Counted from the stretch's first letter, positions 1 to 64,000 are shown. The stretch: DNA of 64,000 bases from Acidobacteriota bacterium (GCA_040755995.1 JBFMAF010000032.1:355212-419211), one strand, 5' to 3'. Numbers and translations are program-made. The notes: generated from the sequence alone by a model not told the origin.

Positions 1-776
1 AGACTGAGGAATTCGTGAACAATCATCGTGTGATAACGGACGCGTTCCAGGTCTGTGCGCAGGTTCCTCGATGTCTCGATTCCGAATGCGGGGATGCCGC
101 CGTAGGCGGCCGCATAGTAGGTCGCGGACTTGCGCTGCTCCGGGTGGCGTGTCGATGGCTCGAAGGTCTCATGGTCCCAGAAGTGGAAGCACTCGTCCTC
201 GCGGTCGATCTGGCCGTTGATCCAGTCGAGTACTCGTTCGGCGTGGACTCGCAGCGGTACGTTCGAGCCGTATTTCCACGAGTAGAGCTCGCCGCAGTCG
301 GCGATCACGGACTGTCCGTAACGGGCCGGGTTTCGGAGGTCGTCCTTGTAGACCGGGGAGTAGAACCCCCAGGCATCGTGAAGATTCAGCAGCAGGTCCG
401 CGTCTGCGATGTATGACTTGACGATGGCCACGATCTCGGCGTCGACGCCGTTGGCCGGCTCCGCTGGATCGAACATACGGTTCATGTCGTCGCCGACGCC
501 GCGCAGGTTCGCGAAGATGGCGCGGCCGTTCACGTGCGGTATGACCACGAGCCTCCCGCGAGCCACCGGCAGCCTCGTGAGCGCCTCGGCCGCCCTCACG
601 GCGCCAGTCTCATTACCGTGTATGCCGCCCAGGACCAGCGCCGTCCGCCCCGGCAGCTCCCCGTTGCACACGTACACATCCAATCGATGATTGGTGTTCG
701 CGAAGTATGTGATCATCGCGTCCACCGGACAGCCAGCGGCGGTGACGAGCGCTACCAGGAAAAAGATGCGTCTCAC
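1..776 (-). CDS. M99/M14-type zinc carboxypeptidase, Csd4/Pgp1-like (3' end runs off the window)
   Basis: Not in the ORF track. Manual translation from GTG at 776 (GTGA overlap with the upstream stop) gives a signal-like MRRIFFLVALVTAAGC, then GGIHGNE, DMNRMF, LNLHDAWGFY, NPARYGQSVIAD, KSATYY, PAFGIETSRNL. No stop before position 1. Confidence 0.85.
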   Translation of the reverse strand, partial: MRRIFFLVALVTAAGCPVDAMITYFANTNHRLDVYVCNGELPGRTALVLGGIHGNETGAVRAAEALTRLPVARGRLVVIPHVNGRAIFANLRGVGDDMNRMFDPAEPANGVDAEIVAIVKSYIADADLLLNLHDAWGFYSPVYKDDLRNPARYGQSVIADCGELYSWKYGSNVPLRVHAERVLDWINGQIDREDECFHFWDHETFEPSTRHPEQRKSATYYAAAYGGIPAFGIETSRNLRTDLERVRYHTMIVHEFLS

Positions 777-2269
777 CTGATCTCCACGGGCGGTTCCACA
801 TCCACCTTCAGCTTGCCCTCGCGGTCGAACGCGACCACGCGTATTTTCGACGGCGCCGACGGCGCCTCGAACTCGACCTGCACTAGCCTATACCGGGCAA
901 TCCGAAACGAATCGCCGCGCCTGAAATCGACGCGCGCATCGAACTGCTCGGTGGCCATGGCCGGATGCACAATCACGTCTTTGCCGTCGACGTCCCGCCG
1001 CGCCACGAACAGGTATCCTAGCCGCTCGCTGCCCGCCGGCCCCGCATTCGCCAGGCGAAATCTGACCCGGTATCGATTTCGTCCCAGCCCCTCGACTGTG
1101 AACTGATCTACCAGCAGATCTGCGGTCCCCTGCTGCGCTGGGGCCGAGGGCTCTCCAGGAGTCTCTTCTACGACGTCGGCGGTGGGCTGCTCCGTGTCCG
1201 GTGAGCCGCCGGGGGCCTCGGCGGTGCTCTGCGACGGCGCCGCGGCGGTCTGGGCTTGCGGCGGGACCGGCGCAGGCGTAGCCTCCTGTTCCGCCTCCAC
1301 CCGTGGAGGCTCGTTTCTGGCGGTTCTGGACCAAACGGCGGCCAGTGCTGCGGGGTAGAAGCGCCAGACGAGGGCTGCGCCGAGGGCGGCGAAGAGCAGG
1401 ATGATTGCCGCCCAGCGCAGCCTTGCCAACCGGAGGCGACGTCGAGCGAGACTGCTGACTTCGAGAGCTTCCTGCGCCAGAAACTCCTCGGCCTCATGCC
1501 CGGCGGAGTCGGGGACCGCGGGGTGTTCGAGGGCCGGCGGCGGGGGAGCCGCCGGAGCGGTCTCGGCGTGAATAGCCTCCTCAGCAAGGATGAGCATGCG
1601 TAGCGTGCGGAGGCCGTGGAGCATGCGGAGCAGCTCCAGATCCTCCATGAGCCCCAGTCCTATCAGCTTCTTGACTGTGTATCTCCCATTCAGCAGCGGG
1701 AGGATCTCCTTCTCTTTCGGCAGGAAGTCCAGCGCCTTCCCGAGCTCGTGATCCATGGAGAAGCAGACGTAGCTCTGCGGTCGCAGCTGGGTCAAGAGTG
1801 TCGACGCGCTGCCGATGCGCCGCGCAGCCTCCATGATGATATTCGGCGTCTGGAAGTTGAGTCGCAGGACCTCGCGCGCTCCCAGTGGTCTAGCGGCGAA
1901 GCTGTAGTTGAAGTCCTCTTCCAGCTTGAACAGGCTGTAGATGATGCGGGTGGCCTGGAACCGTATCCCCCAATAAAGGTCCTCGGCGGACAGCAGTCCC
2001 ATCCACACGAGCACGGTGCCGAGGGCGCCGCCTTCCTTGTGCCGTGTCTTCTCGGCCTCGAGCAGGTCATCAGGGGTGATTTTCTCCGTGTCGACTAGGA
2101 TGTTGCCCAGGCTGTCCTGTTCGAGGTTCGAGACGGCGAAGATGATTCGGCCCTGTTCGAAAAAGACACGTTTCTCGAACTTGGGTCCCTTGACCATCAG
2201 CTCTCCGGTCCTCTTCTCGAGGTAGAGGCGGCTGATTTCCCCGAGTAGTGCTAGCTCTTTGCCTTCCAT
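773..2269 (-). CDS. DUF4388/PatA-N-like domain membrane protein with extracytoplasmic C-terminal domain
   Basis: N-terminal KRTGELMV..RVFFEQGRIIFAVSN..SLGNILV pattern, one TM helix (WAAIILLFAALGAALVW), Pro/Ala linker. Start could alternatively be 2305. Confidence 0.7.
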   Translation of the reverse strand: MEGKELALLGEISRLYLEKRTGELMVKGPKFEKRVFFEQGRIIFAVSNLEQDSLGNILVDTEKITPDDLLEAEKTRHKEGGALGTVLVWMGLLSAEDLYWGIRFQATRIIYSLFKLEEDFNYSFAARPLGAREVLRLNFQTPNIIMEAARRIGSASTLLTQLRPQSYVCFSMDHELGKALDFLPKEKEILPLLNGRYTVKKLIGLGLMEDLELLRMLHGLRTLRMLILAEEAIHAETAPAAPPPPALEHPAVPDSAGHEAEEFLAQEALEVSSLARRRLRLARLRWAAIILLFAALGAALVWRFYPAALAAVWSRTARNEPPRVEAEQEATPAPVPPQAQTAAAPSQSTAEAPGGSPDTEQPTADVVEETPGEPSAPAQQGTADLLVDQFTVEGLGRNRYRVRFRLANAGPAGSERLGYLFVARRDVDGKDVIVHPAMATEQFDARVDFRRGDSFRIARYRLVQVEFEAPSAPSKIRVVAFDREGKLKVDVEPPVEIR

Positions 2270-3846
2270 GACAGACTGGCCGTGGCCTCGCCCGAGGCGG
2301 GCCACCGAAGTTGATTGAGTGGGTAGTCCTTGATAAGGAGAGGCTTGCCCGATCGATCGTAGACGCAGATCTTTATCGTCCCTCCGGAAGTCCGCAGTTC
2401 CTCGGGCACGTCGAACAGCGCCCTGACCACTTTGAATCGTTGAACCGAGAAGTACTCGCCTTTCACAGCCAGGTCGGCTGTTGAGATTCCCCGGGTCCCC
2501 TGTTGGATCGGCGGGTAGTACAGCCTGCGGACGTCCTCCCCCTCACGAAGATTCATGATGACGCCGAGCCGGCCGGTGACGCGAGTGATCCCCGGTCTTG
2601 TGTTTCGCAGCTCGAAATTCACCTCCACCATTCCGGCAGCGCCCGAGGCGGATTGCAGGCTCTGCACGCTGACGACGCGGGTGTCGGTGCCCAGGAGGGT
2701 GATGGCGGGTCTCGTGGTCTCGGTTGTCTTCTGCAACGAGACGGGTAGGGGCTGAGTTTCTCCTGGCACGGGTTTGGGAGGCGCCGAGGCCGTCGAGGTC
2801 GCGGCTTGCTGATCCGCTGGCTTGGAGGTCGTGGCCGCGGTCAGGACTGCCGGCGGCCCCGGTGTGGTCGCTCGAGCTCTGGCGAGCACAGAAGGATAGC
2901 CCCGGTAAGAGCTCAGGGACTCGGATTCCTCGCCCACGATCTTCCATCCGGAATCGGCGCGGAGGAGGTGCATCGTCTTGAATGAGCTGCGGCTCGTCAG
3001 AGAGGAGCTGTAATCCTGGAAGAAGTGCGCCACGGCCTGATTCCCGAGGCGGTAGACCTGCATGTCGCCTAGCCCCACACGTATCCCGCTGGATCGAGCG
3101 AAGACCGACCGCTTGTGCGCGATGAACTGCGGCAGATTCATGCCGCCGCCGCGAAACCGGCGGTCGTAGAACGCAAGGTACCGGTCGACGTCACCGCGAT
3201 TCCAGGCGGTGACCCACTGATTCACCATGTTTTCTATGCTCGATCGGACCGTGGCGACCTCCTCCTCCGGCACCATCCGGATCGTGCGCCCGACCACGAT
3301 CGGCGTGTACGAGAGAACTATAGATCGCTTCAGTTCGAGCAAGTGCTCGTTGCGTACGACGACACAGCCGCGCGTAGTGTATGGTTCCTGCACGCGGTCC
3401 GGGTCGTCCGTGGCATGCAGCCATATGCCGTCTCCGTCGTTGCCTTCCAGCAGATCGACGATGTTGGGGTAGTCCATCACGATGGCGCCGACACCGTACT
3501 CGCCGGGCAGACGCGAGCCGTCAATGAACTTGGTGAAGAAGTATATGCCCTCGGGAGTTCTTTCGTCTCCTTCGCGGCGCTTGTCGCCGATTCCCTTGCC
3601 TGTCGTGGCCTGGTATGACTTCACGAGCACGGGTCTACCGCGGTCGGAACGCCAGAGACTCAGGCGGTGATTATCCTTTTCCACCACGATGGCACTCGCG
3701 CCGTTTTCCATCCGCACGAGCACCTCGGGAACTGAAGCGTGCCCCGCGACCGGAGCGACAGAGAGAAGAACCGGCAAGCCGACCGCAAGAGAGCCGCGAA
3801 TTCCTGCTCTCGCTGATCGACAGACCCCGACTTCCGGTGCCACCAT
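2251..3846 (-). CDS. L,D-transpeptidase/carboxypeptidase (YkuD domain plus NTF2-like domain), Csd6/Pgp2-like
   Basis: GDKRREGDERTPEGIY, GIWLH...TTRGCVV catalytic motif, then WVTAWNRGDVDRYLAFY...FFQDY...WKIVGEE. Confidence 0.85.
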   Translation of the reverse strand: MVAPEVGVCRSARAGIRGSLAVGLPVLLSVAPVAGHASVPEVLVRMENGASAIVVEKDNHRLSLWRSDRGRPVLVKSYQATTGKGIGDKRREGDERTPEGIYFFTKFIDGSRLPGEYGVGAIVMDYPNIVDLLEGNDGDGIWLHATDDPDRVQEPYTTRGCVVVRNEHLLELKRSIVLSYTPIVVGRTIRMVPEEEVATVRSSIENMVNQWVTAWNRGDVDRYLAFYDRRFRGGGMNLPQFIAHKRSVFARSSGIRVGLGDMQVYRLGNQAVAHFFQDYSSSLTSRSSFKTMHLLRADSGWKIVGEESESLSSYRGYPSVLARARATTPGPPAVLTAATTSKPADQQAATSTASAPPKPVPGETQPLPVSLQKTTETTRPAITLLGTDTRVVSVQSLQSASGAAGMVEVNFELRNTRPGITRVTGRLGVIMNLREGEDVRRLYYPPIQQGTRGISTADLAVKGEYFSVQRFKVVRALFDVPEELRTSGGTIKICVYDRSGKPLLIKDYPLNQLRWPASGEATASLSWKAKS

Positions 3847-4034
3847 TGAGCGAATTGTACCCTAACTCTTAGAGAATGTGAAGAAAAATGGCTCCTTCGC
3901 AACATTCGCCCCTGGAACAGCCTCCGCTGCCAGCCCGGAGCCAGCTGCCCAGCTTTCCCCTGGCAGCGTCGACGGCCTCAGTCTCGAACGGATGCTTGAG
4001 ACGGCGCTGAGCGCCCCGCCGCCTCGCAGGAAGG

Positions 4035-4073
4035 TGTTGAGTTTTCTAAACTGGTGGTTTAGAATTCTCAACA
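4035..4073. promoter_or_regulatory. Inverted repeat over the -10 box and start codon of the AAA ATPase gene (operator-like)
   Basis: TGTTGAGTTTTCTAAAC-n5-GTTTAGAATTCTCAACA, 15/17 complementary; contains TAGAAT 7 nt before the ATG. Confidence 0.55.
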
Positions 4074-5233
4074 TGAGATACCACGATAGAGCGCTGAGCA
4101 CGGAGATCCTCAAGGCAGCCAGGCATTTCCCGGCGCTGATAGTCACGGGGCCGCGCCGTTCGGGGAAGACAACGCTGCTGAGAAAGACGTTCCCACAGGC
4201 AACCCACGTATTGCTGGAGGACCCAGATGTGGTTGCCAGGGTCAGGGCCGATCCACGAGGCTTCCTGGATGCAATCCGCACGCCGGCTCTCCTGGACGAG
4301 ATGCAGAACACCCCGGAGCTGTTCAACTACATCCGGACCCGAATCGATCGGACGCCGGAACAGCGCGGGCAATGGATCCTGACGGGATCGCAGGAGGCGC
4401 CGCTGATGCGTGGGGTGACCGAGTCCATGGCGGGCCGGGCGGCGATCTACCAACTGCTCCCGTTTTCTGCGGCGGAGACGCCGAAAGTGTCGATTCTTCG
4501 TGGCGGCTTCCCCGAAGTAGTGGCCATGCCCTCCGCGGCAGACGTCTGGTTCCGGTCCTACGTGCAAACGTACCTCGAGCGTGACGTGCGAGCCGTGAGC
4601 GCCATCAGGGACCTGTCGACCTTCCGGCGATTCACAGCTCTACTGGCCAGCCGGTGCGGGCAGATCCTGAACAAGACCGACCTCGCTGCGCCTCTCGGTG
4701 TCTCCGTGCCGACGCTGACGCAGTGGCTCAGCATCCTAGAGATCACAGGCCAGATCCTCATCGTTCCGCCGTTCTATGAGAACTTCGGCAAGCGGCTGAT
4801 CAAATCGCCGAAGCTCTACTTCGTGGACACCGGCCTCGCCTGCCACCTGCTGAACATCCGGGATGAGGAGTCGCTCCGCGGCTCACCGTTCCTCGGCGCC
4901 CTGTTCGAATGCGCCGTTGCGTCCGAGATCGTCAAGCACCGCCTCTGCCGAGGGCTCGACCGCGCACTCTACTTCTTCCGTGATCAGCAGGGGCTCGAGG
5001 TGGACTTCGTCGTCGACCTCGGAAACAAGCGCCTGGCGCTGATAGAGCCCAAGGCCACGCGCACGCCGATGCCGGCGATGGCGAAATCCCTGCTCAGCCT
5101 TGCCTCGGTCATCGGTAACCACAAGACCACGCCACTTGTCGTCCACGATGCGGGTCCCCAGGAAGGATCCCGGATGGCCCTGGCCCCGGGCATCGAGGCC
5201 GTCGGATGGAGGCAGCTCGCCGGGGCGCTGTAG
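4073..5233 (+). CDS. AAA_14 / DUF4143 family ATP-binding protein
   Basis: Walker A GPRRSGKTT, LLDEMQ, LTGSQ, ESMAGR, GGFPE, YLERDV, KSPKLYFVDTGL, EVDFV. Confidence 0.9.
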   Translation: MRYHDRALSTEILKAARHFPALIVTGPRRSGKTTLLRKTFPQATHVLLEDPDVVARVRADPRGFLDAIRTPALLDEMQNTPELFNYIRTRIDRTPEQRGQWILTGSQEAPLMRGVTESMAGRAAIYQLLPFSAAETPKVSILRGGFPEVVAMPSAADVWFRSYVQTYLERDVRAVSAIRDLSTFRRFTALLASRCGQILNKTDLAAPLGVSVPTLTQWLSILEITGQILIVPPFYENFGKRLIKSPKLYFVDTGLACHLLNIRDEESLRGSPFLGALFECAVASEIVKHRLCRGLDRALYFFRDQQGLEVDFVVDLGNKRLALIEPKATRTPMPAMAKSLLSLASVIGNHKTTPLVVHDAGPQEGSRMALAPGIEAVGWRQLAGAL

Positions 5234-5538
5234 CCCGGAGGGGACCGGCGATCGCGGGCTCGCCCTGGGCGTCAGCCCCGGGTGGCGATGTGCGCGAGAT
5301 CGGCACGCCCCGGAGGGACGGCACAACCGGGCAGTTGCTGATCGGTTTCCAGCGGCCTCCGGTTGATGATACACTTCCGCCCCGGCGGGACTTGGACCCC
5401 CGCCCGCACGAACGATCATGGTGTGTGGATATCCATCATTCATAGAGACCCCACCGACCGACTGCGCCGGCGGCTTCGTGTCCGATTCCGCCGCCGGGCC
5501 GTGCGCTCGACGGGCGGCGGTCATGAAAGGAGGATGAG

Positions 5539-6666
5539 ATGAGGTTCGGCATTCCGAAAGAGGCGCCGATCGGGCCTCAGTACGAGGAAAAGCGCGTCGC
5601 GCTGTCTCCTGCGGGAGTGAGAGACCTGGTTGACATGGGCGCGCAGGTTGTGGTCGAGAGCGGCGCGGGCGCCCAGGCAGGCTTTGCGGACGACCTTTAC
5701 CGGACGATGGGCGCTCATGTGGTGTACTCGCACGAAGAGGTTTTCGGCCGCGCCGAGACGGTGGTGAAGATCGGCCGGCCGACGTTGCAGGAGCTGGCCT
5801 TGCTGTCTCCGGATTCCAGCGTAGTTGCCGCCTGGCACCTGGCGATCAGGGGCGAACAATCCCTGTCGGAGCTCCTTTCGCGAAGGATCACTGCACTCGG
5901 ACTCGAGGTGATCCAGGATGATGACGGAACGCTGCCCATCGTGCAGGCCTCTTCCGAGATCGCAGGGAAGATGGCCCCTCAGATCGCAGGGCGTCTCCTG
6001 GAGACTACCTCCGGCGGGCACGGGATCCTGCTGGGCGGCGGCCCCGGTATTCCTCCGGCCGATGTCGTGATCATCGGTGCCGGCACTCTGGGGTACCATG
6101 CGGCGCGGAGCTTCATCGGGCTCGGGTGCATGGTCTATGTGCTCGATATCTCGCGTCGGAAGCTCGAAATGATCGATCGGGCCTTCAACTCGCGCGCCGT
6201 GACCGCGTACGCCACCCACGAGAACCTCGACAAGTGCGCGAAGTTCGCCGAGGTGCTGATCGGGGCGGTGCTTGTGCCCGGCCAGATGGCCCCGATCGTG
6301 GTTACGAGGCAGCAGGTGCAGAAGATGCGGCCGGGGAGCGTGATTCTGGACTTCGCGTACGACCATGGAGGCTGCGTCGAGACGACCCGCCTGCAGGGCC
6401 CCACCCCCGGCGGCGTGTTCGTACGCGAGGGTGTATTGCATTTCGCTGTACCCAATTGTCCGTCTTTCGTGGCGCGGACCGCAACGCACGCCCTCACATA
6501 TGCCCTGCTGCCATTCCTCGGAAACATGCAAGGCGGAGGCCTGAGAGGGGCCATGTCGAGCTCGCCCGGCCTGCGCCGTGGCTGCTACACGTACAGGGGC
6601 GAGATGGTCAGCCCCCACATCACCAAGACGCCGGCCGATCTGATGGCGCTGTTGCAGGAGGGATGA
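5539..6666 (+). CDS. ald: Alanine dehydrogenase
   Basis: MRFGIPKE..EKRVALSP, SEIAGKMA, GILLGG, IIGAGTLG, GAVLVPG, DHGGCVET, VPNCP; strong SD. Confidence 0.85.
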   Translation: MRFGIPKEAPIGPQYEEKRVALSPAGVRDLVDMGAQVVVESGAGAQAGFADDLYRTMGAHVVYSHEEVFGRAETVVKIGRPTLQELALLSPDSSVVAAWHLAIRGEQSLSELLSRRITALGLEVIQDDDGTLPIVQASSEIAGKMAPQIAGRLLETTSGGHGILLGGGPGIPPADVVIIGAGTLGYHAARSFIGLGCMVYVLDISRRKLEMIDRAFNSRAVTAYATHENLDKCAKFAEVLIGAVLVPGQMAPIVVTRQQVQKMRPGSVILDFAYDHGGCVETTRLQGPTPGGVFVREGVLHFAVPNCPSFVARTATHALTYALLPFLGNMQGGGLRGAMSSSPGLRRGCYTYRGEMVSPHITKTPADLMALLQEG

Positions 6667-6669
6667 GCG

Positions 6670-7968
6670 ATGTCCTGGATGGATGATTACAAGTCGAAGC
6701 TGTGCTCCGTCGAGGATGCGGCGGCGCTGGTGCGATCTCAGCAGTGGGTCTATATCAGCGGCAATGCTGCGACGCCGTTCCCGCTGTTGGAGGCGCTGGC
6801 GGCTCGCGCACCGAGGCTCAACAACGTCACCCTCTCGCACGTCCTGTTGCTGGGCGAAGACCCGCTGTCGAAGCCCGGCATGGAGAAGGCGTTCCACCAC
6901 AACTCGCTCTTCGTCGGCCCCGCCGACCGTGCCTCGGTCAACGACGGCCGGTCTTCGTACGTGCCGATCCACCTGCACATGATCCCGCGGGTCATCCGCA
7001 GCGGCGCATGCCGCGTCGATATCGCGATGATCCAGTGCTCTCCGCCCGACGACCACGGGTTCGTGAGTGTGGGAGTCGAGGTCATGTCGACCAAGGCGGC
7101 TGTGGAAATGGCCAAGGTCACTATCGCGCAGGTCAACGAGCGGATGCCGCGCGTGCACGGAGACTCGTTTGTTCACGTGAGCGCGATTGATCACTTCGTC
7201 GAGATCTCGCGCGAGCTGCCCGAGCTCGAGCCGAAGCCACCGAGCGACGTCGAGAAGAAGATCGGAGCTCTGATCGCCGACATGATTCCCGATGAAGCCA
7301 CGCTGCAGCTTGGGATCGGCGGCATCCCCGACGCAGTGCTCTCGCTGCTCAAGGGCAAGCGCGAGCTCGGGATTCATACCGAGATGATCAGCGACGGGCT
7401 GATGCGCGCGATGGAGCAGGGTATCATCACCGGCTCGAAGAAGACGCTTCATCCGGGCAAGGTGGTCGGCACCTTTATCCTGGGCAGCCGCAGCCTCTAC
7501 GACTTCGTCAACGACAATCCGTTGCTGGAGCTGCACCCGGTCGAGCACACGAACAACCCGTTCGTCGTCGCACAGAACGACAACCTGGTGGCGATCAACT
7601 CGGCACTCGAGGTGGACCTTACCGGCCAGGTCTGCTCGGATTCGATCGGTACGTACATCTACAGCGGTTTCGGCGGGCAGCTCGACTTCATCCGCGGCGC
7701 CGCCGCGAGCAAGAACGGCAAGCCGATCATCGCCCTGCCTGCGACCGCCAAGGGCGGCAAGCTGTCGCGGATTGTCGGGAAGCTCAAGGAAGGATCAGGT
7801 GTCGTCACCACCCGCGCCGACGTGCGCTTCGTCGTGACCGAATGGGGTGTGGCCGACCTGTGGGGGAAGAACCTGCAGGAGCGCGCAGAGGCCCTGATCA
7901 ACATCGCACACCCGGACTTCCACGACATGCTGGTGGCGGAAGCCAAGGAGAGACACCTGCTCCAGTAG
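6670..7968 (+). CDS. Acetyl-CoA hydrolase/transferase family (4-hydroxybutyrate CoA-transferase-like)
   Basis: TLQLGIGGIPDAV, GIHTEM, INSALEVDLTGQVCSDS, SGFGGQLDF, VVTEWGVA. Confidence 0.92.
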   Translation: MSWMDDYKSKLCSVEDAAALVRSQQWVYISGNAATPFPLLEALAARAPRLNNVTLSHVLLLGEDPLSKPGMEKAFHHNSLFVGPADRASVNDGRSSYVPIHLHMIPRVIRSGACRVDIAMIQCSPPDDHGFVSVGVEVMSTKAAVEMAKVTIAQVNERMPRVHGDSFVHVSAIDHFVEISRELPELEPKPPSDVEKKIGALIADMIPDEATLQLGIGGIPDAVLSLLKGKRELGIHTEMISDGLMRAMEQGIITGSKKTLHPGKVVGTFILGSRSLYDFVNDNPLLELHPVEHTNNPFVVAQNDNLVAINSALEVDLTGQVCSDSIGTYIYSGFGGQLDFIRGAAASKNGKPIIALPATAKGGKLSRIVGKLKEGSGVVTTRADVRFVVTEWGVADLWGKNLQERAEALINIAHPDFHDMLVAEAKERHLLQ

Positions 7969-7993
7969 ATTTCAGATTGCAGATTTCAGATTG
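7967..7993 (+). repeat. (AGATTTC/AGATTGC)n heptamer array
   Basis: agatttcagattgcagatttcagattg directly at the stop codon; its reverse complement occurs at 8899-8914. Confidence 0.8.
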
Positions 7994-8027
7994 GTGGCAT
8001 CCTCTGCGCTGAGGCGGGGAAGCCATG

Positions 8028-8115
8028 GAAATGCGGAATGCGGAGTGCGGAATGCGGAATAGGGCAGACCACCGGTCGGTGGCCAGTACCGCTCTGTGCG
8101 AAACCGCGGAAGGGG
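8028..8115 (+). repeat. Heptamer-IR element E1, left part (array plus first half of core)
   Basis: (GAATGCG)n then AGGGCAGACCACCG core start; breaks off at gcgaaaccgcggaagggg. Confidence 0.8.
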
Positions 8116-8206
8116 ACGTAGTATACTTGGTTGGGACCGAATTGCGGAGTTGTGCCGGTCAAGATTCTGCCTGGGGAGCTCCGACCGGCAGATGGAGGAG
8201 AGTGAG

Positions 8207-8458
8207 ATGGCGAAGGTGATCGCAAGCGAGGTCGAGATAGAACTGAGCGTCGGGCAGGTTGTCGACATCGTGCGTCAACTCAAGCCGGAGGATCAACAAG
8301 AAGTGCGGCGTGCCCTCGACGCGACGCAGGACCATCCTTTGGACGCTCTTCTGGAGACCGTGTGGGCACGCGTCGAACGGGAGCCGATTACGGAGGAGGA
8401 GGTCTGCGCAGAAGTCGAACGCATACGGACGAGCCGGCATGATTCGGGCCGTGATTGA
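8207..8458 (+). CDS. Putative antitoxin of PIN toxin
   Basis: 83-aa ORF with SD GGAGGAG, ITEEEVCAEVERIR tail, overlaps the PIN gene. Confidence 0.7.
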   Translation: MAKVIASEVEIELSVGQVVDIVRQLKPEDQQEVRRALDATQDHPLDALLETVWARVEREPITEEEVCAEVERIRTSRHDSGRD

Positions 8459-8891
8459 CACGAACCTGTTTGTCCGCGGTCTCCTCCGCGGGCCCGTCAC
8501 GCTCCCGTTGATCCAGGCATGGAAAGAAAGGCGTTTTCGACTGGTTTCGTCAGAAGCCCTCCTCGAAGAGCTTTTCGATGTCCTCGCGCGCCCGAGATTC
8601 ACGCGCTACTTCACTCGTGCGGAGGTGCGAGAACTGGGGCAGTTGATATACTCACGGGCAGAGATCGTCGAACCGCGACAACGGTTGCTCTTGTGCCGTG
8701 ACCCGAAGGACAACGTCTTTCTCGAGGTGGCGGCGACTGCGGGCGCTGACTACCTGGTGACCGGCGACGACGATCTGCGGGATGACACTGCTCTGAAGGA
8801 CCAGATGCTGTCTGACTACGGTGTCCGCATCGTATCCGTGCCGGACTTCCTTGCTGCATTGACGGCCGCGGAGAGGCAGCAGCAGGTGTGA
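8439..8891 (+). CDS. PIN-family toxin (PIN_3-like)
   Basis: MIRAVIDTN, CRDPKDNVFLEVA, ADYLVTGDDDL. Confidence 0.9.
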   Translation: MIRAVIDTNLFVRGLLRGPVTLPLIQAWKERRFRLVSSEALLEELFDVLARPRFTRYFTRAEVRELGQLIYSRAEIVEPRQRLLLCRDPKDNVFLEVAATAGADYLVTGDDDLRDDTALKDQMLSDYGVRIVSVPDFLAALTAAERQQQV

Positions 8892-8898
8892 AGGCGGG

Positions 8899-9000
8899 AT
8901 CTGCAATCTGAAATGGCGGAACCGCGGAAAAGGGTGCTCGGCCGCGGTCGATGGCGTTGGCAGACTCCGCATTCCACATCCCGAATTCCGCATTATGCGT
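8899..9000 (+). repeat. (AATCTGC)n array plus heptamer-IR element E1, right part
   Basis: atctgcaatctgaaat, then ggtgctcggccgcggtcg..ttggcaga (second half of the core, compare 11639-11669) and a degenerate (TTCCGCA)n array. Confidence 0.78.
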
Positions 9001-9025
9001 GCGGGCTGAACAGGTGCGCACCTGG

Positions 9026-9355
9026 TCAGACGGCGAGGTCGAGTGTGACTGCGAGTGCCTCGTCGAGCAGCGCGATCCTCGCGGTCGAGAGCGCCCCGAC
9101 GTAGTTCGTGAGCACCGACTTGGGCAGACTCACAAGCTCATCGCAGTGGATGTGGCTTTCGTGTTTCAGCCCCTCCTCGATACCCACAGGCAACTGAGTG
9201 CTGAGCCCCTGGCCCCTGGAATAGACGGGCGCGCAAACGACCGTCGAGAACCGTGAATCGATGAGCACCTGACGAGAGACGACCACGAATACCCTCTGTC
9301 TCCTGGGGTCCCGCGCCGAGGGGTGCTGCACCCGGTAAAGCTCGCCTCGCCTCAT
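9026..9355 (-). CDS. PemK/MazF-family toxin
   Basis: [46 protein letters not shown]. Confidence 0.9.
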
Positions 9356-9591
9356 CCTAGATCCTGGTACTCCAGAACGTCGAGCGCCTCGGCGTTGAGA
9401 TCATCTGCGTTCGCGTTGAGAATCTCCAGATCCCTCGCGTCCCGTTCAGCCTTCGCCTTCCGCTCGATAAGCGTCCAGGCCGCTTTCTCGATGAACTCCG
9501 ACCGATTGACGCGACGGCCCGTGCGATCGATTGCGCGGAGAAGCTTTCGCGAAAGCGTGACCGATGTCTTGACTTTGGTAGTCTCATTCAT
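9352..9591 (-). CDS. RHH-type antitoxin (MazE-like)
   Basis: [38 protein letters not shown]; overlaps the toxin start. Confidence 0.85.
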
Positions 9592-9608
9592 ACCACCAAT
9601 ATACCATA

Positions 9609-9793
9609 GAAATGCGGAATCCGGAATAGGGCAAGCTACCTGGCGGTGGCCAGAACGGCCTTGTGCGGTGCCACTCACAGAGGCGTCTGGCCGCGGCCGC
9701 TGTGGTGGCCGATTCCGCATTCCGCATTGTGCAAGCGTCGGCCACGACTGTATCCTGCCTGCTGGAGCCCTCAAGTTCGAACAGTGACGCCCA
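9609..9793 (+). repeat. Heptamer-IR element E2 (core 9628-9711 forward, plus tail)
   Basis: Inverted GAATGCG/TTCCGCA arrays around an 84-nt core; tail tgtgcaagcgtcggccacg..gaacagtgacgccc. Confidence 0.88.
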
Positions 9794-9868
9794 GCAACAC
9801 AGCAACACACGGCTGTTGTATCGAGCGGATGGGGACGGTAGAATGAAGTGAGGCCGAGGTGGTGAGCG

Positions 9869-10486
9869 ATGCCGGTCCATGAAGAGATAACCGCCCGCAC
9901 TGCGCTGCGAATGACGGAGGACGAATTCGTGGCGTGGGCCGACGACGATACTCGAGCGGAGTATGTGGATGGGGAGGTGATCGTTCTGTCTCCTGAGTCA
10001 AGGGTGGATGAGGACATCCGTTGGTTGATTGGCGGCGCGCTCAGGGCATTCGTGGAGCGCCACAAGGTGGGACGGGTCTACGGGCCGAACATGCTGGTGC
10101 GCTTGCGCACGGGCGTCCGTCGCACACCAGACCTCCTCTTCGTGTCCGCCGCACATCTCGATCGCATCCGAGAGGCTCATGTCGAAGGCGCACCTGATCT
10201 GATCATGGAGATCGTGTCGCGGGACAGCGCTGCGCGCGACTGGCATGACAAGTTTGCGGAGTACGAGGCTGCGGCAGTTCGGGAGTACTGGATCGTGGAC
10301 CCGGCGGCCCGGCGGGTGGATGTCTATGCCCTTGATTCGGCTGGACGCTACAGCGCGCAACCACAAACGGAAGGTGCATGGCGATCAACGGCTGTTCCGG
10401 GCTTCTTCATCCGGCCGGAATGGCTCTGGCAAGAGCCGCTGCCAGAGACCATCGAGCTGCTCCGAGCGCTCGGAGTCATCAATTGA
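9869..10486 (+). CDS. Uma2 family endonuclease
   Basis: EYVDGEV, RTPDLLFV, APDLIMEIVS, KFAEYEAAAVREYWIVDP. Confidence 0.92.
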   Translation: MPVHEEITARTALRMTEDEFVAWADDDTRAEYVDGEVIVLSPESRVDEDIRWLIGGALRAFVERHKVGRVYGPNMLVRLRTGVRRTPDLLFVSAAHLDRIREAHVEGAPDLIMEIVSRDSAARDWHDKFAEYEAAAVREYWIVDPAARRVDVYALDSAGRYSAQPQTEGAWRSTAVPGFFIRPEWLWQEPLPETIELLRALGVIN

Positions 10487-10737
10487 ATGCGGAACCGTGG
10501 AAATGCGGAATGCGGAATGCGGAATGCGGAATCCGCCACAACCACCGACCGCGGCCAGTTGCCTCTGTCGCCGGCTGCGCAACGGTCATTGCTACCACCG
10601 TCAGGTCGTTCGCCCTATTCCGCATTCCGCATTCCGAATTCCGCATTGTGCATGCGTCGATCACGAAGGTATCCTCCGCGCCCGAGCCCCCAAGTGCGAA
10701 CAGTGACGCCCAACGCGGCGGATTCCGCATTCCGCAT
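10485..10737 (+). repeat. Heptamer-IR element E3 (core 10533-10616 inverted, tail forward)
   Basis: Core ends in GTTCGCCCT, the reverse complement of the AGGGCGAAC start; tail in the same orientation as E2/E4. Confidence 0.9.
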
Positions 10738-10788
10738 CGTGGTGACCTCAGACCCACCGGAGTGCCGGAACGATGCAGGGTGGCCCTG

Positions 10789-10824
10789 AATCTGCAATCT
10801 GCAATCTGAAATCTACAATCTGAT
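10789..10824 (-). repeat. AGATTTC-family heptamer array
   Basis: aatctgcaatctgcaatctgaaatctacaatctgat just before the ATG at 10826. Confidence 0.8.
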
Positions 10825-10825
10825 C

Positions 10826-11485
10826 ATGCCCATCCGCGTTCTCCTGGTTGACGATCACCAGCTGGTGCGGGAGGGGTTCCGCTCGATGCTGGAGGGGGTC
10901 GTGGATATCGAGGTCGTCGGCTCCACCGGTGAGTCCCGGCTCGTGCCAGACCTGGTCGCGCGTCTCCGCCCGGACGTCGTCGTCCTCGATCTGATGATGC
11001 CTGGACCGAGCGGGTTGGACCTCGCCGGGCTGATCAGTCACGGACAGGTAGCCGCCCGGATCGTGGTCCTCACGATGTACTGCGACCCGGCCTATGTCCA
11101 TGAGGCATTCCGAAAAGGAGCCGTGGGCTACGTGCTGAAGGGATCGAGTCGCGAGTCGTTGGTTGAGGCGATCCGGAGCGCTGCCGGCGGGGAGTACTAC
11201 TTGTGTCCGGAGCTGGACAGGGAGGCGATCGACGCGTTCGCCCGCAGAGCCAGGGGCGCGTCCCTCGACTACTTCGACGCGCTGACGGCACGCGAACGGG
11301 AGGTTCTGCAACTGGCGGCCCTCGGCCTCCTCAACAAACAGATCGCTGCCCGTCTATCCATCAGCGTCCGAACGGTGGAAACCCACCGCGCCCGCCTCAT
11401 GCGCAAGCTCGGGCTCGGCTCCCAGACCGACCTGGTCCGCTACGCTATGCGCAAAGGCATTCTGCCGCCGGACTTCCAGATGTAG
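10826..11485 (+). CDS. NarL/LuxR-family response regulator
   Basis: VLLVDDH, VVLDLMMP, GYVLK, LTAREREVL..NKQIAARLSISVRTVETHR. Confidence 0.95.
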   Translation: MPIRVLLVDDHQLVREGFRSMLEGVVDIEVVGSTGESRLVPDLVARLRPDVVVLDLMMPGPSGLDLAGLISHGQVAARIVVLTMYCDPAYVHEAFRKGAVGYVLKGSSRESLVEAIRSAAGGEYYLCPELDREAIDAFARRARGASLDYFDALTAREREVLQLAALGLLNKQIAARLSISVRTVETHRARLMRKLGLGSQTDLVRYAMRKGILPPDFQM

Positions 11486-11538
11486 TCACAGTGCCTACCC
11501 CGGGGCGGTCCGCGGCCGTGCGGCATGGGACCAACCAC

Positions 11539-11770
11539 AATGCGGAAATGCGGAAATGCGGAATGCGGAGTGCGGAATGCGGAATAGGGCAAACCACCGC
11601 ACGGCGGCCGAAACCGGCAGTGCGGAGCCGCCAATGAAGGTGCTCGGCCGCGGTCGGTGGCGTTGACAGATTCCGCATTCCGCATTGTGCACGCGTCGAG
11701 CACGAAGATATCCTCCGCGCCGGAGCCTGCAGGTGCGAGCAGCGACGCCCAACATGGCCGATTCGGCATT
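11539..11770 (+). repeat. Heptamer-IR element E4 (core 11586-11669 forward, plus tail)
   Basis: Same architecture, 84-nt core. Confidence 0.9.
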
Positions 11771-13649
11771 AGGAGGGTGGTTGGCGAAGCGGGATGTCGA
11801 CTGTGATGCAGGTGCCCCGTTCCGGCGAAGACTCGATGGTGAGTTGGCCACCGAAGGCCTGCGCCCTCTCGCGCATCCCGACCAGGCTGGCTGCCTGACC
11901 GCCGTGCAGTACGGCCGATGTGTCGAATCCATGACCGGCATCCTCGACCTGGATCCTTAGCGTTTCGCCGTCCGACCAGAGCCGGACGGCGGCGGCCTTG
12001 ACTGCTGCGTGGCGCGCGACGTTGGACAGGCTCTCCTGGACGATCCGGTACGCGGCCGTCTCGATCTCCGGCGGGAACCTCCCATCACCCAGGTTCGCTT
12101 TGACCTCCACCAGGACCCCCGTGCGCCGTCCGAAGCGGTCCGTGAACGCGCTGAGGGCCGGGAGCAGCCCGAAATCGTCGAGACTCCTCGGCCGCAGGTC
12201 CTGCGTCATCTCACGGGTGCGGGCCAACAAGGAATGGACAAGTTGTACTGCATCGCCGGCCTGTCGTCGAGGGTCCGTGTCGGCCCCGCAGGCAGTCGCC
12301 TCCAGCAGCAGCCGAAGCTGAGTGAGACCCTGTCCCAGCTCGTCATGCAGGTTGCGGGCGATAGCCTTGCGCTCCTGTTCCTGAATCTCGGTCAACCTGC
12401 GACTCAGCGCCTCCAGCTGGGCCTTCGCGGTGCGCTGTTGGTCAAACAGCCGTGCCTGAGAGATCGCGACGGCGGCCTGTTCGGCCAGTGCCCGCAAGAA
12501 CTCACACTCCTCCCCTGTGAAAAACCGGGCTCTGCCAATGGCCAGAACACAGAGCAGTCCAACCAGCTCCTCACGGAACCGCATCGCTGCGAGGACGACG
12601 GCGCGCACGTCGTCGCGCTGGAGAAGCTCCGCGTAACCGGCATCGGGGATCTTTGCGATGTTGGAAATGGGGATGACATCTTTACCTTCTCGAAACGCAT
12701 CCTCAACGAGGTTGAGTGGGAGCGATTCGCGGGCGGAGAACCCTAGTAGGGGGTGCCCGGCAGCGCTGGCGCGTACAAGGACATGCCGGTCGGCATCGCA
12801 CAGGAACAGGCTGCATCTCTGCACCCCCAGCGCGCGCACCGCCTCATCGCACACCGTCTTCATGATCTCCGGCAGATCCAGGTGCGCGCCGATCCGGATG
12901 GCCACACGGGCGAGGGCGTCTGCCAACGCTGCCGATCGAAGTGCCCGCCTCTCGGCCGCCCTCCGCTCAGCCACCTCCTCGCCCAGCTTCTCATTCACCT
13001 GCGAAAGCTGACCGGTGCGCTGCCGCACCATCTCTTCCATCCTGTCGCGCCCTCTTCGGAGCGCGTCGACCATCCGCTGGTGACGGACTGCCATCGCGTA
13101 GATGTCCGCCAGCCTCTTGATGAGCTCCAAGTCCGAGTTGTTGTAGTTGCGTGTGGCGTTTGCCACCGAGACCTGCCCGAGCACCTCGCCTTCTGCCACC
13201 GCCGGCGCGGATAGGAATCGTTCGATCGGGAGATGGCCCCGGGGCGGACCGCCCCCCCACCTCGGATCTTGCTCCGGGGCGTTGGTCACGAGCAGCTCAC
13301 GATGAATCAGTACCCATCCCCACAAGCCCGTAAACTCCTCGAACACTATGCTCTTGCCCGGCACCTTGCATGCGTGCCAGACATCCTTCGTCAGCGTGGG
13401 GACGATCATGTGGCCCGTCGGCTCGTCGATGTACCCGACGTAGCCCAGCGGGCTGCCCGTAAGTCGCTTGGCACAACCGAGCACCAGGTCGGCGATCTCC
13501 TCGATCGTATGAGGCGACAGCAGCGCCTTCGAAACTTCCGCCAGGTCGTCGCGCCACGGGCCCCCGGGCCGCGAGGTCCGTGCATCCGGCGGGGGCCGCC
13601 TGGTCAGGCCCCTGCCAGGCCTAGATCTCGTGCCGGACTTTTTCGCCAT
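11769..13649 (-). CDS. GAF-GAF sensor histidine kinase (HisKA_3/NarX type)
   Basis: QEQERKAIARNLHDELGQ, YRIVQESLSNVARHA, VEDAGHGF, GMRERA; probable partner of the convergent NarL-type regulator. Confidence 0.92.
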   Translation of the reverse strand: MAKKSGTRSRPGRGLTRRPPPDARTSRPGGPWRDDLAEVSKALLSPHTIEEIADLVLGCAKRLTGSPLGYVGYIDEPTGHMIVPTLTKDVWHACKVPGKSIVFEEFTGLWGWVLIHRELLVTNAPEQDPRWGGGPPRGHLPIERFLSAPAVAEGEVLGQVSVANATRNYNNSDLELIKRLADIYAMAVRHQRMVDALRRGRDRMEEMVRQRTGQLSQVNEKLGEEVAERRAAERRALRSAALADALARVAIRIGAHLDLPEIMKTVCDEAVRALGVQRCSLFLCDADRHVLVRASAAGHPLLGFSARESLPLNLVEDAFREGKDVIPISNIAKIPDAGYAELLQRDDVRAVVLAAMRFREELVGLLCVLAIGRARFFTGEECEFLRALAEQAAVAISQARLFDQQRTAKAQLEALSRRLTEIQEQERKAIARNLHDELGQGLTQLRLLLEATACGADTDPRRQAGDAVQLVHSLLARTREMTQDLRPRSLDDFGLLPALSAFTDRFGRRTGVLVEVKANLGDGRFPPEIETAAYRIVQESLSNVARHAAVKAAAVRLWSDGETLRIQVEDAGHGFDTSAVLHGGQAASLVGMRERAQAFGGQLTIESSPERGTCITVDIPLRQPPS

Positions 13650-13710
13650 CCGTCGCCGATTCCTGGATTCCCAATTCTACCATACAGAGGCGGCCCGCAT
13701 GCGACGCAGG

Positions 13711-13752
13711 AGATTTCAGGATTTCAGATTCAGATTGCAGATCTCAGATTGG
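13711..13752 (+). repeat. AGATTTC-family heptamer array
   Basis: agatttcaggatttcagattcagattgcagatctcagattgg. Confidence 0.75.
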
Positions 13753-14370
13753 CTGCGATGCCGGAGGCGACGGCAGCCCCACACCCGGGCCTGTGCGGAT
13801 CGCCAGGTCAGGACGACCAAGACGCCAGCGACCTCGGCGCCTGGGCTGTGCCGGAGCTGATATTACCTGAAGATATGTTGCCGGTCGGCGGGAAGTCCTC
13901 GAGAGGTTGCGGGCCCACGATGCACGGTCAGTGTGCGTCGCCGACTGGGCAGGCTCCATCCACCTGGCGCAGTGCAAATGAGTAGAATTACTGATGGAAT
14001 AGTGCTATTTCACCGGAGTAGACTTACAAAGTAGACACCCTGTTTGGCCGGGTTGGGAGTGTTCGGCCCGGTTGTACCGAGGGAGTGAATGCGTGCAAGA
14101 CACACGGGCGGGTTTGAGGTGTCTCCCGACATCCGCGCACACTGCGCTTTGTCGACGATGTGACCGCGTGGACCTGCCCGTAGGGCTCCAGGTCGGCTCG
14201 AAAATATTTTCGAGGCTCGACGCAAGATATCGCCCACTCACCAAATCATCCTACAGTGGGGGCGATCCTGGGCCGAGCGGGTCCGGATCCCAAGAAGGAG
14301 GGTTTGAGGCGATGTGCGTCGGTCGGCCAGCTCCCACGCGTGGCCGGAACCCTTGGCGCAGGGGGCTTCT

Positions 14371-16671
14371 ATGAAACTGCTTCGCGTGCTGATCGTCGAA
14401 GACAACGAAGACGACGCCACCCTCATCCTACGTGAGCTGCGGCGCGGCGGCTACGAGCCTCTGCACGAGCGCGTGGAGACGGGGGAAGCCATGCTGGAGG
14501 CGTTGCAGGGCCGCGAGTGGGACCTGGTGACCTCCGACTACTCGATGCCGGCCTTCTCCGGCCCGGCCGCCTTGCAGACGTTGAAGGAGACCGGCCTGGA
14601 CCTGCCGTTCATCATCGTGTCCGGGACGATCGGCGAGGAGACGGCGGTCGCTGCCCTGAAAGCTGGCGCGCACGACTTCGTCGTGAAGAGCCAGCTCGCG
14701 CGGTTCCTCCCGGCCGTCGAACGCGAGCTGGGCGACGCAAGGGTGCGTCGTCTTGAGCGAGAGGCACAACGAACGGCGCAGGATAGTGCGGCGCAACTTC
14801 GTGCGATCTTCGATGCGTTCCCGGATCTGTTTTTCCGTATGGATCTGAATGGGACAATTCTGGACTGCCACGCTGGGAAGGGTGCTCCCCTCCATCTCGC
14901 CCCAGAAGCGTTCCTGGGCAGACGGATACAGGATGCACTCCCGGCTGAGGCGGGCGGGAGGTTCGCCGGCGCCTTCCGCCTGCTGAGAGAAGCTGGGGAT
15001 GCAATCGCAATAGAATATGAGCTACCGACGCCAAACGGTGGGCACTGGTACGAGGCTCGGCTCGTACCCCTGCCTGAGTCGCAAGTCGTGGCCGTCGTCC
15101 GCGACGTCTCCGACAGGAGGAGGGCGGAGGAACTGCTGAGAAAGTCCCGGCAGATGCTACAGCTGGTTCTCGACAACATCCCCCAGCGCGTCTTTTGGAA
15201 AGATCGCGACTCTGTCTACCTCGGGTGCAACCGTCCCATGGCGCAGGATGCCGGGCTGCCGAATGCCGATGCTATCGCCGGCAAGCGCGACGCGGAGATG
15301 CCCTGGAAAGAAGCGGCGCAAACACATGTCGCCGACGACCGTCAGGTGATGGAGACCAACTCCCCGAAGTTGAACTTCGAGGAATCTCTGCCGGTCGGGA
15401 AGGAGATCCGCCGCGTGCGCACGAGCAAGGTGCCACTCTGCGACGGCGGCGGCGCCGTTGTGGGCCTGCTGGGCACCTACGAGGACATCACCGAACAGAA
15501 GAAGCTCGAGGCCCAGTTTCTTCGCGCCCAGCGGCTCGAATGCATCGGCACGCTCGCAAGCGGGATCGCCCACGATCTCAATAACGTTCTAGCCCCGATC
15601 ATGATGTCGCTCGACGTCCTCCGTGAACGGCTCACTGCACCGGATGACGCTCCGGTGGTCGACACGATCGCCACCGCGACTCAGCGCGGGGCGGATATCG
15701 TCAAACAGATCCTGAGCTTCGCGCGCGGGGGAATCGAGGGCGAGCGCCTCGTCCTGCAACCCGGGCACCTGATTCGTGACCTCGTCGAGAAGATCCTCAA
15801 GCAGACCTTCCCCAAATCGATCAGAATCGCGACGGAGATCGCCAAAGATCTCTGGACCGTCAACGGTGATCCAACACAACTCCAACAGGTCTTCTTGAAT
15901 CTCTGCGTAAATGCCCGCGACGCGATGCCGTCGGGAGGCGTTCTCACGATGAGAGCGGAAAACGCCTCGGTCGACGCGCACTGTGCGCGAATGCACATCG
16001 ACGCCAGGCCGGGCTCATACGTGGCCATAGAAGTCTCCGATACGGGCACCGGAATCCCACCGGAAGTCATCGACAAGGTTTTCGACCCGTTCTTCACGAC
16101 CAAGGAGCCGGGCAAAGGCACCGGCCTCGGCCTCGCCACCACTCTCTCCATCGTCAAGAGCCACGGCGGATTCATCAATCTCTACAGTGAGCTGGGCACG
16201 GGCACTCGGTTAAAGGTCTACCTCCCATCGACGACCACCGGGGTCGCGGCCTCGCCCGGCGCGCCCGAGCCGAACAGACCGAAGGGCGCAGGGGAGATGA
16301 TCATTCTGGTGGACGACGAAGCCTCGGTCCGGGACGTCACCGCCGTGACCCTGAGATCGAACGGGTATCGCATTCTGACCGCCGGCGACGGCGCCGAGGC
16401 CGTGGCCCTCCTCGCGCAGCACCCGAACGAAGTCAACCTGGTGCTGACCGACATGATGATGCCCATCTTGGACGGCGCTGCGACGATCCGTGCTGTGCGC
16501 AAGCTGAATCCGTCTATCAAGGTGATCGCTAGCAGCGGCCTTTCAGAGTATGCCGCCATAGTCGAGGCACAGAGCCTGGGTATACAGGGATTCCTGGCCA
16601 AACCATACACCGCTGAGGCGCTATTGAAGGCGGTGCACGAAGTCATAACTCGCGACAGGAAGCAGCCATGA
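14371..16671 (+). CDS. Hybrid sensor kinase REC-PAS-PAS-HisKA-HATPase-REC
   Basis: [47 protein letters not shown]-terminal REC. Confidence 0.93.
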
Positions 16672-16755
16672 AATCTGGTAGCCAATGTAACGTAGCTTGA
16701 CTGACCAACAGCCTTGAGCAAACGCAAGAAACAACGATCTCACAAGGAGGGGATA

Positions 16756-24198
<7,443 letters not shown>

Positions 24199-24204
24199 GG
24201 CTCC

Positions 24205-24347
24205 GAAATGCGGAATGCGGAATGCGGAATAGGGCGAACTACCGTACGGTGTCCAAGAAAACCAATGCGGAGCCACCGCCAGAGGCGCATGGCCGCGGAC
24301 AGGCGTTCTGGCTAATTCCGCACTCCGCATTCCGCATTCCGCATTAT
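24205..24347 (+). repeat. Heptamer-IR element E5 (core 24231-24314 forward)
   Basis: 84-nt core between inverted arrays, a few nt after the stop codon. Confidence 0.9.
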
Positions 24348-24411
24348 GGTGGCTTGCGTCCAGATGGGCCTAGGAGCGCATGAGCGCAGAAGGATCGCCA
24401 GTGGTCGAAAA

Positions 24412-24762
24412 ATGAGTGTTGAGGAGTTGAAGGGGAGGACCAAGCGATTCGCCTTGGAGGTGCTAATGTTCGCGAAGTCATTGCCTCGGGGCCCGATCTC
24501 GGATGTCTTGGGCAGACAGATGATGCGATCGGGAACGTCTGTGGGAGCGAACTACAGGGCTGCGTGCAGAGCCAAGTCTAATGCGGACTTCGTCTCGAAG
24601 ATGGGGACCGTCGAGGAGGAGCTGGATGAGACGATGTACTGGATGGAGATGCTGGTCGAAGCAGGGATCGTCCGAGCGGAGAAGACTACGTCCCTGATGA
24701 AGGAGGCCAATCAACTCTTGGCAATCACCGTGGCCAGTATCCGAACGGCGAGAAGAAGGTGA
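24412..24762 (+). CDS. Four helix bundle protein (23S rRNA IVS-protein / bAvd-like family)
   Basis: LKGRTKRFAL..LGRQMMRSGTSVGANYRAACRAKSNADFVSK..EELDETMYWME..KEANQL. Confidence 0.93.
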   Translation: MSVEELKGRTKRFALEVLMFAKSLPRGPISDVLGRQMMRSGTSVGANYRAACRAKSNADFVSKMGTVEEELDETMYWMEMLVEAGIVRAEKTTSLMKEANQLLAITVASIRTARRR

Positions 24763-24766
24763 CAGA

Positions 24767-25024
24767 GAAATGCGGAATGCGGAATGCGGAATGCGGAATA
24801 GGGTGAACCACCGCCCGGTGTCCGAGACGGCCAGTGCGGAGCCACCGCCAGCAGCTCATGGCCACGGACAGTCGTTGTGGCAGATTCCGCATTCCGCATT
24901 CCGCATTCCGCATTATGCCTGCGTCGGCCACGAAGGTAACCTGCGCGCTACGGTCCGCAAATGTGAATCGGGACCCCCCCAACGTGGCAGATTCCGCATT
25001 CCGCATTCCGCATTCTGCATTGTG
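24767..25024 (+). repeat. Heptamer-IR element E6 (core 24800-24883 forward, tail, third array)
   Basis: Most complete copy: array-core-array-tail-array. Confidence 0.92.
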
Positions 25025-25076
25025 CCGACATCTGTTCCGATGGCTTCAGAAGCGCACGAGCGCAAAAGGACGACCA

Positions 25077-25907
25077 GTGGCTGAGAAGAACCATACCGTC
25101 GAGGATCTCGAATTCCGCTTGCTACTCGACGCTATATATGACCGCTACGGTTTCGATTTCCGCGGCTACGCGCCGGCATCGCTGAAGCGACGCGTCTGGA
25201 AGTGCATCCAACAGGAGAAACTGACGACTGTCTCCGCTCTGCAGGACCGAATCCTGCATGATCCGGCGTGCATGGAACGGCTGCTGATGGTCATTTCGGT
25301 TGACACCACGGCGATGTTCCGCGACCCGGGCTTCTATGCTTCACTGAGGAAGAATGTGCTGCCGGCGCTCAAGTCGCTGCCGTTGCTGCGGGTCTGGCAC
25401 GTCGGATGCGCCACGGGTGAGGAAGTCTACTCGACGGCGATCCTGCTCCATGAAGAGGGACTGCACGACAAATGCAGGCTCTACGCCACCGACATGAATG
25501 AAGCCCTGATCGAGAAGGCCAAGTCCGGCATCTTCGCTCTGGACGCCATGCGGGCGTACACCGACAACTACCTCAAGGCCGAGGGCAAGAAGTCATTCTC
25601 CGAGTACTACACCGCAAAGTACGACAACGCGATTCTGCGGCCCGCACTGCGCAAGAACATCCTCTGGGCCCAGCACAACCTGGTCACCGACGGGTCGTTC
25701 AACGAGTTCCACCTGGTAATGTGCCGCAACGTCATGATCTACTTCGACCGGCCGCTCCAGAACCGCGTCCACGACCTCATCTATGACAGCCTGGCCCCCG
25801 GCGGCTTCCTCTGCCTCGGCCTCAAGGAATCAACCAAGTTCACCAGCCACGAAGCCGACTACGACATGGTGGACGCGGCGAACAAGGTCTTCAGAAGGCG
25901 GACCTGA
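25077..25907 (+). CDS. cheR: CheR-type protein-glutamate methyltransferase
   Basis: YGFDFRGY, TAMFRDP, VWHVGCATGEEVYS, YATD, CRNVMIYF, GGFLCLG. Confidence 0.92.
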   Translation: MAEKNHTVEDLEFRLLLDAIYDRYGFDFRGYAPASLKRRVWKCIQQEKLTTVSALQDRILHDPACMERLLMVISVDTTAMFRDPGFYASLRKNVLPALKSLPLLRVWHVGCATGEEVYSTAILLHEEGLHDKCRLYATDMNEALIEKAKSGIFALDAMRAYTDNYLKAEGKKSFSEYYTAKYDNAILRPALRKNILWAQHNLVTDGSFNEFHLVMCRNVMIYFDRPLQNRVHDLIYDSLAPGGFLCLGLKESTKFTSHEADYDMVDAANKVFRRRT

Positions 25908-25910
25908 ACC

Positions 25911-26085
25911 GAATGCGGAATGCGAAGTGCGGAATGCGGAATAGGGCAAACCACCGCATGGTGTCCAAGACGACCAGTGCGGAGCCACCGCCAGTGGCGC
26001 ACGGCCGCGGGCGGTCGTTGTGGCAGACTCCGCATTCCGCATGCCGAATTCCGCATTGTATTAGCCTCCGCGCTACGGCCCGCAA
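25911..26085 (+). repeat. Heptamer-IR element E7 (core 25943-26026 forward)
   Basis: 84-nt core, shortened tail. Confidence 0.88.
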
Positions 26086-26097
26086 GAGCATACAGCG

Positions 26098-26709
26098 ATG
26101 AAACCTGAGATCATCGTAGTGGGCGCGTCTCTCGGCGGACTTCGCGCCTTGCAGACTGTGCTCAAGGCGTTGCCGCGCCTGTTCCCGGTGCCGGTTGTGA
26201 TCGTGCAGCACCGGGACAAGGACGCCCGGGACACGCTGGCGGGGCTTCTGGCGGAGTCGACACCGCTCAGCGTCGTCGAACCCGATGACAAAGAGAGAAT
26301 CGAGCCCGGACGGGTTTACCTGGCGGCTCCGGACTACCACCTCCTGATCGACCGTGATCACTTCGCCCTCTCAACCGATGCTCCGATCCTCTTCGCCAGG
26401 CCGTCGATCGACCTACTTTTCGAATCTGCTGCCGAAGTCTACGCGCAACGAGCCGTCGGCGTGATTCTGACCGGCGCCAACAGCGACGGCGCGCGTGGGC
26501 TGGCCGCCATCAAGGAACGCGGCGGCCTAACGATCGTACAGGACCCGACGACTGCGGATGCCCGGGCGATGCCAGATGCCGCCATTGCGACCAGAAGCGT
26601 AGACATGATCCTGCCCCTCGCGGAGATCGGACCCGTCCTGGCGAAACTGGGCCGCGTCGTGGGTCAGGACGCCCTGTGGGTGAGGGGAAGGAAGGGGCGC
26701 AGGACATAG
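26098..26709 (+). CDS. cheB: Stand-alone CheB methylesterase domain protein
   Basis: GASLGG, IVQH, RPSIDLLF, ILTGANSDGA, MPDAAI; no REC domain. Confidence 0.92.
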   Translation: MKPEIIVVGASLGGLRALQTVLKALPRLFPVPVVIVQHRDKDARDTLAGLLAESTPLSVVEPDDKERIEPGRVYLAAPDYHLLIDRDHFALSTDAPILFARPSIDLLFESAAEVYAQRAVGVILTGANSDGARGLAAIKERGGLTIVQDPTTADARAMPDAAIATRSVDMILPLAEIGPVLAKLGRVVGQDALWVRGRKGRRT

Positions 26710-26900
26710 AAATGCGGAATTCGGAATGCGGAATGCGGAATAGGGCGAACCACCGCCCGGTGTCCAAGACGACCGGTGCGGAGACACCGGCAGAGGTGCA
26801 TGGCCGCGGGCGGTGGTTGTGGCAGATTCCGCATTCCGCATTCCGCATTATGCCTGCGCAGACCACGACGGCGGCCTCCGCGCCGCGGTCTACAGGTGTA
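26709..26900 (+). repeat. Heptamer-IR element E8 (core 26742-26825 forward)
   Basis: Array starts at the cheB stop codon; 84-nt core. Confidence 0.88.
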
Positions 26901-26937
26901 GGCCCGAAGCTTATGGCACTAGCCCAGAGGGGTCAAG

Positions 26938-28065
26938 ATGGACACACTAGAGAAGACCAACGTCCTACTTGTGGATGATCGCCCGGAGAACCTGATGGCT
27001 TTGGAGACGATCCTCGCGGAGTTGGGGCAGAACATGGTCGAGGCGACCTCCGGAGAAGAGGCGTTGCGGCAGCTCCTCAAGATGGACTTCGCAGTCATCC
27101 TGCTCGACGTGCAGATGCCGGGGATGGACGGATTCGAGGTGGCCTCCGCGATTCGCGAACGCGACCGGTCGCGCGACACGCCCATCATCTTCCTGACCGC
27201 GATGGGCAGGAGCGACGAGCAGATCCGGAGAGGCTACTCGCTCGGCGCGGTCGACTACATCCTGAAACCGTTCGTCCCGGAGATACTCCGCTGGAAAGTC
27301 GCGGTACTCGTCAGCCTCTATCAGAAGACCGCCGAGCTGAGGGCACAGCTCGAGGAGAATCGGAGGCTGAACCGGGAGTTGGAGCTGGCGAACAAGGAGC
27401 TCGAGGCCTTCTCCTACAGCGTCTCCCACGACCTGCGCGCCCCTTTGCGGAGCCTGAGCGGCTTCAGCAAGGCGCTGATAGAAGACTACGGCGGCAGGCT
27501 CGACGACACGGCCTCCCACTACCTCGACCGCATCGCCGCGGCGAGCGAGCGGATGGACGGGATGATCACGGCGTTGCTCAACCTGAGCCGAGTTACCCGG
27601 CATGAGATGAGGCGGACCGCCGTGGATGCCAGCTCAATGGCGGAGGACATAGCGGCGGAGCTGCAGGAGAGCGATCCGAGCCGCGATGCAGAGTTCATCG
27701 TCGAGCCGGGCGCCGTCGTGGACGCCGATGCCCATTTACTGCGCGTTGCGCTCGAAAACCTCCTCGGCAACGCCTGGAAATTCACGGCGAAGCGTGACCG
27801 CGCGCGCGTCGAGTTCGGCACGACAAACGCAGGTGAACAGCAAGCGTGCTTTGTCCGCGACAACGGCGCAGGATTCGACATGACTTACGCCGAGAAGCTC
27901 TTCGGCGCCTTCCAGCGGCTGCACAGCCAGAGCGAATTCTCCGGCCACGGCATCGGCCTTGCCACCGTGCAGCGAATCATCCACCGTCACGGCGGCCGAA
28001 TATGGGCACAGGGAGAGGTGGGCAAGGGAGCCACATTCTTCTTCACGCTTGCCCCGGGGGGATAA
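26938..28065 (+). CDS. REC-HisKA-HATPase hybrid kinase
   Basis: LLVDDRPENL, LLDVQMP, FSYSVSHDLRAPLR, NLLGNAWKF, DNGAGF, GIGLA. Confidence 0.93.
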   Translation: MDTLEKTNVLLVDDRPENLMALETILAELGQNMVEATSGEEALRQLLKMDFAVILLDVQMPGMDGFEVASAIRERDRSRDTPIIFLTAMGRSDEQIRRGYSLGAVDYILKPFVPEILRWKVAVLVSLYQKTAELRAQLEENRRLNRELELANKELEAFSYSVSHDLRAPLRSLSGFSKALIEDYGGRLDDTASHYLDRIAAASERMDGMITALLNLSRVTRHEMRRTAVDASSMAEDIAAELQESDPSRDAEFIVEPGAVVDADAHLLRVALENLLGNAWKFTAKRDRARVEFGTTNAGEQQACFVRDNGAGFDMTYAEKLFGAFQRLHSQSEFSGHGIGLATVQRIIHRHGGRIWAQGEVGKGATFFFTLAPGG

Positions 28066-28071
28066 CAAACA

Positions 28072-28358
28072 GAAGTGCGGAATTCGGAATGCGGAACCAC
28101 GGAAATGCGGAATGCGGAGTGCGGAATGCGGAATAGGGCAAACCACCGGTCGGTGGCTGGTACCACCTCAGGTCGGTGCGTTACCGAGAACAGAGTTGTT
28201 TGGCCGGGGGCGATGGTGTGGCAGATTCCGCATTCCGCATTCCGAATTCCGCATTGTGCCTGCATCAGTCACGACGGCAGCGCCCGTGCCGCGGCCCGCA
28301 GGACCGAACCCGGACGCCCAAAGCGGCAGATTCCGCATTCCGAATTCCGCATTATGCT
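28072..28358 (+). repeat. Heptamer-IR element E9 (divergent 90-nt core 28135-28224 forward, tail, third array)
   Basis: Same ends AGGGCAAACCACCG ... TGTGGCAGA; altered middle. Confidence 0.85.
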
Positions 28359-28417
28359 TGCGTCGCTCATGACGGCCGCCTGCACCCCCGAGCGAGAAAT
28401 GGAGGAACCACAGTTCC

Positions 28418-29341
28418 ATGAAGGTTCTTGTCGCCGATGACGATCCGGTCTCCCGGCAGCTTCTGGAAGATGCGCTGGCGGCGAGCGGGGATGAGGTACT
28501 CTCGATCGACAATGGCCAGCGTGCCTTGGATGCGCTCCAGCGACCGGATGGGCCGAACATCGCCATCGTGGACTGGATGATGCCTGGGCTCGACGGGATC
28601 GAGTTCTGTCGCCGCGTCCGGGCAGACGCGCGCGAACCGTATGTCTACATGATCCTGCTCACGGCCGAGGACGAGAAGCGAGACCTGATCGAGGCATTCC
28701 AAGCCGGTGTCGACGACTATCTCTGCAAGCCGTTCGGTCAGGACGAATTCAATGCGCGCGTCCGCGCGGCGCGGCGCATCGTCGAGCTGCACATGCGGCT
28801 GGTCGCGGCGCGCGATGAGTTGCGGGTGCAGGCGGCGCACGATCGGCTGACGGGGCTCTTCAACCGCGGCGCGATTCTCGAGATGCTCGATCGCGAGCTG
28901 GCCCGGTCCACCCGCGCCAAGGCCCCGGTGACCGTCGTGATCATCGACATGGATCACCTCAAGAAGGTCAACGACACGCACGGGCGCACGGCAGGGGATG
29001 TCGTTCTGCGTGAGGCCGCGGCGAGGATGAAATCGGTGTTGCGAAGCTACGATTCGCTGGGCCGGTATGGCGGAGAGGAGTTCCTCGGGATATTGCCCGG
29101 ATGCGGTACCCAGTCGGGAATGGACTGCGCGAGGAGGATGTGCACACGGGTCGGCAATGCGCCGATCGAGACGGGTGAGGCAAGGGTGACCGTGACGGCG
29201 AGCCTCGGCGTGTCGGTCGCGGAGCCGTGGATCAAGCTGACCTCGGACATGCTGCTCAGCGCCGCCGACGCCGCCATGCACCGCGCCAAGCACGGCGGGA
29301 GGAACCGCGTGGAGCTGGCGCAGACGGGCGATTACGCCTGA
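28418..29341 (+). CDS. REC-GGDEF diguanylate cyclase
   Basis: REC domain, DRLTGLFNR, I-site RSYD, RYGGEEF. Confidence 0.93.
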   Translation: MKVLVADDDPVSRQLLEDALAASGDEVLSIDNGQRALDALQRPDGPNIAIVDWMMPGLDGIEFCRRVRADAREPYVYMILLTAEDEKRDLIEAFQAGVDDYLCKPFGQDEFNARVRAARRIVELHMRLVAARDELRVQAAHDRLTGLFNRGAILEMLDRELARSTRAKAPVTVVIIDMDHLKKVNDTHGRTAGDVVLREAAARMKSVLRSYDSLGRYGGEEFLGILPGCGTQSGMDCARRMCTRVGNAPIETGEARVTVTASLGVSVAEPWIKLTSDMLLSAADAAMHRAKHGGRNRVELAQTGDYA

Positions 29342-29426
29342 CCCACGATTGCAGATCTTGCGGTGAGTCGCATCCGCGGGCGCAAGTGGGAACAGCGACT
29401 GTGGTACAATTGGGGCGAGGAGTGAG

Positions 29427-29726
29427 ATGCCCACTGCCGCGGTCGAGCACATCGTGAGTACCCCGGGGGTGTGCGGTGGAAGGCCGCGCATCGCCGGGCG
29501 GAGGATCACGGTCGAGAACGTAGCGATCTGGCACGAGCAGATGGGGATGACGGTGGAGCAGATTGCTTCCGAGTATGACCTTACGCTTGCCGATGTCCAC
29601 GCGGCCCTCGCATACTACTTCGATCATCGAGACGAGACTGACCAGCGACTCAGGGAGGCGCGTGCCTTTGCCGAGGAAATGCGAAAGAGGACTCCTTCGA
29701 AGCTGAGCGGCAGGCTTGGGCGCTGA
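29427..29726 (+). CDS. DUF433 domain protein (antitoxin-like)
   Basis: PGVCGGRPRIAGRRITV..LTLADVHAALAYY. Confidence 0.92.
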   Translation: MPTAAVEHIVSTPGVCGGRPRIAGRRITVENVAIWHEQMGMTVEQIASEYDLTLADVHAALAYYFDHRDETDQRLREARAFAEEMRKRTPSKLSGRLGR

Positions 29727-29865
29727 ACGTATCTCTTTCTTGATGGACGAGCACGTTCCATCGGCCGTTACGTCGGGTCTACGCATGCGTGGCGCGGACG
29801 TCGCCACCGTTCAGGAGGCTGGGCTCGGGCACACGATCGCGGAATGGGTGGACTGCCATCTACTT
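29716..29865 (+). pseudogene. DUF5615 PIN-like toxin, truncated or internally deleted
   Basis: FLMDEHVPSAVTSGLRMRGADV..QEAGL, then similarity is lost (no T-x-D-x-D-F motif) and the frame runs into repeat DNA. Confidence 0.7.
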
Positions 29866-29930
29866 CGGCATCCGGCCTCTATCGGTGGTACTGGCAGATT
29901 CCGCAATCCGCACTCCGCATTCCGCATTGT
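29866..29930 (+). repeat. Heptamer-IR element E10 (3' core end plus right array only)
   Basis: tcggtggtactggcagattccgcaatccgcactccgcattccgcattgt. Confidence 0.78.
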
Positions 29931-29986
29931 GGTGGCGCCACCCTGGAGGGCTTCGCCGATGCCAGAGCACGGAAGGGCGAACCGAG

Positions 29987-32737
29987 TCAGCCGTCGAGCA
30001 CTTCGCGGACCTTGCGCGCGAGGGCGCGGGCCGAGAAGGGCTTTTCCAGCAGCTCGTTGCCGGGACCGAGCACTCCGTGGCGCGCCAGGGCATCATCCAT
30101 GTAGCCTGAGACGTAAAGTACCTTGGCCTCGGGCCGGCCCGGCTTCAGCCGCGACACCAGCTCCGGTCCGCTCACGCCCGGCATCACCACGTCGGTCAGA
30201 ATGAGGTGGATCGGGCCCTTGTGTAGCGACGCCTTTTCGACCGCCGCTGAGGCGTTTCCGGCGTCAAGTACCGTGTAGCCTCTGGCCGACAGCACCGTCC
30301 GCGCGAGACGGCGTACGTTCTCTTCGTCCTCAACAAGCAGGATCGTCTCGCTGCCGTCCAAAGGCGATTCGTCTGCTGCCGGCGCAGACTTCTCCGCCGT
30401 CTCATCTGCTGTGCGAGGCAGGTACACCCTGAACGTAGTTCCTTTCCCGAGCTCGGTTTCGACCTCGATTCCTCCTCCGCTCTGCTTGACGATGCCGTAG
30501 ACGGTGGCGAGGCCCAGGCCGGTGCCCGCTCCCCTCGGCTTGGTCGTGAAGAACGGCTCGAAAAGGTGCGAGCGCGTATTGTCGTCCATGCCGGTGCCGG
30601 TGTCCGCAATCGCGAGGATGACATAGGAACCAGGGGTTGGCTGGTGGTGTTCGCGAGGAAGCTCCGCCACCTCACGATTCGCGGTCTCGATGACGAGCCT
30701 GCCGCCGCGCGGCATCGCGTCCCGCGCGTTGACGCACAGGTTCGCGATTACCTGTTCGACCTGGCCGGGGTCTGCTTTGACCTTGCCGAGACCCGGATCG
30801 AGCCGCATCACGAAATCGACATCCTCGCCTATGATGCGGCGCAGCATCTTCTCCATCTCGGTGACCGTGGCGTTCAGGTTCAGAATGCGCGGCAGGACGA
30901 CCTGCTTGCGGCTGAAGGCGAGCAGCTGGCGAGTGAGCCCGGCTGCCCGCTCTCCCGCCTTGCGGATCTCGATGACGTCGTCGTGGAGCGGGTGTCCTTC
31001 GGCGATCTCCGACTCGAGCACGTAGCAATAGCCGAGAATCGCCGTCAGCAGGTTGTTGAAGTCGTGTGCCACGCCCCCAGCAAGCCTGCCGATCGCATCC
31101 ATCTTCTGCGACTGCACCAACTGCTGCTCCAGCCTCTTCCGCTCCGTGGCGTCGAACCCGGTTGCCAAGATGTACGGCGGAGCTCCACCGCCCGGATCGA
31201 TCAGGCTCGCATCCAGCAGAACCTCCACCGCCCTGCCGTCCTTCGTGCGACCGCGCATCTCGTAGCCGTGGATCTGGCCCTTCTCTGTCAGCAACGCGAC
31301 GAGCTTCTGCCGTTCGGCCGGGTCCCACCAGAGCGCCGTCGCTTCCAGTTGCTCGATCTCCTCCGGCGATCCGTAGCCGAGCATCCTGGCGAGGGCACGG
31401 TTGCACCGCTCGACTCGGCCGTCGGAAGCCGCCTGCAGAACACCAGCTACGCTCCGTTCGAATAGCAGCCGATACTGCTCCTCCGAGGCGCGCAGCGCCT
31501 CCTCGGCCTGCCGCTGCGCTGTGATGTCGCGCGCGATGCCCTCGATCGCCTGCGGCCGCCCCTCCGAGTCCGCCACCGTCACGGCCTCATCAATAAGCCA
31601 CAAGACGCGGCCGTCGCGCGTCACCATGCGGTACTCGCATACGAACGGAGACGCCGTCTCGACCGAGCGCCGCTGCTCTTCCAGGACGCGTGCCCTGTCC
31701 TCGGGATGGATCTGCCGGGCGCGGAGCCCAGGATCGGCAAGCCATTCCGCGGGGGTGAAGCCCAGGAAATGCTCGACCTGCGGGCTGATGTAGAGCAGGC
31801 GGCCGGGTTCGACCAGCGAGATCGTGTATGTGAGAGCGCGCACGTTCTCGACAAGCGTGCGGAAGCGCGCCTCGGACCGGCGCAGCGCATCGAGCGCCCG
31901 CTGGCGCTCGAGACGGGCGCGCGCCTCGCGCAGCTCCCGCTCCACCGCAGGCACCAGCCTCGCGATGTCTCCCTTCATGATGCAGTCGTGCGCCCCGTCT
32001 CGCATTATGGCGACGGCCGTCTCCTCGCCTATGCTGCCGGAGACGACGATGAACGGGATATCGAGGCCGGCGTCGTGCAGCGTCCTGAGGGCCGCAGGGG
32101 CATCGAAGCGCGGCATCGTGTAGTCCGAGATGATGATGTCGCAGCGCATCCTGGCCAGGGCCTCCCGCATCGCCTCGGCCGTCTCCACGCGTTCGTACGT
32201 CAGCTCATAGCCGCTGCGCGTGAGCGCGCGTACCACCAGATCCGCGTCCGCCGGTTCGTTTTCCACAACCAGCACCCTGAGCGGCACCGCCCCGGCAGCC
32301 TCCTGTTGAGGCGCCGTGGCGCGTACGGGATGCGACCAGTACACCCTCATCTGCCGCATTGCTTCCACCAGGTCCTGGAAGGCCGCAGGCTTTCGGAAGT
32401 ACATCGTCGCGCCGTGGACGTGGCCGAGAATCACATCCCGGTCGGCATCGGACGCCGAGAGCAGGATCACCGGCAGCTCCCTCGTACGTCCTTCGGCGCG
32501 GATGCGCCGCAGCACATCGAGCCCATCCACCTTGGGCAGACGGAGATCCAGGAGGACCACCTCCGGCAGGTCGCTCATATCCCTGCCGGCATGCGTACCC
32601 GCACAGAACAGGTAGTCGAGTGCCTCCTGACCGTCCCCGGCGACGACAACCTCGTTCGGGATACCGTTCTTCTCTATCGCCCGCAGCGTCAGCTCGACGT
32701 CATCCGCATTGTCTTCCACGAGCAGTATCTTTCTCAC
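29987..32737 (-). CDS. Hybrid sensor kinase REC-REC-PAS-PAS-HisKA-HATPase-REC
   Basis: [43 protein letters not shown]. Confidence 0.93.
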
Positions 32738-32769
32738 GTAATCATACCCCCTGCATGTGGAACCACCTC

Positions 32770-32993
32770 AAATGCGGAACCACCCGAATGCGGAATGCGG
32801 AGTGCGGAATGCGGAATCAGCCAGAACCACCGACCGCTGCCACGTGCCCCTGGCGGGAGCTCCGCAACGGCGGTTCCGACCACCGTCAGGCCGTTCGCCC
32901 TATTCCGCATTCCGCATTCCGAATTCCGCATTATGCATGCGTGACCCGCGACGGCTTCCCCAGAGCCTGACTCTGACAGGGCGAACAGCGACT
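32770..32993 (+). repeat. Heptamer-IR element E11 (core 32818-32901 inverted, tail forward)
   Basis: Core aligns without gaps to the reverse complement of the E6 core (58/84 by hand). Confidence 0.9.
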
Positions 32994-32997
32994 GTAA

Positions 32998-35307
32998 TCA
33001 TCCAAGGGTTTCTCTGACCTTCTGGGAGAGCGCCCGTGCCGTGAATGGCTTCTCCAGGAAGGGCACGTCCGGCTCGATGAGGCCGCTCAGAGGCTGAGCT
33101 TCGGGGTGTCCCGACATGTACAGGACTTTCAGGTCAGGGCGGGTCCCGGTGGCGAGCGCTGCCAGCTCCACACCGTCTCTTCCAGGCATCGCGATGTCGG
33201 TTAGCAACAGGTGAATCGGCCCGGGGTGATCGGCAAGAATTCTCATGGCCTCGGAGGCGTTGGAGGCGGCGAAAACGGCATGTCCCTGCCGCTCCAAGAC
33301 CCTGCTGGCCATCTTCAGGATCGCCGGTTCGTCCTCCACAACCAGAATCGTACGGGCTCGGGTCTCATCCGGCGTGGGGATTGCCTTTGCCGCCGATTCG
33401 GCCTGGGTGGCGGCCAGAGAGCGAAGGTAGATCGTGAACGTCGAGCCGGACCCCGGCTCGCTCTGGACCTGAATGTGGCCGCCGTTTTGCTTGACGATCC
33501 CGTACACGCTGGCCAGCCCGAGGCCTGTCCCCGTGCCCACGTCCCTGGTCGTGAAAAACGGTTCGAAAACGTGGTTCAGCGTCTCCGGATCCATCCCGCT
33601 GCCGCTGTCGCGGACGGCCAGTACGGCGTAGGCGCCCGGCTCGATCTTGCCTTCGAAGAGCTCGCCGCTCTCTTCGACCGTGGCATTCCGGGTCTCGATT
33701 GCGAGCTTGCCGCCCGCGGCCATGGCGTCGCGGGCGTTGGTGGCCAGATTCATGACGATCTCCTCGATCTGGGAGCGGTCGGCGTTGATGCGGCAGGTTG
33801 CGGGGTCGAGGGCCAAGGACAGTTCGATGCGATCGCCAATCATGCGGCGCAGCGTCGGCTCGAGTTCGACGAGGACGTGGTTGAGATCGACCACCCCTGG
33901 ACTGATGAGCTGCTTGCGGCTGAACGCGAGTAGCTGGCGCACCAGCGACGCGGCCCGCTCGCCCGCTCCCCGAATCTCCTCCAGCTCGCTCAGAAAGGGG
34001 CTGGTCTCGCCCAGGCCCGCGCGGAGCATGTCTGCGTAGCCAAGGATCGTCGTCAGGAGGTTGTTGAACTGGTGCGCCACGCCTCCGGCGAGCCTCCCCA
34101 CGGCCTCCAGCTTCTTCGACTGGAGCAGCTCTTCTTCGAGGCGCTTCCGATCGGTGATGTCCTGGACGGCGCTGATGAAGCAGGTGGGCTCGCCCGAGGG
34201 CCCACGGACCACCGAAGCGGCGAGCGAGACCCAGACGTGCGTCCCGTCCTTCCTCAAGTATCGCTTCTCGTTGGATGTCGTCGTCGCCTCGCCGTCGAGC
34301 ATCCTGCGCATGTTCTCCAGGTCCCGGCCGTGGTCGTCGGGGTGAGTGATGTCACGGGTGTTCATATGCCGCAGCTCGTCGCGGGTGTAACCGGTGATCT
34401 CGCAGAACCGAGGGTTGGCGTCCAACCATGAGCCGTCGGGGCGGATCTGGGTGATCCCCACGGCGGCCTGGTGGTAGATGGCGCTATAGCGGGCTTCCGA
34501 CTCGCGCCAGGCGCGTCTTTGCCAGGAGCGCCCGAGGGCCGATCGGACGGAGGCGGGCAGCCTGCTCCGGTGCTTGGGTGACTTCAGCACGTAGTCGTCC
34601 AGGCCGGCCTTCATGGCCTCGGCTGCCAGAGGCTCGCTTCCCGTGCCGGTCATGATGATGACGGGACAATCGGGCCTGTGGGCCTTGATTCTTCGGAGCA
34701 CGTGCAGGCCGTCCGTCCACCCCATCGAGTGATCCGTGATGGCAAGATCGAATCCGCCCGCGGCGAGCTCCCGGTTGAAGGCGTGCGGACCCGTGATCTC
34801 GATTATCTGAGTGCCTGGAAACTCGCGCATCAGTTCGCGTCTCGTTAACAGCAGGTCGTCGGGGTTGTCGTCGATGAGCAGAATCCGGAGGGGGCGGTCC
34901 AGAGGAGGGCAGAGAGTGTTCACAAGGTCTTTCAGGACATCCGGATCGATGGGTTTGAGAAGGTAGGAATTTGCTCCGAGCGTGTACGCACGCACGATAT
35001 CGGCGCTCTGATCCGACGTGGTCAGCACCACCACCGGCACCCTCTCCATCTCGGGCCGGCCGCTTCGCCAATCCAGCACGTCGAAGCCGGTCTTGCGGGG
35101 CATGTTGAGGTCCAGCAGGATCATGCATGGCAGCGGGAAGGACTCGCGGTCCGCGAATGCGCCGTCTCCCGAGAGATAACCGATCGCAGCCGCGCCGTCC
35201 TCGAGGTGTACGATCCGGCCTTTCAGGGCGGCCCTCTCGAAGGCGCGCCTTGCCAGGAATACGTCATCCGGACTGTCTTCAACCAGCATTATGACCCGGT
35301 CTTTCAT
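32998..35307 (-). CDS. Hybrid sensor kinase REC-REC-PAS-HisKA-HATPase-REC
   Basis: MLVEDSPDD, GANSYLLKP, GGVAHQFNN, EPFFTTR..GTGLGL. Confidence 0.93.
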   Translation of the reverse strand: MKDRVIMLVEDSPDDVFLARRAFERAALKGRIVHLEDGAAAIGYLSGDGAFADRESFPLPCMILLDLNMPRKTGFDVLDWRSGRPEMERVPVVVLTTSDQSADIVRAYTLGANSYLLKPIDPDVLKDLVNTLCPPLDRPLRILLIDDNPDDLLLTRRELMREFPGTQIIEITGPHAFNRELAAGGFDLAITDHSMGWTDGLHVLRRIKAHRPDCPVIIMTGTGSEPLAAEAMKAGLDDYVLKSPKHRSRLPASVRSALGRSWQRRAWRESEARYSAIYHQAAVGITQIRPDGSWLDANPRFCEITGYTRDELRHMNTRDITHPDDHGRDLENMRRMLDGEATTTSNEKRYLRKDGTHVWVSLAASVVRGPSGEPTCFISAVQDITDRKRLEEELLQSKKLEAVGRLAGGVAHQFNNLLTTILGYADMLRAGLGETSPFLSELEEIRGAGERAASLVRQLLAFSRKQLISPGVVDLNHVLVELEPTLRRMIGDRIELSLALDPATCRINADRSQIEEIVMNLATNARDAMAAGGKLAIETRNATVEESGELFEGKIEPGAYAVLAVRDSGSGMDPETLNHVFEPFFTTRDVGTGTGLGLASVYGIVKQNGGHIQVQSEPGSGSTFTIYLRSLAATQAESAAKAIPTPDETRARTILVVEDEPAILKMASRVLERQGHAVFAASNASEAMRILADHPGPIHLLLTDIAMPGRDGVELAALATGTRPDLKVLYMSGHPEAQPLSGLIEPDVPFLEKPFTARALSQKVRETLG

Positions 35308-35365
35308 GGCGGGCCTCCCGATATGATACCGATGCCCTAATCATAGACCTATTCCAGGGGGGATT

Positions 35366-35605
35366 CCACCCGAATGCGGAATGCGGAGTGCGGAATGCGG
35401 AATCTGCCACAACCACCGACCGCAGCCACGCGCCCCTGTCGGGAGCTCCGCAACGGCGGTTCCGACCACCGTATTCCGAATTCCGCATTCCGAATTCCGC
35501 ATTATGCCAGAATCTTCCGCGAGGGTGACCACCGAGCCCGGGCCTCCGGGTGCGAGGCCGGGTGCCTAACGCGGCGGATTCCGCATTCCGAATTCCGCAT
35601 TATGC
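35366..35605 (+). repeat. Heptamer-IR element E12 (inverted core 35404-35472, 15 nt short; tail; third array)
   Basis: Very similar to the E11 core but lacking the end of the core (tcaggccgttcgccc). Confidence 0.88.
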
Positions 35606-35722
35606 ACACGTGTGGCTATGACCGCCGACTTGAAGCCTCAGCGCCTGATGGCATACAGCGGTTCACTATCTCCGGATGCCTGCGCATTGAATCAGCCTTC
35701 CCATCCGCACTAGAATACCTCT

Positions 35723-36256
35723 ATGAAGAGACTCCCCCTGGGTATTCACACGTTCCGCAGAATTATCGAAGGGGGCTATCTGTATGTGGACAAGACCAGG
35801 CTGAGGCACCTGCTGGCCGAGGCCAGCAGCAGCCCGGCCGAACAGGCGGGTCTCCTCGCGCGGCGGCTGGCCGAGTCTATCCACCGGGACGACCTGAGCG
35901 GTTTCTTCAGTCTTCTGAGATCGCTTTTCGCTTCGATCCCGTATGACGCTTTCGTGAGCGACAGGGAGGGCTACTATCAGACCGTGGTCTACCTGGCACT
36001 GGCACTCATGGGTGTGGACGTGAAGACCGAGGTGGAGACCAATATTGGACGCGTCGACGCCGTCATCGAGACGCAGACGCGGGTGTACGTGATCGAGTTC
36101 AAGCTGGGCACTGCCGAGGAGGCTCTGCAGCAGATCCGTGAGAGGCGCTACCACGAGAGGTTCCTGCACTCCGGGAAGCAGGTTCAGCTCGTCGGCGTCG
36201 GATTCAATCCCCAGCTGCGGAACATCGGAAGCCATGCCACGGAGCCCGCCCCATGA
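35723..36256 (+). CDS. Internally deleted AAA-ATPase/PD-(D/E)XK nuclease paralog (nuclease domain retained)
   Basis: MKRLPLGIHTF..YVDKTR fused in frame to the C-terminal ~150 aa matching 45487..47046 (GRVDAVIET..YVIEFK..ALQQIRERRY). Confidence 0.8.
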   Translation: MKRLPLGIHTFRRIIEGGYLYVDKTRLRHLLAEASSSPAEQAGLLARRLAESIHRDDLSGFFSLLRSLFASIPYDAFVSDREGYYQTVVYLALALMGVDVKTEVETNIGRVDAVIETQTRVYVIEFKLGTAEEALQQIRERRYHERFLHSGKQVQLVGVGFNPQLRNIGSHATEPAP

Positions 36257-36303
36257 AGATTGCAGATTTCAGATTGCTATCTGCGATCTGCGATCTGAAA
36301 TTG
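36257..36303. repeat. AGATTTC-family inverted array (hairpin) between convergent genes
   Basis: agattgcagatttcagattgc followed by tatctgcgatctgcgatctgaaat. Confidence 0.75.
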
Positions 36304-37875
36304 CTACGGTGCCACCGGTACTTGCACCGTCTGAGTGCTCAGAACGCGCCCCTGGGCCGCGAATGCGACCTTGATCGGAACGCGGGCGCTCTTGGTGATC
36401 GTGCCGCCACGCACGCCTACCACACGGGTCCTCGCCGAAACGCTGGAACCGGCGGACAGGCTGAATGAACTGCCCGTGGTGACCACTACGCGCGAGTCGT
36501 TCGAGTACACGCGGACGGCGACGCCGAAGGTGGTGCCGGCGGGATCGCAGGTGGAGACAGTAAGCCGCAGCGTCGCGTTTCGTCCCGCGTGCAGCGTGCC
36601 GTCGCCCGAGATCGTGCTCGAATCGATCGCCGCAAAGCCTCCGGCCGCGGCGGCCGCCGTCTGGAGCATCTCGAGCGTGAGCTGCGCCAGCGGCTCGATT
36701 TGCGCGCGATCGGGCCAGAAACCGTCATCATCCCCGCCCACCTCGGGGGTGAATGCGAGTACGCCCCGGGCACCGTACATATAGTCGTCCGCGTCTCCAT
36801 TGGTTGGATATCCGACAGTGGTGTACCCGGTTCCCACGAGGAACTGGTTGTGCTTCGCCAGCAGTCCGCCCAGCCATGGCATCAGCGTGGGTTCCGGAAT
36901 GCTTTCCGTGTACCCCCAGGGGTGGATCAGATAGTTGCCGAAACTGTGGAGATTCAGAGCGGTCCCGAACTTCTGCTTCTCGCAGAACTTCTTCAGAGCC
37001 GTGGTCTCCGGCTCGGAAAACGGCCCGGTTCCGCGATATACCTCGGACCTCGGCTGGGGAGACGAGCCTTCGTCGTTGTATCCCCACATGTATCCGAAAT
37101 TGCGGTTCAGGTCGACGCCCGAGCTCCCGTCAGAGTTCACGCGCATGTTCTTCCTGTGCATGCCACCCCCCGAGGGGGCCTTCTGCTCGTTGTACACGTA
37201 TCCGTCAGGATTTACGACGGGGACGACCCAGATCTCGCGGCTGTTCACCAGCCAGGTGGCCCGCGGATCGCTCCCGTAGCTCTCGACCAGATCCCTCACG
37301 AAATAGAGCAGACTCATCATCCCCTGGGGCTCGCGTGCGTGCGTGAGCCCCGTGAGCAGCACCCGGGGCTCGCCTTCGGTCTTCGAGGGGTTATCCGATA
37401 TCTTGTATGCCCAGACCGCGCGCCGTTGTATGCTGGAGCCGATCTTCGTCTGCACCCCCACGATCTCCGGGCGCCCCGCCCTGTACTCCTCCATCTTCGT
37501 CACGACCTCGCTGTACGTGAAGTTCCCCCCCATGCTTCCTTCAGCGAACTCACCGGGCTCGGCAGGTGCCGCCGCAAGTCTCTTCGCATATGCGGCCTCG
37601 ACGTCCTCGACCTCAACTCGCAGATCGACACCGAGACCTCTCCAGCCCAAGGCCTCCGCCGCCTCCGCGAAGAGCCACACACGGCCGTCGCGCCTGACGG
37701 ACCCCTCGAAATCAGCACCCTCGTTGATCAAACGTCCGACCGCGACAGGCGTATCAGGCACGCTGACGCGCTGCCAGGTCTCAGCCGCAGCGCCCGACGA
37801 CACCAATACCAGGATAACCAAACCGACTGCAATCCGAGATTCGGTGCGTTGGCAAGGACGTGGTGCACCAGCCAC
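36304..37875 (-). CDS. M14 zinc carboxypeptidase (CpT-like), secreted
   Basis: HARE, NPDG, RKN, DLNRNF, FSEPET, LHSFG, FTPEVG; start uncertain. Confidence 0.88.
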   Translation of the reverse strand: MAGAPRPCQRTESRIAVGLVILVLVSSGAAAETWQRVSVPDTPVAVGRLINEGADFEGSVRRDGRVWLFAEAAEALGWRGLGVDLRVEVEDVEAAYAKRLAAAPAEPGEFAEGSMGGNFTYSEVVTKMEEYRAGRPEIVGVQTKIGSSIQRRAVWAYKISDNPSKTEGEPRVLLTGLTHAREPQGMMSLLYFVRDLVESYGSDPRATWLVNSREIWVVPVVNPDGYVYNEQKAPSGGGMHRKNMRVNSDGSSGVDLNRNFGYMWGYNDEGSSPQPRSEVYRGTGPFSEPETTALKKFCEKQKFGTALNLHSFGNYLIHPWGYTESIPEPTLMPWLGGLLAKHNQFLVGTGYTTVGYPTNGDADDYMYGARGVLAFTPEVGGDDDGFWPDRAQIEPLAQLTLEMLQTAAAAAGGFAAIDSSTISGDGTLHAGRNATLRLTVSTCDPAGTTFGVAVRVYSNDSRVVVTTGSSFSLSAGSSVSARTRVVGVRGGTITKSARVPIKVAFAAQGRVLSTQTVQVPVAP

Positions 37876-37925
37876 CGTCAGGTCGTACACCCTATTCCGC
37901 ATTCCGCACTCCGCATTCCGCATTC
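37872..37925 (-). repeat. Heptamer-IR element E13 (partial, whole-element minus orientation)
   Basis: Minus strand reads gaatgcggaatgcggagtgcggaatgcggaat-agggtgtacgacctgacggtgg just after the acyl-CoA dehydrogenase stop. Confidence 0.82.
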
Positions 37926-37927
37926 AT

Positions 37928-39073
37928 CTATGCGCCTTTCAGCAAGTTCCTCGCAATGACTACGCGCTGTATCTCCGATGTTCCCTCGTATATGGTCGTC
38001 ACCCGGGCGTCCCGGTAGTATCGCTCTGCCGCGAACTCCCGCGAGAACCCGTACGCGCCGTGTATCTGAACGCACGTGCCGGTGACCCGATTGCACATCT
38101 CGCTGGCGTAGAGCTTGGCCATGGAGCTTTCTTTGCTGAACGGCACAGCCTTGTCTCGGAGCGCTGCGGCGCGATGCGTCAGCATCCGGGCGGCCTGGAT
38201 CTGGGCGTACATGTCGGCGAACATGTTGCGAACCGCCTCGATCTCGGCGAGCGTCTTGCCGAAGGCGGTGCGTTGCTTCGAATACTGGAGGGCCGCGTCG
38301 AACGCGCCCTGGGCTATGCCAACCGCCTGTGCGGCGACGCCGATGCGGGCGCCGTCGAGCGCGCTCAGCGCGATCCGGATTCCCATGCCCTCCACGGACA
38401 GCAAGTTCTCGGCGGGCACCCTGCAGTCCTCCAGAATCACCTCCGTCGTCCTCGACGCGCGCAATCCCATCTTGTCCTCGATCGTGCCGATTCTGAACCC
38501 AGGGAAGCTCGATTCGACGATGAAGGCGCTTATGCCCCGACCGGCCTGCGCCGGGTCGGTCACGGCCGCCACTATGTAGACCGAAGCGGCGCCGCCGTTT
38601 GTGACCCACGCCTTGGTGCCATTCAGGACGTAGCTGTCGCCGTCTCTGACGGCGCGAGTGCGGATGGCCGTGGCGTCGGACCCGCAGTGGGGCTCCGTCA
38701 GGCAGAAGGCACCGAGAGTCTCCCCGGTCGCCAGCCGCGGCAGATACCTCTTCCGCTGCTCCTCCGAGCCGTACGCGAGAATCGGGTAGCAGCAGACCGA
38801 GTTGTTCACGCTCATCGTCACGGCGCTCGACGGGCAGACTCGCGCGATCTCCTCGATAGCCAGGCAGTAGGTTACCGTGTCCGTACCGGCGCCGCCGTAC
38901 TCTTCCGGCACGATCATCCCCAACAGGCCGAGCTCGCCCATCCTCCGCAAGATCTCCTCGGGGAAGATCGATCCGCGCTCTCGTTCGCGCACGCCGGGCG
39001 CGATCTCGCTCTTGGCGAATTCGCGCACCATCTGCAGCAAGAGCTGCTGGTCCTCGGTATAGTCGATTCTCAT
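37928..39073 (-). CDS. Acyl-CoA dehydrogenase
   Basis: FCLTEPHCGSD, LNGTKAWVTNG, KMGLRAS, LDGARIG, IYEGTSEIQR. Confidence 0.95.
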   Translation of the reverse strand: MRIDYTEDQQLLLQMVREFAKSEIAPGVRERERGSIFPEEILRRMGELGLLGMIVPEEYGGAGTDTVTYCLAIEEIARVCPSSAVTMSVNNSVCCYPILAYGSEEQRKRYLPRLATGETLGAFCLTEPHCGSDATAIRTRAVRDGDSYVLNGTKAWVTNGGAASVYIVAAVTDPAQAGRGISAFIVESSFPGFRIGTIEDKMGLRASRTTEVILEDCRVPAENLLSVEGMGIRIALSALDGARIGVAAQAVGIAQGAFDAALQYSKQRTAFGKTLAEIEAVRNMFADMYAQIQAARMLTHRAAALRDKAVPFSKESSMAKLYASEMCNRVTGTCVQIHGAYGFSREFAAERYYRDARVTTIYEGTSEIQRVVIARNLLKGA

Positions 39074-39086
39074 TGCAGGTACCCGC

Positions 39087-40226
39087 TCAGGCGAGGATAT
39101 TCGATGCGATCACGATCTTCTGGATCTCGGAGGTGCCCTCGTAGATCTCGGTTACCTTGCTGTCGCGGAAGAAGCGCTCCATCGGGTACTCCTTCGAGTA
39201 CCCGTAGCCGCCGAATATCTGGATCCCCTTGTTGGTGGCGCGCACGGCGGTGTCGGAGGCGACAAGCTTGGCGACCGACGCCTCCAGCGAGTAGCGCGTC
39301 TGGTGGTCCTTGGTCCAGGCGGCCTTGTAGGTGAGGAGGCGGGCCGCGTCGATTTCGGTGGCCATGTCTGCGAGCATCCACTGGATTGCCTGGAACTCGC
39401 AGATCGGCTGGTCGAACTGTTTGCGCTGCTGCGAGTAGAGCAGTGCCTCTTCGAGCGCTGCGCGTGCCAGCCCGACGGCCTGCGCCGCAATTCCGATGCG
39501 CCCGCCGTCCAGGGTCCGCATGGCGACCTTGAACCCTTCGCCTTCCTTGCCGAGGCGATTGCTTTCGGGTATCTCGCATCCGTCCAGCACGACCTCACAG
39601 CTCCCGCTGCCGCAGATCCCGAGCCGCTCGGTCTCCTTGCCGACCTGCATGCCGGGCCGGTCCCGTTCGACCAGGAACGTAGTAATGCCCTTGCTCCCTC
39701 GGCTCGGGTCGATCGTGGCGAATACGATGAAGAGGTCCGCGGCGATACCATTGGTGACCCAGATCTTGTTGCCGGTGAGGCGGTAGCCGGAGGCTGTTTT
39801 CTCGGCGCGTGTGCGGATGCGGCCCGCGTCCGAGCCGGCGTCGGGCTCGGTCAGAGCGAATGAGCCGACCCACTCGCCGGATGCCAGCTTTTTCAGAAAG
39901 TGCTGCTTCTGTTCTTCGTTGCCGAAGTTCATGACCGGGTCGCACACCAGCGAGTTCTGGACCGAGAGCATCACTCCGCTGCTGCCGCAGTAGCGCGAGA
40001 CCTCTTCGATTGCGATCACGTAGGAGATGGTGTCGAGATCGCCCCCGCCGTACTCCCCTGGGACCGCCACGCCTGTCAGGTTGAGCTCCGCTGCGCGTCT
40101 GAACACGTCGCGCGGAAACTCGCATGTGCGATCGATCTCCCGGGCACGCGGGGCGACAACCTTCGTCGCGAACTCGTGCACCATCTTCTTGACCATTTCC
40201 TGTTCTTCAGTCAGATCGAAGTTCAT
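39087..40226 (-). CDS. Acyl-CoA dehydrogenase (butyryl-CoA dehydrogenase-like)
   Basis: FALTEPDAGSD, LDGGRIGIAAQ, GGYGY, IYEGTSEIQK. Confidence 0.95.
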   Translation of the reverse strand: MNFDLTEEQEMVKKMVHEFATKVVAPRAREIDRTCEFPRDVFRRAAELNLTGVAVPGEYGGGDLDTISYVIAIEEVSRYCGSSGVMLSVQNSLVCDPVMNFGNEEQKQHFLKKLASGEWVGSFALTEPDAGSDAGRIRTRAEKTASGYRLTGNKIWVTNGIAADLFIVFATIDPSRGSKGITTFLVERDRPGMQVGKETERLGICGSGSCEVVLDGCEIPESNRLGKEGEGFKVAMRTLDGGRIGIAAQAVGLARAALEEALLYSQQRKQFDQPICEFQAIQWMLADMATEIDAARLLTYKAAWTKDHQTRYSLEASVAKLVASDTAVRATNKGIQIFGGYGYSKEYPMERFFRDSKVTEIYEGTSEIQKIVIASNILA

Positions 40227-40508
40227 GAGAATTGCTCCAGATGAATCCTAGCGAGGCGGGGCCTCAGACCGATGAACCATGCCAGGCCGCTTTGGCCCCG
40301 CCTCGCGTCGAGAGTCGACAGTCGAGAGTTGGGAGTGACTAGCGTGGGAATTCAGACCGAATGACGCGACGTGGCAAACTTGACTCAATCGCAACATCTT
40401 TTTCCCCTGAAGCCCGCTATGCGCTAACGCGCCTAGCGAGGCAGCGCCTCGGAACGACTAGCTTCTGACGTACCGGCACGGGTACGGGTAGGAAGTGGAA
40501 TTCTGAAA

Positions 40509-41006
40509 TCATTTCTGCGCATACTTGACGAAGAGCGGCCTCAATCTTGCGTCGGTAACAGCCAGGTCCTCGATGAGCACCCGTGTTTCTCCCGTGACGG
40601 TCATGTAGTTGGTGTCGCCGCCCCAGCGTGGGACGATGTGGAGGTGGTAGTGTTCGAGGACGCCGGCTCCTGCGCATTTGCCGAGGTTCATGCCGATATT
40701 GAACCCCTCGGGGTGGTAGGCGTCGGTCAGGACTCGCTGGCAAACCTTCAGGAGGTCCATCATCTCGGCGGTCTGTTCGTGAGTGGCGTCGGTTGGAGTC
40801 GTGAGGTGCTCGTAGGGAACTATCATCAGGTGGCCGTTGTTGTATGGGTAGATGTTGACGATGACGAAGTTCCAGCTTGCGCGGAGGAGGATGTGGGCCG
40901 GCCGATCGTCGCCCATATCTAGGGCGTCGCAGAAGATGCAGCCCGGCTTCTTGGCACCCTGAGTCACGTACTCCAACCTCCACGGGGCCCAGAGTCGTTC
41001 CGTCAT
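40509..41006 (-). CDS. HIT family protein
   Basis: LWAPWR, CIFC, YPYNNGH, HYHLHIVPRW. Confidence 0.93.
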   Translation of the reverse strand: MTERLWAPWRLEYVTQGAKKPGCIFCDALDMGDDRPAHILLRASWNFVIVNIYPYNNGHLMIVPYEHLTTPTDATHEQTAEMMDLLKVCQRVLTDAYHPEGFNIGMNLGKCAGAGVLEHYHLHIVPRWGGDTNYMTVTGETRVLIEDLAVTDARLRPLFVKYAQK

Positions 41007-41015
41007 GGCATGGCG

Positions 41016-41297
41016 CTACGGCTGCTGATCGACCATCGACTTCAGCTCTTTGCTGGCCTTGAAGTACGGGATGGTCTTCTCAGCCACAGGCACCGACTCG
41101 CCGGTCCGCGGATTGCGCGCCACGCGGGGGCCCCGCGTTTTCACCCGGAACGATCCGAACCCGCGCAGTTCGACCTTGTCCCCTTTCCTGAGGGCTTCGA
41201 CGATTGCGCCCAGAAATGAATCCACGATCTTCTCGGACTCGGCGTGGTTGACTTCCAGCTTCTGGCTGAGCTGTTCGATGAGCTGCATCTTGGTCAT
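41016..41297 (-). CDS. ihfB: Integration host factor beta / HU family
   Basis: MTK..VELRGFGSF..ARNPRTGE..PYFKASKELK; downstream of rpsA-sppA. Confidence 0.85.
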   Translation of the reverse strand: MTKMQLIEQLSQKLEVNHAESEKIVDSFLGAIVEALRKGDKVELRGFGSFRVKTRGPRVARNPRTGESVPVAEKTIPYFKASKELKSMVDQQP

Positions 41298-41304
41298 GTT
41301 CTTC

Positions 41305-42312
41305 CTAGTTCTCCGTGAGCCGTGCCGGCTCGTGCGTCCACCTGTATTCGAAAACGGGTTCAGCGCTGTTCCGGACTGGGAGGTATCTTGTGAGCGAGCC
41401 GAAGAGAATCTCCAGCAATCCCAGCCGCCGCTTGGCCGGCTCGACCACACGGGGCTCGCCCTTGATGCCCGCCAGCCTTCCTGCGAGCGCGATGGCGTCT
41501 TGAAGGTCGCCGATCTCGTCGATGAGGCCGTTCTTCTTCGCCTGCATCCCCGTGAAGGCGCGGCCGTCCGCCAGCTTTCGGACCGTCTCGATCGGCATCT
41601 TCCGGCCATCGGCGACACTCGATACGAACTGCGCGTGCAGGTCGTCGACGATCTCCTGGAAGTACTCCTCTTCCGCGCGGCTCATCTCTCGTACAGGCGA
41701 TCCCGCGTCCTTCATCGAGCCGCTCTTGACGGTGACGTCCTTGAGCTTGGCCCATCGGAGCAGGTCGCCGTAGTTGGTCCAGTTCGCGATGACACCGATA
41801 GATCCGGTGATTGTGCCGGGGTTCGCGACGATCTTGGAGGCTGCGCATGCAATATAGTAGCCGCCCGAGGCGGCAACGCCGCTCATGGACACGACGATCG
41901 GCTTCGAAGCGCGTATGCGCTTGACCTCTTCGTGGATCTCCTGCGATGCCGCGACACCTCCGCCCGGGCTGTTCACGCGCAGGACGATGGAGCGGACCGA
42001 GTCGTCTTTCCAGTACTTGCGCAGGTGATCGACGATCTCGCGAGACTCGGTAATTTCGCCGTCGACCTCGACCAGAGCCACCTTGTCCCCGGAGAAGTCG
42101 ATCGCAAGGCTCTCGCCGTCCTCGAACTGCCCGACCAGGAGCAGCAGGGCCGTGATGAACAGGAGGAAGATGAGGAGGACGCTCCCGAGGAACAGCAGCA
42201 ACCTTCGCCGGGCGCGAGAGGGTGGCGGCGGGAGGGGAGGGGCAGGAGGCGGAGGGAGATCGGGTGTCGGGAAGCGGGGGATGTCTGGCGACCCGTATTC
42301 GCCGTCAGGCAT
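41305..42312 (-). CDS. sppA: Signal peptide peptidase SppA (36K type)
   Basis: RVNSPGG, AASGGYYIA, TGSIGV, ADGRAFTG. Confidence 0.93.
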   Translation of the reverse strand: MPDGEYGSPDIPRFPTPDLPPPPAPPLPPPPSRARRRLLLFLGSVLLIFLLFITALLLLVGQFEDGESLAIDFSGDKVALVEVDGEITESREIVDHLRKYWKDDSVRSIVLRVNSPGGGVAASQEIHEEVKRIRASKPIVVSMSGVAASGGYYIACAASKIVANPGTITGSIGVIANWTNYGDLLRWAKLKDVTVKSGSMKDAGSPVREMSRAEEEYFQEIVDDLHAQFVSSVADGRKMPIETVRKLADGRAFTGMQAKKNGLIDEIGDLQDAIALAGRLAGIKGEPRVVEPAKRRLGLLEILFGSLTRYLPVRNSAEPVFEYRWTHEPARLTEN

Positions 42313-42381
42313 CGTTGCCTCTACGCTGCATTGTCAGGGTGGCCGGATCGGGTGGCTGCCCTGCAGCGTCCTGCGTCCGAC

Positions 42382-42456
42382 ACGTCTCCGCGTCTCCGCG
42401 TCTCCGCGTCCCCGCGTCTCTCCGTCTGCGTGTCACCGCCGTCACCGTGTCTCCAC
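42382..42456. repeat. Degenerate octamer tandem repeat (CGCGTCTC)n
   Basis: acgtctccgcgtctccgcgtctccgcgtccccgcgtctc.. between rpsA and sppA. Confidence 0.75.
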
Positions 42457-42517
42457 GTCGCTCGTCCATTCCCGCCCATATTGACTGCGCCTGAGCATAT
42501 CCCCAGGAGCAGCCTCG

Positions 42518-44287
42518 CTACTCCTTCTGCTGGCGGAGCGACGACATCTGTTCGGTGGCTTCGCGCAGGTAGTCGCCGAGGCTGGTCTTGCCCGCGGTTC
42601 CGGTCGAGGCCTGGTACTCGGCCACATCTGCGCGTTCCCTGTCGAGGATGGCCGCGCGGATGCTCAGGCCGATCTTCTTCTCGGCGTTGTTGATCTTGAT
42701 GATCTTGGCGGTGACTGGGTCGCCCGGCTTGAACTTGTCCTCGGGCTTCTCGACGCGTTTGTCGTCGAGCTCGCTGACGTGGATGAGGCCCTCGATTCCC
42801 GGTTCCAGCTCTACGAAGACTCCGAAGTTTGTGACGCGCACGACCTTTGCGGGCAGCACGTCGCCGACACCGTGGTTCTTGACGAACTCTTCCCAGACGT
42901 CCGGCTGGAGCTGCTTGATTCCGAGGGAGAGGCGCTGGTTGCCGCTGTCGATGTTCAGGATCATGGCCTCCACGACCTCGCCCTTCTTCAACACCTCCGA
43001 CGGATGCTTGATCTTCTTGGTCCAGGACAGGTCCGAGACGTGGATGAGCCCGTCGATTCCGTCCTCGACCTCGACGAACGCGCCGAACTCGGTGAGGTTG
43101 CGTATCTTGCCCTTGATGACCGATCCGATCTGGTACTTCTCGCCCAATACCTGCCACGGGTTGGGCTCTGTTTGCTTGAGTCCCAGCGAGATGCGGCGGT
43201 TGGCCTGGTCGATTCCGAGCACCTGGGTGACCACGACGTCCCCGACCGAGAGTATGCGGCTCGGGTGCTTCACCCGCTTGTTCCAGCTCATCTCGGAGAC
43301 GTGGATCAGCCCCTCGACACCGTCCTCGATCGAGACGAACGCGCCGTACTCGGTGAGGCTGATGACCTTGCCTCTCACGCGGCTGCCGACGGGGAACTTC
43401 TCGGTCACGGTCTCCCATGGATCCCGCTGGCGCTGTTTGTAACCCAGAGACACTCGCTCGGTCTCACGGTCGAACTTCAGCACAACGACATCGACCTCGT
43501 CGCCGGGCTGGAAGATCTCGGACGGATGATTGATCCGCCCCCAGGACATGTCGGTGATGTGGAGCAGCCCGTCGATGCCGCCCAGATCTATGAATGCGCC
43601 GTAGTCCGTAATATTCTTGACATAACCCCTGAGCAAAGCGCCTTCGTGCAGGTTCTCGAGCGTGACCTTCTTCCGGCTCTCGGCTTCTTCCTCGAGGACC
43701 GCTTTTCGGCTTAGCACGATGTTCCCGCGCTTCTTGTTCACCTTGATGACCCGCATGAGCAGGTCTTTGCCCCTCAAGGCGTCGATGTTCCGCACAGGCT
43801 TGATATCCAGCTGGCTGCCGGGGAGAAACGCGCGCACGCCGATGTCAACGGCAAACCCGCCCTTGATGCGCTCGATGATCCGTCCCGTGACGGTCGAACG
43901 ATCGTTGTAGGCCCGCTCGATCTGGTCCCACACCTTCATCTTCTCGGCCTTCTCGCGCGACAGCACGATATAGCCCTCGACGTCCTCGGCCTGCTCGAGA
44001 AGCACGTCGACCTGGTCACCGGGCTTCACCTGGATCTTGCCGCCCTCCATCATGAATTCGGCGATCGGTATGATGCCCTCGCTCTTGTACCCGATGTCGA
44101 CAATGACCTCGTTCTCGGTCACCTTCAACACGGTGCCCTTCAGCACCTCGCCTTCCGAGAACCCCTTGCGGCTGCTCTCGTAGTCCTGGAGCATCGACTC
44201 GAAGTCCTCATCGGAACGCTTCTGGTTTGCCTGACCAGAGGTCTGTCCCTCCTTTCCCCTCAGGCTCGTCTGTTTCTCTTCGCTCAT
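42518..44287 (-). CDS. rpsA: 30S ribosomal protein S1
   Basis: Six S1 domains (VDIGYKSEG, AFLPGSQ, DGLLHITDMSW, EGLIHVSEMSW). Confidence 0.97.
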   Translation of the reverse strand: MSEEKQTSLRGKEGQTSGQANQKRSDEDFESMLQDYESSRKGFSEGEVLKGTVLKVTENEVIVDIGYKSEGIIPIAEFMMEGGKIQVKPGDQVDVLLEQAEDVEGYIVLSREKAEKMKVWDQIERAYNDRSTVTGRIIERIKGGFAVDIGVRAFLPGSQLDIKPVRNIDALRGKDLLMRVIKVNKKRGNIVLSRKAVLEEEAESRKKVTLENLHEGALLRGYVKNITDYGAFIDLGGIDGLLHITDMSWGRINHPSEIFQPGDEVDVVVLKFDRETERVSLGYKQRQRDPWETVTEKFPVGSRVRGKVISLTEYGAFVSIEDGVEGLIHVSEMSWNKRVKHPSRILSVGDVVVTQVLGIDQANRRISLGLKQTEPNPWQVLGEKYQIGSVIKGKIRNLTEFGAFVEVEDGIDGLIHVSDLSWTKKIKHPSEVLKKGEVVEAMILNIDSGNQRLSLGIKQLQPDVWEEFVKNHGVGDVLPAKVVRVTNFGVFVELEPGIEGLIHVSELDDKRVEKPEDKFKPGDPVTAKIIKINNAEKKIGLSIRAAILDRERADVAEYQASTGTAGKTSLGDYLREATEQMSSLRQQKE

Positions 44288-44433
44288 GGTTACAAGGCCT
44301 CCTCAGAAACCAGGCGCCGGTTACCCTGCGAATGATCAAGGCTCAGCGGCGCCTCGGCTCGATCGAAACATCAGATATTATTGGGTTTGCCGCCAGTTGT
44401 CAAACGCCTCCGACTCCTGATAGGCTTCCGGCC

Positions 44434-45309
44434 GTGATCGAGAAGCGCCCGGTGAGTGTGGTGATCCCCGCGTACAACGAGGAACAGTCTGTCGGGAAGG
44501 TGATCGACGCGTATCGAGACGGCCTGACGGCCTACTACGGGCGGGCCGACGGATTCGAGATCATCGTGGTCGACGACGGATCGAAGGACGCGACTGCCGC
44601 GGCCGCCCGCTCGCACGGCGCCACCGTGATCCAGCACAAGACCAACCACGGCTACGGCGCCACCCTGAAGCTCGGCATCAACCACGCGCGCTTCGAAGAT
44701 GTGCTGATCACCGATGCGGACGACACGTATCGCGTCGAGGAAGCGATCAAGGTTCTCGACGCTCGTGACGGATCGGACATGGCCGTCGGCGCGCGTGTCG
44801 GAAGGACGGTCAAGATCCCCCTGGTGAGGCGCCCGGCGAAGTGGGCCCTCCTGAAGCTGGCCAGCTATCTCTCCGGCGAAGACATCCCGGACATCAACTC
44901 GGGCCTGCGCCTGTTCAAACGCGATGACATCAAGAATTACTTCCACATAGTCTCGAACGGCTTCTCCTTCACCATGACCACCACACTCTCATACCTCGCC
45001 GACGGAAAAGACGTGGTGTTCGTGCCGATCAACTACCACGCCCGCACCGGGCATTCGAAGATCCGGCCGATCCGCGACACGCTGCTCTTCCTGCAGGTCA
45101 TACTCCGCACGATCATCTACTTCAACCCGCTCCGAGTGTTCCTACCGATCAGTCTGTTGCTGTTCCTGTTCGGCCTGGGTGTCGCCACCTACGAAGTGAT
45201 CGTGCACCATAACCTCACTGACCTGTCGCTGATCTCGATCATTGCGGGAATCCAGGTCGGGGCCACGGGACTGCTCGCGGACCTGATCGTACGGAAGAAA
45301 GGGAGGTAG
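44434..45309 (+). CDS. Glycosyltransferase family 2 (DPM-like)
   Basis: SVVIPAYNEE, VVDDGSKD, ITDAD, DINSGLR, C-terminal TM helices. Confidence 0.92.
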   Translation: MIEKRPVSVVIPAYNEEQSVGKVIDAYRDGLTAYYGRADGFEIIVVDDGSKDATAAAARSHGATVIQHKTNHGYGATLKLGINHARFEDVLITDADDTYRVEEAIKVLDARDGSDMAVGARVGRTVKIPLVRRPAKWALLKLASYLSGEDIPDINSGLRLFKRDDIKNYFHIVSNGFSFTMTTTLSYLADGKDVVFVPINYHARTGHSKIRPIRDTLLFLQVILRTIIYFNPLRVFLPISLLLFLFGLGVATYEVIVHHNLTDLSLISIIAGIQVGATGLLADLIVRKKGR

Positions 45310-45486
45310 CCCGCCGTCACCGTAGTCTGGCGGCATCGCGTTTGCATCGTTGGTCGCCGCGGACGGAAACCTAACCTGGCCGAGCCAGAACCAAAGGCCG
45401 ATGGCAACTCCACCCCCGGCCGTCTCTGTCTCGCGCGCTGCTCTGCGTGCGCGTCGTGGCCGTGGCTTGGCGTGTCACGGGGCGTG

Positions 45487-47046
45487 TCATGGTCCGATCG
45501 CCTCGACCAGATGCCCGGCGATGTTGCGTGCGTCGCGATCGAAGCTGACGCCGACGAGCACGATCCGCTTGCCCGATGCCCGGAAGCGCTCCCAGTAGCG
45601 TTTCTCGCGAATCTGCTCGAGCGCTTCCTCCTGCGTGCCCATCTTGAACTCCATCACGTACACTCGCGTGGGCGTTTCCACAACCGCGTCCACACGGCCG
45701 ACATTCGTCTCTACTTCGGTCCTCACGTCGACGCCCATCAACGCGAGTGTCAGATAGATCACGGTCTCGTAGTATCCCTCCAGGTCGCGTACGAATGCGT
45801 CGTAAGGGATCGAAGCAAACAGCGACCGAAGCAGTTTGAAGGACTCCGCCAGATCATCGCGCGCGATCGAGCTGGCCATGCGGCGCGCCGTCAGACCCAC
45901 GGCCGCGGTCCGACTCTGCGAGAAGTCCGCGAGTACGTGTTTGATGAGCGATTCTCGCACCTCGCGGTTGGGATAAGAGAGTGTATACTCCGTGGCGCCG
46001 GAGGCGGCTGTTGCCGTCCTCTTGATCGTCAGGTAGCCCGTCTGAAACAGCAGCATTGCAACGTCCATGCGATCCACATCGTAGGCCTCGAACAGGCTGT
46101 CGTCCGTCTCATACTGCTCCAGCGCACTGATGTCCATCCGATACTGGCGCATCATCTTGAGGAGGAACGAGGGAGTGCCGGTCTCGAACCAGAAGTTGCT
46201 CAGCCTTCCCTTCGAGAAGAGACTCAGAATCGACTGCGGGTTGTAGACGAAGTTGCGACCGTCCCACGAATACCCGTTGTACCATTCACGGACCCTATTC
46301 AGCAGATCCTCGCGTGGGAGCTCCATCCTCGAGGCCGTGGAGTCGATCCAGTCGTCGAAGCTGGACAACAGCTCCTCCTCGGTCCAACCTAGCAGCGTCG
46401 AGTACCGGTCGTCGACCGTGATATCTTCCAAGTTGTTGAGCCCTGAGAACAGCGACACGCGCGAGAACTTCGAGACGCCGGTGATGAGCACGAAGCGAAG
46501 GCTTTCATCGCATGCCTTGATCCCCGAGTAGAAGTCCCGAAGCACGTCGCGGTTGGCTGTCGCGATCTCCGGGTCGTCGACTCGATCCGTGATCGCCTTG
46601 TCGTACTCGTCAACGAGGAGCACTGCCTTTCCGGCGCAAATGGAGAGCTTCCTGATCAGCTCCTGAAACCGCGAGTCGAACCCCCGCTCGTTCAGCTTCA
46701 CACCATGCTCGGCGGCGGCTCTGCTTACCAGGCCGCCCAGCGCGCGCTCGAGGCGTAGCGGCTCCGTGAGCCGAAGGCCGGAAAAGTCGATTCGGACGAC
46801 CGGGCTCGGCTTCCACCCAAGCTTGTCCTGAATCCACAGGCCGGAGAACAGCTCCCGATTCCCTTCGAACACCGCCTTCAGCGTCGAAATGAGCAGCGAC
46901 TTGCCGAACCGCCGTGGACGCGATAGGAAGAAATATCCCCCAGCCTGACTGACAAGCTGGTGAATCTGCCTGGTCTTGTCGACGTAGACGCACCCGCTGC
47001 CAATGAGCTTGCTGAATGTGCTGATGCCCAAGGGCAGACCTTTCAT
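45487..47046 (-). CDS. AAA-ATPase-like protein with C-terminal PD-(D/E)XK nuclease domain
   Basis: LPLGISTF, YVDKT, SRPRRFGKSL, LVDEYDK, FSGLNN, WYNGY, YPNREV, GRVD..MEFK. Confidence 0.95.
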   Translation of the reverse strand: MKGLPLGISTFSKLIGSGCVYVDKTRQIHQLVSQAGGYFFLSRPRRFGKSLLISTLKAVFEGNRELFSGLWIQDKLGWKPSPVVRIDFSGLRLTEPLRLERALGGLVSRAAAEHGVKLNERGFDSRFQELIRKLSICAGKAVLLVDEYDKAITDRVDDPEIATANRDVLRDFYSGIKACDESLRFVLITGVSKFSRVSLFSGLNNLEDITVDDRYSTLLGWTEEELLSSFDDWIDSTASRMELPREDLLNRVREWYNGYSWDGRNFVYNPQSILSLFSKGRLSNFWFETGTPSFLLKMMRQYRMDISALEQYETDDSLFEAYDVDRMDVAMLLFQTGYLTIKRTATAASGATEYTLSYPNREVRESLIKHVLADFSQSRTAAVGLTARRMASSIARDDLAESFKLLRSLFASIPYDAFVRDLEGYYETVIYLTLALMGVDVRTEVETNVGRVDAVVETPTRVYVMEFKMGTQEEALEQIREKRYWERFRASGKRIVLVGVSFDRDARNIAGHLVEAIGP

Positions 47047-47146
47047 TGACCAGCCTCCTCTACGAGGTATCGGCTGACGGACCGTGCCTCGCGATCGAAG
47101 CAGGTGCCGACAAGCACGATCCGCTTGGGAACTGGAGCTTCTTCAT
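47043..47146 (-). pseudogene. Remnant of a third AAA-nuclease paralog (start plus last 27 codons)
   Basis: KRIVLVGTCFDREARSVSRYLVEEAGQ* (47043-47126) matches the neighbour's C-terminus KRIVLVGVSFDRDARNIAGHLVEAIGP; out-of-frame MKKL at 47146 with TACAAT 6 nt upstream. Confidence 0.75.
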
Positions 47147-47212
47147 GGGCTCATTGTACAGCGACCGGGCGATTGCTTCAAAGATAGCCCATCCTCACCG
47201 CCATGCGTTGTC

Positions 47213-47570
47213 GTGAATCCGAGGGTCAAGGGTTGGGTGAACCACTTCCACTGGGGCAACTCCGGCCATGACCTCAGTTACGTGGCCTGGCAGGTCGACA
47301 TGAAAGTCCGCAGGTTCGCCACAAGGCAACTACCAAAACGCGAGGGCGGACGTCCATGCACGAAGTGGAGCAAACAGGAGATCTACGAGAAATGGAAACT
47401 CTTCTCCGAATACCGAGTCTCCTGGTGCAGCATGACCCCATGACACAGTCACATGAGCCCTCTCGAAGAAGTCAACTGGCAGCGCCGGATGCGGGAAATC
47501 CGCACGTCCGGTGCGAAGGGCGGGAGTGGGTCAAACGGGCATCCGAGTCCCCGCCACTCCCCGACCCAAC
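47213..47570 (+). mobile_element. 5'-truncated group II intron (maturase X-domain end, domains V and VI)
   Basis: NPRVKGWVNHFHWGNS maturase-like peptide ending at 47443; DV gcgccggatgcgggaaatccgcacgtccggtgc (47482-47514); DVI-like stem ending ..ccccgacccaac. Confidence 0.88.
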
Positions 47571-47634
47571 TTCACGATCACGTTCGCGATCCACGTCAGG
47601 GGGAGTCAGCCGGCCACACCCTCTGGCCTGCCGT

Positions 47635-49062
47635 TCATTCCCCGGATCGCGGGCCGGCCCGCGGCGGGTCGAATTCGAATTCGATCGCGCCCAATCCCTC
47701 GCGCTTCGTCGACTTCGTGAGTCCCTTCCAGCGGCGGCGCGCGGCTTCGAACGCCTTGCCGGTGAGTTCGGTGGGCATTCGAGCGACCAGGTACTTGCTG
47801 ATCCGCCACGCGCATATTGCGTATGCGACTCTCAGGAATGACTCGAATGCCCGGCGGCCCCATGGGGCCGGGGTCACAGGCCTGAACCCGTACTCCGGCG
47901 CCCTCTCGCCACGGGATCGTCTGGTCGCAATCCGCAGGAAAGCGCCGCGTTTCTTGAAGTCGAGCATGTGCGAATGCATGTCGACTGTGGCGGCCTCGTC
48001 CACATTCTCCACCTCGAGCAGGCCCTGCCCAATCATCGCATCCAGGATGCGCTGCCCCGTCCCATTTCTCCCCATGATCAGCGAGAACCCCTTGCCGCGC
48101 TCCTCATACACGGGCGCCCATGCGTCGCCGCCCGAGATGTCGGCGAACTCGTTGGCCAGATCGGTGCAGAGAAGACAGCGCCGCATCATGTAGAACGGTA
48201 TGAGGTAGTTCGCGTAAAACTTCGGCATCTCCAGGACGCGCCCGCCTTCGAGCGTCACTCGCATCTTGCCGGGCCATTCGCCGGCACGGTACTCGAGCTT
48301 TCGTATCAGACGATAGTCGGTGACCCGATGCTTCGCGAGGAACCCGCGGACAGCGTCGAAGTGCAGGATGTTGCCGCAGTACGACCCGATCACGTGCGTG
48401 ATCTTGCGCGAGGCCGTCTGGCCTTCAATCTGCAGCTTTCGTATCGAGTGAACCTGGCAGGGGATTCCAATGAACGCCGCGCGGAATTCGGCAGGCTCTT
48501 GTTCCAGCCGCCGGAGGATGACGTTCGGAGGCGAGATGCTGTACTTGCTCTGAGCACACGCAATCACCTCGGCGCGAGTCCTGGCGACCTTGGGCTCGAA
48601 TCGCCACGGCTCGCCTGTCACCGGCCCCAGCGCGATGACACCGTCTACGATGCCTTGCTCGAGCAGGTAGATCGCAATCGCCGAGATCACGCCTCCCGAC
48701 GCGCCGGCGCGGCGCACCTCTTCATCGGCCGCGTGCCCGACGTACAGACTCCTGACGACGCCGAGGAACGGGTTCTGCGGCTGCGTTGCGTGAGCAAATT
48801 CGGCGAGGGTCGGAAAATGGACCTCGGCACCCGAGCAGCCGGCATAGCACGCGCCCCGGCAGCCGTCGCACGCCGCAGGACTTGCCAGCGCCGGGATGAC
48901 CTGGCCGAGCGGATCGCGGAACTCTACGACGCCGGGCGGACAGACACCGACACAAGACCCGCAGCGGGTGCAAAGCCCCGGATCGATGACCTCGCGCCTC
49001 AGGCGCTCGAACACTCCTTCAGCCACGCCGCTCTTCAGGCCCTCTGCCTCGCTCGAAGTCAC
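47635..49062 (-). CDS. FrhB/FdhB (F420 hydrogenase beta-like) family Fe-S protein
   Basis: CTRCGSCVGVCP, GASGGVIS, QSKY, GIPCQV, RCLLCTD..ADISGGDAW. Confidence 0.9.
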   Translation of the reverse strand: MTSSEAEGLKSGVAEGVFERLRREVIDPGLCTRCGSCVGVCPPGVVEFRDPLGQVIPALASPAACDGCRGACYAGCSGAEVHFPTLAEFAHATQPQNPFLGVVRSLYVGHAADEEVRRAGASGGVISAIAIYLLEQGIVDGVIALGPVTGEPWRFEPKVARTRAEVIACAQSKYSISPPNVILRRLEQEPAEFRAAFIGIPCQVHSIRKLQIEGQTASRKITHVIGSYCGNILHFDAVRGFLAKHRVTDYRLIRKLEYRAGEWPGKMRVTLEGGRVLEMPKFYANYLIPFYMMRRCLLCTDLANEFADISGGDAWAPVYEERGKGFSLIMGRNGTGQRILDAMIGQGLLEVENVDEAATVDMHSHMLDFKKRGAFLRIATRRSRGERAPEYGFRPVTPAPWGRRAFESFLRVAYAICAWRISKYLVARMPTELTGKAFEAARRRWKGLTKSTKREGLGAIEFEFDPPRAGPRSGE

Positions 49063-49132
49063 CTCACCTGAGTCCCAGTTGATGCACGGCGGCTCGTAGA
49101 GTTCCCTCTTTCAGATCCGCGCCGTGATGATT

Positions 49133-50719
49133 CTACTCCGGAGGCGGAGGAGGTGCCGGCCGGTTGGCCATGATGGCTGCGAGCCACTTCTCGCCCATCA
49201 CCTGGTAGCCCTGCTTGCTCGGGTGCGTCGAGTCGTCCATGAGCACGTCTTGCCAGTTTTGGGTCCTGGTGAACACACGGTACATGGCGATGAAAGCCAC
49301 GCCTTCGCTGTCCACCATCGCACGGATCGCCTTGTTCCAGCGCCTTGTATCGTGATTGCGCGGGTCGTATTCGTCTCGGCCCGTCCTCGGAATCAGGTTC
49401 GAGACGATCGGGACCGCGCCGATCGCGCGGCAGTCGGCGACCATCCGTCGCAGGTTGTCGGCGGTTATCGTGGAGGTGTAATGATAGTGCCGGCGGGTGA
49501 TGTCGTTGGTCCCCTCCATTATGCAAACGACCCCAGGCGACCGCCGTTCGATCACGTTCGGCAGGCGATAGACGCCGTTGGCCGTGACCTCGCCCCCCTT
49601 CCCCTCGTTGTGCACTTCGGCCGTGCCGTACGCGAGCGCCAGTTGCCCCCGCCAGTACGGGTAGAAGCAGTTGTCGTCGCTGCCCGTGTCCCTGTTGCCT
49701 TCCATGATGCTGTCGCCGAACCCGACGTATACGTCGTAGTTTGCGGTGGCAGCCGCACGGTTCGGTCGGGGCGGCGGCTGGTGCTCGGACCAGCGTTCCA
49801 TCGAATCCGGATCCAGCTCGAGAATCCAATCGGGCCCCAGAAAGAGCTTGCCGTCCAGCTTCGTCAAGGCGGCCGGCGACGAAAGGCGCGATATCTCGCG
49901 GACCACAGGGCGCTCATTCAACGCCGCCCCGAGCACGCGGTGCGCACCTCCGCCAGAAGATGGCCAGATCACCACCGGCACACTCCCTTCGACGAGCAGC
50001 GGCGGTGAGGCCTGCTCACCTTCGTAGGAGATCGCCGTTTCTTCGAACGTGCCGTCCTGCGCCTCCGTGTACGCGTAGATCCGAGAGCCGCCTTCGCCGA
50101 CCCCGAGACAGGCGACGACAAGACGGCCGCTGCCGTCGTAGATGATCTCAGGGCAGGTGCGAAGCTGGCCGCTCGGGCTGATCGCGCGCGCATCGCTCCA
50201 CCTGCCGTTCTCCCTTGCAACCAGGTAGATCCGCTCGACGCCTTCAACGACGGCACCCACGGCCACCGCAACGCGCCCGTCGCGCTCCGCCGCCGCGAAG
50301 CCTCCGATCTCATCGAAGCGCGCCAGCGGCACGCGGTCGCTTCGACATCCCTTCCTGTACCAGAGCTGCTCGTGACGGCCGTCGTCGGTCAGATACAACA
50401 GGCTCCCTCCTGCCAGAAGAGGCTGCCTCGCCCCGCTGATCGACCGGATCACGGTGTGGCTCTCGCGAGCAGGGTCGATCGCGAGCAGCTTCACGCCGGA
50501 CCTCGTCTGAATCGCAGCGAGAACCGACCCCGTCGTCTGCCGTTCGAACGACGGCCACACGAACGAGGGCAGCTGCATCCTCACTCCAGAGCCCGTCAGA
50601 GTTATCGAGATGCCGGCCGGTGCGATCTGGTAGACCGTTCCTTCGGCATCCTGCATGTGCAAAGCGAATGCTGGCGCGCACGCGGCCAGGAGACACGCAA
50701 TCGCAATCATGCCCTTCAT
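49133..50719 (-). CDS. Secreted protein with C-terminal SGNH/GDSL hydrolase domain
   Basis: Signal peptide; FGDSI, NEGKGGE, EGTND, DSTHP. Confidence 0.85.
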   Translation of the reverse strand: MKGMIAIACLLAACAPAFALHMQDAEGTVYQIAPAGISITLTGSGVRMQLPSFVWPSFERQTTGSVLAAIQTRSGVKLLAIDPARESHTVIRSISGARQPLLAGGSLLYLTDDGRHEQLWYRKGCRSDRVPLARFDEIGGFAAAERDGRVAVAVGAVVEGVERIYLVARENGRWSDARAISPSGQLRTCPEIIYDGSGRLVVACLGVGEGGSRIYAYTEAQDGTFEETAISYEGEQASPPLLVEGSVPVVIWPSSGGGAHRVLGAALNERPVVREISRLSSPAALTKLDGKLFLGPDWILELDPDSMERWSEHQPPPRPNRAAATANYDVYVGFGDSIMEGNRDTGSDDNCFYPYWRGQLALAYGTAEVHNEGKGGEVTANGVYRLPNVIERRSPGVVCIMEGTNDITRRHYHYTSTITADNLRRMVADCRAIGAVPIVSNLIPRTGRDEYDPRNHDTRRWNKAIRAMVDSEGVAFIAMYRVFTRTQNWQDVLMDDSTHPSKQGYQVMGEKWLAAIMANRPAPPPPPE

Positions 50720-50754
50720 GGCACAAGTCCTCCTCAACGGAGCACAAGTATAGA

Positions 50755-50784
50755 ATGCAAGAGGCAAAATGCAAAGTGCAAAAT
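50755..50784. repeat. (AAATGCA)n heptamer array
   Basis: atgcaagaggcaaaatgcaaagtgcaaaat. Confidence 0.7.
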
Positions 50785-50916
50785 CGAAGATGCGAACCCC
50801 TTGCTCGCCGACTTCTCATCCAGTCAGGCGGATACGTCGGGGTTGGCCGCCCGCGGGATGGCGGCCTCGATCTCCCGCAACTTCCTCGATGACCGGGCGC
50901 TCCCGGAGCCGCCTGC

Positions 50917-51981
50917 TCAGGCGCGCTCGGGTAACGTCTCCGGCGTGGATTGGGCGCGGGGCGGAGAGGAGCCCTCGGCCGGGACATTGAGGGTGGGGCT
51001 CTCCCCCAAAAGCCTTTCCAGCTTCACCACACCCGACACCACCGCAGAGGGCGCGCCGCACGACGGGCAGTCCAGCGGCCGTCCATCAGAGATGCTCTCG
51101 ATCAATCGTGCCCACGACACCAGGGGACTCTCGTCGCCGCACGCGAGGCAGCGGACCCTGACCTGGGTCTGGAGGACGACGGCATTCTGGGACGCCGCGG
51201 CCGCCAGTTCTTCGTGGGCGCCGAAGTGCTCGCGATACCACTTCGCGTAGTGGTGCTTGGCCCACTGGCGGTCAACGCGGCCGGAGAACATTCCGCTCAG
51301 TCCGATTCGGGTGTCCGGATTGACCACCGCCATGAAGATGTGCCCCAAGATAAGTGGCGCCGACAGGATCGCCACGCCGACGTGCACGACCCAAGGGACG
51401 AAATGCAACCCGGGCATCAAGATGATCACACCGGTCGCGATCAGGAGCGGATAGGTCAACATCAGGCTCATGAAGTTCAGCTTCTCGCCAGCGTTGAACT
51501 TGTGCTGATCCGGGAGTTTGACCTTGCGGCTCAGGGAGGCCGGAACGATCAGGACGAGCCACTTGATGTCGTCGAACGCCCAGGACCACGCGCGCTTGAC
51601 GTTGTAACAGAACAGCCTGAGGTCCTTGCGGTGCCGGAGCGCGCACCAGGCCGGGAGCAGCAACAGGAAAGCGCCCGAGGCCCGATGTACCCACTGCAGC
51701 GCCATGTGCGTTGATGACTGGGGGTGAAGGCGGTTATAGAACAGCTTCATTACGACGCCGGTCGCGAGGCATAGCAGGAACGGGACGGCGATTGTCCAGT
51801 GCAACGATCGCTCCGACCGCCTGAACCGCAGGATCTCGCGCGAGACGGTGGCGGGGGCGCGGGGGGTGGCCGGGGGGCTGGTGACTTGATGCGTCGCGCC
51901 AGCCGCCAGACGGTCGCACGGTACCACTTGGCGAGCTGTCTCCTGAGCCGGAGGACGGCAGGCGGTGCCAGCGGGCGACAT
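50917..51981 (-). CDS. Cytochrome b (FdnI/formate dehydrogenase gamma-like) with C-terminal CxxC..CxxC motif
   Basis: RFRRSERSLHW, HRASG, KFNAGEK, HIFMA, MFSGRVDRQWAKHHYAKWY; start uncertain. Confidence 0.8.
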   Translation of the reverse strand: MSPAGTACRPPAQETARQVVPCDRLAAGATHQVTSPPATPRAPATVSREILRFRRSERSLHWTIAVPFLLCLATGVVMKLFYNRLHPQSSTHMALQWVHRASGAFLLLLPAWCALRHRKDLRLFCYNVKRAWSWAFDDIKWLVLIVPASLSRKVKLPDQHKFNAGEKLNFMSLMLTYPLLIATGVIILMPGLHFVPWVVHVGVAILSAPLILGHIFMAVVNPDTRIGLSGMFSGRVDRQWAKHHYAKWYREHFGAHEELAAAASQNAVVLQTQVRVRCLACGDESPLVSWARLIESISDGRPLDCPSCGAPSAVVSGVVKLERLLGESPTLNVPAEGSSPPRAQSTPETLPERA

Positions 51982-52539
51982 GCGTGCCTCGACGCCCTCG
52001 CGGCATGCGAGGGGGCCCGCCTCGCCCGCGCCCGGGGCCTTCGCCGACAGCTGCGGATCCGCCTCGGTCGGTCCACGAGCCGTGGTGCTACCTAGATGCC
52101 TCGTCGGGCTTCCCCGGGGAGATGTCATGGGCTTGATCGGCTCGCGAGCATCCCTCGCGGTCGTCGCGAGATTGTCACAACAATGAGAACGCTCCATCGT
52201 ATCACACACCTGTGACCCTACGAACCGGTTTCCTGCCCCGGACCATTCTACATAAGAGGCTTTCTGGAGGAATGTGATCCACGTCACACCAGGGGCCGGC
52301 ATCGGCTCGGCCCCCGCTCGGCAACAGCCTGTACGAGCCGCGCTTCAGGACGGCACGCGGCTCTCATCAGCCGCCGGTTCCGCGCCGTTCAGGATGATCG
52401 CCCGGTACTCGTTGACAACCCATTCATCCATGGCAGAACATTCGCCTGCGGCATCCCACGATTCGTACACGTCATGATGGAGGGCCTTGATACTCGCGAA
52501 GAAGCCTCCCACAGCATCACGAACCGCCAGCCGTCCAGA

Positions 52540-53913
52540 TCAACGGCGGGCTGCGAAGGCGTCGCCGCCGCGGCGGATGAACAGTACCATCGCAGAAATC
52601 AGCAGCCCCGGGAAAATGGGCTCGATGCCGAAGATGTAGGCGCCGTTGAGATCTTTGAACACTATCGAGAGAAGGGTGAAGCAGGATGCCGCGACGATGG
52701 ACGCAGTCACGCGATTCCCTGGGATCGGACGCTTCGACCAGTAGCCGAGGAGGATGGGCAGGAGCAGCGCAGCGGTTGTGATGGACCCGACGTTGTGCCA
52801 CAGGCGGACGATGGACTTCGCGTACGCTGCCAACCCGGCAGAGAGCCCTGCTGCCACGAGACATCCCGCGCGCGCTCTTCGGCGCGCCGGGTCGTCATCA
52901 GATGGACAATAGATGTCTCTTCCCAGAATCTCGCCTGCGATGAACAAGTAGCCATGCAGCGTCGACATCACCGTGGAAAGCATCCCTACGAAGAACAGGC
53001 CGGCCAGGACAGGGGGGAGATACTTGGCGCCCAGCTCCGGAAACGACATCGTCGGTGATTCGGTGGCGGGCAGGAGGGCGCGAGCATAGAGCCCGGTGAA
53101 CGTGGTCATGAAGTCGAACAGGATCCAGAAGCCGATGGATGCAAGGATGCCCCAGCGAGCCGTGGCGGCGGACCGCGCCGCATAGCAGCGCTGGTAGAAC
53201 GCGGGCTCCACCAAAGTCGAAGCGGCGATGACATACCAGACAACGACAGACTGGACCTCCACCCCCCCATGCCACGTGAGGTGCGCGGCCGGAAGCGAGG
53301 AGGTGAGGGTGCCCCAGCCCCCGTACGCCAGGAACAGGCGCGGGAGCATCACCGCGAAGCCGGCAAACATCAGGACGAACTGGATGACGTCCGTGTCGAT
53401 GACCGATCGCAGGCCGCCGTAGTACACGTATGCCAGCGTGAAAAGCGTTCCGGCCAGGATGGCCCACGTCAAGTTGATGCCGAAAACGAACGAGAGTATC
53501 AGGCCGAGCTCGAGCGAGTACACGGCCGGGATCGTGGTGACGAAGAGCACAACCGAGCCGGCCAGGCCGGCAGTCCGGCCGTATCTCTCGTTCAGCAGAT
53601 CCGGCAGGCTGGTATGCTTTCTGATATGCGCCTCGCGGCTCATGAAGAGCGCGAAGACCGCGGCCCAGAGGTAGTAGGGGATTCCGAAGACGATCCAGTT
53701 CGAGATCCCGTGCTTGAACGTGTACTCGCCTACACCCAGCACGCCCCCGTACCAGGTCGACACAAGCGAGGCGACGAAGGCCGGTAATGTCACGCGGCGC
53801 GCCGCCACGAAGTAGTCGCCGCTGGTTTCTCCGCGGCGCCTGAAGCGCAGCATCGGCAGGAATAGCGTGACTCCATAGATCAGCAGTAGCACGAGGTCCC
53901 AGCGGCCCAACAT
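52540..53913 (-). CDS. Sodium:solute symporter family protein (probable thiamine/precursor uptake)
   Basis: DYFVAAR, STWYGG, GGLRSVIDTDVIQF, YQRCYAA, many TM helices; downstream of the TPP riboswitch and TonB receptor. Confidence 0.88.
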   Translation of the reverse strand: MLGRWDLVLLLIYGVTLFLPMLRFRRRGETSGDYFVAARRVTLPAFVASLVSTWYGGVLGVGEYTFKHGISNWIVFGIPYYLWAAVFALFMSREAHIRKHTSLPDLLNERYGRTAGLAGSVVLFVTTIPAVYSLELGLILSFVFGINLTWAILAGTLFTLAYVYYGGLRSVIDTDVIQFVLMFAGFAVMLPRLFLAYGGWGTLTSSLPAAHLTWHGGVEVQSVVVWYVIAASTLVEPAFYQRCYAARSAATARWGILASIGFWILFDFMTTFTGLYARALLPATESPTMSFPELGAKYLPPVLAGLFFVGMLSTVMSTLHGYLFIAGEILGRDIYCPSDDDPARRRARAGCLVAAGLSAGLAAYAKSIVRLWHNVGSITTAALLLPILLGYWSKRPIPGNRVTASIVAASCFTLLSIVFKDLNGAYIFGIEPIFPGLLISAMVLFIRRGGDAFAARR

Positions 53914-53916
53914 CGC

Positions 53917-53949
53917 GATTTCAGATTTCAGGTTGCAGATGGCAGATTG
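53917..53949 (+). repeat. AGATTTC-family heptamer array
   Basis: gatttcagatttcaggttgcagatggcagattg immediately upstream of the SSS start codon. Confidence 0.72.
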
Positions 53950-54058
53950 AGGAGACAGGGTCCGTCGGGCGCGGAGCGCGTCGCTCGTGCGTGCCGAGAA
54001 CGTGGACGTTTGCGCTGACGTCGACGTTCACGACGAGACTGGCCAACCCGGCTCTCCC

Positions 54059-56467
54059 TCAGAAGTTCACGTCTAGCGTCAGAAATGCGTTGCGCGTCGC
54101 GGCGGGGATCCAGTATGGAGTGCCATCCTCGACGTAGCCGGCGCTCTCGTAGAGCGTGTCAAACACGTTGTTGATCTGCAGGCTCAGGCGCGCATCGATG
54201 CCGTCGACGGGCAGCCTGTAATGCACCGACAGGTTGAGGCTCGTGTACGGGTCGATGACCTTGTCGATGTACCCGGGTGCGTCCCGGCGTTCCGGGTTGC
54301 GCCGCTCGTTCTCGCTCTGGTCGATGAACTGCTCGCCGGCGTAGAACAGCCGCACCTCGGCAGCCCAGCTTCCGGAGTCGTATCCAACCATCACGTTGGC
54401 GATCTGCTTCGGGAAGCCGCCCATCACGTTGCCATCGCGGATCTCGGGCCCGTCCCAGGTGTATTCGGTGTACTCCTGGAGAATGTTCCTGTTGAGCGCC
54501 GCGTTGGCACGCGCGTAGAAGCTCAGAGGCAGCCTGGCATCGACGGCCAGCTCGATCCCCTGGTGGTATGACCTGCGCGCGTTGCCCGTGATGGGGCTGC
54601 CGTTGTCATCGAGCTGCCCGCCGTAGATGACTTCGTTCCGGAAGTCCATGTGGAACGCGGTGAGCTCGATCGAGAGGCGGTCGCGCGAGTAGCTCCACCC
54701 GAGCTCGTAGTCGTAGAGACGCTCGGGGTCCACCAGCGGGTCACGGTATGGGTTGCTCTGTGCGAACAGCGGCACCGAGTAGGGGTCCTGCGGGTCGTAG
54801 ATGTCCTTGAATGCGGGCTCGCGCCCCGACATCGCGAAGTTGACAAAGAGCCGCTGGCGCGGCACCGGGTTGTAAGTCACGCCGATGCGGGGGCTGACGA
54901 TCGGGAAGCTCGTCTTGAAGTCGACCTGCTTGAATCGGTCGTCGAGCATCTGGATCCGGCTGCTTTTCACCTGCAGCTCGGCGACACCCGTGACCTTGTC
55001 TGTGAACCTGTGCGTGTCGCGCACGTACACTGAGCCGCTCCATTTGCGCACCTTGTAGTCGTAGTAGGGATGCTCCGGCAGCGTGCCCGGCGGAAGGATC
55101 GCGCCCCACATGACGTACGCGTAGTGCCGGTCGTGATGGTACTGGACGTCGCCGCCGAACATGAACGTGTCCCGCCCGCGCTCCCATGAGAGTCTGGAGA
55201 TCAATCCAAGCTGTCCCTGATCGGTGCGCCGCTGGCGTACCATGTCGGTGCGGTCCACATAGGTGCCGTCGGGGAGGTAGAAAGGCTCGAGATTGTACTG
55301 CCAATATCTGCGATTCGTCCGGAACTGCTCGTAGTAGCCCGACCCTTTGATGTAGTAGGCCGCGTTCGAGAGTGTCAGACTGTTCGAGAGCTGGATATCG
55401 CTCAACCATTCGACGTGAGGCTGGTTGAAGTGATCGATCTCGCCGGGGTACGAAAGCGGGTTGTACTTCCGGTCGTTGCGGGCGTCTCCGGTGATCTTTC
55501 CTTCGAGATAGTCGCGCGTGACGCCGTCGTATGCCAGGTGTGTCTCCTCGGGGCCGCCGTATACGCGCAGGCGGTTCACCATCTTCTCATCGTACCGCTC
55601 CATCGAGACGAAGTATGACCAGGTATCGGTCCACGAGAGATCGCGGTAGCCGTCGGAGTGGATTCGGGAGAGCCTGCCGTAGATGGCGTACTTGGAGCCC
55701 AGCAGGCCCGAGTGGAAGGCCAGCGAGTAGCGGCTCGAATCGTAAGTGCCGGCGCCGGCGCTGAACGAAAACCTGCGATCCATTCTGGGCTGCGCGGTCT
55801 CGAGGTTGATGAAGCCTCCGAGGTTCGATCCGCCGTAAAGCGCTGTGCCGACACCGCGCTGAATCTGGACCGATTCGGTATTGGCCGGCAGATCCGGGTA
55901 GTCGATCCAGAAGACCTCGCCGCTCTCCGGATCGTTGTGCGGGATCCCGTCGATGAGCACCGAGACGCGCTTCTGATCGAACCCGCGGACTTTGAGATAC
56001 GAGTAGCCGATGCCATTGCCGTTGTCCGAGTAAGCGTAGAGGTTGCTCGTGCGCGCCAGCAGTATCGGCACGTCCTGCGCCCAGTAGCTCTTCTCGATCT
56101 CCTCGGCGGTGAGATCGGAGTGGCTGCGCGGTGTCGTGCCGTCCACCGCCCGCTCGGAGGACACCAAGACCGACTCGCGCATAGGGATGATCGCGGTCAG
56201 GCGGACCACGACGTCCGCGGGGACTCGTGTCTCGATCGTATCCGCGTAGTATCCATCCGCCGACACCTCGATCGTGACCCGATCTCGATCGAGTTGGATC
56301 GTGAATCGGCCGTCCTGGCCGGTCCGAGCGTCTACGCCGCCCGCGCTCAGGCGCGCATCCGCCACCGGCGTTCCTTCGCGATCGGTGACGGTACCTTTGA
56401 GCTCGGCTCCGAGCGCCACCGCTGTGCCGAGCAGCGAGACCACCAAAGCCAATGTGAGTGTTCGCAT
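54059..56467 (-). CDS. TonB-dependent receptor (probable thiamine receptor)
   Basis: Signal peptide, plug motifs VRGFDQKR..IDGIPHND..IQRG, C-terminal NNVFD..Y..RN..VNF. Confidence 0.93.
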   Translation of the reverse strand: MRTLTLALVVSLLGTAVALGAELKGTVTDREGTPVADARLSAGGVDARTGQDGRFTIQLDRDRVTIEVSADGYYADTIETRVPADVVVRLTAIIPMRESVLVSSERAVDGTTPRSHSDLTAEEIEKSYWAQDVPILLARTSNLYAYSDNGNGIGYSYLKVRGFDQKRVSVLIDGIPHNDPESGEVFWIDYPDLPANTESVQIQRGVGTALYGGSNLGGFINLETAQPRMDRRFSFSAGAGTYDSSRYSLAFHSGLLGSKYAIYGRLSRIHSDGYRDLSWTDTWSYFVSMERYDEKMVNRLRVYGGPEETHLAYDGVTRDYLEGKITGDARNDRKYNPLSYPGEIDHFNQPHVEWLSDIQLSNSLTLSNAAYYIKGSGYYEQFRTNRRYWQYNLEPFYLPDGTYVDRTDMVRQRRTDQGQLGLISRLSWERGRDTFMFGGDVQYHHDRHYAYVMWGAILPPGTLPEHPYYDYKVRKWSGSVYVRDTHRFTDKVTGVAELQVKSSRIQMLDDRFKQVDFKTSFPIVSPRIGVTYNPVPRQRLFVNFAMSGREPAFKDIYDPQDPYSVPLFAQSNPYRDPLVDPERLYDYELGWSYSRDRLSIELTAFHMDFRNEVIYGGQLDDNGSPITGNARRSYHQGIELAVDARLPLSFYARANAALNRNILQEYTEYTWDGPEIRDGNVMGGFPKQIANVMVGYDSGSWAAEVRLFYAGEQFIDQSENERRNPERRDAPGYIDKVIDPYTSLNLSVHYRLPVDGIDARLSLQINNVFDTLYESAGYVEDGTPYWIPAATRNAFLTLDVNF

Positions 56468-56531
56468 CTACGCCTCCTCTGGAAGGAGCCGCAGGGAAAC
56501 GGCCCGTCTGGGCGCTGGCTGGGACCTCTGC

Positions 56532-56612
56532 GTTTCCCTACGCCGGTATTACCCGGATCAGGTTCGAAGGGTGTTTCTCAGCCCGGGCCCCACGGACCCG
56601 AGCACCCCTGTC
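56532..56612 (-). promoter_or_regulatory. TPP riboswitch
   Basis: Minus strand: AGGGGTGC..GGCTGAGAAACACCCTTCGAACCTGATCCGGGTAATACCGGCGTAGGGAA, the canonical THI-box. Confidence 0.95.
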
Positions 56613-56694
56613 AGATCCCACGAGAATTATGGGCAGAAGAAGACCCCGGTGTCAAGTGACGGACGGACCTTCCGGACCCTCGGATACGCATCGG

Positions 56695-56817
56695 TCAGAA
56701 TAGTGCATCGAGCGTCAGCGAGGTCGCGACCAGCTCCTTGGCGTAGGCGTTGTCCGTCACCCCGAAGCTCGTGACCATGGTTAGAAACACTTTCTTCTTG
56801 GTACCGGTCGCCCTTCG
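56695..56817 (-). pseudogene. C-terminal remnant of an AAA-family ATP-binding protein
   Basis: RATGTKKKVFLTMVTSFGVTDNAYAKELVATSLTLDALF* resembles the ..T.tkK...tm.TtyG..N...LddLF ending I recall for such ATPases; body of the gene absent. Confidence 0.6.
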
Positions 56818-56997
56818 CCCGCAGTTCAGCGTCTTATATCCAGCCAGAACATACACCAGAGTATTGCTTTTGGCTAGATATAATTTCCCTTAGTCAGCCA
56901 GAACCTGCCCTTGATGCCCGTTTCTGGCCGTGGATTGCGACCAGTGCCGTGCGCCTCCGATTTGCCTCCACGGCCGGCCGGTGCTACATTCCCGCGC

Positions 56998-57921
56998 ATG
57001 ATCCAGGCGCTGCAACAGAAGTTCCCGCGAGTGCAGTTCATCCTCGACGAGTCGCTGGCGCTGCACACGACGATCCGAATCGGCGGACCGGCCGCCGCGT
57101 GGACCGTCGCCGCAGACGAATCGCTTCTGGTGGAGCTCCTCGGATGCCTGAATGAGATCGGGATGAGACACCTGCTGATGGGAGGCGGGAGCAATCTGCT
57201 CTTCGACTCAGCCGGTCTCGAAGGCGTCGCAATCGCGAACGAAGTTCGCTGGCTCCGCCGAATTGAAGACGGCATCGAGTGTTCGGGCGGGGTGGAGCTG
57301 CGGGAGCTGGTGCGGTTCGCAAGCGAAGAGGGGCTCGAGGGGCTGGAGTTCGCGACGGGAATCCCGGGGTCGGTCGGAGGCGCATTGGCGGGCAACGCCG
57401 GCGCTTACGGATCGAACATAGGCGAGATCACGCGATCATCGCGCCTTCTGCGCGCCGGCTCGGTCCAGACCGTCGACGCAGACTACTTCCAGTTCGGCTA
57501 CAGACGCAGCCACCTGCAGACAACCGGCGAGACGATACTCTCCGTGCGACTTCGCCTGGATCGCGCGAGAAACGTCGCGGCGTCGCGAAAACGATGCGCC
57601 GAGATCCTTGCCGATCGCGCGCGCAAGCACCCGGGGCCGGACGTCCCGTCCGCCGGGAGCTACTTCAAGAACCTTGACCGGTTCGACGAGTCGGGCCGCA
57701 GGATTCCTGCCGGCCTGCTGCTGGACCAGGTGCGTTGCAGGGGGCTGAGAATAGGCGGAGCCCAGGTCTACGAAAAGCATGCGAACATCATCGTGAATCG
57801 AGGCGACGCCACCTCCGGCGACATCCTCGCCTTGGCCGCCGAGATGCGCCGGCGCGTGCTTGAGGAGTTTGGCGTGGAGCTTCAGCCGGAGGTTAGGTAC
57901 ATCCCGCCCGTTGTGGTGTGA
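56998..57921 (+). CDS. murB: UDP-N-acetylenolpyruvoylglucosamine reductase
   Basis: HTTIRIGGPA, GGGSNLL, GIPGSVGGA..NAGAYG, FGYRRS, SAGSYFKN, KHANIIVN, LQPEV. Confidence 0.95.
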   Translation: MIQALQQKFPRVQFILDESLALHTTIRIGGPAAAWTVAADESLLVELLGCLNEIGMRHLLMGGGSNLLFDSAGLEGVAIANEVRWLRRIEDGIECSGGVELRELVRFASEEGLEGLEFATGIPGSVGGALAGNAGAYGSNIGEITRSSRLLRAGSVQTVDADYFQFGYRRSHLQTTGETILSVRLRLDRARNVAASRKRCAEILADRARKHPGPDVPSAGSYFKNLDRFDESGRRIPAGLLLDQVRCRGLRIGGAQVYEKHANIIVNRGDATSGDILALAAEMRRRVLEEFGVELQPEVRYIPPVVV

Positions 57922-58044
57922 TTGCCCCCTAGGCGACGCCGAAAGGTGTCAACGCTGATGGCCGCTTCTCTCAACTGTCAACTGCCAACTTCACCCATCC
58001 ACCCCGGGACCCGACTGCGGCCCCGGGCTTTCGAGAGGAATCAG

Positions 58045-58896
58045 CTATGCGTACAGGTAGAAGCCCTTTCCGCTCTTCTTGCCCAGGAAGCCCGCATCCA
58101 CCATCTTGCGGAGCAGAGGGCAGGGTCGGTACTTCGGATCGCCGAAGCCCTCGTAGAGGACTTCCATGATCTGCAGGCAGACGTCCAGGCCGATGAAATC
58201 CGCCAGCGTCAGAGGCCCCATCGGGTGATTCATGCCGAGCTTCATCACGGTGTCGATGGCCTCTTTAGTGGCTACCCCTTCCATCAGGGCGCAGATCGCT
58301 TCGTTAATCATCGGCATCAGGATCCGGTTGGAGATGAACCCCGGGTAGTCATTCACCTCGACCGGCGTCTTCCCGACGGCGGCGGTGAGATCCATGATCG
58401 CCTTAAGAGTCTCGTCTGAGGTGGCGGCGCCCTTGATGATCTCGACCAGCTTCATGAGCGGCACGGGGTTCATGAAGTGCATTCCGATCACATCAGCCGG
58501 ACGCCTGGTGGCGGATGCCAGCCGCGTGATCGGTATCGACGATGTGTTCGACGCCATGATCGCCTGCGGGGCCAGCATAGAGTCGAGTCTCTTCATGAGC
58601 TCGCGCTTGGCCTCCTCGTTCTCGAAGATCGCCTCGATCGCGAGGTCCGCGTTCTTCCCGTCCTCGAGCGATACCGTGTAGGTCAGGTTGGCCACGGCCC
58701 CCGCCCGCTGCTCCTCCTTGACCGTCCCCTTCTCCGCCAGCCTGGCCAGACTCTTCTCGATCGAACCCTTCGCGCGCGCCAATTGCGATTCGACCACATC
58801 GTACAGGAACACCTTGTAGCCTGCGGTGGCGAGAACCTGGGCGATGCCGTTCCCCATCGTCCCGGCCCCGCAAACCAACATCTGTTTGAAATCCAT
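58045..58896 (-). CDS. hbd: 3-hydroxybutyryl-CoA dehydrogenase
   Basis: [42 protein letters not shown]. Confidence 0.93.
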
Positions 58897-58989
58897 GATG
58901 TCCTTTCTCCTATGATGAGTTCACTCGTTTCGACGGCCAATAGGATACCGCGCCTCCGGGTCTGAGGAAACCCCCGGGGTTGGAGGCAG

Positions 58990-59023
58990 GAGTAGAGAGT
59001 GGAGAGTAGAGAGTGGAGAGTGG
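58990..59023. repeat. (AGAGTRG)n heptamer array
   Basis: gagtagagagtggagagtagagagtggagagtgg. Confidence 0.8.
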
Positions 59024-59061
59024 CCCATCGAGCACGAAAGACATGTTGTATCGATATGGCG

Positions 59062-59496
59062 CTAACGCGCCTGCCTGACTTTGCGTGGGTGCGTCGGTCC
59101 CGGCCTCGGCGCGCTCTTCCGCCGCGGGCGCGAACGCGATGCGCGTGCGGGGCGGCTCGCCTTCTGCTTCCTCGGCCTCGTCGCCCGGCGGCGCCTTCTG
59201 CCCGCCGTGTCGCCCTCCGCCGCGGCGACAAATTCGATGCGCGACGGGGCGTGAGGTCCCAGGCAGCGGAGTTTCTGGATGATCTCCGGCCCCAGTTGTT
59301 CCATCTGCCTCTTCCATTGGAGGCTCGCACACCGCACGCGGATCGAATCGCCCTGCCAGTCCACCACGGTGGTCCTGCGCGCGTTGGTCGCGCCGACGGC
59401 ACGAGGCCACAGGCCTCGGATCAAAGCCATCCGGTACCCGCGTGGGTCGGCGAGAGTCTGGCCCGCCTCGATCAGAACGCTTAACAGCGACTTCAT
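59062..59496 (-). CDS. DUF721/DciA family protein
   Basis: WPRAVG..ARRT..IRVRCASLQWKRQM..EIIQKL; ATGA overlap with the upstream gene. Confidence 0.75.
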   Translation of the reverse strand: MKSLLSVLIEAGQTLADPRGYRMALIRGLWPRAVGATNARRTTVVDWQGDSIRVRCASLQWKRQMEQLGPEIIQKLRCLGPHAPSRIEFVAAAEGDTAGRRRRRATRPRKQKASRPARASRSRPRRKSAPRPGPTHPRKVRQAR

Positions 59497-60470
59497 TTGC
59501 GCTGCGTCTCGGGACCGCCGGCCTCCACCCCGGAGATCCCCGGGCCTGGCATCTGAGCCTTGGTCGACCCTTGTTGCCACTGGTCCAGCAGAGCGGTCAT
59601 CTGCGGATCGTCGCCAAGAGACTGGTCGAGACTCACCACCTTGCAAACGAGCCTGTCAACCACGTCGCCCGACGGATAGGCATCGACCTTGCCGACGTAC
59701 TTGCCCTGGTCGCCCGCGTAGAGCACCAGCGTGCCGTTCACGAAATCGGGTCGATCGAGGGTCGCGAAAGAGCCGTCGCACCCGAGGATCATGTCAATAC
59801 CGTCGACCTGCGCGGCCATCCGCTCTGCCTCGTCGCGGGGCAGACTTGCGAGCACCACGATCAGGTGAACCTGCGGCCGAAGCTCCTTGACCTGTTTCGC
59901 TGCGGCCTCGATCGGATCGACGGCCACGAGCGAGCTGCCGCCGGGGAGCCTGGCCTGGGAGCTGTTCTTCTGGCTCACACCCAGGAAGGCCACCTTGTAC
60001 CTCCCGTCTACCGCCGCGACATGGCAGGCGCGGAAGTGCGGCAACAGCGTGCGCGAATCTACTACGTTCGTAGAAACGAACGGGAACCTGGCCCTGGATG
60101 CGACGTCCAGGAAGAACCGGGGATCCAGCCTGATATCCTTGAAGCTGGCGTTGGCCGCGGTATAGCCCAGCAGTCCCATCGCATCCACCAGGAGCTGGGT
60201 CTGTGCCTTGTCGTCGGTCGAAGCAGAGTCGAGCAGGCGCCCGGCGTCGGCCTTGAGCATGACCGGCACCCTCCTGGCCTCCTGCGCGAAAAACGCGGCT
60301 CTTCTGGGAAGACCTCCCAGCGGCTTGTCCTTTCAGCCGCAAGGATACAGGTGACTCCGCACCTCACCGGTGTAGCAAATGCTGAACGCCGGATTCGGAG
60401 TAGTCTGCGATTCCGAGGCTCCCTGCGCCACGAACGAGGCCGCGATCAGCGCCAACGCCAGTCTCTTCAC
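59493..60470 (-). CDS. UshA/5'-nucleotidase-like selenoprotein (CGU motif, Sec46)
   Basis: SD GGAGG plus GTG at 60470, signal peptide, YTGEVRSHLYPCG-TGA(60333-60335)-KDKPLGGLPRRA, in frame with ORF 59493..60269; SECIS-like hairpin follows. Confidence 0.85.
60304..60320 (-). promoter_or_regulatory. Bacterial SECIS-like hairpin
   Basis: CTGGGA-GGTCT-TCCCAG starting 12 nt after the UGA, with a G-initiated loop. Confidence 0.7.
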
Positions 60471-60493
60471 AACCACCTCCTACTGCAATCTAG

Positions 60494-60579
60494 CAAAGGC
60501 AAAACGCAAAATGCAAAGTGCAAGATGCAAAATGAGGACTTCTGCATCCTGCCCTTTTGCATTTTGCACTTTGCATTGC
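60494..60579. repeat. Inverted (AAATGCA)n / (TTTTGCA)n heptamer arrays
   Basis: ..gcaaaatgcaaagtgcaagatgcaaaatg .. cttttgcattttgcactttgcattgc between divergent genes. Confidence 0.82.
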
Positions 60580-60608
60580 TACGCTAGTGCGCACGAGAGA
60601 GGAATACC

Positions 60609-61394
60609 TTGAAGAGCATCGCCAGAAGATTCATCGATGCGCTCGGGAGGGGCGAGACACAACCGAGCCCCGCGCCGGGCGGCTTCATCGACTCGCTGCT
60701 CCAGACCTTCGAGAACTGCCGCCCGGGGCTCTCCGACGAGTTGATCGACGAGGGAGAGGAGAGGGTCCGGCGGTTCTTCGCGGAGATCTACGAGAAGGAG
60801 GTCCCGCGCCTTCAGAGTACTATGCAGGTGCAGGAGGCGCATCTGCCGGAGCCCACGCGCGTGCGGTTCATCGGGGAGGTGGATGAGCTGATCCGGAAGG
60901 TGCTCATCCCGGCCTACGCGCGGCTCGCCTGCCGGTACACGCCGCGCGAGCGAAACGACTTCTACTTCACACCCGACGCGCTTCACATACTGGAGCGTGT
61001 GGGGTGGTGCGTGGCGGGGATGGCGGTCGGAGGCTTCATCGTCTGGGCGCCGTTCATCCCGCTCTGGTCGAAAGAGTGGGTTCTGCCCTTCGCCGTCGGC
61101 GGCCTCTTCTTCCCGAACCTCAGGCGGCTGTTCGCGATCAAGCGGTACGAGTCCGAGCTCAATCGCCTGGTCGTGCGAACCGATCATGAAATCTACAGGA
61201 TCGAAATGGCATATCTCACGCGAGAAGGGGTGCTGGCGAAGGAGCCTGCGGAGCTTGAGTCGACCGGGGCCGTGGTCGGCGAAGGCGAGCTCGCGGAGAG
61301 CCCGCCTGCGGAGCTGCCGGCCGACCCCCTTGCCTCCCGGCCTCGGGAGAAACCGATCCCGCTGGAGAGCGGTCGCAAGAAAGGAGGGATCTGA
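60609..61394 (+). CDS. Hypothetical membrane protein
   Basis: Two TM segments, SD GAGG, coupled to the next gene. Confidence 0.7.
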   Translation: MKSIARRFIDALGRGETQPSPAPGGFIDSLLQTFENCRPGLSDELIDEGEERVRRFFAEIYEKEVPRLQSTMQVQEAHLPEPTRVRFIGEVDELIRKVLIPAYARLACRYTPRERNDFYFTPDALHILERVGWCVAGMAVGGFIVWAPFIPLWSKEWVLPFAVGGLFFPNLRRLFAIKRYESELNRLVVRTDHEIYRIEMAYLTREGVLAKEPAELESTGAVVGEGELAESPPAELPADPLASRPREKPIPLESGRKKGGI

Positions 61395-62551
61395 TGGTAC
61401 GCATCGCCTCGGCCGAGACGGCCGTCGCATCGTTCAAGTCATCCTTCAGGCGGTTCCTGTTCTGGGGCGGCGGCGTCCTGATCGTCGTCGCGATCTTCTA
61501 CGGAGCCTGCACGGCGAAGGTGCCGGCCAACCAGTTCGGCGTCGAACAGAAGAAGTTCGGCTTCAAGACCGGCATCGTCGATCGCATCTACGGTCCGGGG
61601 CTCTACTTCGTCGGCATCGGAGTCACCATCCATACGTTCCCGCGGGAGATACACGTCCTCGAGGCCACCTACGACCGCCAGGAGTCGCTCAGCAAGGCCG
61701 AGCAACGGGGGGTGACGGAGAGTGTGGAGGAGTATTTCGAGCGGCGCGACCGGCTCCTGGGCAACGCGACGCACCGTGTCATCGAGGCCCTCAACATCCA
61801 GACATCTGACGGCTACGCCGTGACCGCTGACGTGACGCTCCTGTACTCGATCACCGACCCGGTGCGGGTTGCGAAGGACTTCGGGTGGGGCTCGCTATAC
61901 ATCGACTCCTTCGTGATCAACACGTTCCGGAACGGCGTTCTGACGACACTGGGCAAGATGAACGCCGAGAGCTTCTACGACGAGGCCAAGCGCATCCAGG
62001 CGGTGGGCGAGGCGGAGGCGGAGTTAAGGCGGCGGTTCAAGGAGCGGGGCTTCGCTGTAGAGAAGCTCCTGCTGCGCAACTACCAGTACGCACGTGACTA
62101 CGAGAAAGCACTGCATGACAAGAAGGTGGCGGTGCAGCTGGCGGAGAAGAACAGGAAGGAGACGCTCGTCAACGAGGAAAAGGCGAAGCAGCGGCAGATC
62201 GAATTCAAGGGAAACGCCGCGATCACGATCGCCGAGTCCGAGGTGATGGCGCAGATCGCGAGGATCAGGGCCGAGGCCGAGCTGTACTCGTCGCAAACAC
62301 GAGCGAAGGGGGACAAGGAGTACAACATCGCGAATGCCGAGGCCAAGCGGCTGAAGGCGGAAGCGCTCACGCACGCCGGCGGCCGGTATGTGGTCGGGTT
62401 GGAGGTTGCCAAGATGTTCGACAACATCGAAGGGGCGGTGATGACGCCCGAGCAGTACATCGCGTTCATACGCAACGCCTGGGCGATCGTTGGGGTGAGC
62501 GCAGGCGGATCCGCGTCGGCCGCGCCCGCGGGCGCAGGGAAGGAGAAGTGA
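61394..62551 (+). CDS. SPFH/band-7 domain protein
   Basis: TM anchor, GPGLYF, IQTSDGYAVTADVTLLYSI, AEA-rich coiled coil. Confidence 0.85.
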   Translation: MVRIASAETAVASFKSSFRRFLFWGGGVLIVVAIFYGACTAKVPANQFGVEQKKFGFKTGIVDRIYGPGLYFVGIGVTIHTFPREIHVLEATYDRQESLSKAEQRGVTESVEEYFERRDRLLGNATHRVIEALNIQTSDGYAVTADVTLLYSITDPVRVAKDFGWGSLYIDSFVINTFRNGVLTTLGKMNAESFYDEAKRIQAVGEAEAELRRRFKERGFAVEKLLLRNYQYARDYEKALHDKKVAVQLAEKNRKETLVNEEKAKQRQIEFKGNAAITIAESEVMAQIARIRAEAELYSSQTRAKGDKEYNIANAEAKRLKAEALTHAGGRYVVGLEVAKMFDNIEGAVMTPEQYIAFIRNAWAIVGVSAGGSASAAPAGAGKEK

Positions 62552-63588
62552 TGCGATACACACTGATCGGCCTGAGTCTCTTCGCGATCCTCGTCCTCTG
62601 CAGCTGCGGCGCAACGTCCTCCACCGAGGTGGGCGTGCGCACCAACATGTTCGGCATTCTCGAAAAACGCGGTTATCAGCAGGTGTACCAGCCCGGCGGC
62701 ATCTACTTCTTCCTGCCCGTCGTGAACAGCTGGAATACGCTCCCCATCTCGCAGCAGAACCTCATCATGAACGCGAATCCCTCGGAAGGCGACCGGCCTC
62801 TCCCGGACGATATCACGTTCAAGACCAAGGACGGCAACAACGTCTACATCGACGTGAACGTGATGTGGCGGATCGACCCGACCAAGGCCGGCTACATCGT
62901 CTCGAATGTGGGGCAGAGCATCGACGAGATCAAGGAACGGGTGGTGCGGCCGATATGCAGATCGGTCATCCGCGACGTGTATAACGAGATCACGAGTGAG
63001 GAGTACTACCAGGTCACGATCAAGAACGAGATGGCGGCGAAGGCCAAGGGCCAGCTTGCCAAGGAACTGGCCTCGCACGGTGTCGTCGTCGACATGCTCC
63101 AGGTCCAGCAGCACAGGTTCGACCCGGAGTACCAGGCGGCGATCAACGCGCAGAAGCAGGCCGAGGCCGACGTTCAGACGCTGATCGAGCAGCAGAAGAA
63201 CATGGAGGTGCAGAAGCAGAGCGAGCTGCAGGCGAAGCGCGCGGAGTGGAACAGGCAGATGGAAGACGCGCTGGGCGCCGCGGGCCGCATCAAGAACGAG
63301 GCCGACGGGTACTACCAGGTCAAGACGAACCAGGCCAAGGCTATCATCGCAGTGGCTCAAGCCGAGGCCGAAGGGGTGCGAAAGGAAGCCGAGGCCCTCG
63401 GCAAGATGGGCGGCGATGCCTATGTCAAGATGCAGCTCGCGAAGCAGTTCGCAAACAAGAGAATCCTGATCGTCCCCGGCTCGAACGTCTCGACGATGAA
63501 CGTGAACGAGCTCGTCGGCTATCTGATCGGCAAGGCCCAGCAGGAGGCCGCGCAGCAGCAGCCGGCGCAGGAACAACAGCAGCAGTGA
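62551..63588 (+). CDS. SPFH/prohibitin-family protein
   Basis: QPGGIYFF, FKTKDGNNVYIDVNVMWRID, coiled coil. Confidence 0.88.
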   Translation: MRYTLIGLSLFAILVLCSCGATSSTEVGVRTNMFGILEKRGYQQVYQPGGIYFFLPVVNSWNTLPISQQNLIMNANPSEGDRPLPDDITFKTKDGNNVYIDVNVMWRIDPTKAGYIVSNVGQSIDEIKERVVRPICRSVIRDVYNEITSEEYYQVTIKNEMAAKAKGQLAKELASHGVVVDMLQVQQHRFDPEYQAAINAQKQAEADVQTLIEQQKNMEVQKQSELQAKRAEWNRQMEDALGAAGRIKNEADGYYQVKTNQAKAIIAVAQAEAEGVRKEAEALGKMGGDAYVKMQLAKQFANKRILIVPGSNVSTMNVNELVGYLIGKAQQEAAQQQPAQEQQQQ

Positions 63589-63617
63589 AGTATGAAGTGT
63601 GAAGTATGAAGTGTGAA
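63585..63617. repeat. (GAAGTRT)n heptamer array
   Basis: gtgaagtatgaagtgtgaagtatgaagtgtgaa starting at the stop codon. Confidence 0.82.
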
Positions 63618-64000
63618 AGGAGATGTGCGGGCAGGCGATGCCGGCCTGCCCGGTGAGGTGGAGTTCAACTGCCGCCGGTTATCGGGGCGGATGTCGCCTC
63701 AGCGACGATACTGCCAATTTCCTGAGCGTCGCCAGCTTCCCGATCTCGATCGGCGCCCCCGACGCTGTCGGTGGTGTGGCCTGGAGGTCGTAGGTGTCGG
63801 ACGGCACTGCCATCCGATACTGTCCCTTCTTGTCCGTTATGCAGAACGCCCCGATCCAATCGGGCGCGGCACCTCTAGCGCATGTTTGCAGGCGAGTGCG
63901 AAAACTGGGCTGAAACGATGAGAAGCTGGATGAGGTGAGTGTGGAATTTACGACAGACGTAGAGCACTTCTCGAAAAGTGTAGTGACCACCGACGTCGAA

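What the first reader, a model, noticed from the sequence alone, without database searches (positions are those of the whole stretch)
8028..37925. Dispersed element with a fixed-length 84-bp core that is flipped between inverted heptamer arrays
Seen: 13 complete or partial copies of lead-(GAATGCG)n-core-(TTCCGCA)n-tail(-array). Eight cores are exactly 84 nt (9628-9711, 10533-10616, 11586-11669, 24231-24314, 24800-24883, 25943-26026, 26742-26825, 32818-32901) despite clear divergence (E6 vs E11 58/84 ungapped, by hand). In E3, E11 and E12 the core is reverse-complemented. The left lead (GCGGAACC..GAA), the ~75-nt tail and usually the array variants (GGAGTGC left, CCGAATT right) stay on the + strand. 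Inference: the core has been inverted by crossover in the innermost repeat units, and its length (12x7 nt, about 8 helical turns) is constrained. I do not recognise this as REP/BIME, attC, CRISPR or a MITE.
Basis: partly seen in the sequence, partly recalled or inferred. Interest (0 to 1): 0.85.

Follow-up and report, generated by a model that had tools for sequence, protein, structure and literature searches.

The report
Heptamer-armed repeat with swappable, flippable modules
A small repeated DNA element with mirrored 7-base-repeat arms sits between the genes of a signalling gene cluster, around a small gene of unknown function, and its inner parts have been swapped and sometimes flipped between copies, which looks like past recombination in a poorly understood mobile repeat rather than a working on/off switch.

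Summary
In detail: 13 copies, eight 84-nt cores, and the core reversed in E3, E11 and E12 while lead and tail stay on +.

The copies are best read as gene-less members of a heptamer-arm element tied to four-helix-bundle (4HB, TIGR02436/PF05635) genes. Two copies flank the window's 4HB gene. A Chitinophagales genome shows the same layout with the same 4HB clade, and 24 of 29 closest 4HB relatives have heptamer arrays beside them (controls 4 of 58). The copies occupy junctions of an operon that is compact elsewhere.

Cores and tails do not share a history (rho -0.58), so modules are exchanged at the arrays. The three flipped cores group together (support 76/77, weak), so one flip or conversion plus copying suffices. 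I found no nearby recombinase and no promoter in the cores scanned; no reads could be listed. Indels are scarce, but 84 is not special in other genomes (2 of 123).

Inverted heptamer pairs are published (Xanthomonas, Coxiella IVS), and this scan noted the 4HB link before on other DNA. The modular, REPIN-like family is the new part. How it moves is inferred, not shown.

The parts
8028..8114 (+). E1a: left array and 5' part of a core split by a vapBC insertion
8207..8891 (+). VapB15-like antitoxin and PIN-domain toxin genes lying between the two halves of E1
   Evidence: 15/18 duplicated core bases either side
8915..8994 (+). E1b: 3' part of the core and right array
9610..9802 (+). E2: arrays, core 9628-9711 (84 nt through +1/-1 indels), tail from 9726
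10485..10738 (+). E3: lead and left array, core, right array, 77-nt tail 10645-10721, second right array
10533..10616 (-). E3 core, 84 nt, reversed; antisense to both flanking genes
11539..11770 (+). E4: arrays, core 11586-11669 (84 nt), 77-nt tail from 11684
24205..24342 (+). E5: arrays and core 24231-24314 (84 nt), directly before the four-helix-bundle gene
24343..24411 (+). Leader of the four-helix-bundle gene; 47/69 identical to the leader and first codons of cheR (25019-25087)
   Evidence: score above all 5000 shuffles
24412..24762 (+). Four-helix-bundle gene (TIGR02436, PF05635 23S rRNA-intervening-sequence protein), 116 aa
24767..25021 (+). E6: arrays, core 24800-24883 (84 nt), 79-nt tail, second right array
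25909..26054 (+). E7: arrays and core 25943-26026 (84 nt), between cheR and cheB; tail partly deleted
26709..26900 (+). E8: arrays, core 26742-26825 (84 nt), truncated tail; begins at the cheB stop codon
28070..28350 (+). E9: lead, arrays, core 28135-28224 (90 nt: +7, -1), 77-nt tail, second right array
29880..29931 (+). E10: 3' end of a core and right array only
32755..32990 (+). E11: leads, left array, core, right array, diverged tail
32818..32901 (-). E11 core, 84 nt, reversed; sense to the two flanking minus-strand kinase genes
35362..35598 (+). E12: lead, left array, core, right array, 77-nt tail, second right array
35404..35472 (-). E12 core, reversed, 69 nt (first 15 nt missing); 64/69 identical to the E11 core
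37870..37925 (-). E13: partial copy on the minus strand in normal polarity (left-type array, then 5' part of a core of the E3/E11 subtype)

Best explanation
The copies are gene-less, non-autonomous members of a heptamer-arm element. In its full form a four-helix-bundle (4HB) gene lies between inward-facing arrays of about four heptamers; here an 84-nt non-coding core takes that place. The family spread locally around the resident 4HB gene into junctions of existing operons, where it breaks no reading frame. The arrays act as short homology junctions, so core and tail are exchanged between copies independently. Because the two arms mirror each other, a core can end up reversed, by one replication template switch or by conversion from an oppositely oriented copy such as E13; the reversed core was then copied to other sites. 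The flips are rare past events, not a regulated switch. SHOWN: anatomy, junction position, core/tail discordance, 4HB adjacency in two phyla. INFERRED: mobility, any role of the 4HB protein, the template-switch or conversion route, and pairing of the arms into a 14-28-bp RNA stem that RNase III could cut.
For: (1) E5 and E6 flank the 4HB gene, and the 13 copies span 8-38 kb around it. Of the five full-length TIGR02436 genes in the genome only this one has GCGGAAT arrays beside it. (2) In Chitinophagales genome G401 a 4HB gene of the same clade (53% identical) is flanked on both sides by that genome's own array-core-array family, which gave 23 core matches in 30 loci. (3) In genomes not chosen for arrays, 24 of the 29 best 4HB relatives have a heptamer run within 200 nt, 15 on both sides, against 4 of 58 control windows. 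(4) cheR lies in a compact operon in 14 other genomes and in the genome's own paralogue, with no such element within 130 nt and no 4HB hit. (5) Tail distance vs core distance over 8 copies: rho -0.58, reached or exceeded by 98.7% of permutations; E11/E12 share 64/69 in core but 37/77 in tail, E3/E4 54/84 in core but 65/77 in tail (pairs picked after seeing the data). (6) Flipped cores form one side of the tree. (7) Published parallels, passages read: four-unit heptamer runs in 70-75 convergent pairs in Xanthomonas (PMC4692102); heptamer repeats, a 28-bp stem and RNase III cleavage around the S23p gene of the Coxiella IVS (PMC4990558); spacer inversion by template switching in yeast (PMC8604942).
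Against: No close relative was found, so no empty site of the same species and no transposition intermediate was seen. No target-site duplication is evident at the ends of five full copies. The 4HB family has no catalytic activity known to me, and nothing here shows that it binds or moves the arrays. The flipped clade is weakly supported (76/77), core data do not reject E3+E4 (p-AU 0.088), and tail data do not reject a flipped clade (p-AU 0.29). Core divergence does not grow with genomic distance (Mantel rho 0.09, p 0.28). The core shows no similarity to 4HB genes. The yeast spacer inversions in PMC8604942 changed only 2-5 bp, far less than 84. The heptamer unit drifts within the 4HB clade: only 3 of 29 loci are within one mismatch of GCGGAAT. 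Scarce indels hint at a constraint that this neutral account does not explain.
Confidence: 0.55

Rival explanations
1. A functional RNA element: whatever its origin, the hairpin is now kept at each junction of the signalling operon to set mRNA cleavage or stability gene by gene, and selection keeps its length and a bulged rod fold on the sense strand.
For: Five consecutive junctions carry a copy (E5-E9). About 5 indels per ~170 substitutions in cores and 3 per ~240 in tails. The consensus fold is better on the canonical strand (-43 vs -36 kcal/mol) and 90% of cells in the inner rod pair, with 13 of 500 shuffles as high. The core is sense at 11 of 12 junctions with co-directional neighbours (neighbours outside the window called by ORF only). 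RNase III is encoded.
Against: Only 4 of 25 pairs show a change on both sides (56 of 500 shuffles). Only 3 of 12 single cores fold better than shuffles at z<-2. Orientation cases are not independent, and the three flips give one sense, one antisense and one ambiguous. In G401, crude ORF calls give 2 sense vs 7 antisense. The core indel deficit is significant at an assumed neutral ratio of 1:10 (P 8e-4) but not 1:20 (P 0.16). The operon exists without the element in 14 other genomes.
Confidence: 0.17
2. Ordinary intergenic heptamer simple-sequence repeats plus local duplication and gene conversion of one intergenic stretch; the 4HB gene is a passenger that favours the same sites.
For: The genome holds 145 heptamer arrays of many units. 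11 of 12 full copies lie on one contig, 10 within 26 kb. Nothing shows activity of the 4HB protein.
Against: Homologous core families between the same arrays recur in Bacteroidota, Acidobacteriota and Gemmatimonadota. G401's family is spread over many contigs. One copy here lies on another contig (C20). The same 4HB clade is flanked by the family in two phyla.
Confidence: 0.14
3. A working site-specific inversion switch (inverton): an enzyme acting in trans flips the core between the arrays and changes expression of the next gene.
For: Cores are reversed in 3 copies with lead, tail and outer variants unmoved, and core length is nearly fixed. Only about 14-28 bp of homology is available, short for general recombination (recalled).
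Against: Flipped cores group together and carry their own substitutions. No serine recombinase was found in the genome; none of 28 tyrosine-recombinase matches is on this contig; the one IS110 is elsewhere. No promoter-like site lies in a core in 24100-38000. In G401 the longer array was never clearly on the 3' side of the core in 23 matches.
Confidence: 0.07
4. An integron-like cassette array in which the hairpins are single-strand recombination sites that recruit and shuffle the genes between them.
For: Toxin-antitoxin, Uma2, DUF433 and PD-(D/E)XK genes lie between copies. vapBC splits E1 with a short duplication. All copies in the window that have a tail face the same way. An integron integrase is encoded on another contig.
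Against: No RYYYAAC...GTTRRRY pair in any of 10 copies on either strand. Most enclosed genes form a conserved operon in its usual order. The integrase is unlinked.
Confidence: 0.07

Closest known systems
GGGAATC heptamer repeats of Xanthomonas (Rehm et al. 2015, PMC4692102; passages read)
   Same: Intergenic heptamer runs of mostly four units; purine-rich strand just after stop codons; many in close convergent pairs.
   Different: The passages read describe no homologous core between the arrays, no tail module, no inversion and no linked protein family. The unit here is GCGGAAT, without the G-tract studied there.
ORF-bearing intervening sequence (IVS) of 23S rRNA with S23p, Coxiella burnetii (PMC4990558; passages read)
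   Same: PF05635 four-helix-bundle gene, tandem heptamers in the arm, 28-bp terminal stem.
   Different: Here the elements lie in mRNA junctions, most carry no gene, and the 4HB gene sits between two complete gene-less elements. RNase III cleavage is untested here.
REPINs and RAYT (Bertels and Rainey 2011, PMC3116915; passages read)
   Same: Inverted doublet with a fixed spacing (71 and 110 bp there) as the copied unit; clusters beside a candidate mobilising gene; higher-order tandem arrangements.
   Different: The arms are tandem heptamers, not REP palindromes. The adjacent gene is a 4HB protein, not a Y1 transposase; the two Y1 matches are on other contigs.
Inverted-repeat spacer inversion by template switching (PMC8604942, yeast; passages read)
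   Same: [quoted passage not shown]
   Different: Inversions there changed 2-5 bp in coding DNA; here the spacer is 84 bp and was then copied between loci.
Invertons (fimS, hin, shufflons) and integron attC sites (recalled)
   Same: A segment reversed between inverted repeats; hairpins between genes.
   Different: No linked recombinase, no promoter in the cores scanned, no attC boxes, no polymorphism data.

Membership tests
Intergenic heptamer repeats in convergent pairs (Xanthomonas type) | Tandem 7-nt units, mostly about four | tested here: met
   Arrays of 2-5 units, mostly 4
Intergenic heptamer repeats in convergent pairs (Xanthomonas type) | Purine-rich strand just after stop codons; convergent pairs | tested here: met
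   Left arrays start within about 10 nt of the stop in E3, E5, E6, E7, E8, E9
Intergenic heptamer repeats in convergent pairs (Xanthomonas type) | G-tract able to form a quadruplex | tested here: not met
   The unit GCGGAAT has two consecutive G at most (sequence)
ORF-bearing IVS of 23S rRNA | PF05635 gene enclosed by complementary arms | tested here: met
   24412-24762 has opposite arrays on both sides
ORF-bearing IVS of 23S rRNA | Located inside an rRNA gene | tested here: not met
   No rRNA match in the window; the neighbours are protein genes
ORF-bearing IVS of 23S rRNA | Cut out by RNase III | not testable with these tools
   RNase III gene present; no RNA run listed
REPIN/RAYT | Inverted doublet with conserved spacing, repeated in extragenic space | tested here: met
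   9 of 12 complete cores are 84 nt
REPIN/RAYT | Arms are REP palindromes with a conserved GTAG/CGTC foot (foot recalled; title of PMC3733652 seen in a listing) | tested here: not met
   Arms are tandem heptamers; GTAG occurs on either strand in only 6 of 10 copies; CGTC was not counted
REPIN/RAYT | Adjacent Y1 (RAYT) transposase | tested here: not met
   PF01797 matches only on C36 and C17
Integron attC | RYYYAAC...GTTRRRY boxes (motif recalled) | tested here: not met
   0 of 10 copies on either strand
Integron attC | Linked integron integrase | tested here: not met
   TIGR02249 over cut-off only on C36
Inverton | Both orientations present at one locus in a population | not testable with these tools
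   No run listed; no close relative
Inverton | Linked invertase and a promoter or coding part in the flipped segment | tested here: not met
   recombinases; promoter scan, 24100-38000 only; no coding signal
MITE | Terminal inverted repeats, non-coding, multicopy | tested here: met
MITE | Target-site duplication and a cognate transposase | tested here: inconclusive
   None evident at the ends of 5 full copies, but the true ends are unknown without empty sites
Rfam RNA family | Match at gathering score | tested here: not met
   Only a TPP riboswitch and a group II intron domain elsewhere in the window

The most novel reading that the evidence does not exclude
The four-helix-bundle protein, a homologue of the DGR accessory protein Avd (PMC10053308, passages read), is the trans-acting factor of an undescribed class of mobile element. 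It recognises arrays of about four heptamers and drives copying, exchange and inversion of whatever lies between them: its own gene, non-coding cores and tails of constrained length, or host genes. This window would be a natural record of those reactions, REPIN/RAYT-like in layout but without a known transposase, and would explain the excess of heptamer repeats in many bacterial genomes.
Probability: 0.22. Interest if true: 0.88.

Novelty: new variant of a known kind. Interest (0 to 1): 0.55.

Why it matters
Intergenic heptamer arrays are common in many bacterial phyla, and the papers read here leave their origin open. This locus gives a compact substrate set for the question: a resident four-helix-bundle gene, a dozen gene-less copies, and signs that core and tail are exchanged and reversed at the arrays. 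Binding, RNase III cleavage and inversion can each be tested with short synthetic DNA or RNA and one 116-aa protein. If the protein is the mover, an orphan family and a long-unexplained repeat class are solved together. If not, the locus shows how mirrored short repeats generate apparent invertons that should not be read as switches.

Tried and rejected
Reads: no sequencing run was listed for 24100-29000, so no reads were laid; this is no evidence either way.

Relatives: 0 of 40 and 0 of 400 other genomes match the paired-array pattern. The 2 other genomes of the family and class give no blastn or covariance-model match. The viral collection gave 0. The metagenome scans gave 0 and 4 matches that lack arrays. 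Core and tail HMMs found nothing convincing in the 124 foreign loci searched (best E 0.93). The 4HB protein had no relative in viral contigs.

Coding origin, rejected: mod-3 test p=0.23; synonymous excess not significant in 11 of 12 frames, lowest p=0.046 uncorrected and in a frame with 4 stops; 0 Pfam hits for 31 open frames. A likeness by eye between one core frame and the 4HB motif was not borne out.

Decayed heptamer array as core, rejected: lag-7 p=0.59; a lag-20 signal (p=0.002 among 23 lags) is unexplained. In G401 the core is heptamer-periodic.

DGR-like adenine mutagenesis, rejected: derived states per column are 1.7 at A vs 1.1-1.3 elsewhere in the core and flat in the tail; the two RT genes are on other contigs.

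Helical phasing: not supported in other genomes. Spread with distance from the 4HB gene: not supported.

Assembly artefact: considered unlikely because the flipped cores carry their own substitutions, but untested.

Literature searches that found no paper joining 4HB genes, heptamer arms and gene-less cores beyond the Coxiella IVS. PMC4679880 (abstract and outline) and PMC3542288 (passages) added nothing decisive. No supplements were read, and most subscription papers are outside the library; either may describe such elements.


Full report
OBSERVATION. The window is G000:C32:355212-419211. Earlier notes call the organism an acidobacterium; I did not check this. Thirteen complete or partial copies lie between 8028 and 37925. 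The eight named cores are exactly 84 nt, with pairwise identity 38-74/84 ungapped and E6/E11 at 58. E3, E11 and E12 have the core reversed, while the tail (77 nt where complete, followed by a second right array), the leads and the outer array variants stay on +. A covariance model built from the eight finds 12 full copies genome-wide, 10 in the window; core lengths are 84 in nine, and 69, 90 and 103 in the rest. E2 reaches 84 through a +1 and a -1 indel, and E9 is +7 and -1. E1 reads as one copy split by vapBC with 15/18 duplicated bases. E13 is a partial whole copy on the minus strand in normal polarity. Rfam has no match to the element.

CONTEXT. The copies sit at gene junctions, the left array usually within a few bases of a stop codon. 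Between them lie toxin-antitoxin pairs, Uma2, response regulators and kinases, a four-helix-bundle gene (TIGR02436, PF05635; 24412-24762), cheR, cheB, a GGDEF gene, DUF433 and an AAA/PD-(D/E)XK fragment. cheR has matches at E<=1e-60 in 14 of 300 other genomes of the phylum. In those 14 loci it follows the large kinase in 12 and precedes cheB or the receiver gene in all, with short junctions, no such element within 130 nt and no 4HB hit; the genome's own paralogous operon is the same. The elements are therefore most simply later additions to an existing operon, not carriers that assembled it.

HISTORY OF THE FLIPS. In the core tree (12 rows; E1, E10 and E13 left out) E3, E11 and E12 form one side with support 76/77. 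The alternative E3+E4 is not rejected (p-AU 0.088), and the tail tree does not reject a flipped clade (p-AU 0.29). One origin of the reversed core is thus sufficient, though not proven. Cores and tails do not travel together: over the 8 copies with both, distances correlate at rho -0.58 (98.7% of permutations as high or higher). E11/E12 are 64/69 in core but 37/77 in tail; E3/E4 are 54/84 in core but 65/77 in tail (Fisher 2.5e-9 and 0.004, pairs picked after seeing the data). Truncated tails may decay faster, which would inflate the first contrast but not the second. Inference: modules are exchanged at the arrays. Because an oppositely oriented copy also reads left array-core-right array on +, conversion from a copy such as E13, which has the same core subtype, gives the same result as a local inversion. 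Template switching between inverted arms is a published route to spacer inversion, shown for much shorter spacers in yeast (PMC8604942, passages). No recombinase is linked: PF00239 has 0 matches, none of 28 TIGR02249 matches is on C32, and IS110, Y1 and RT genes are on other contigs. None of 4 promoter-like sites in 24100-38000 lies in a core. No run was listed for a read test.

LENGTH AND STRUCTURE. I count about 5 indel events against ~170 substitutions in cores and 3 against ~240 in tails. For cores this is significant at an assumed neutral ratio of 1:10 (P 8e-4) but not 1:20 (P 0.16); for tails P is 0.002 at 1:20 (ratios assumed, and conversion inflates tree lengths). A constraint is possible but is not specific to the invertible part. 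There is no coding signal, no 7-nt period in the core and no adenine bias. The consensus fold is a bulged rod, better on the canonical strand. It is 90% paired with 13 of 500 shuffles as high, but only 4 of 25 pairs change on both sides (56 of 500), and 3 of 12 single cores reach z<-2: a weak hint. The core is sense at 11 of 12 co-directional junctions, but these are not independent, and G401 gave 2 sense vs 7 antisense by crude ORF calls.

ELSEWHERE. This core has no relative in what I searched, but the layout is widespread. The GTDB scan stopped at 120 loci from many phyla. Among 123 inner distances from 119 loci (tandem locus L037 left out) only 2 are 84, and mod 7 is flat (p=0.16, 117 values). 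Several genomes have their own homologous core families between the same arrays. Chitinophagales G401 gave 23 core matches in 30 loci, with inner length 45-82, mode 53 in 6 of 21.

THE FOUR-HELIX-BUNDLE LINK. E5 and E6 flank the 4HB gene. In G401 a 4HB gene 53% identical to it is flanked by two elements of that genome's family. Of 25 other 4HB genes examined (21 of the 38 matches, plus 4 of this genome's), 2 of the 3 nearest have GCGGAAT arrays, against 1 of 22 others (p=0.029; genomes chosen for having arrays). In an unselected sample, 24 of the 29 best relatives have a heptamer run within 200 nt and 15 have one on both sides, against 4 of 58 control windows. The units are related but drift; 3 of 29 are within one mismatch. 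In L217 and L230 the gene lies directly between a left and a right array, in the position the core holds here. The protein matches PDB 2rld, a five-chain entry; the family resembles DGR Avd (PMC10053308, passages). Earlier notes of this scan report the same gene-plus-arms package on other DNA; they are leads, and the counts above are my own.

MECHANISM. Most likely (0.55): gene-less copies of a 4HB-associated heptamer-arm element that spread into junctions, with module exchange and rare reversal at the arrays. Anatomy, position, mosaicism and association are shown; mobility, the protein's role and RNA processing are inferred. Rivals: exapted RNA-processing element (0.17), plain repeats with local duplication (0.14), working inverton (0.07), integron-like array (0.07).

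KNOWN VERSUS NEW. It works most like a REPIN (fixed-spacing inverted doublet clustered beside a candidate mover; PMC3116915, passages) but fails REP and RAYT membership. Its arms belong to the described class of four-unit heptamer repeats in convergent pairs (PMC4692102, passages), and the arms-plus-PF05635 package matches the Coxiella IVS (PMC4990558, passages) outside rRNA. Nine literature searches found no account of gene-less core families, tail modules or their exchange; supplements and most subscription papers were not seen.

VERDICT. Real; a new variant of a known but unexplained kind; not shown to be a switch. Interest 0.55. The novel case, 4HB as the mover of a new element class, has probability 0.22 and interest 0.88 if true.

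Noticed in passing
window 24343-24411 and 25019-25087: The leader of the four-helix-bundle gene is an old duplicate (47/69) of the cheR leader and first codons; the duplicated GTG opens a 4-codon frame whose stop overlaps the 4HB ATG.
   Followed up: partly
window 7967-7993, 8901-8912, 10789-10822, 13711-13750, about 36255-36300: A second heptamer family (CAGATTG/AATCTGC) at gene ends; one opposite pair interleaves with E1 around vapBC.
   Followed up: no
L193:765-1680 (G401:C12): A four-helix-bundle gene of the same clade flanked by two array-core-array elements whose cores face opposite ways.
   Followed up: yes
L037:1230-4039: A Planctomycetota contig with at least 11 tandem array-core-array-spacer units of about 255 bp; the many small indels could be long-read assembly error.
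   Followed up: no
L040, L098, L112; L024, L072, L088; L014, L070, L093; L053, L067, L119: Other homologous core families between the same arrays in Blastocatellia and Gemmatimonadota, mostly at unrelated loci; L053 and L067 are orthologous and keep one orientation.
   Followed up: partly
G000:C37:277868-282705; L160; L159: The paralogous kinase-cheR-cheB operon and two other genomes carry different, decayed short-period arrays at the same junctions.
   Followed up: partly
G000:C32:286616-286960; C20:8076-8200; C7:12172-12230; C31:100765-100841; C35:281830-281883; C32:153916-153993; C37:274700-274765: Copies and fragments outside the window; the C32:286616 copy has a 103-nt core and two tandem tails.
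   Followed up: partly
window 16714-24198: A 2494-aa hybrid kinase with 13.7 copies of a 276-bp repeat (poly-HAMP-like; label inferred), heading the cheR-cheB operon.
   Followed up: no
window 47480-47552: A group II intron domain match with no reverse transcriptase gene on this contig.
   Followed up: partly
window 56518-56619: TPP riboswitch on the minus strand upstream of a TonB-dependent receptor gene.
   Followed up: no
window 35723-36256 and 45487-47046: A truncated AAA-ATPase/PD-(D/E)XK gene next to E12, 66% identical to a full copy 10 kb away.
   Followed up: no
G000:C36:325985-326929: An integron integrase with no RYYYAAC...GTTRRRY match on the + strand of the surrounding 11 kb.
   Followed up: partly
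window 50754-50784, 58990-59023, 60495-60577, 63586-63617: Further heptamer arrays of other units (AATGCAA, GAGTGGA, AAATGCA, TGAAGTA).
   Followed up: no
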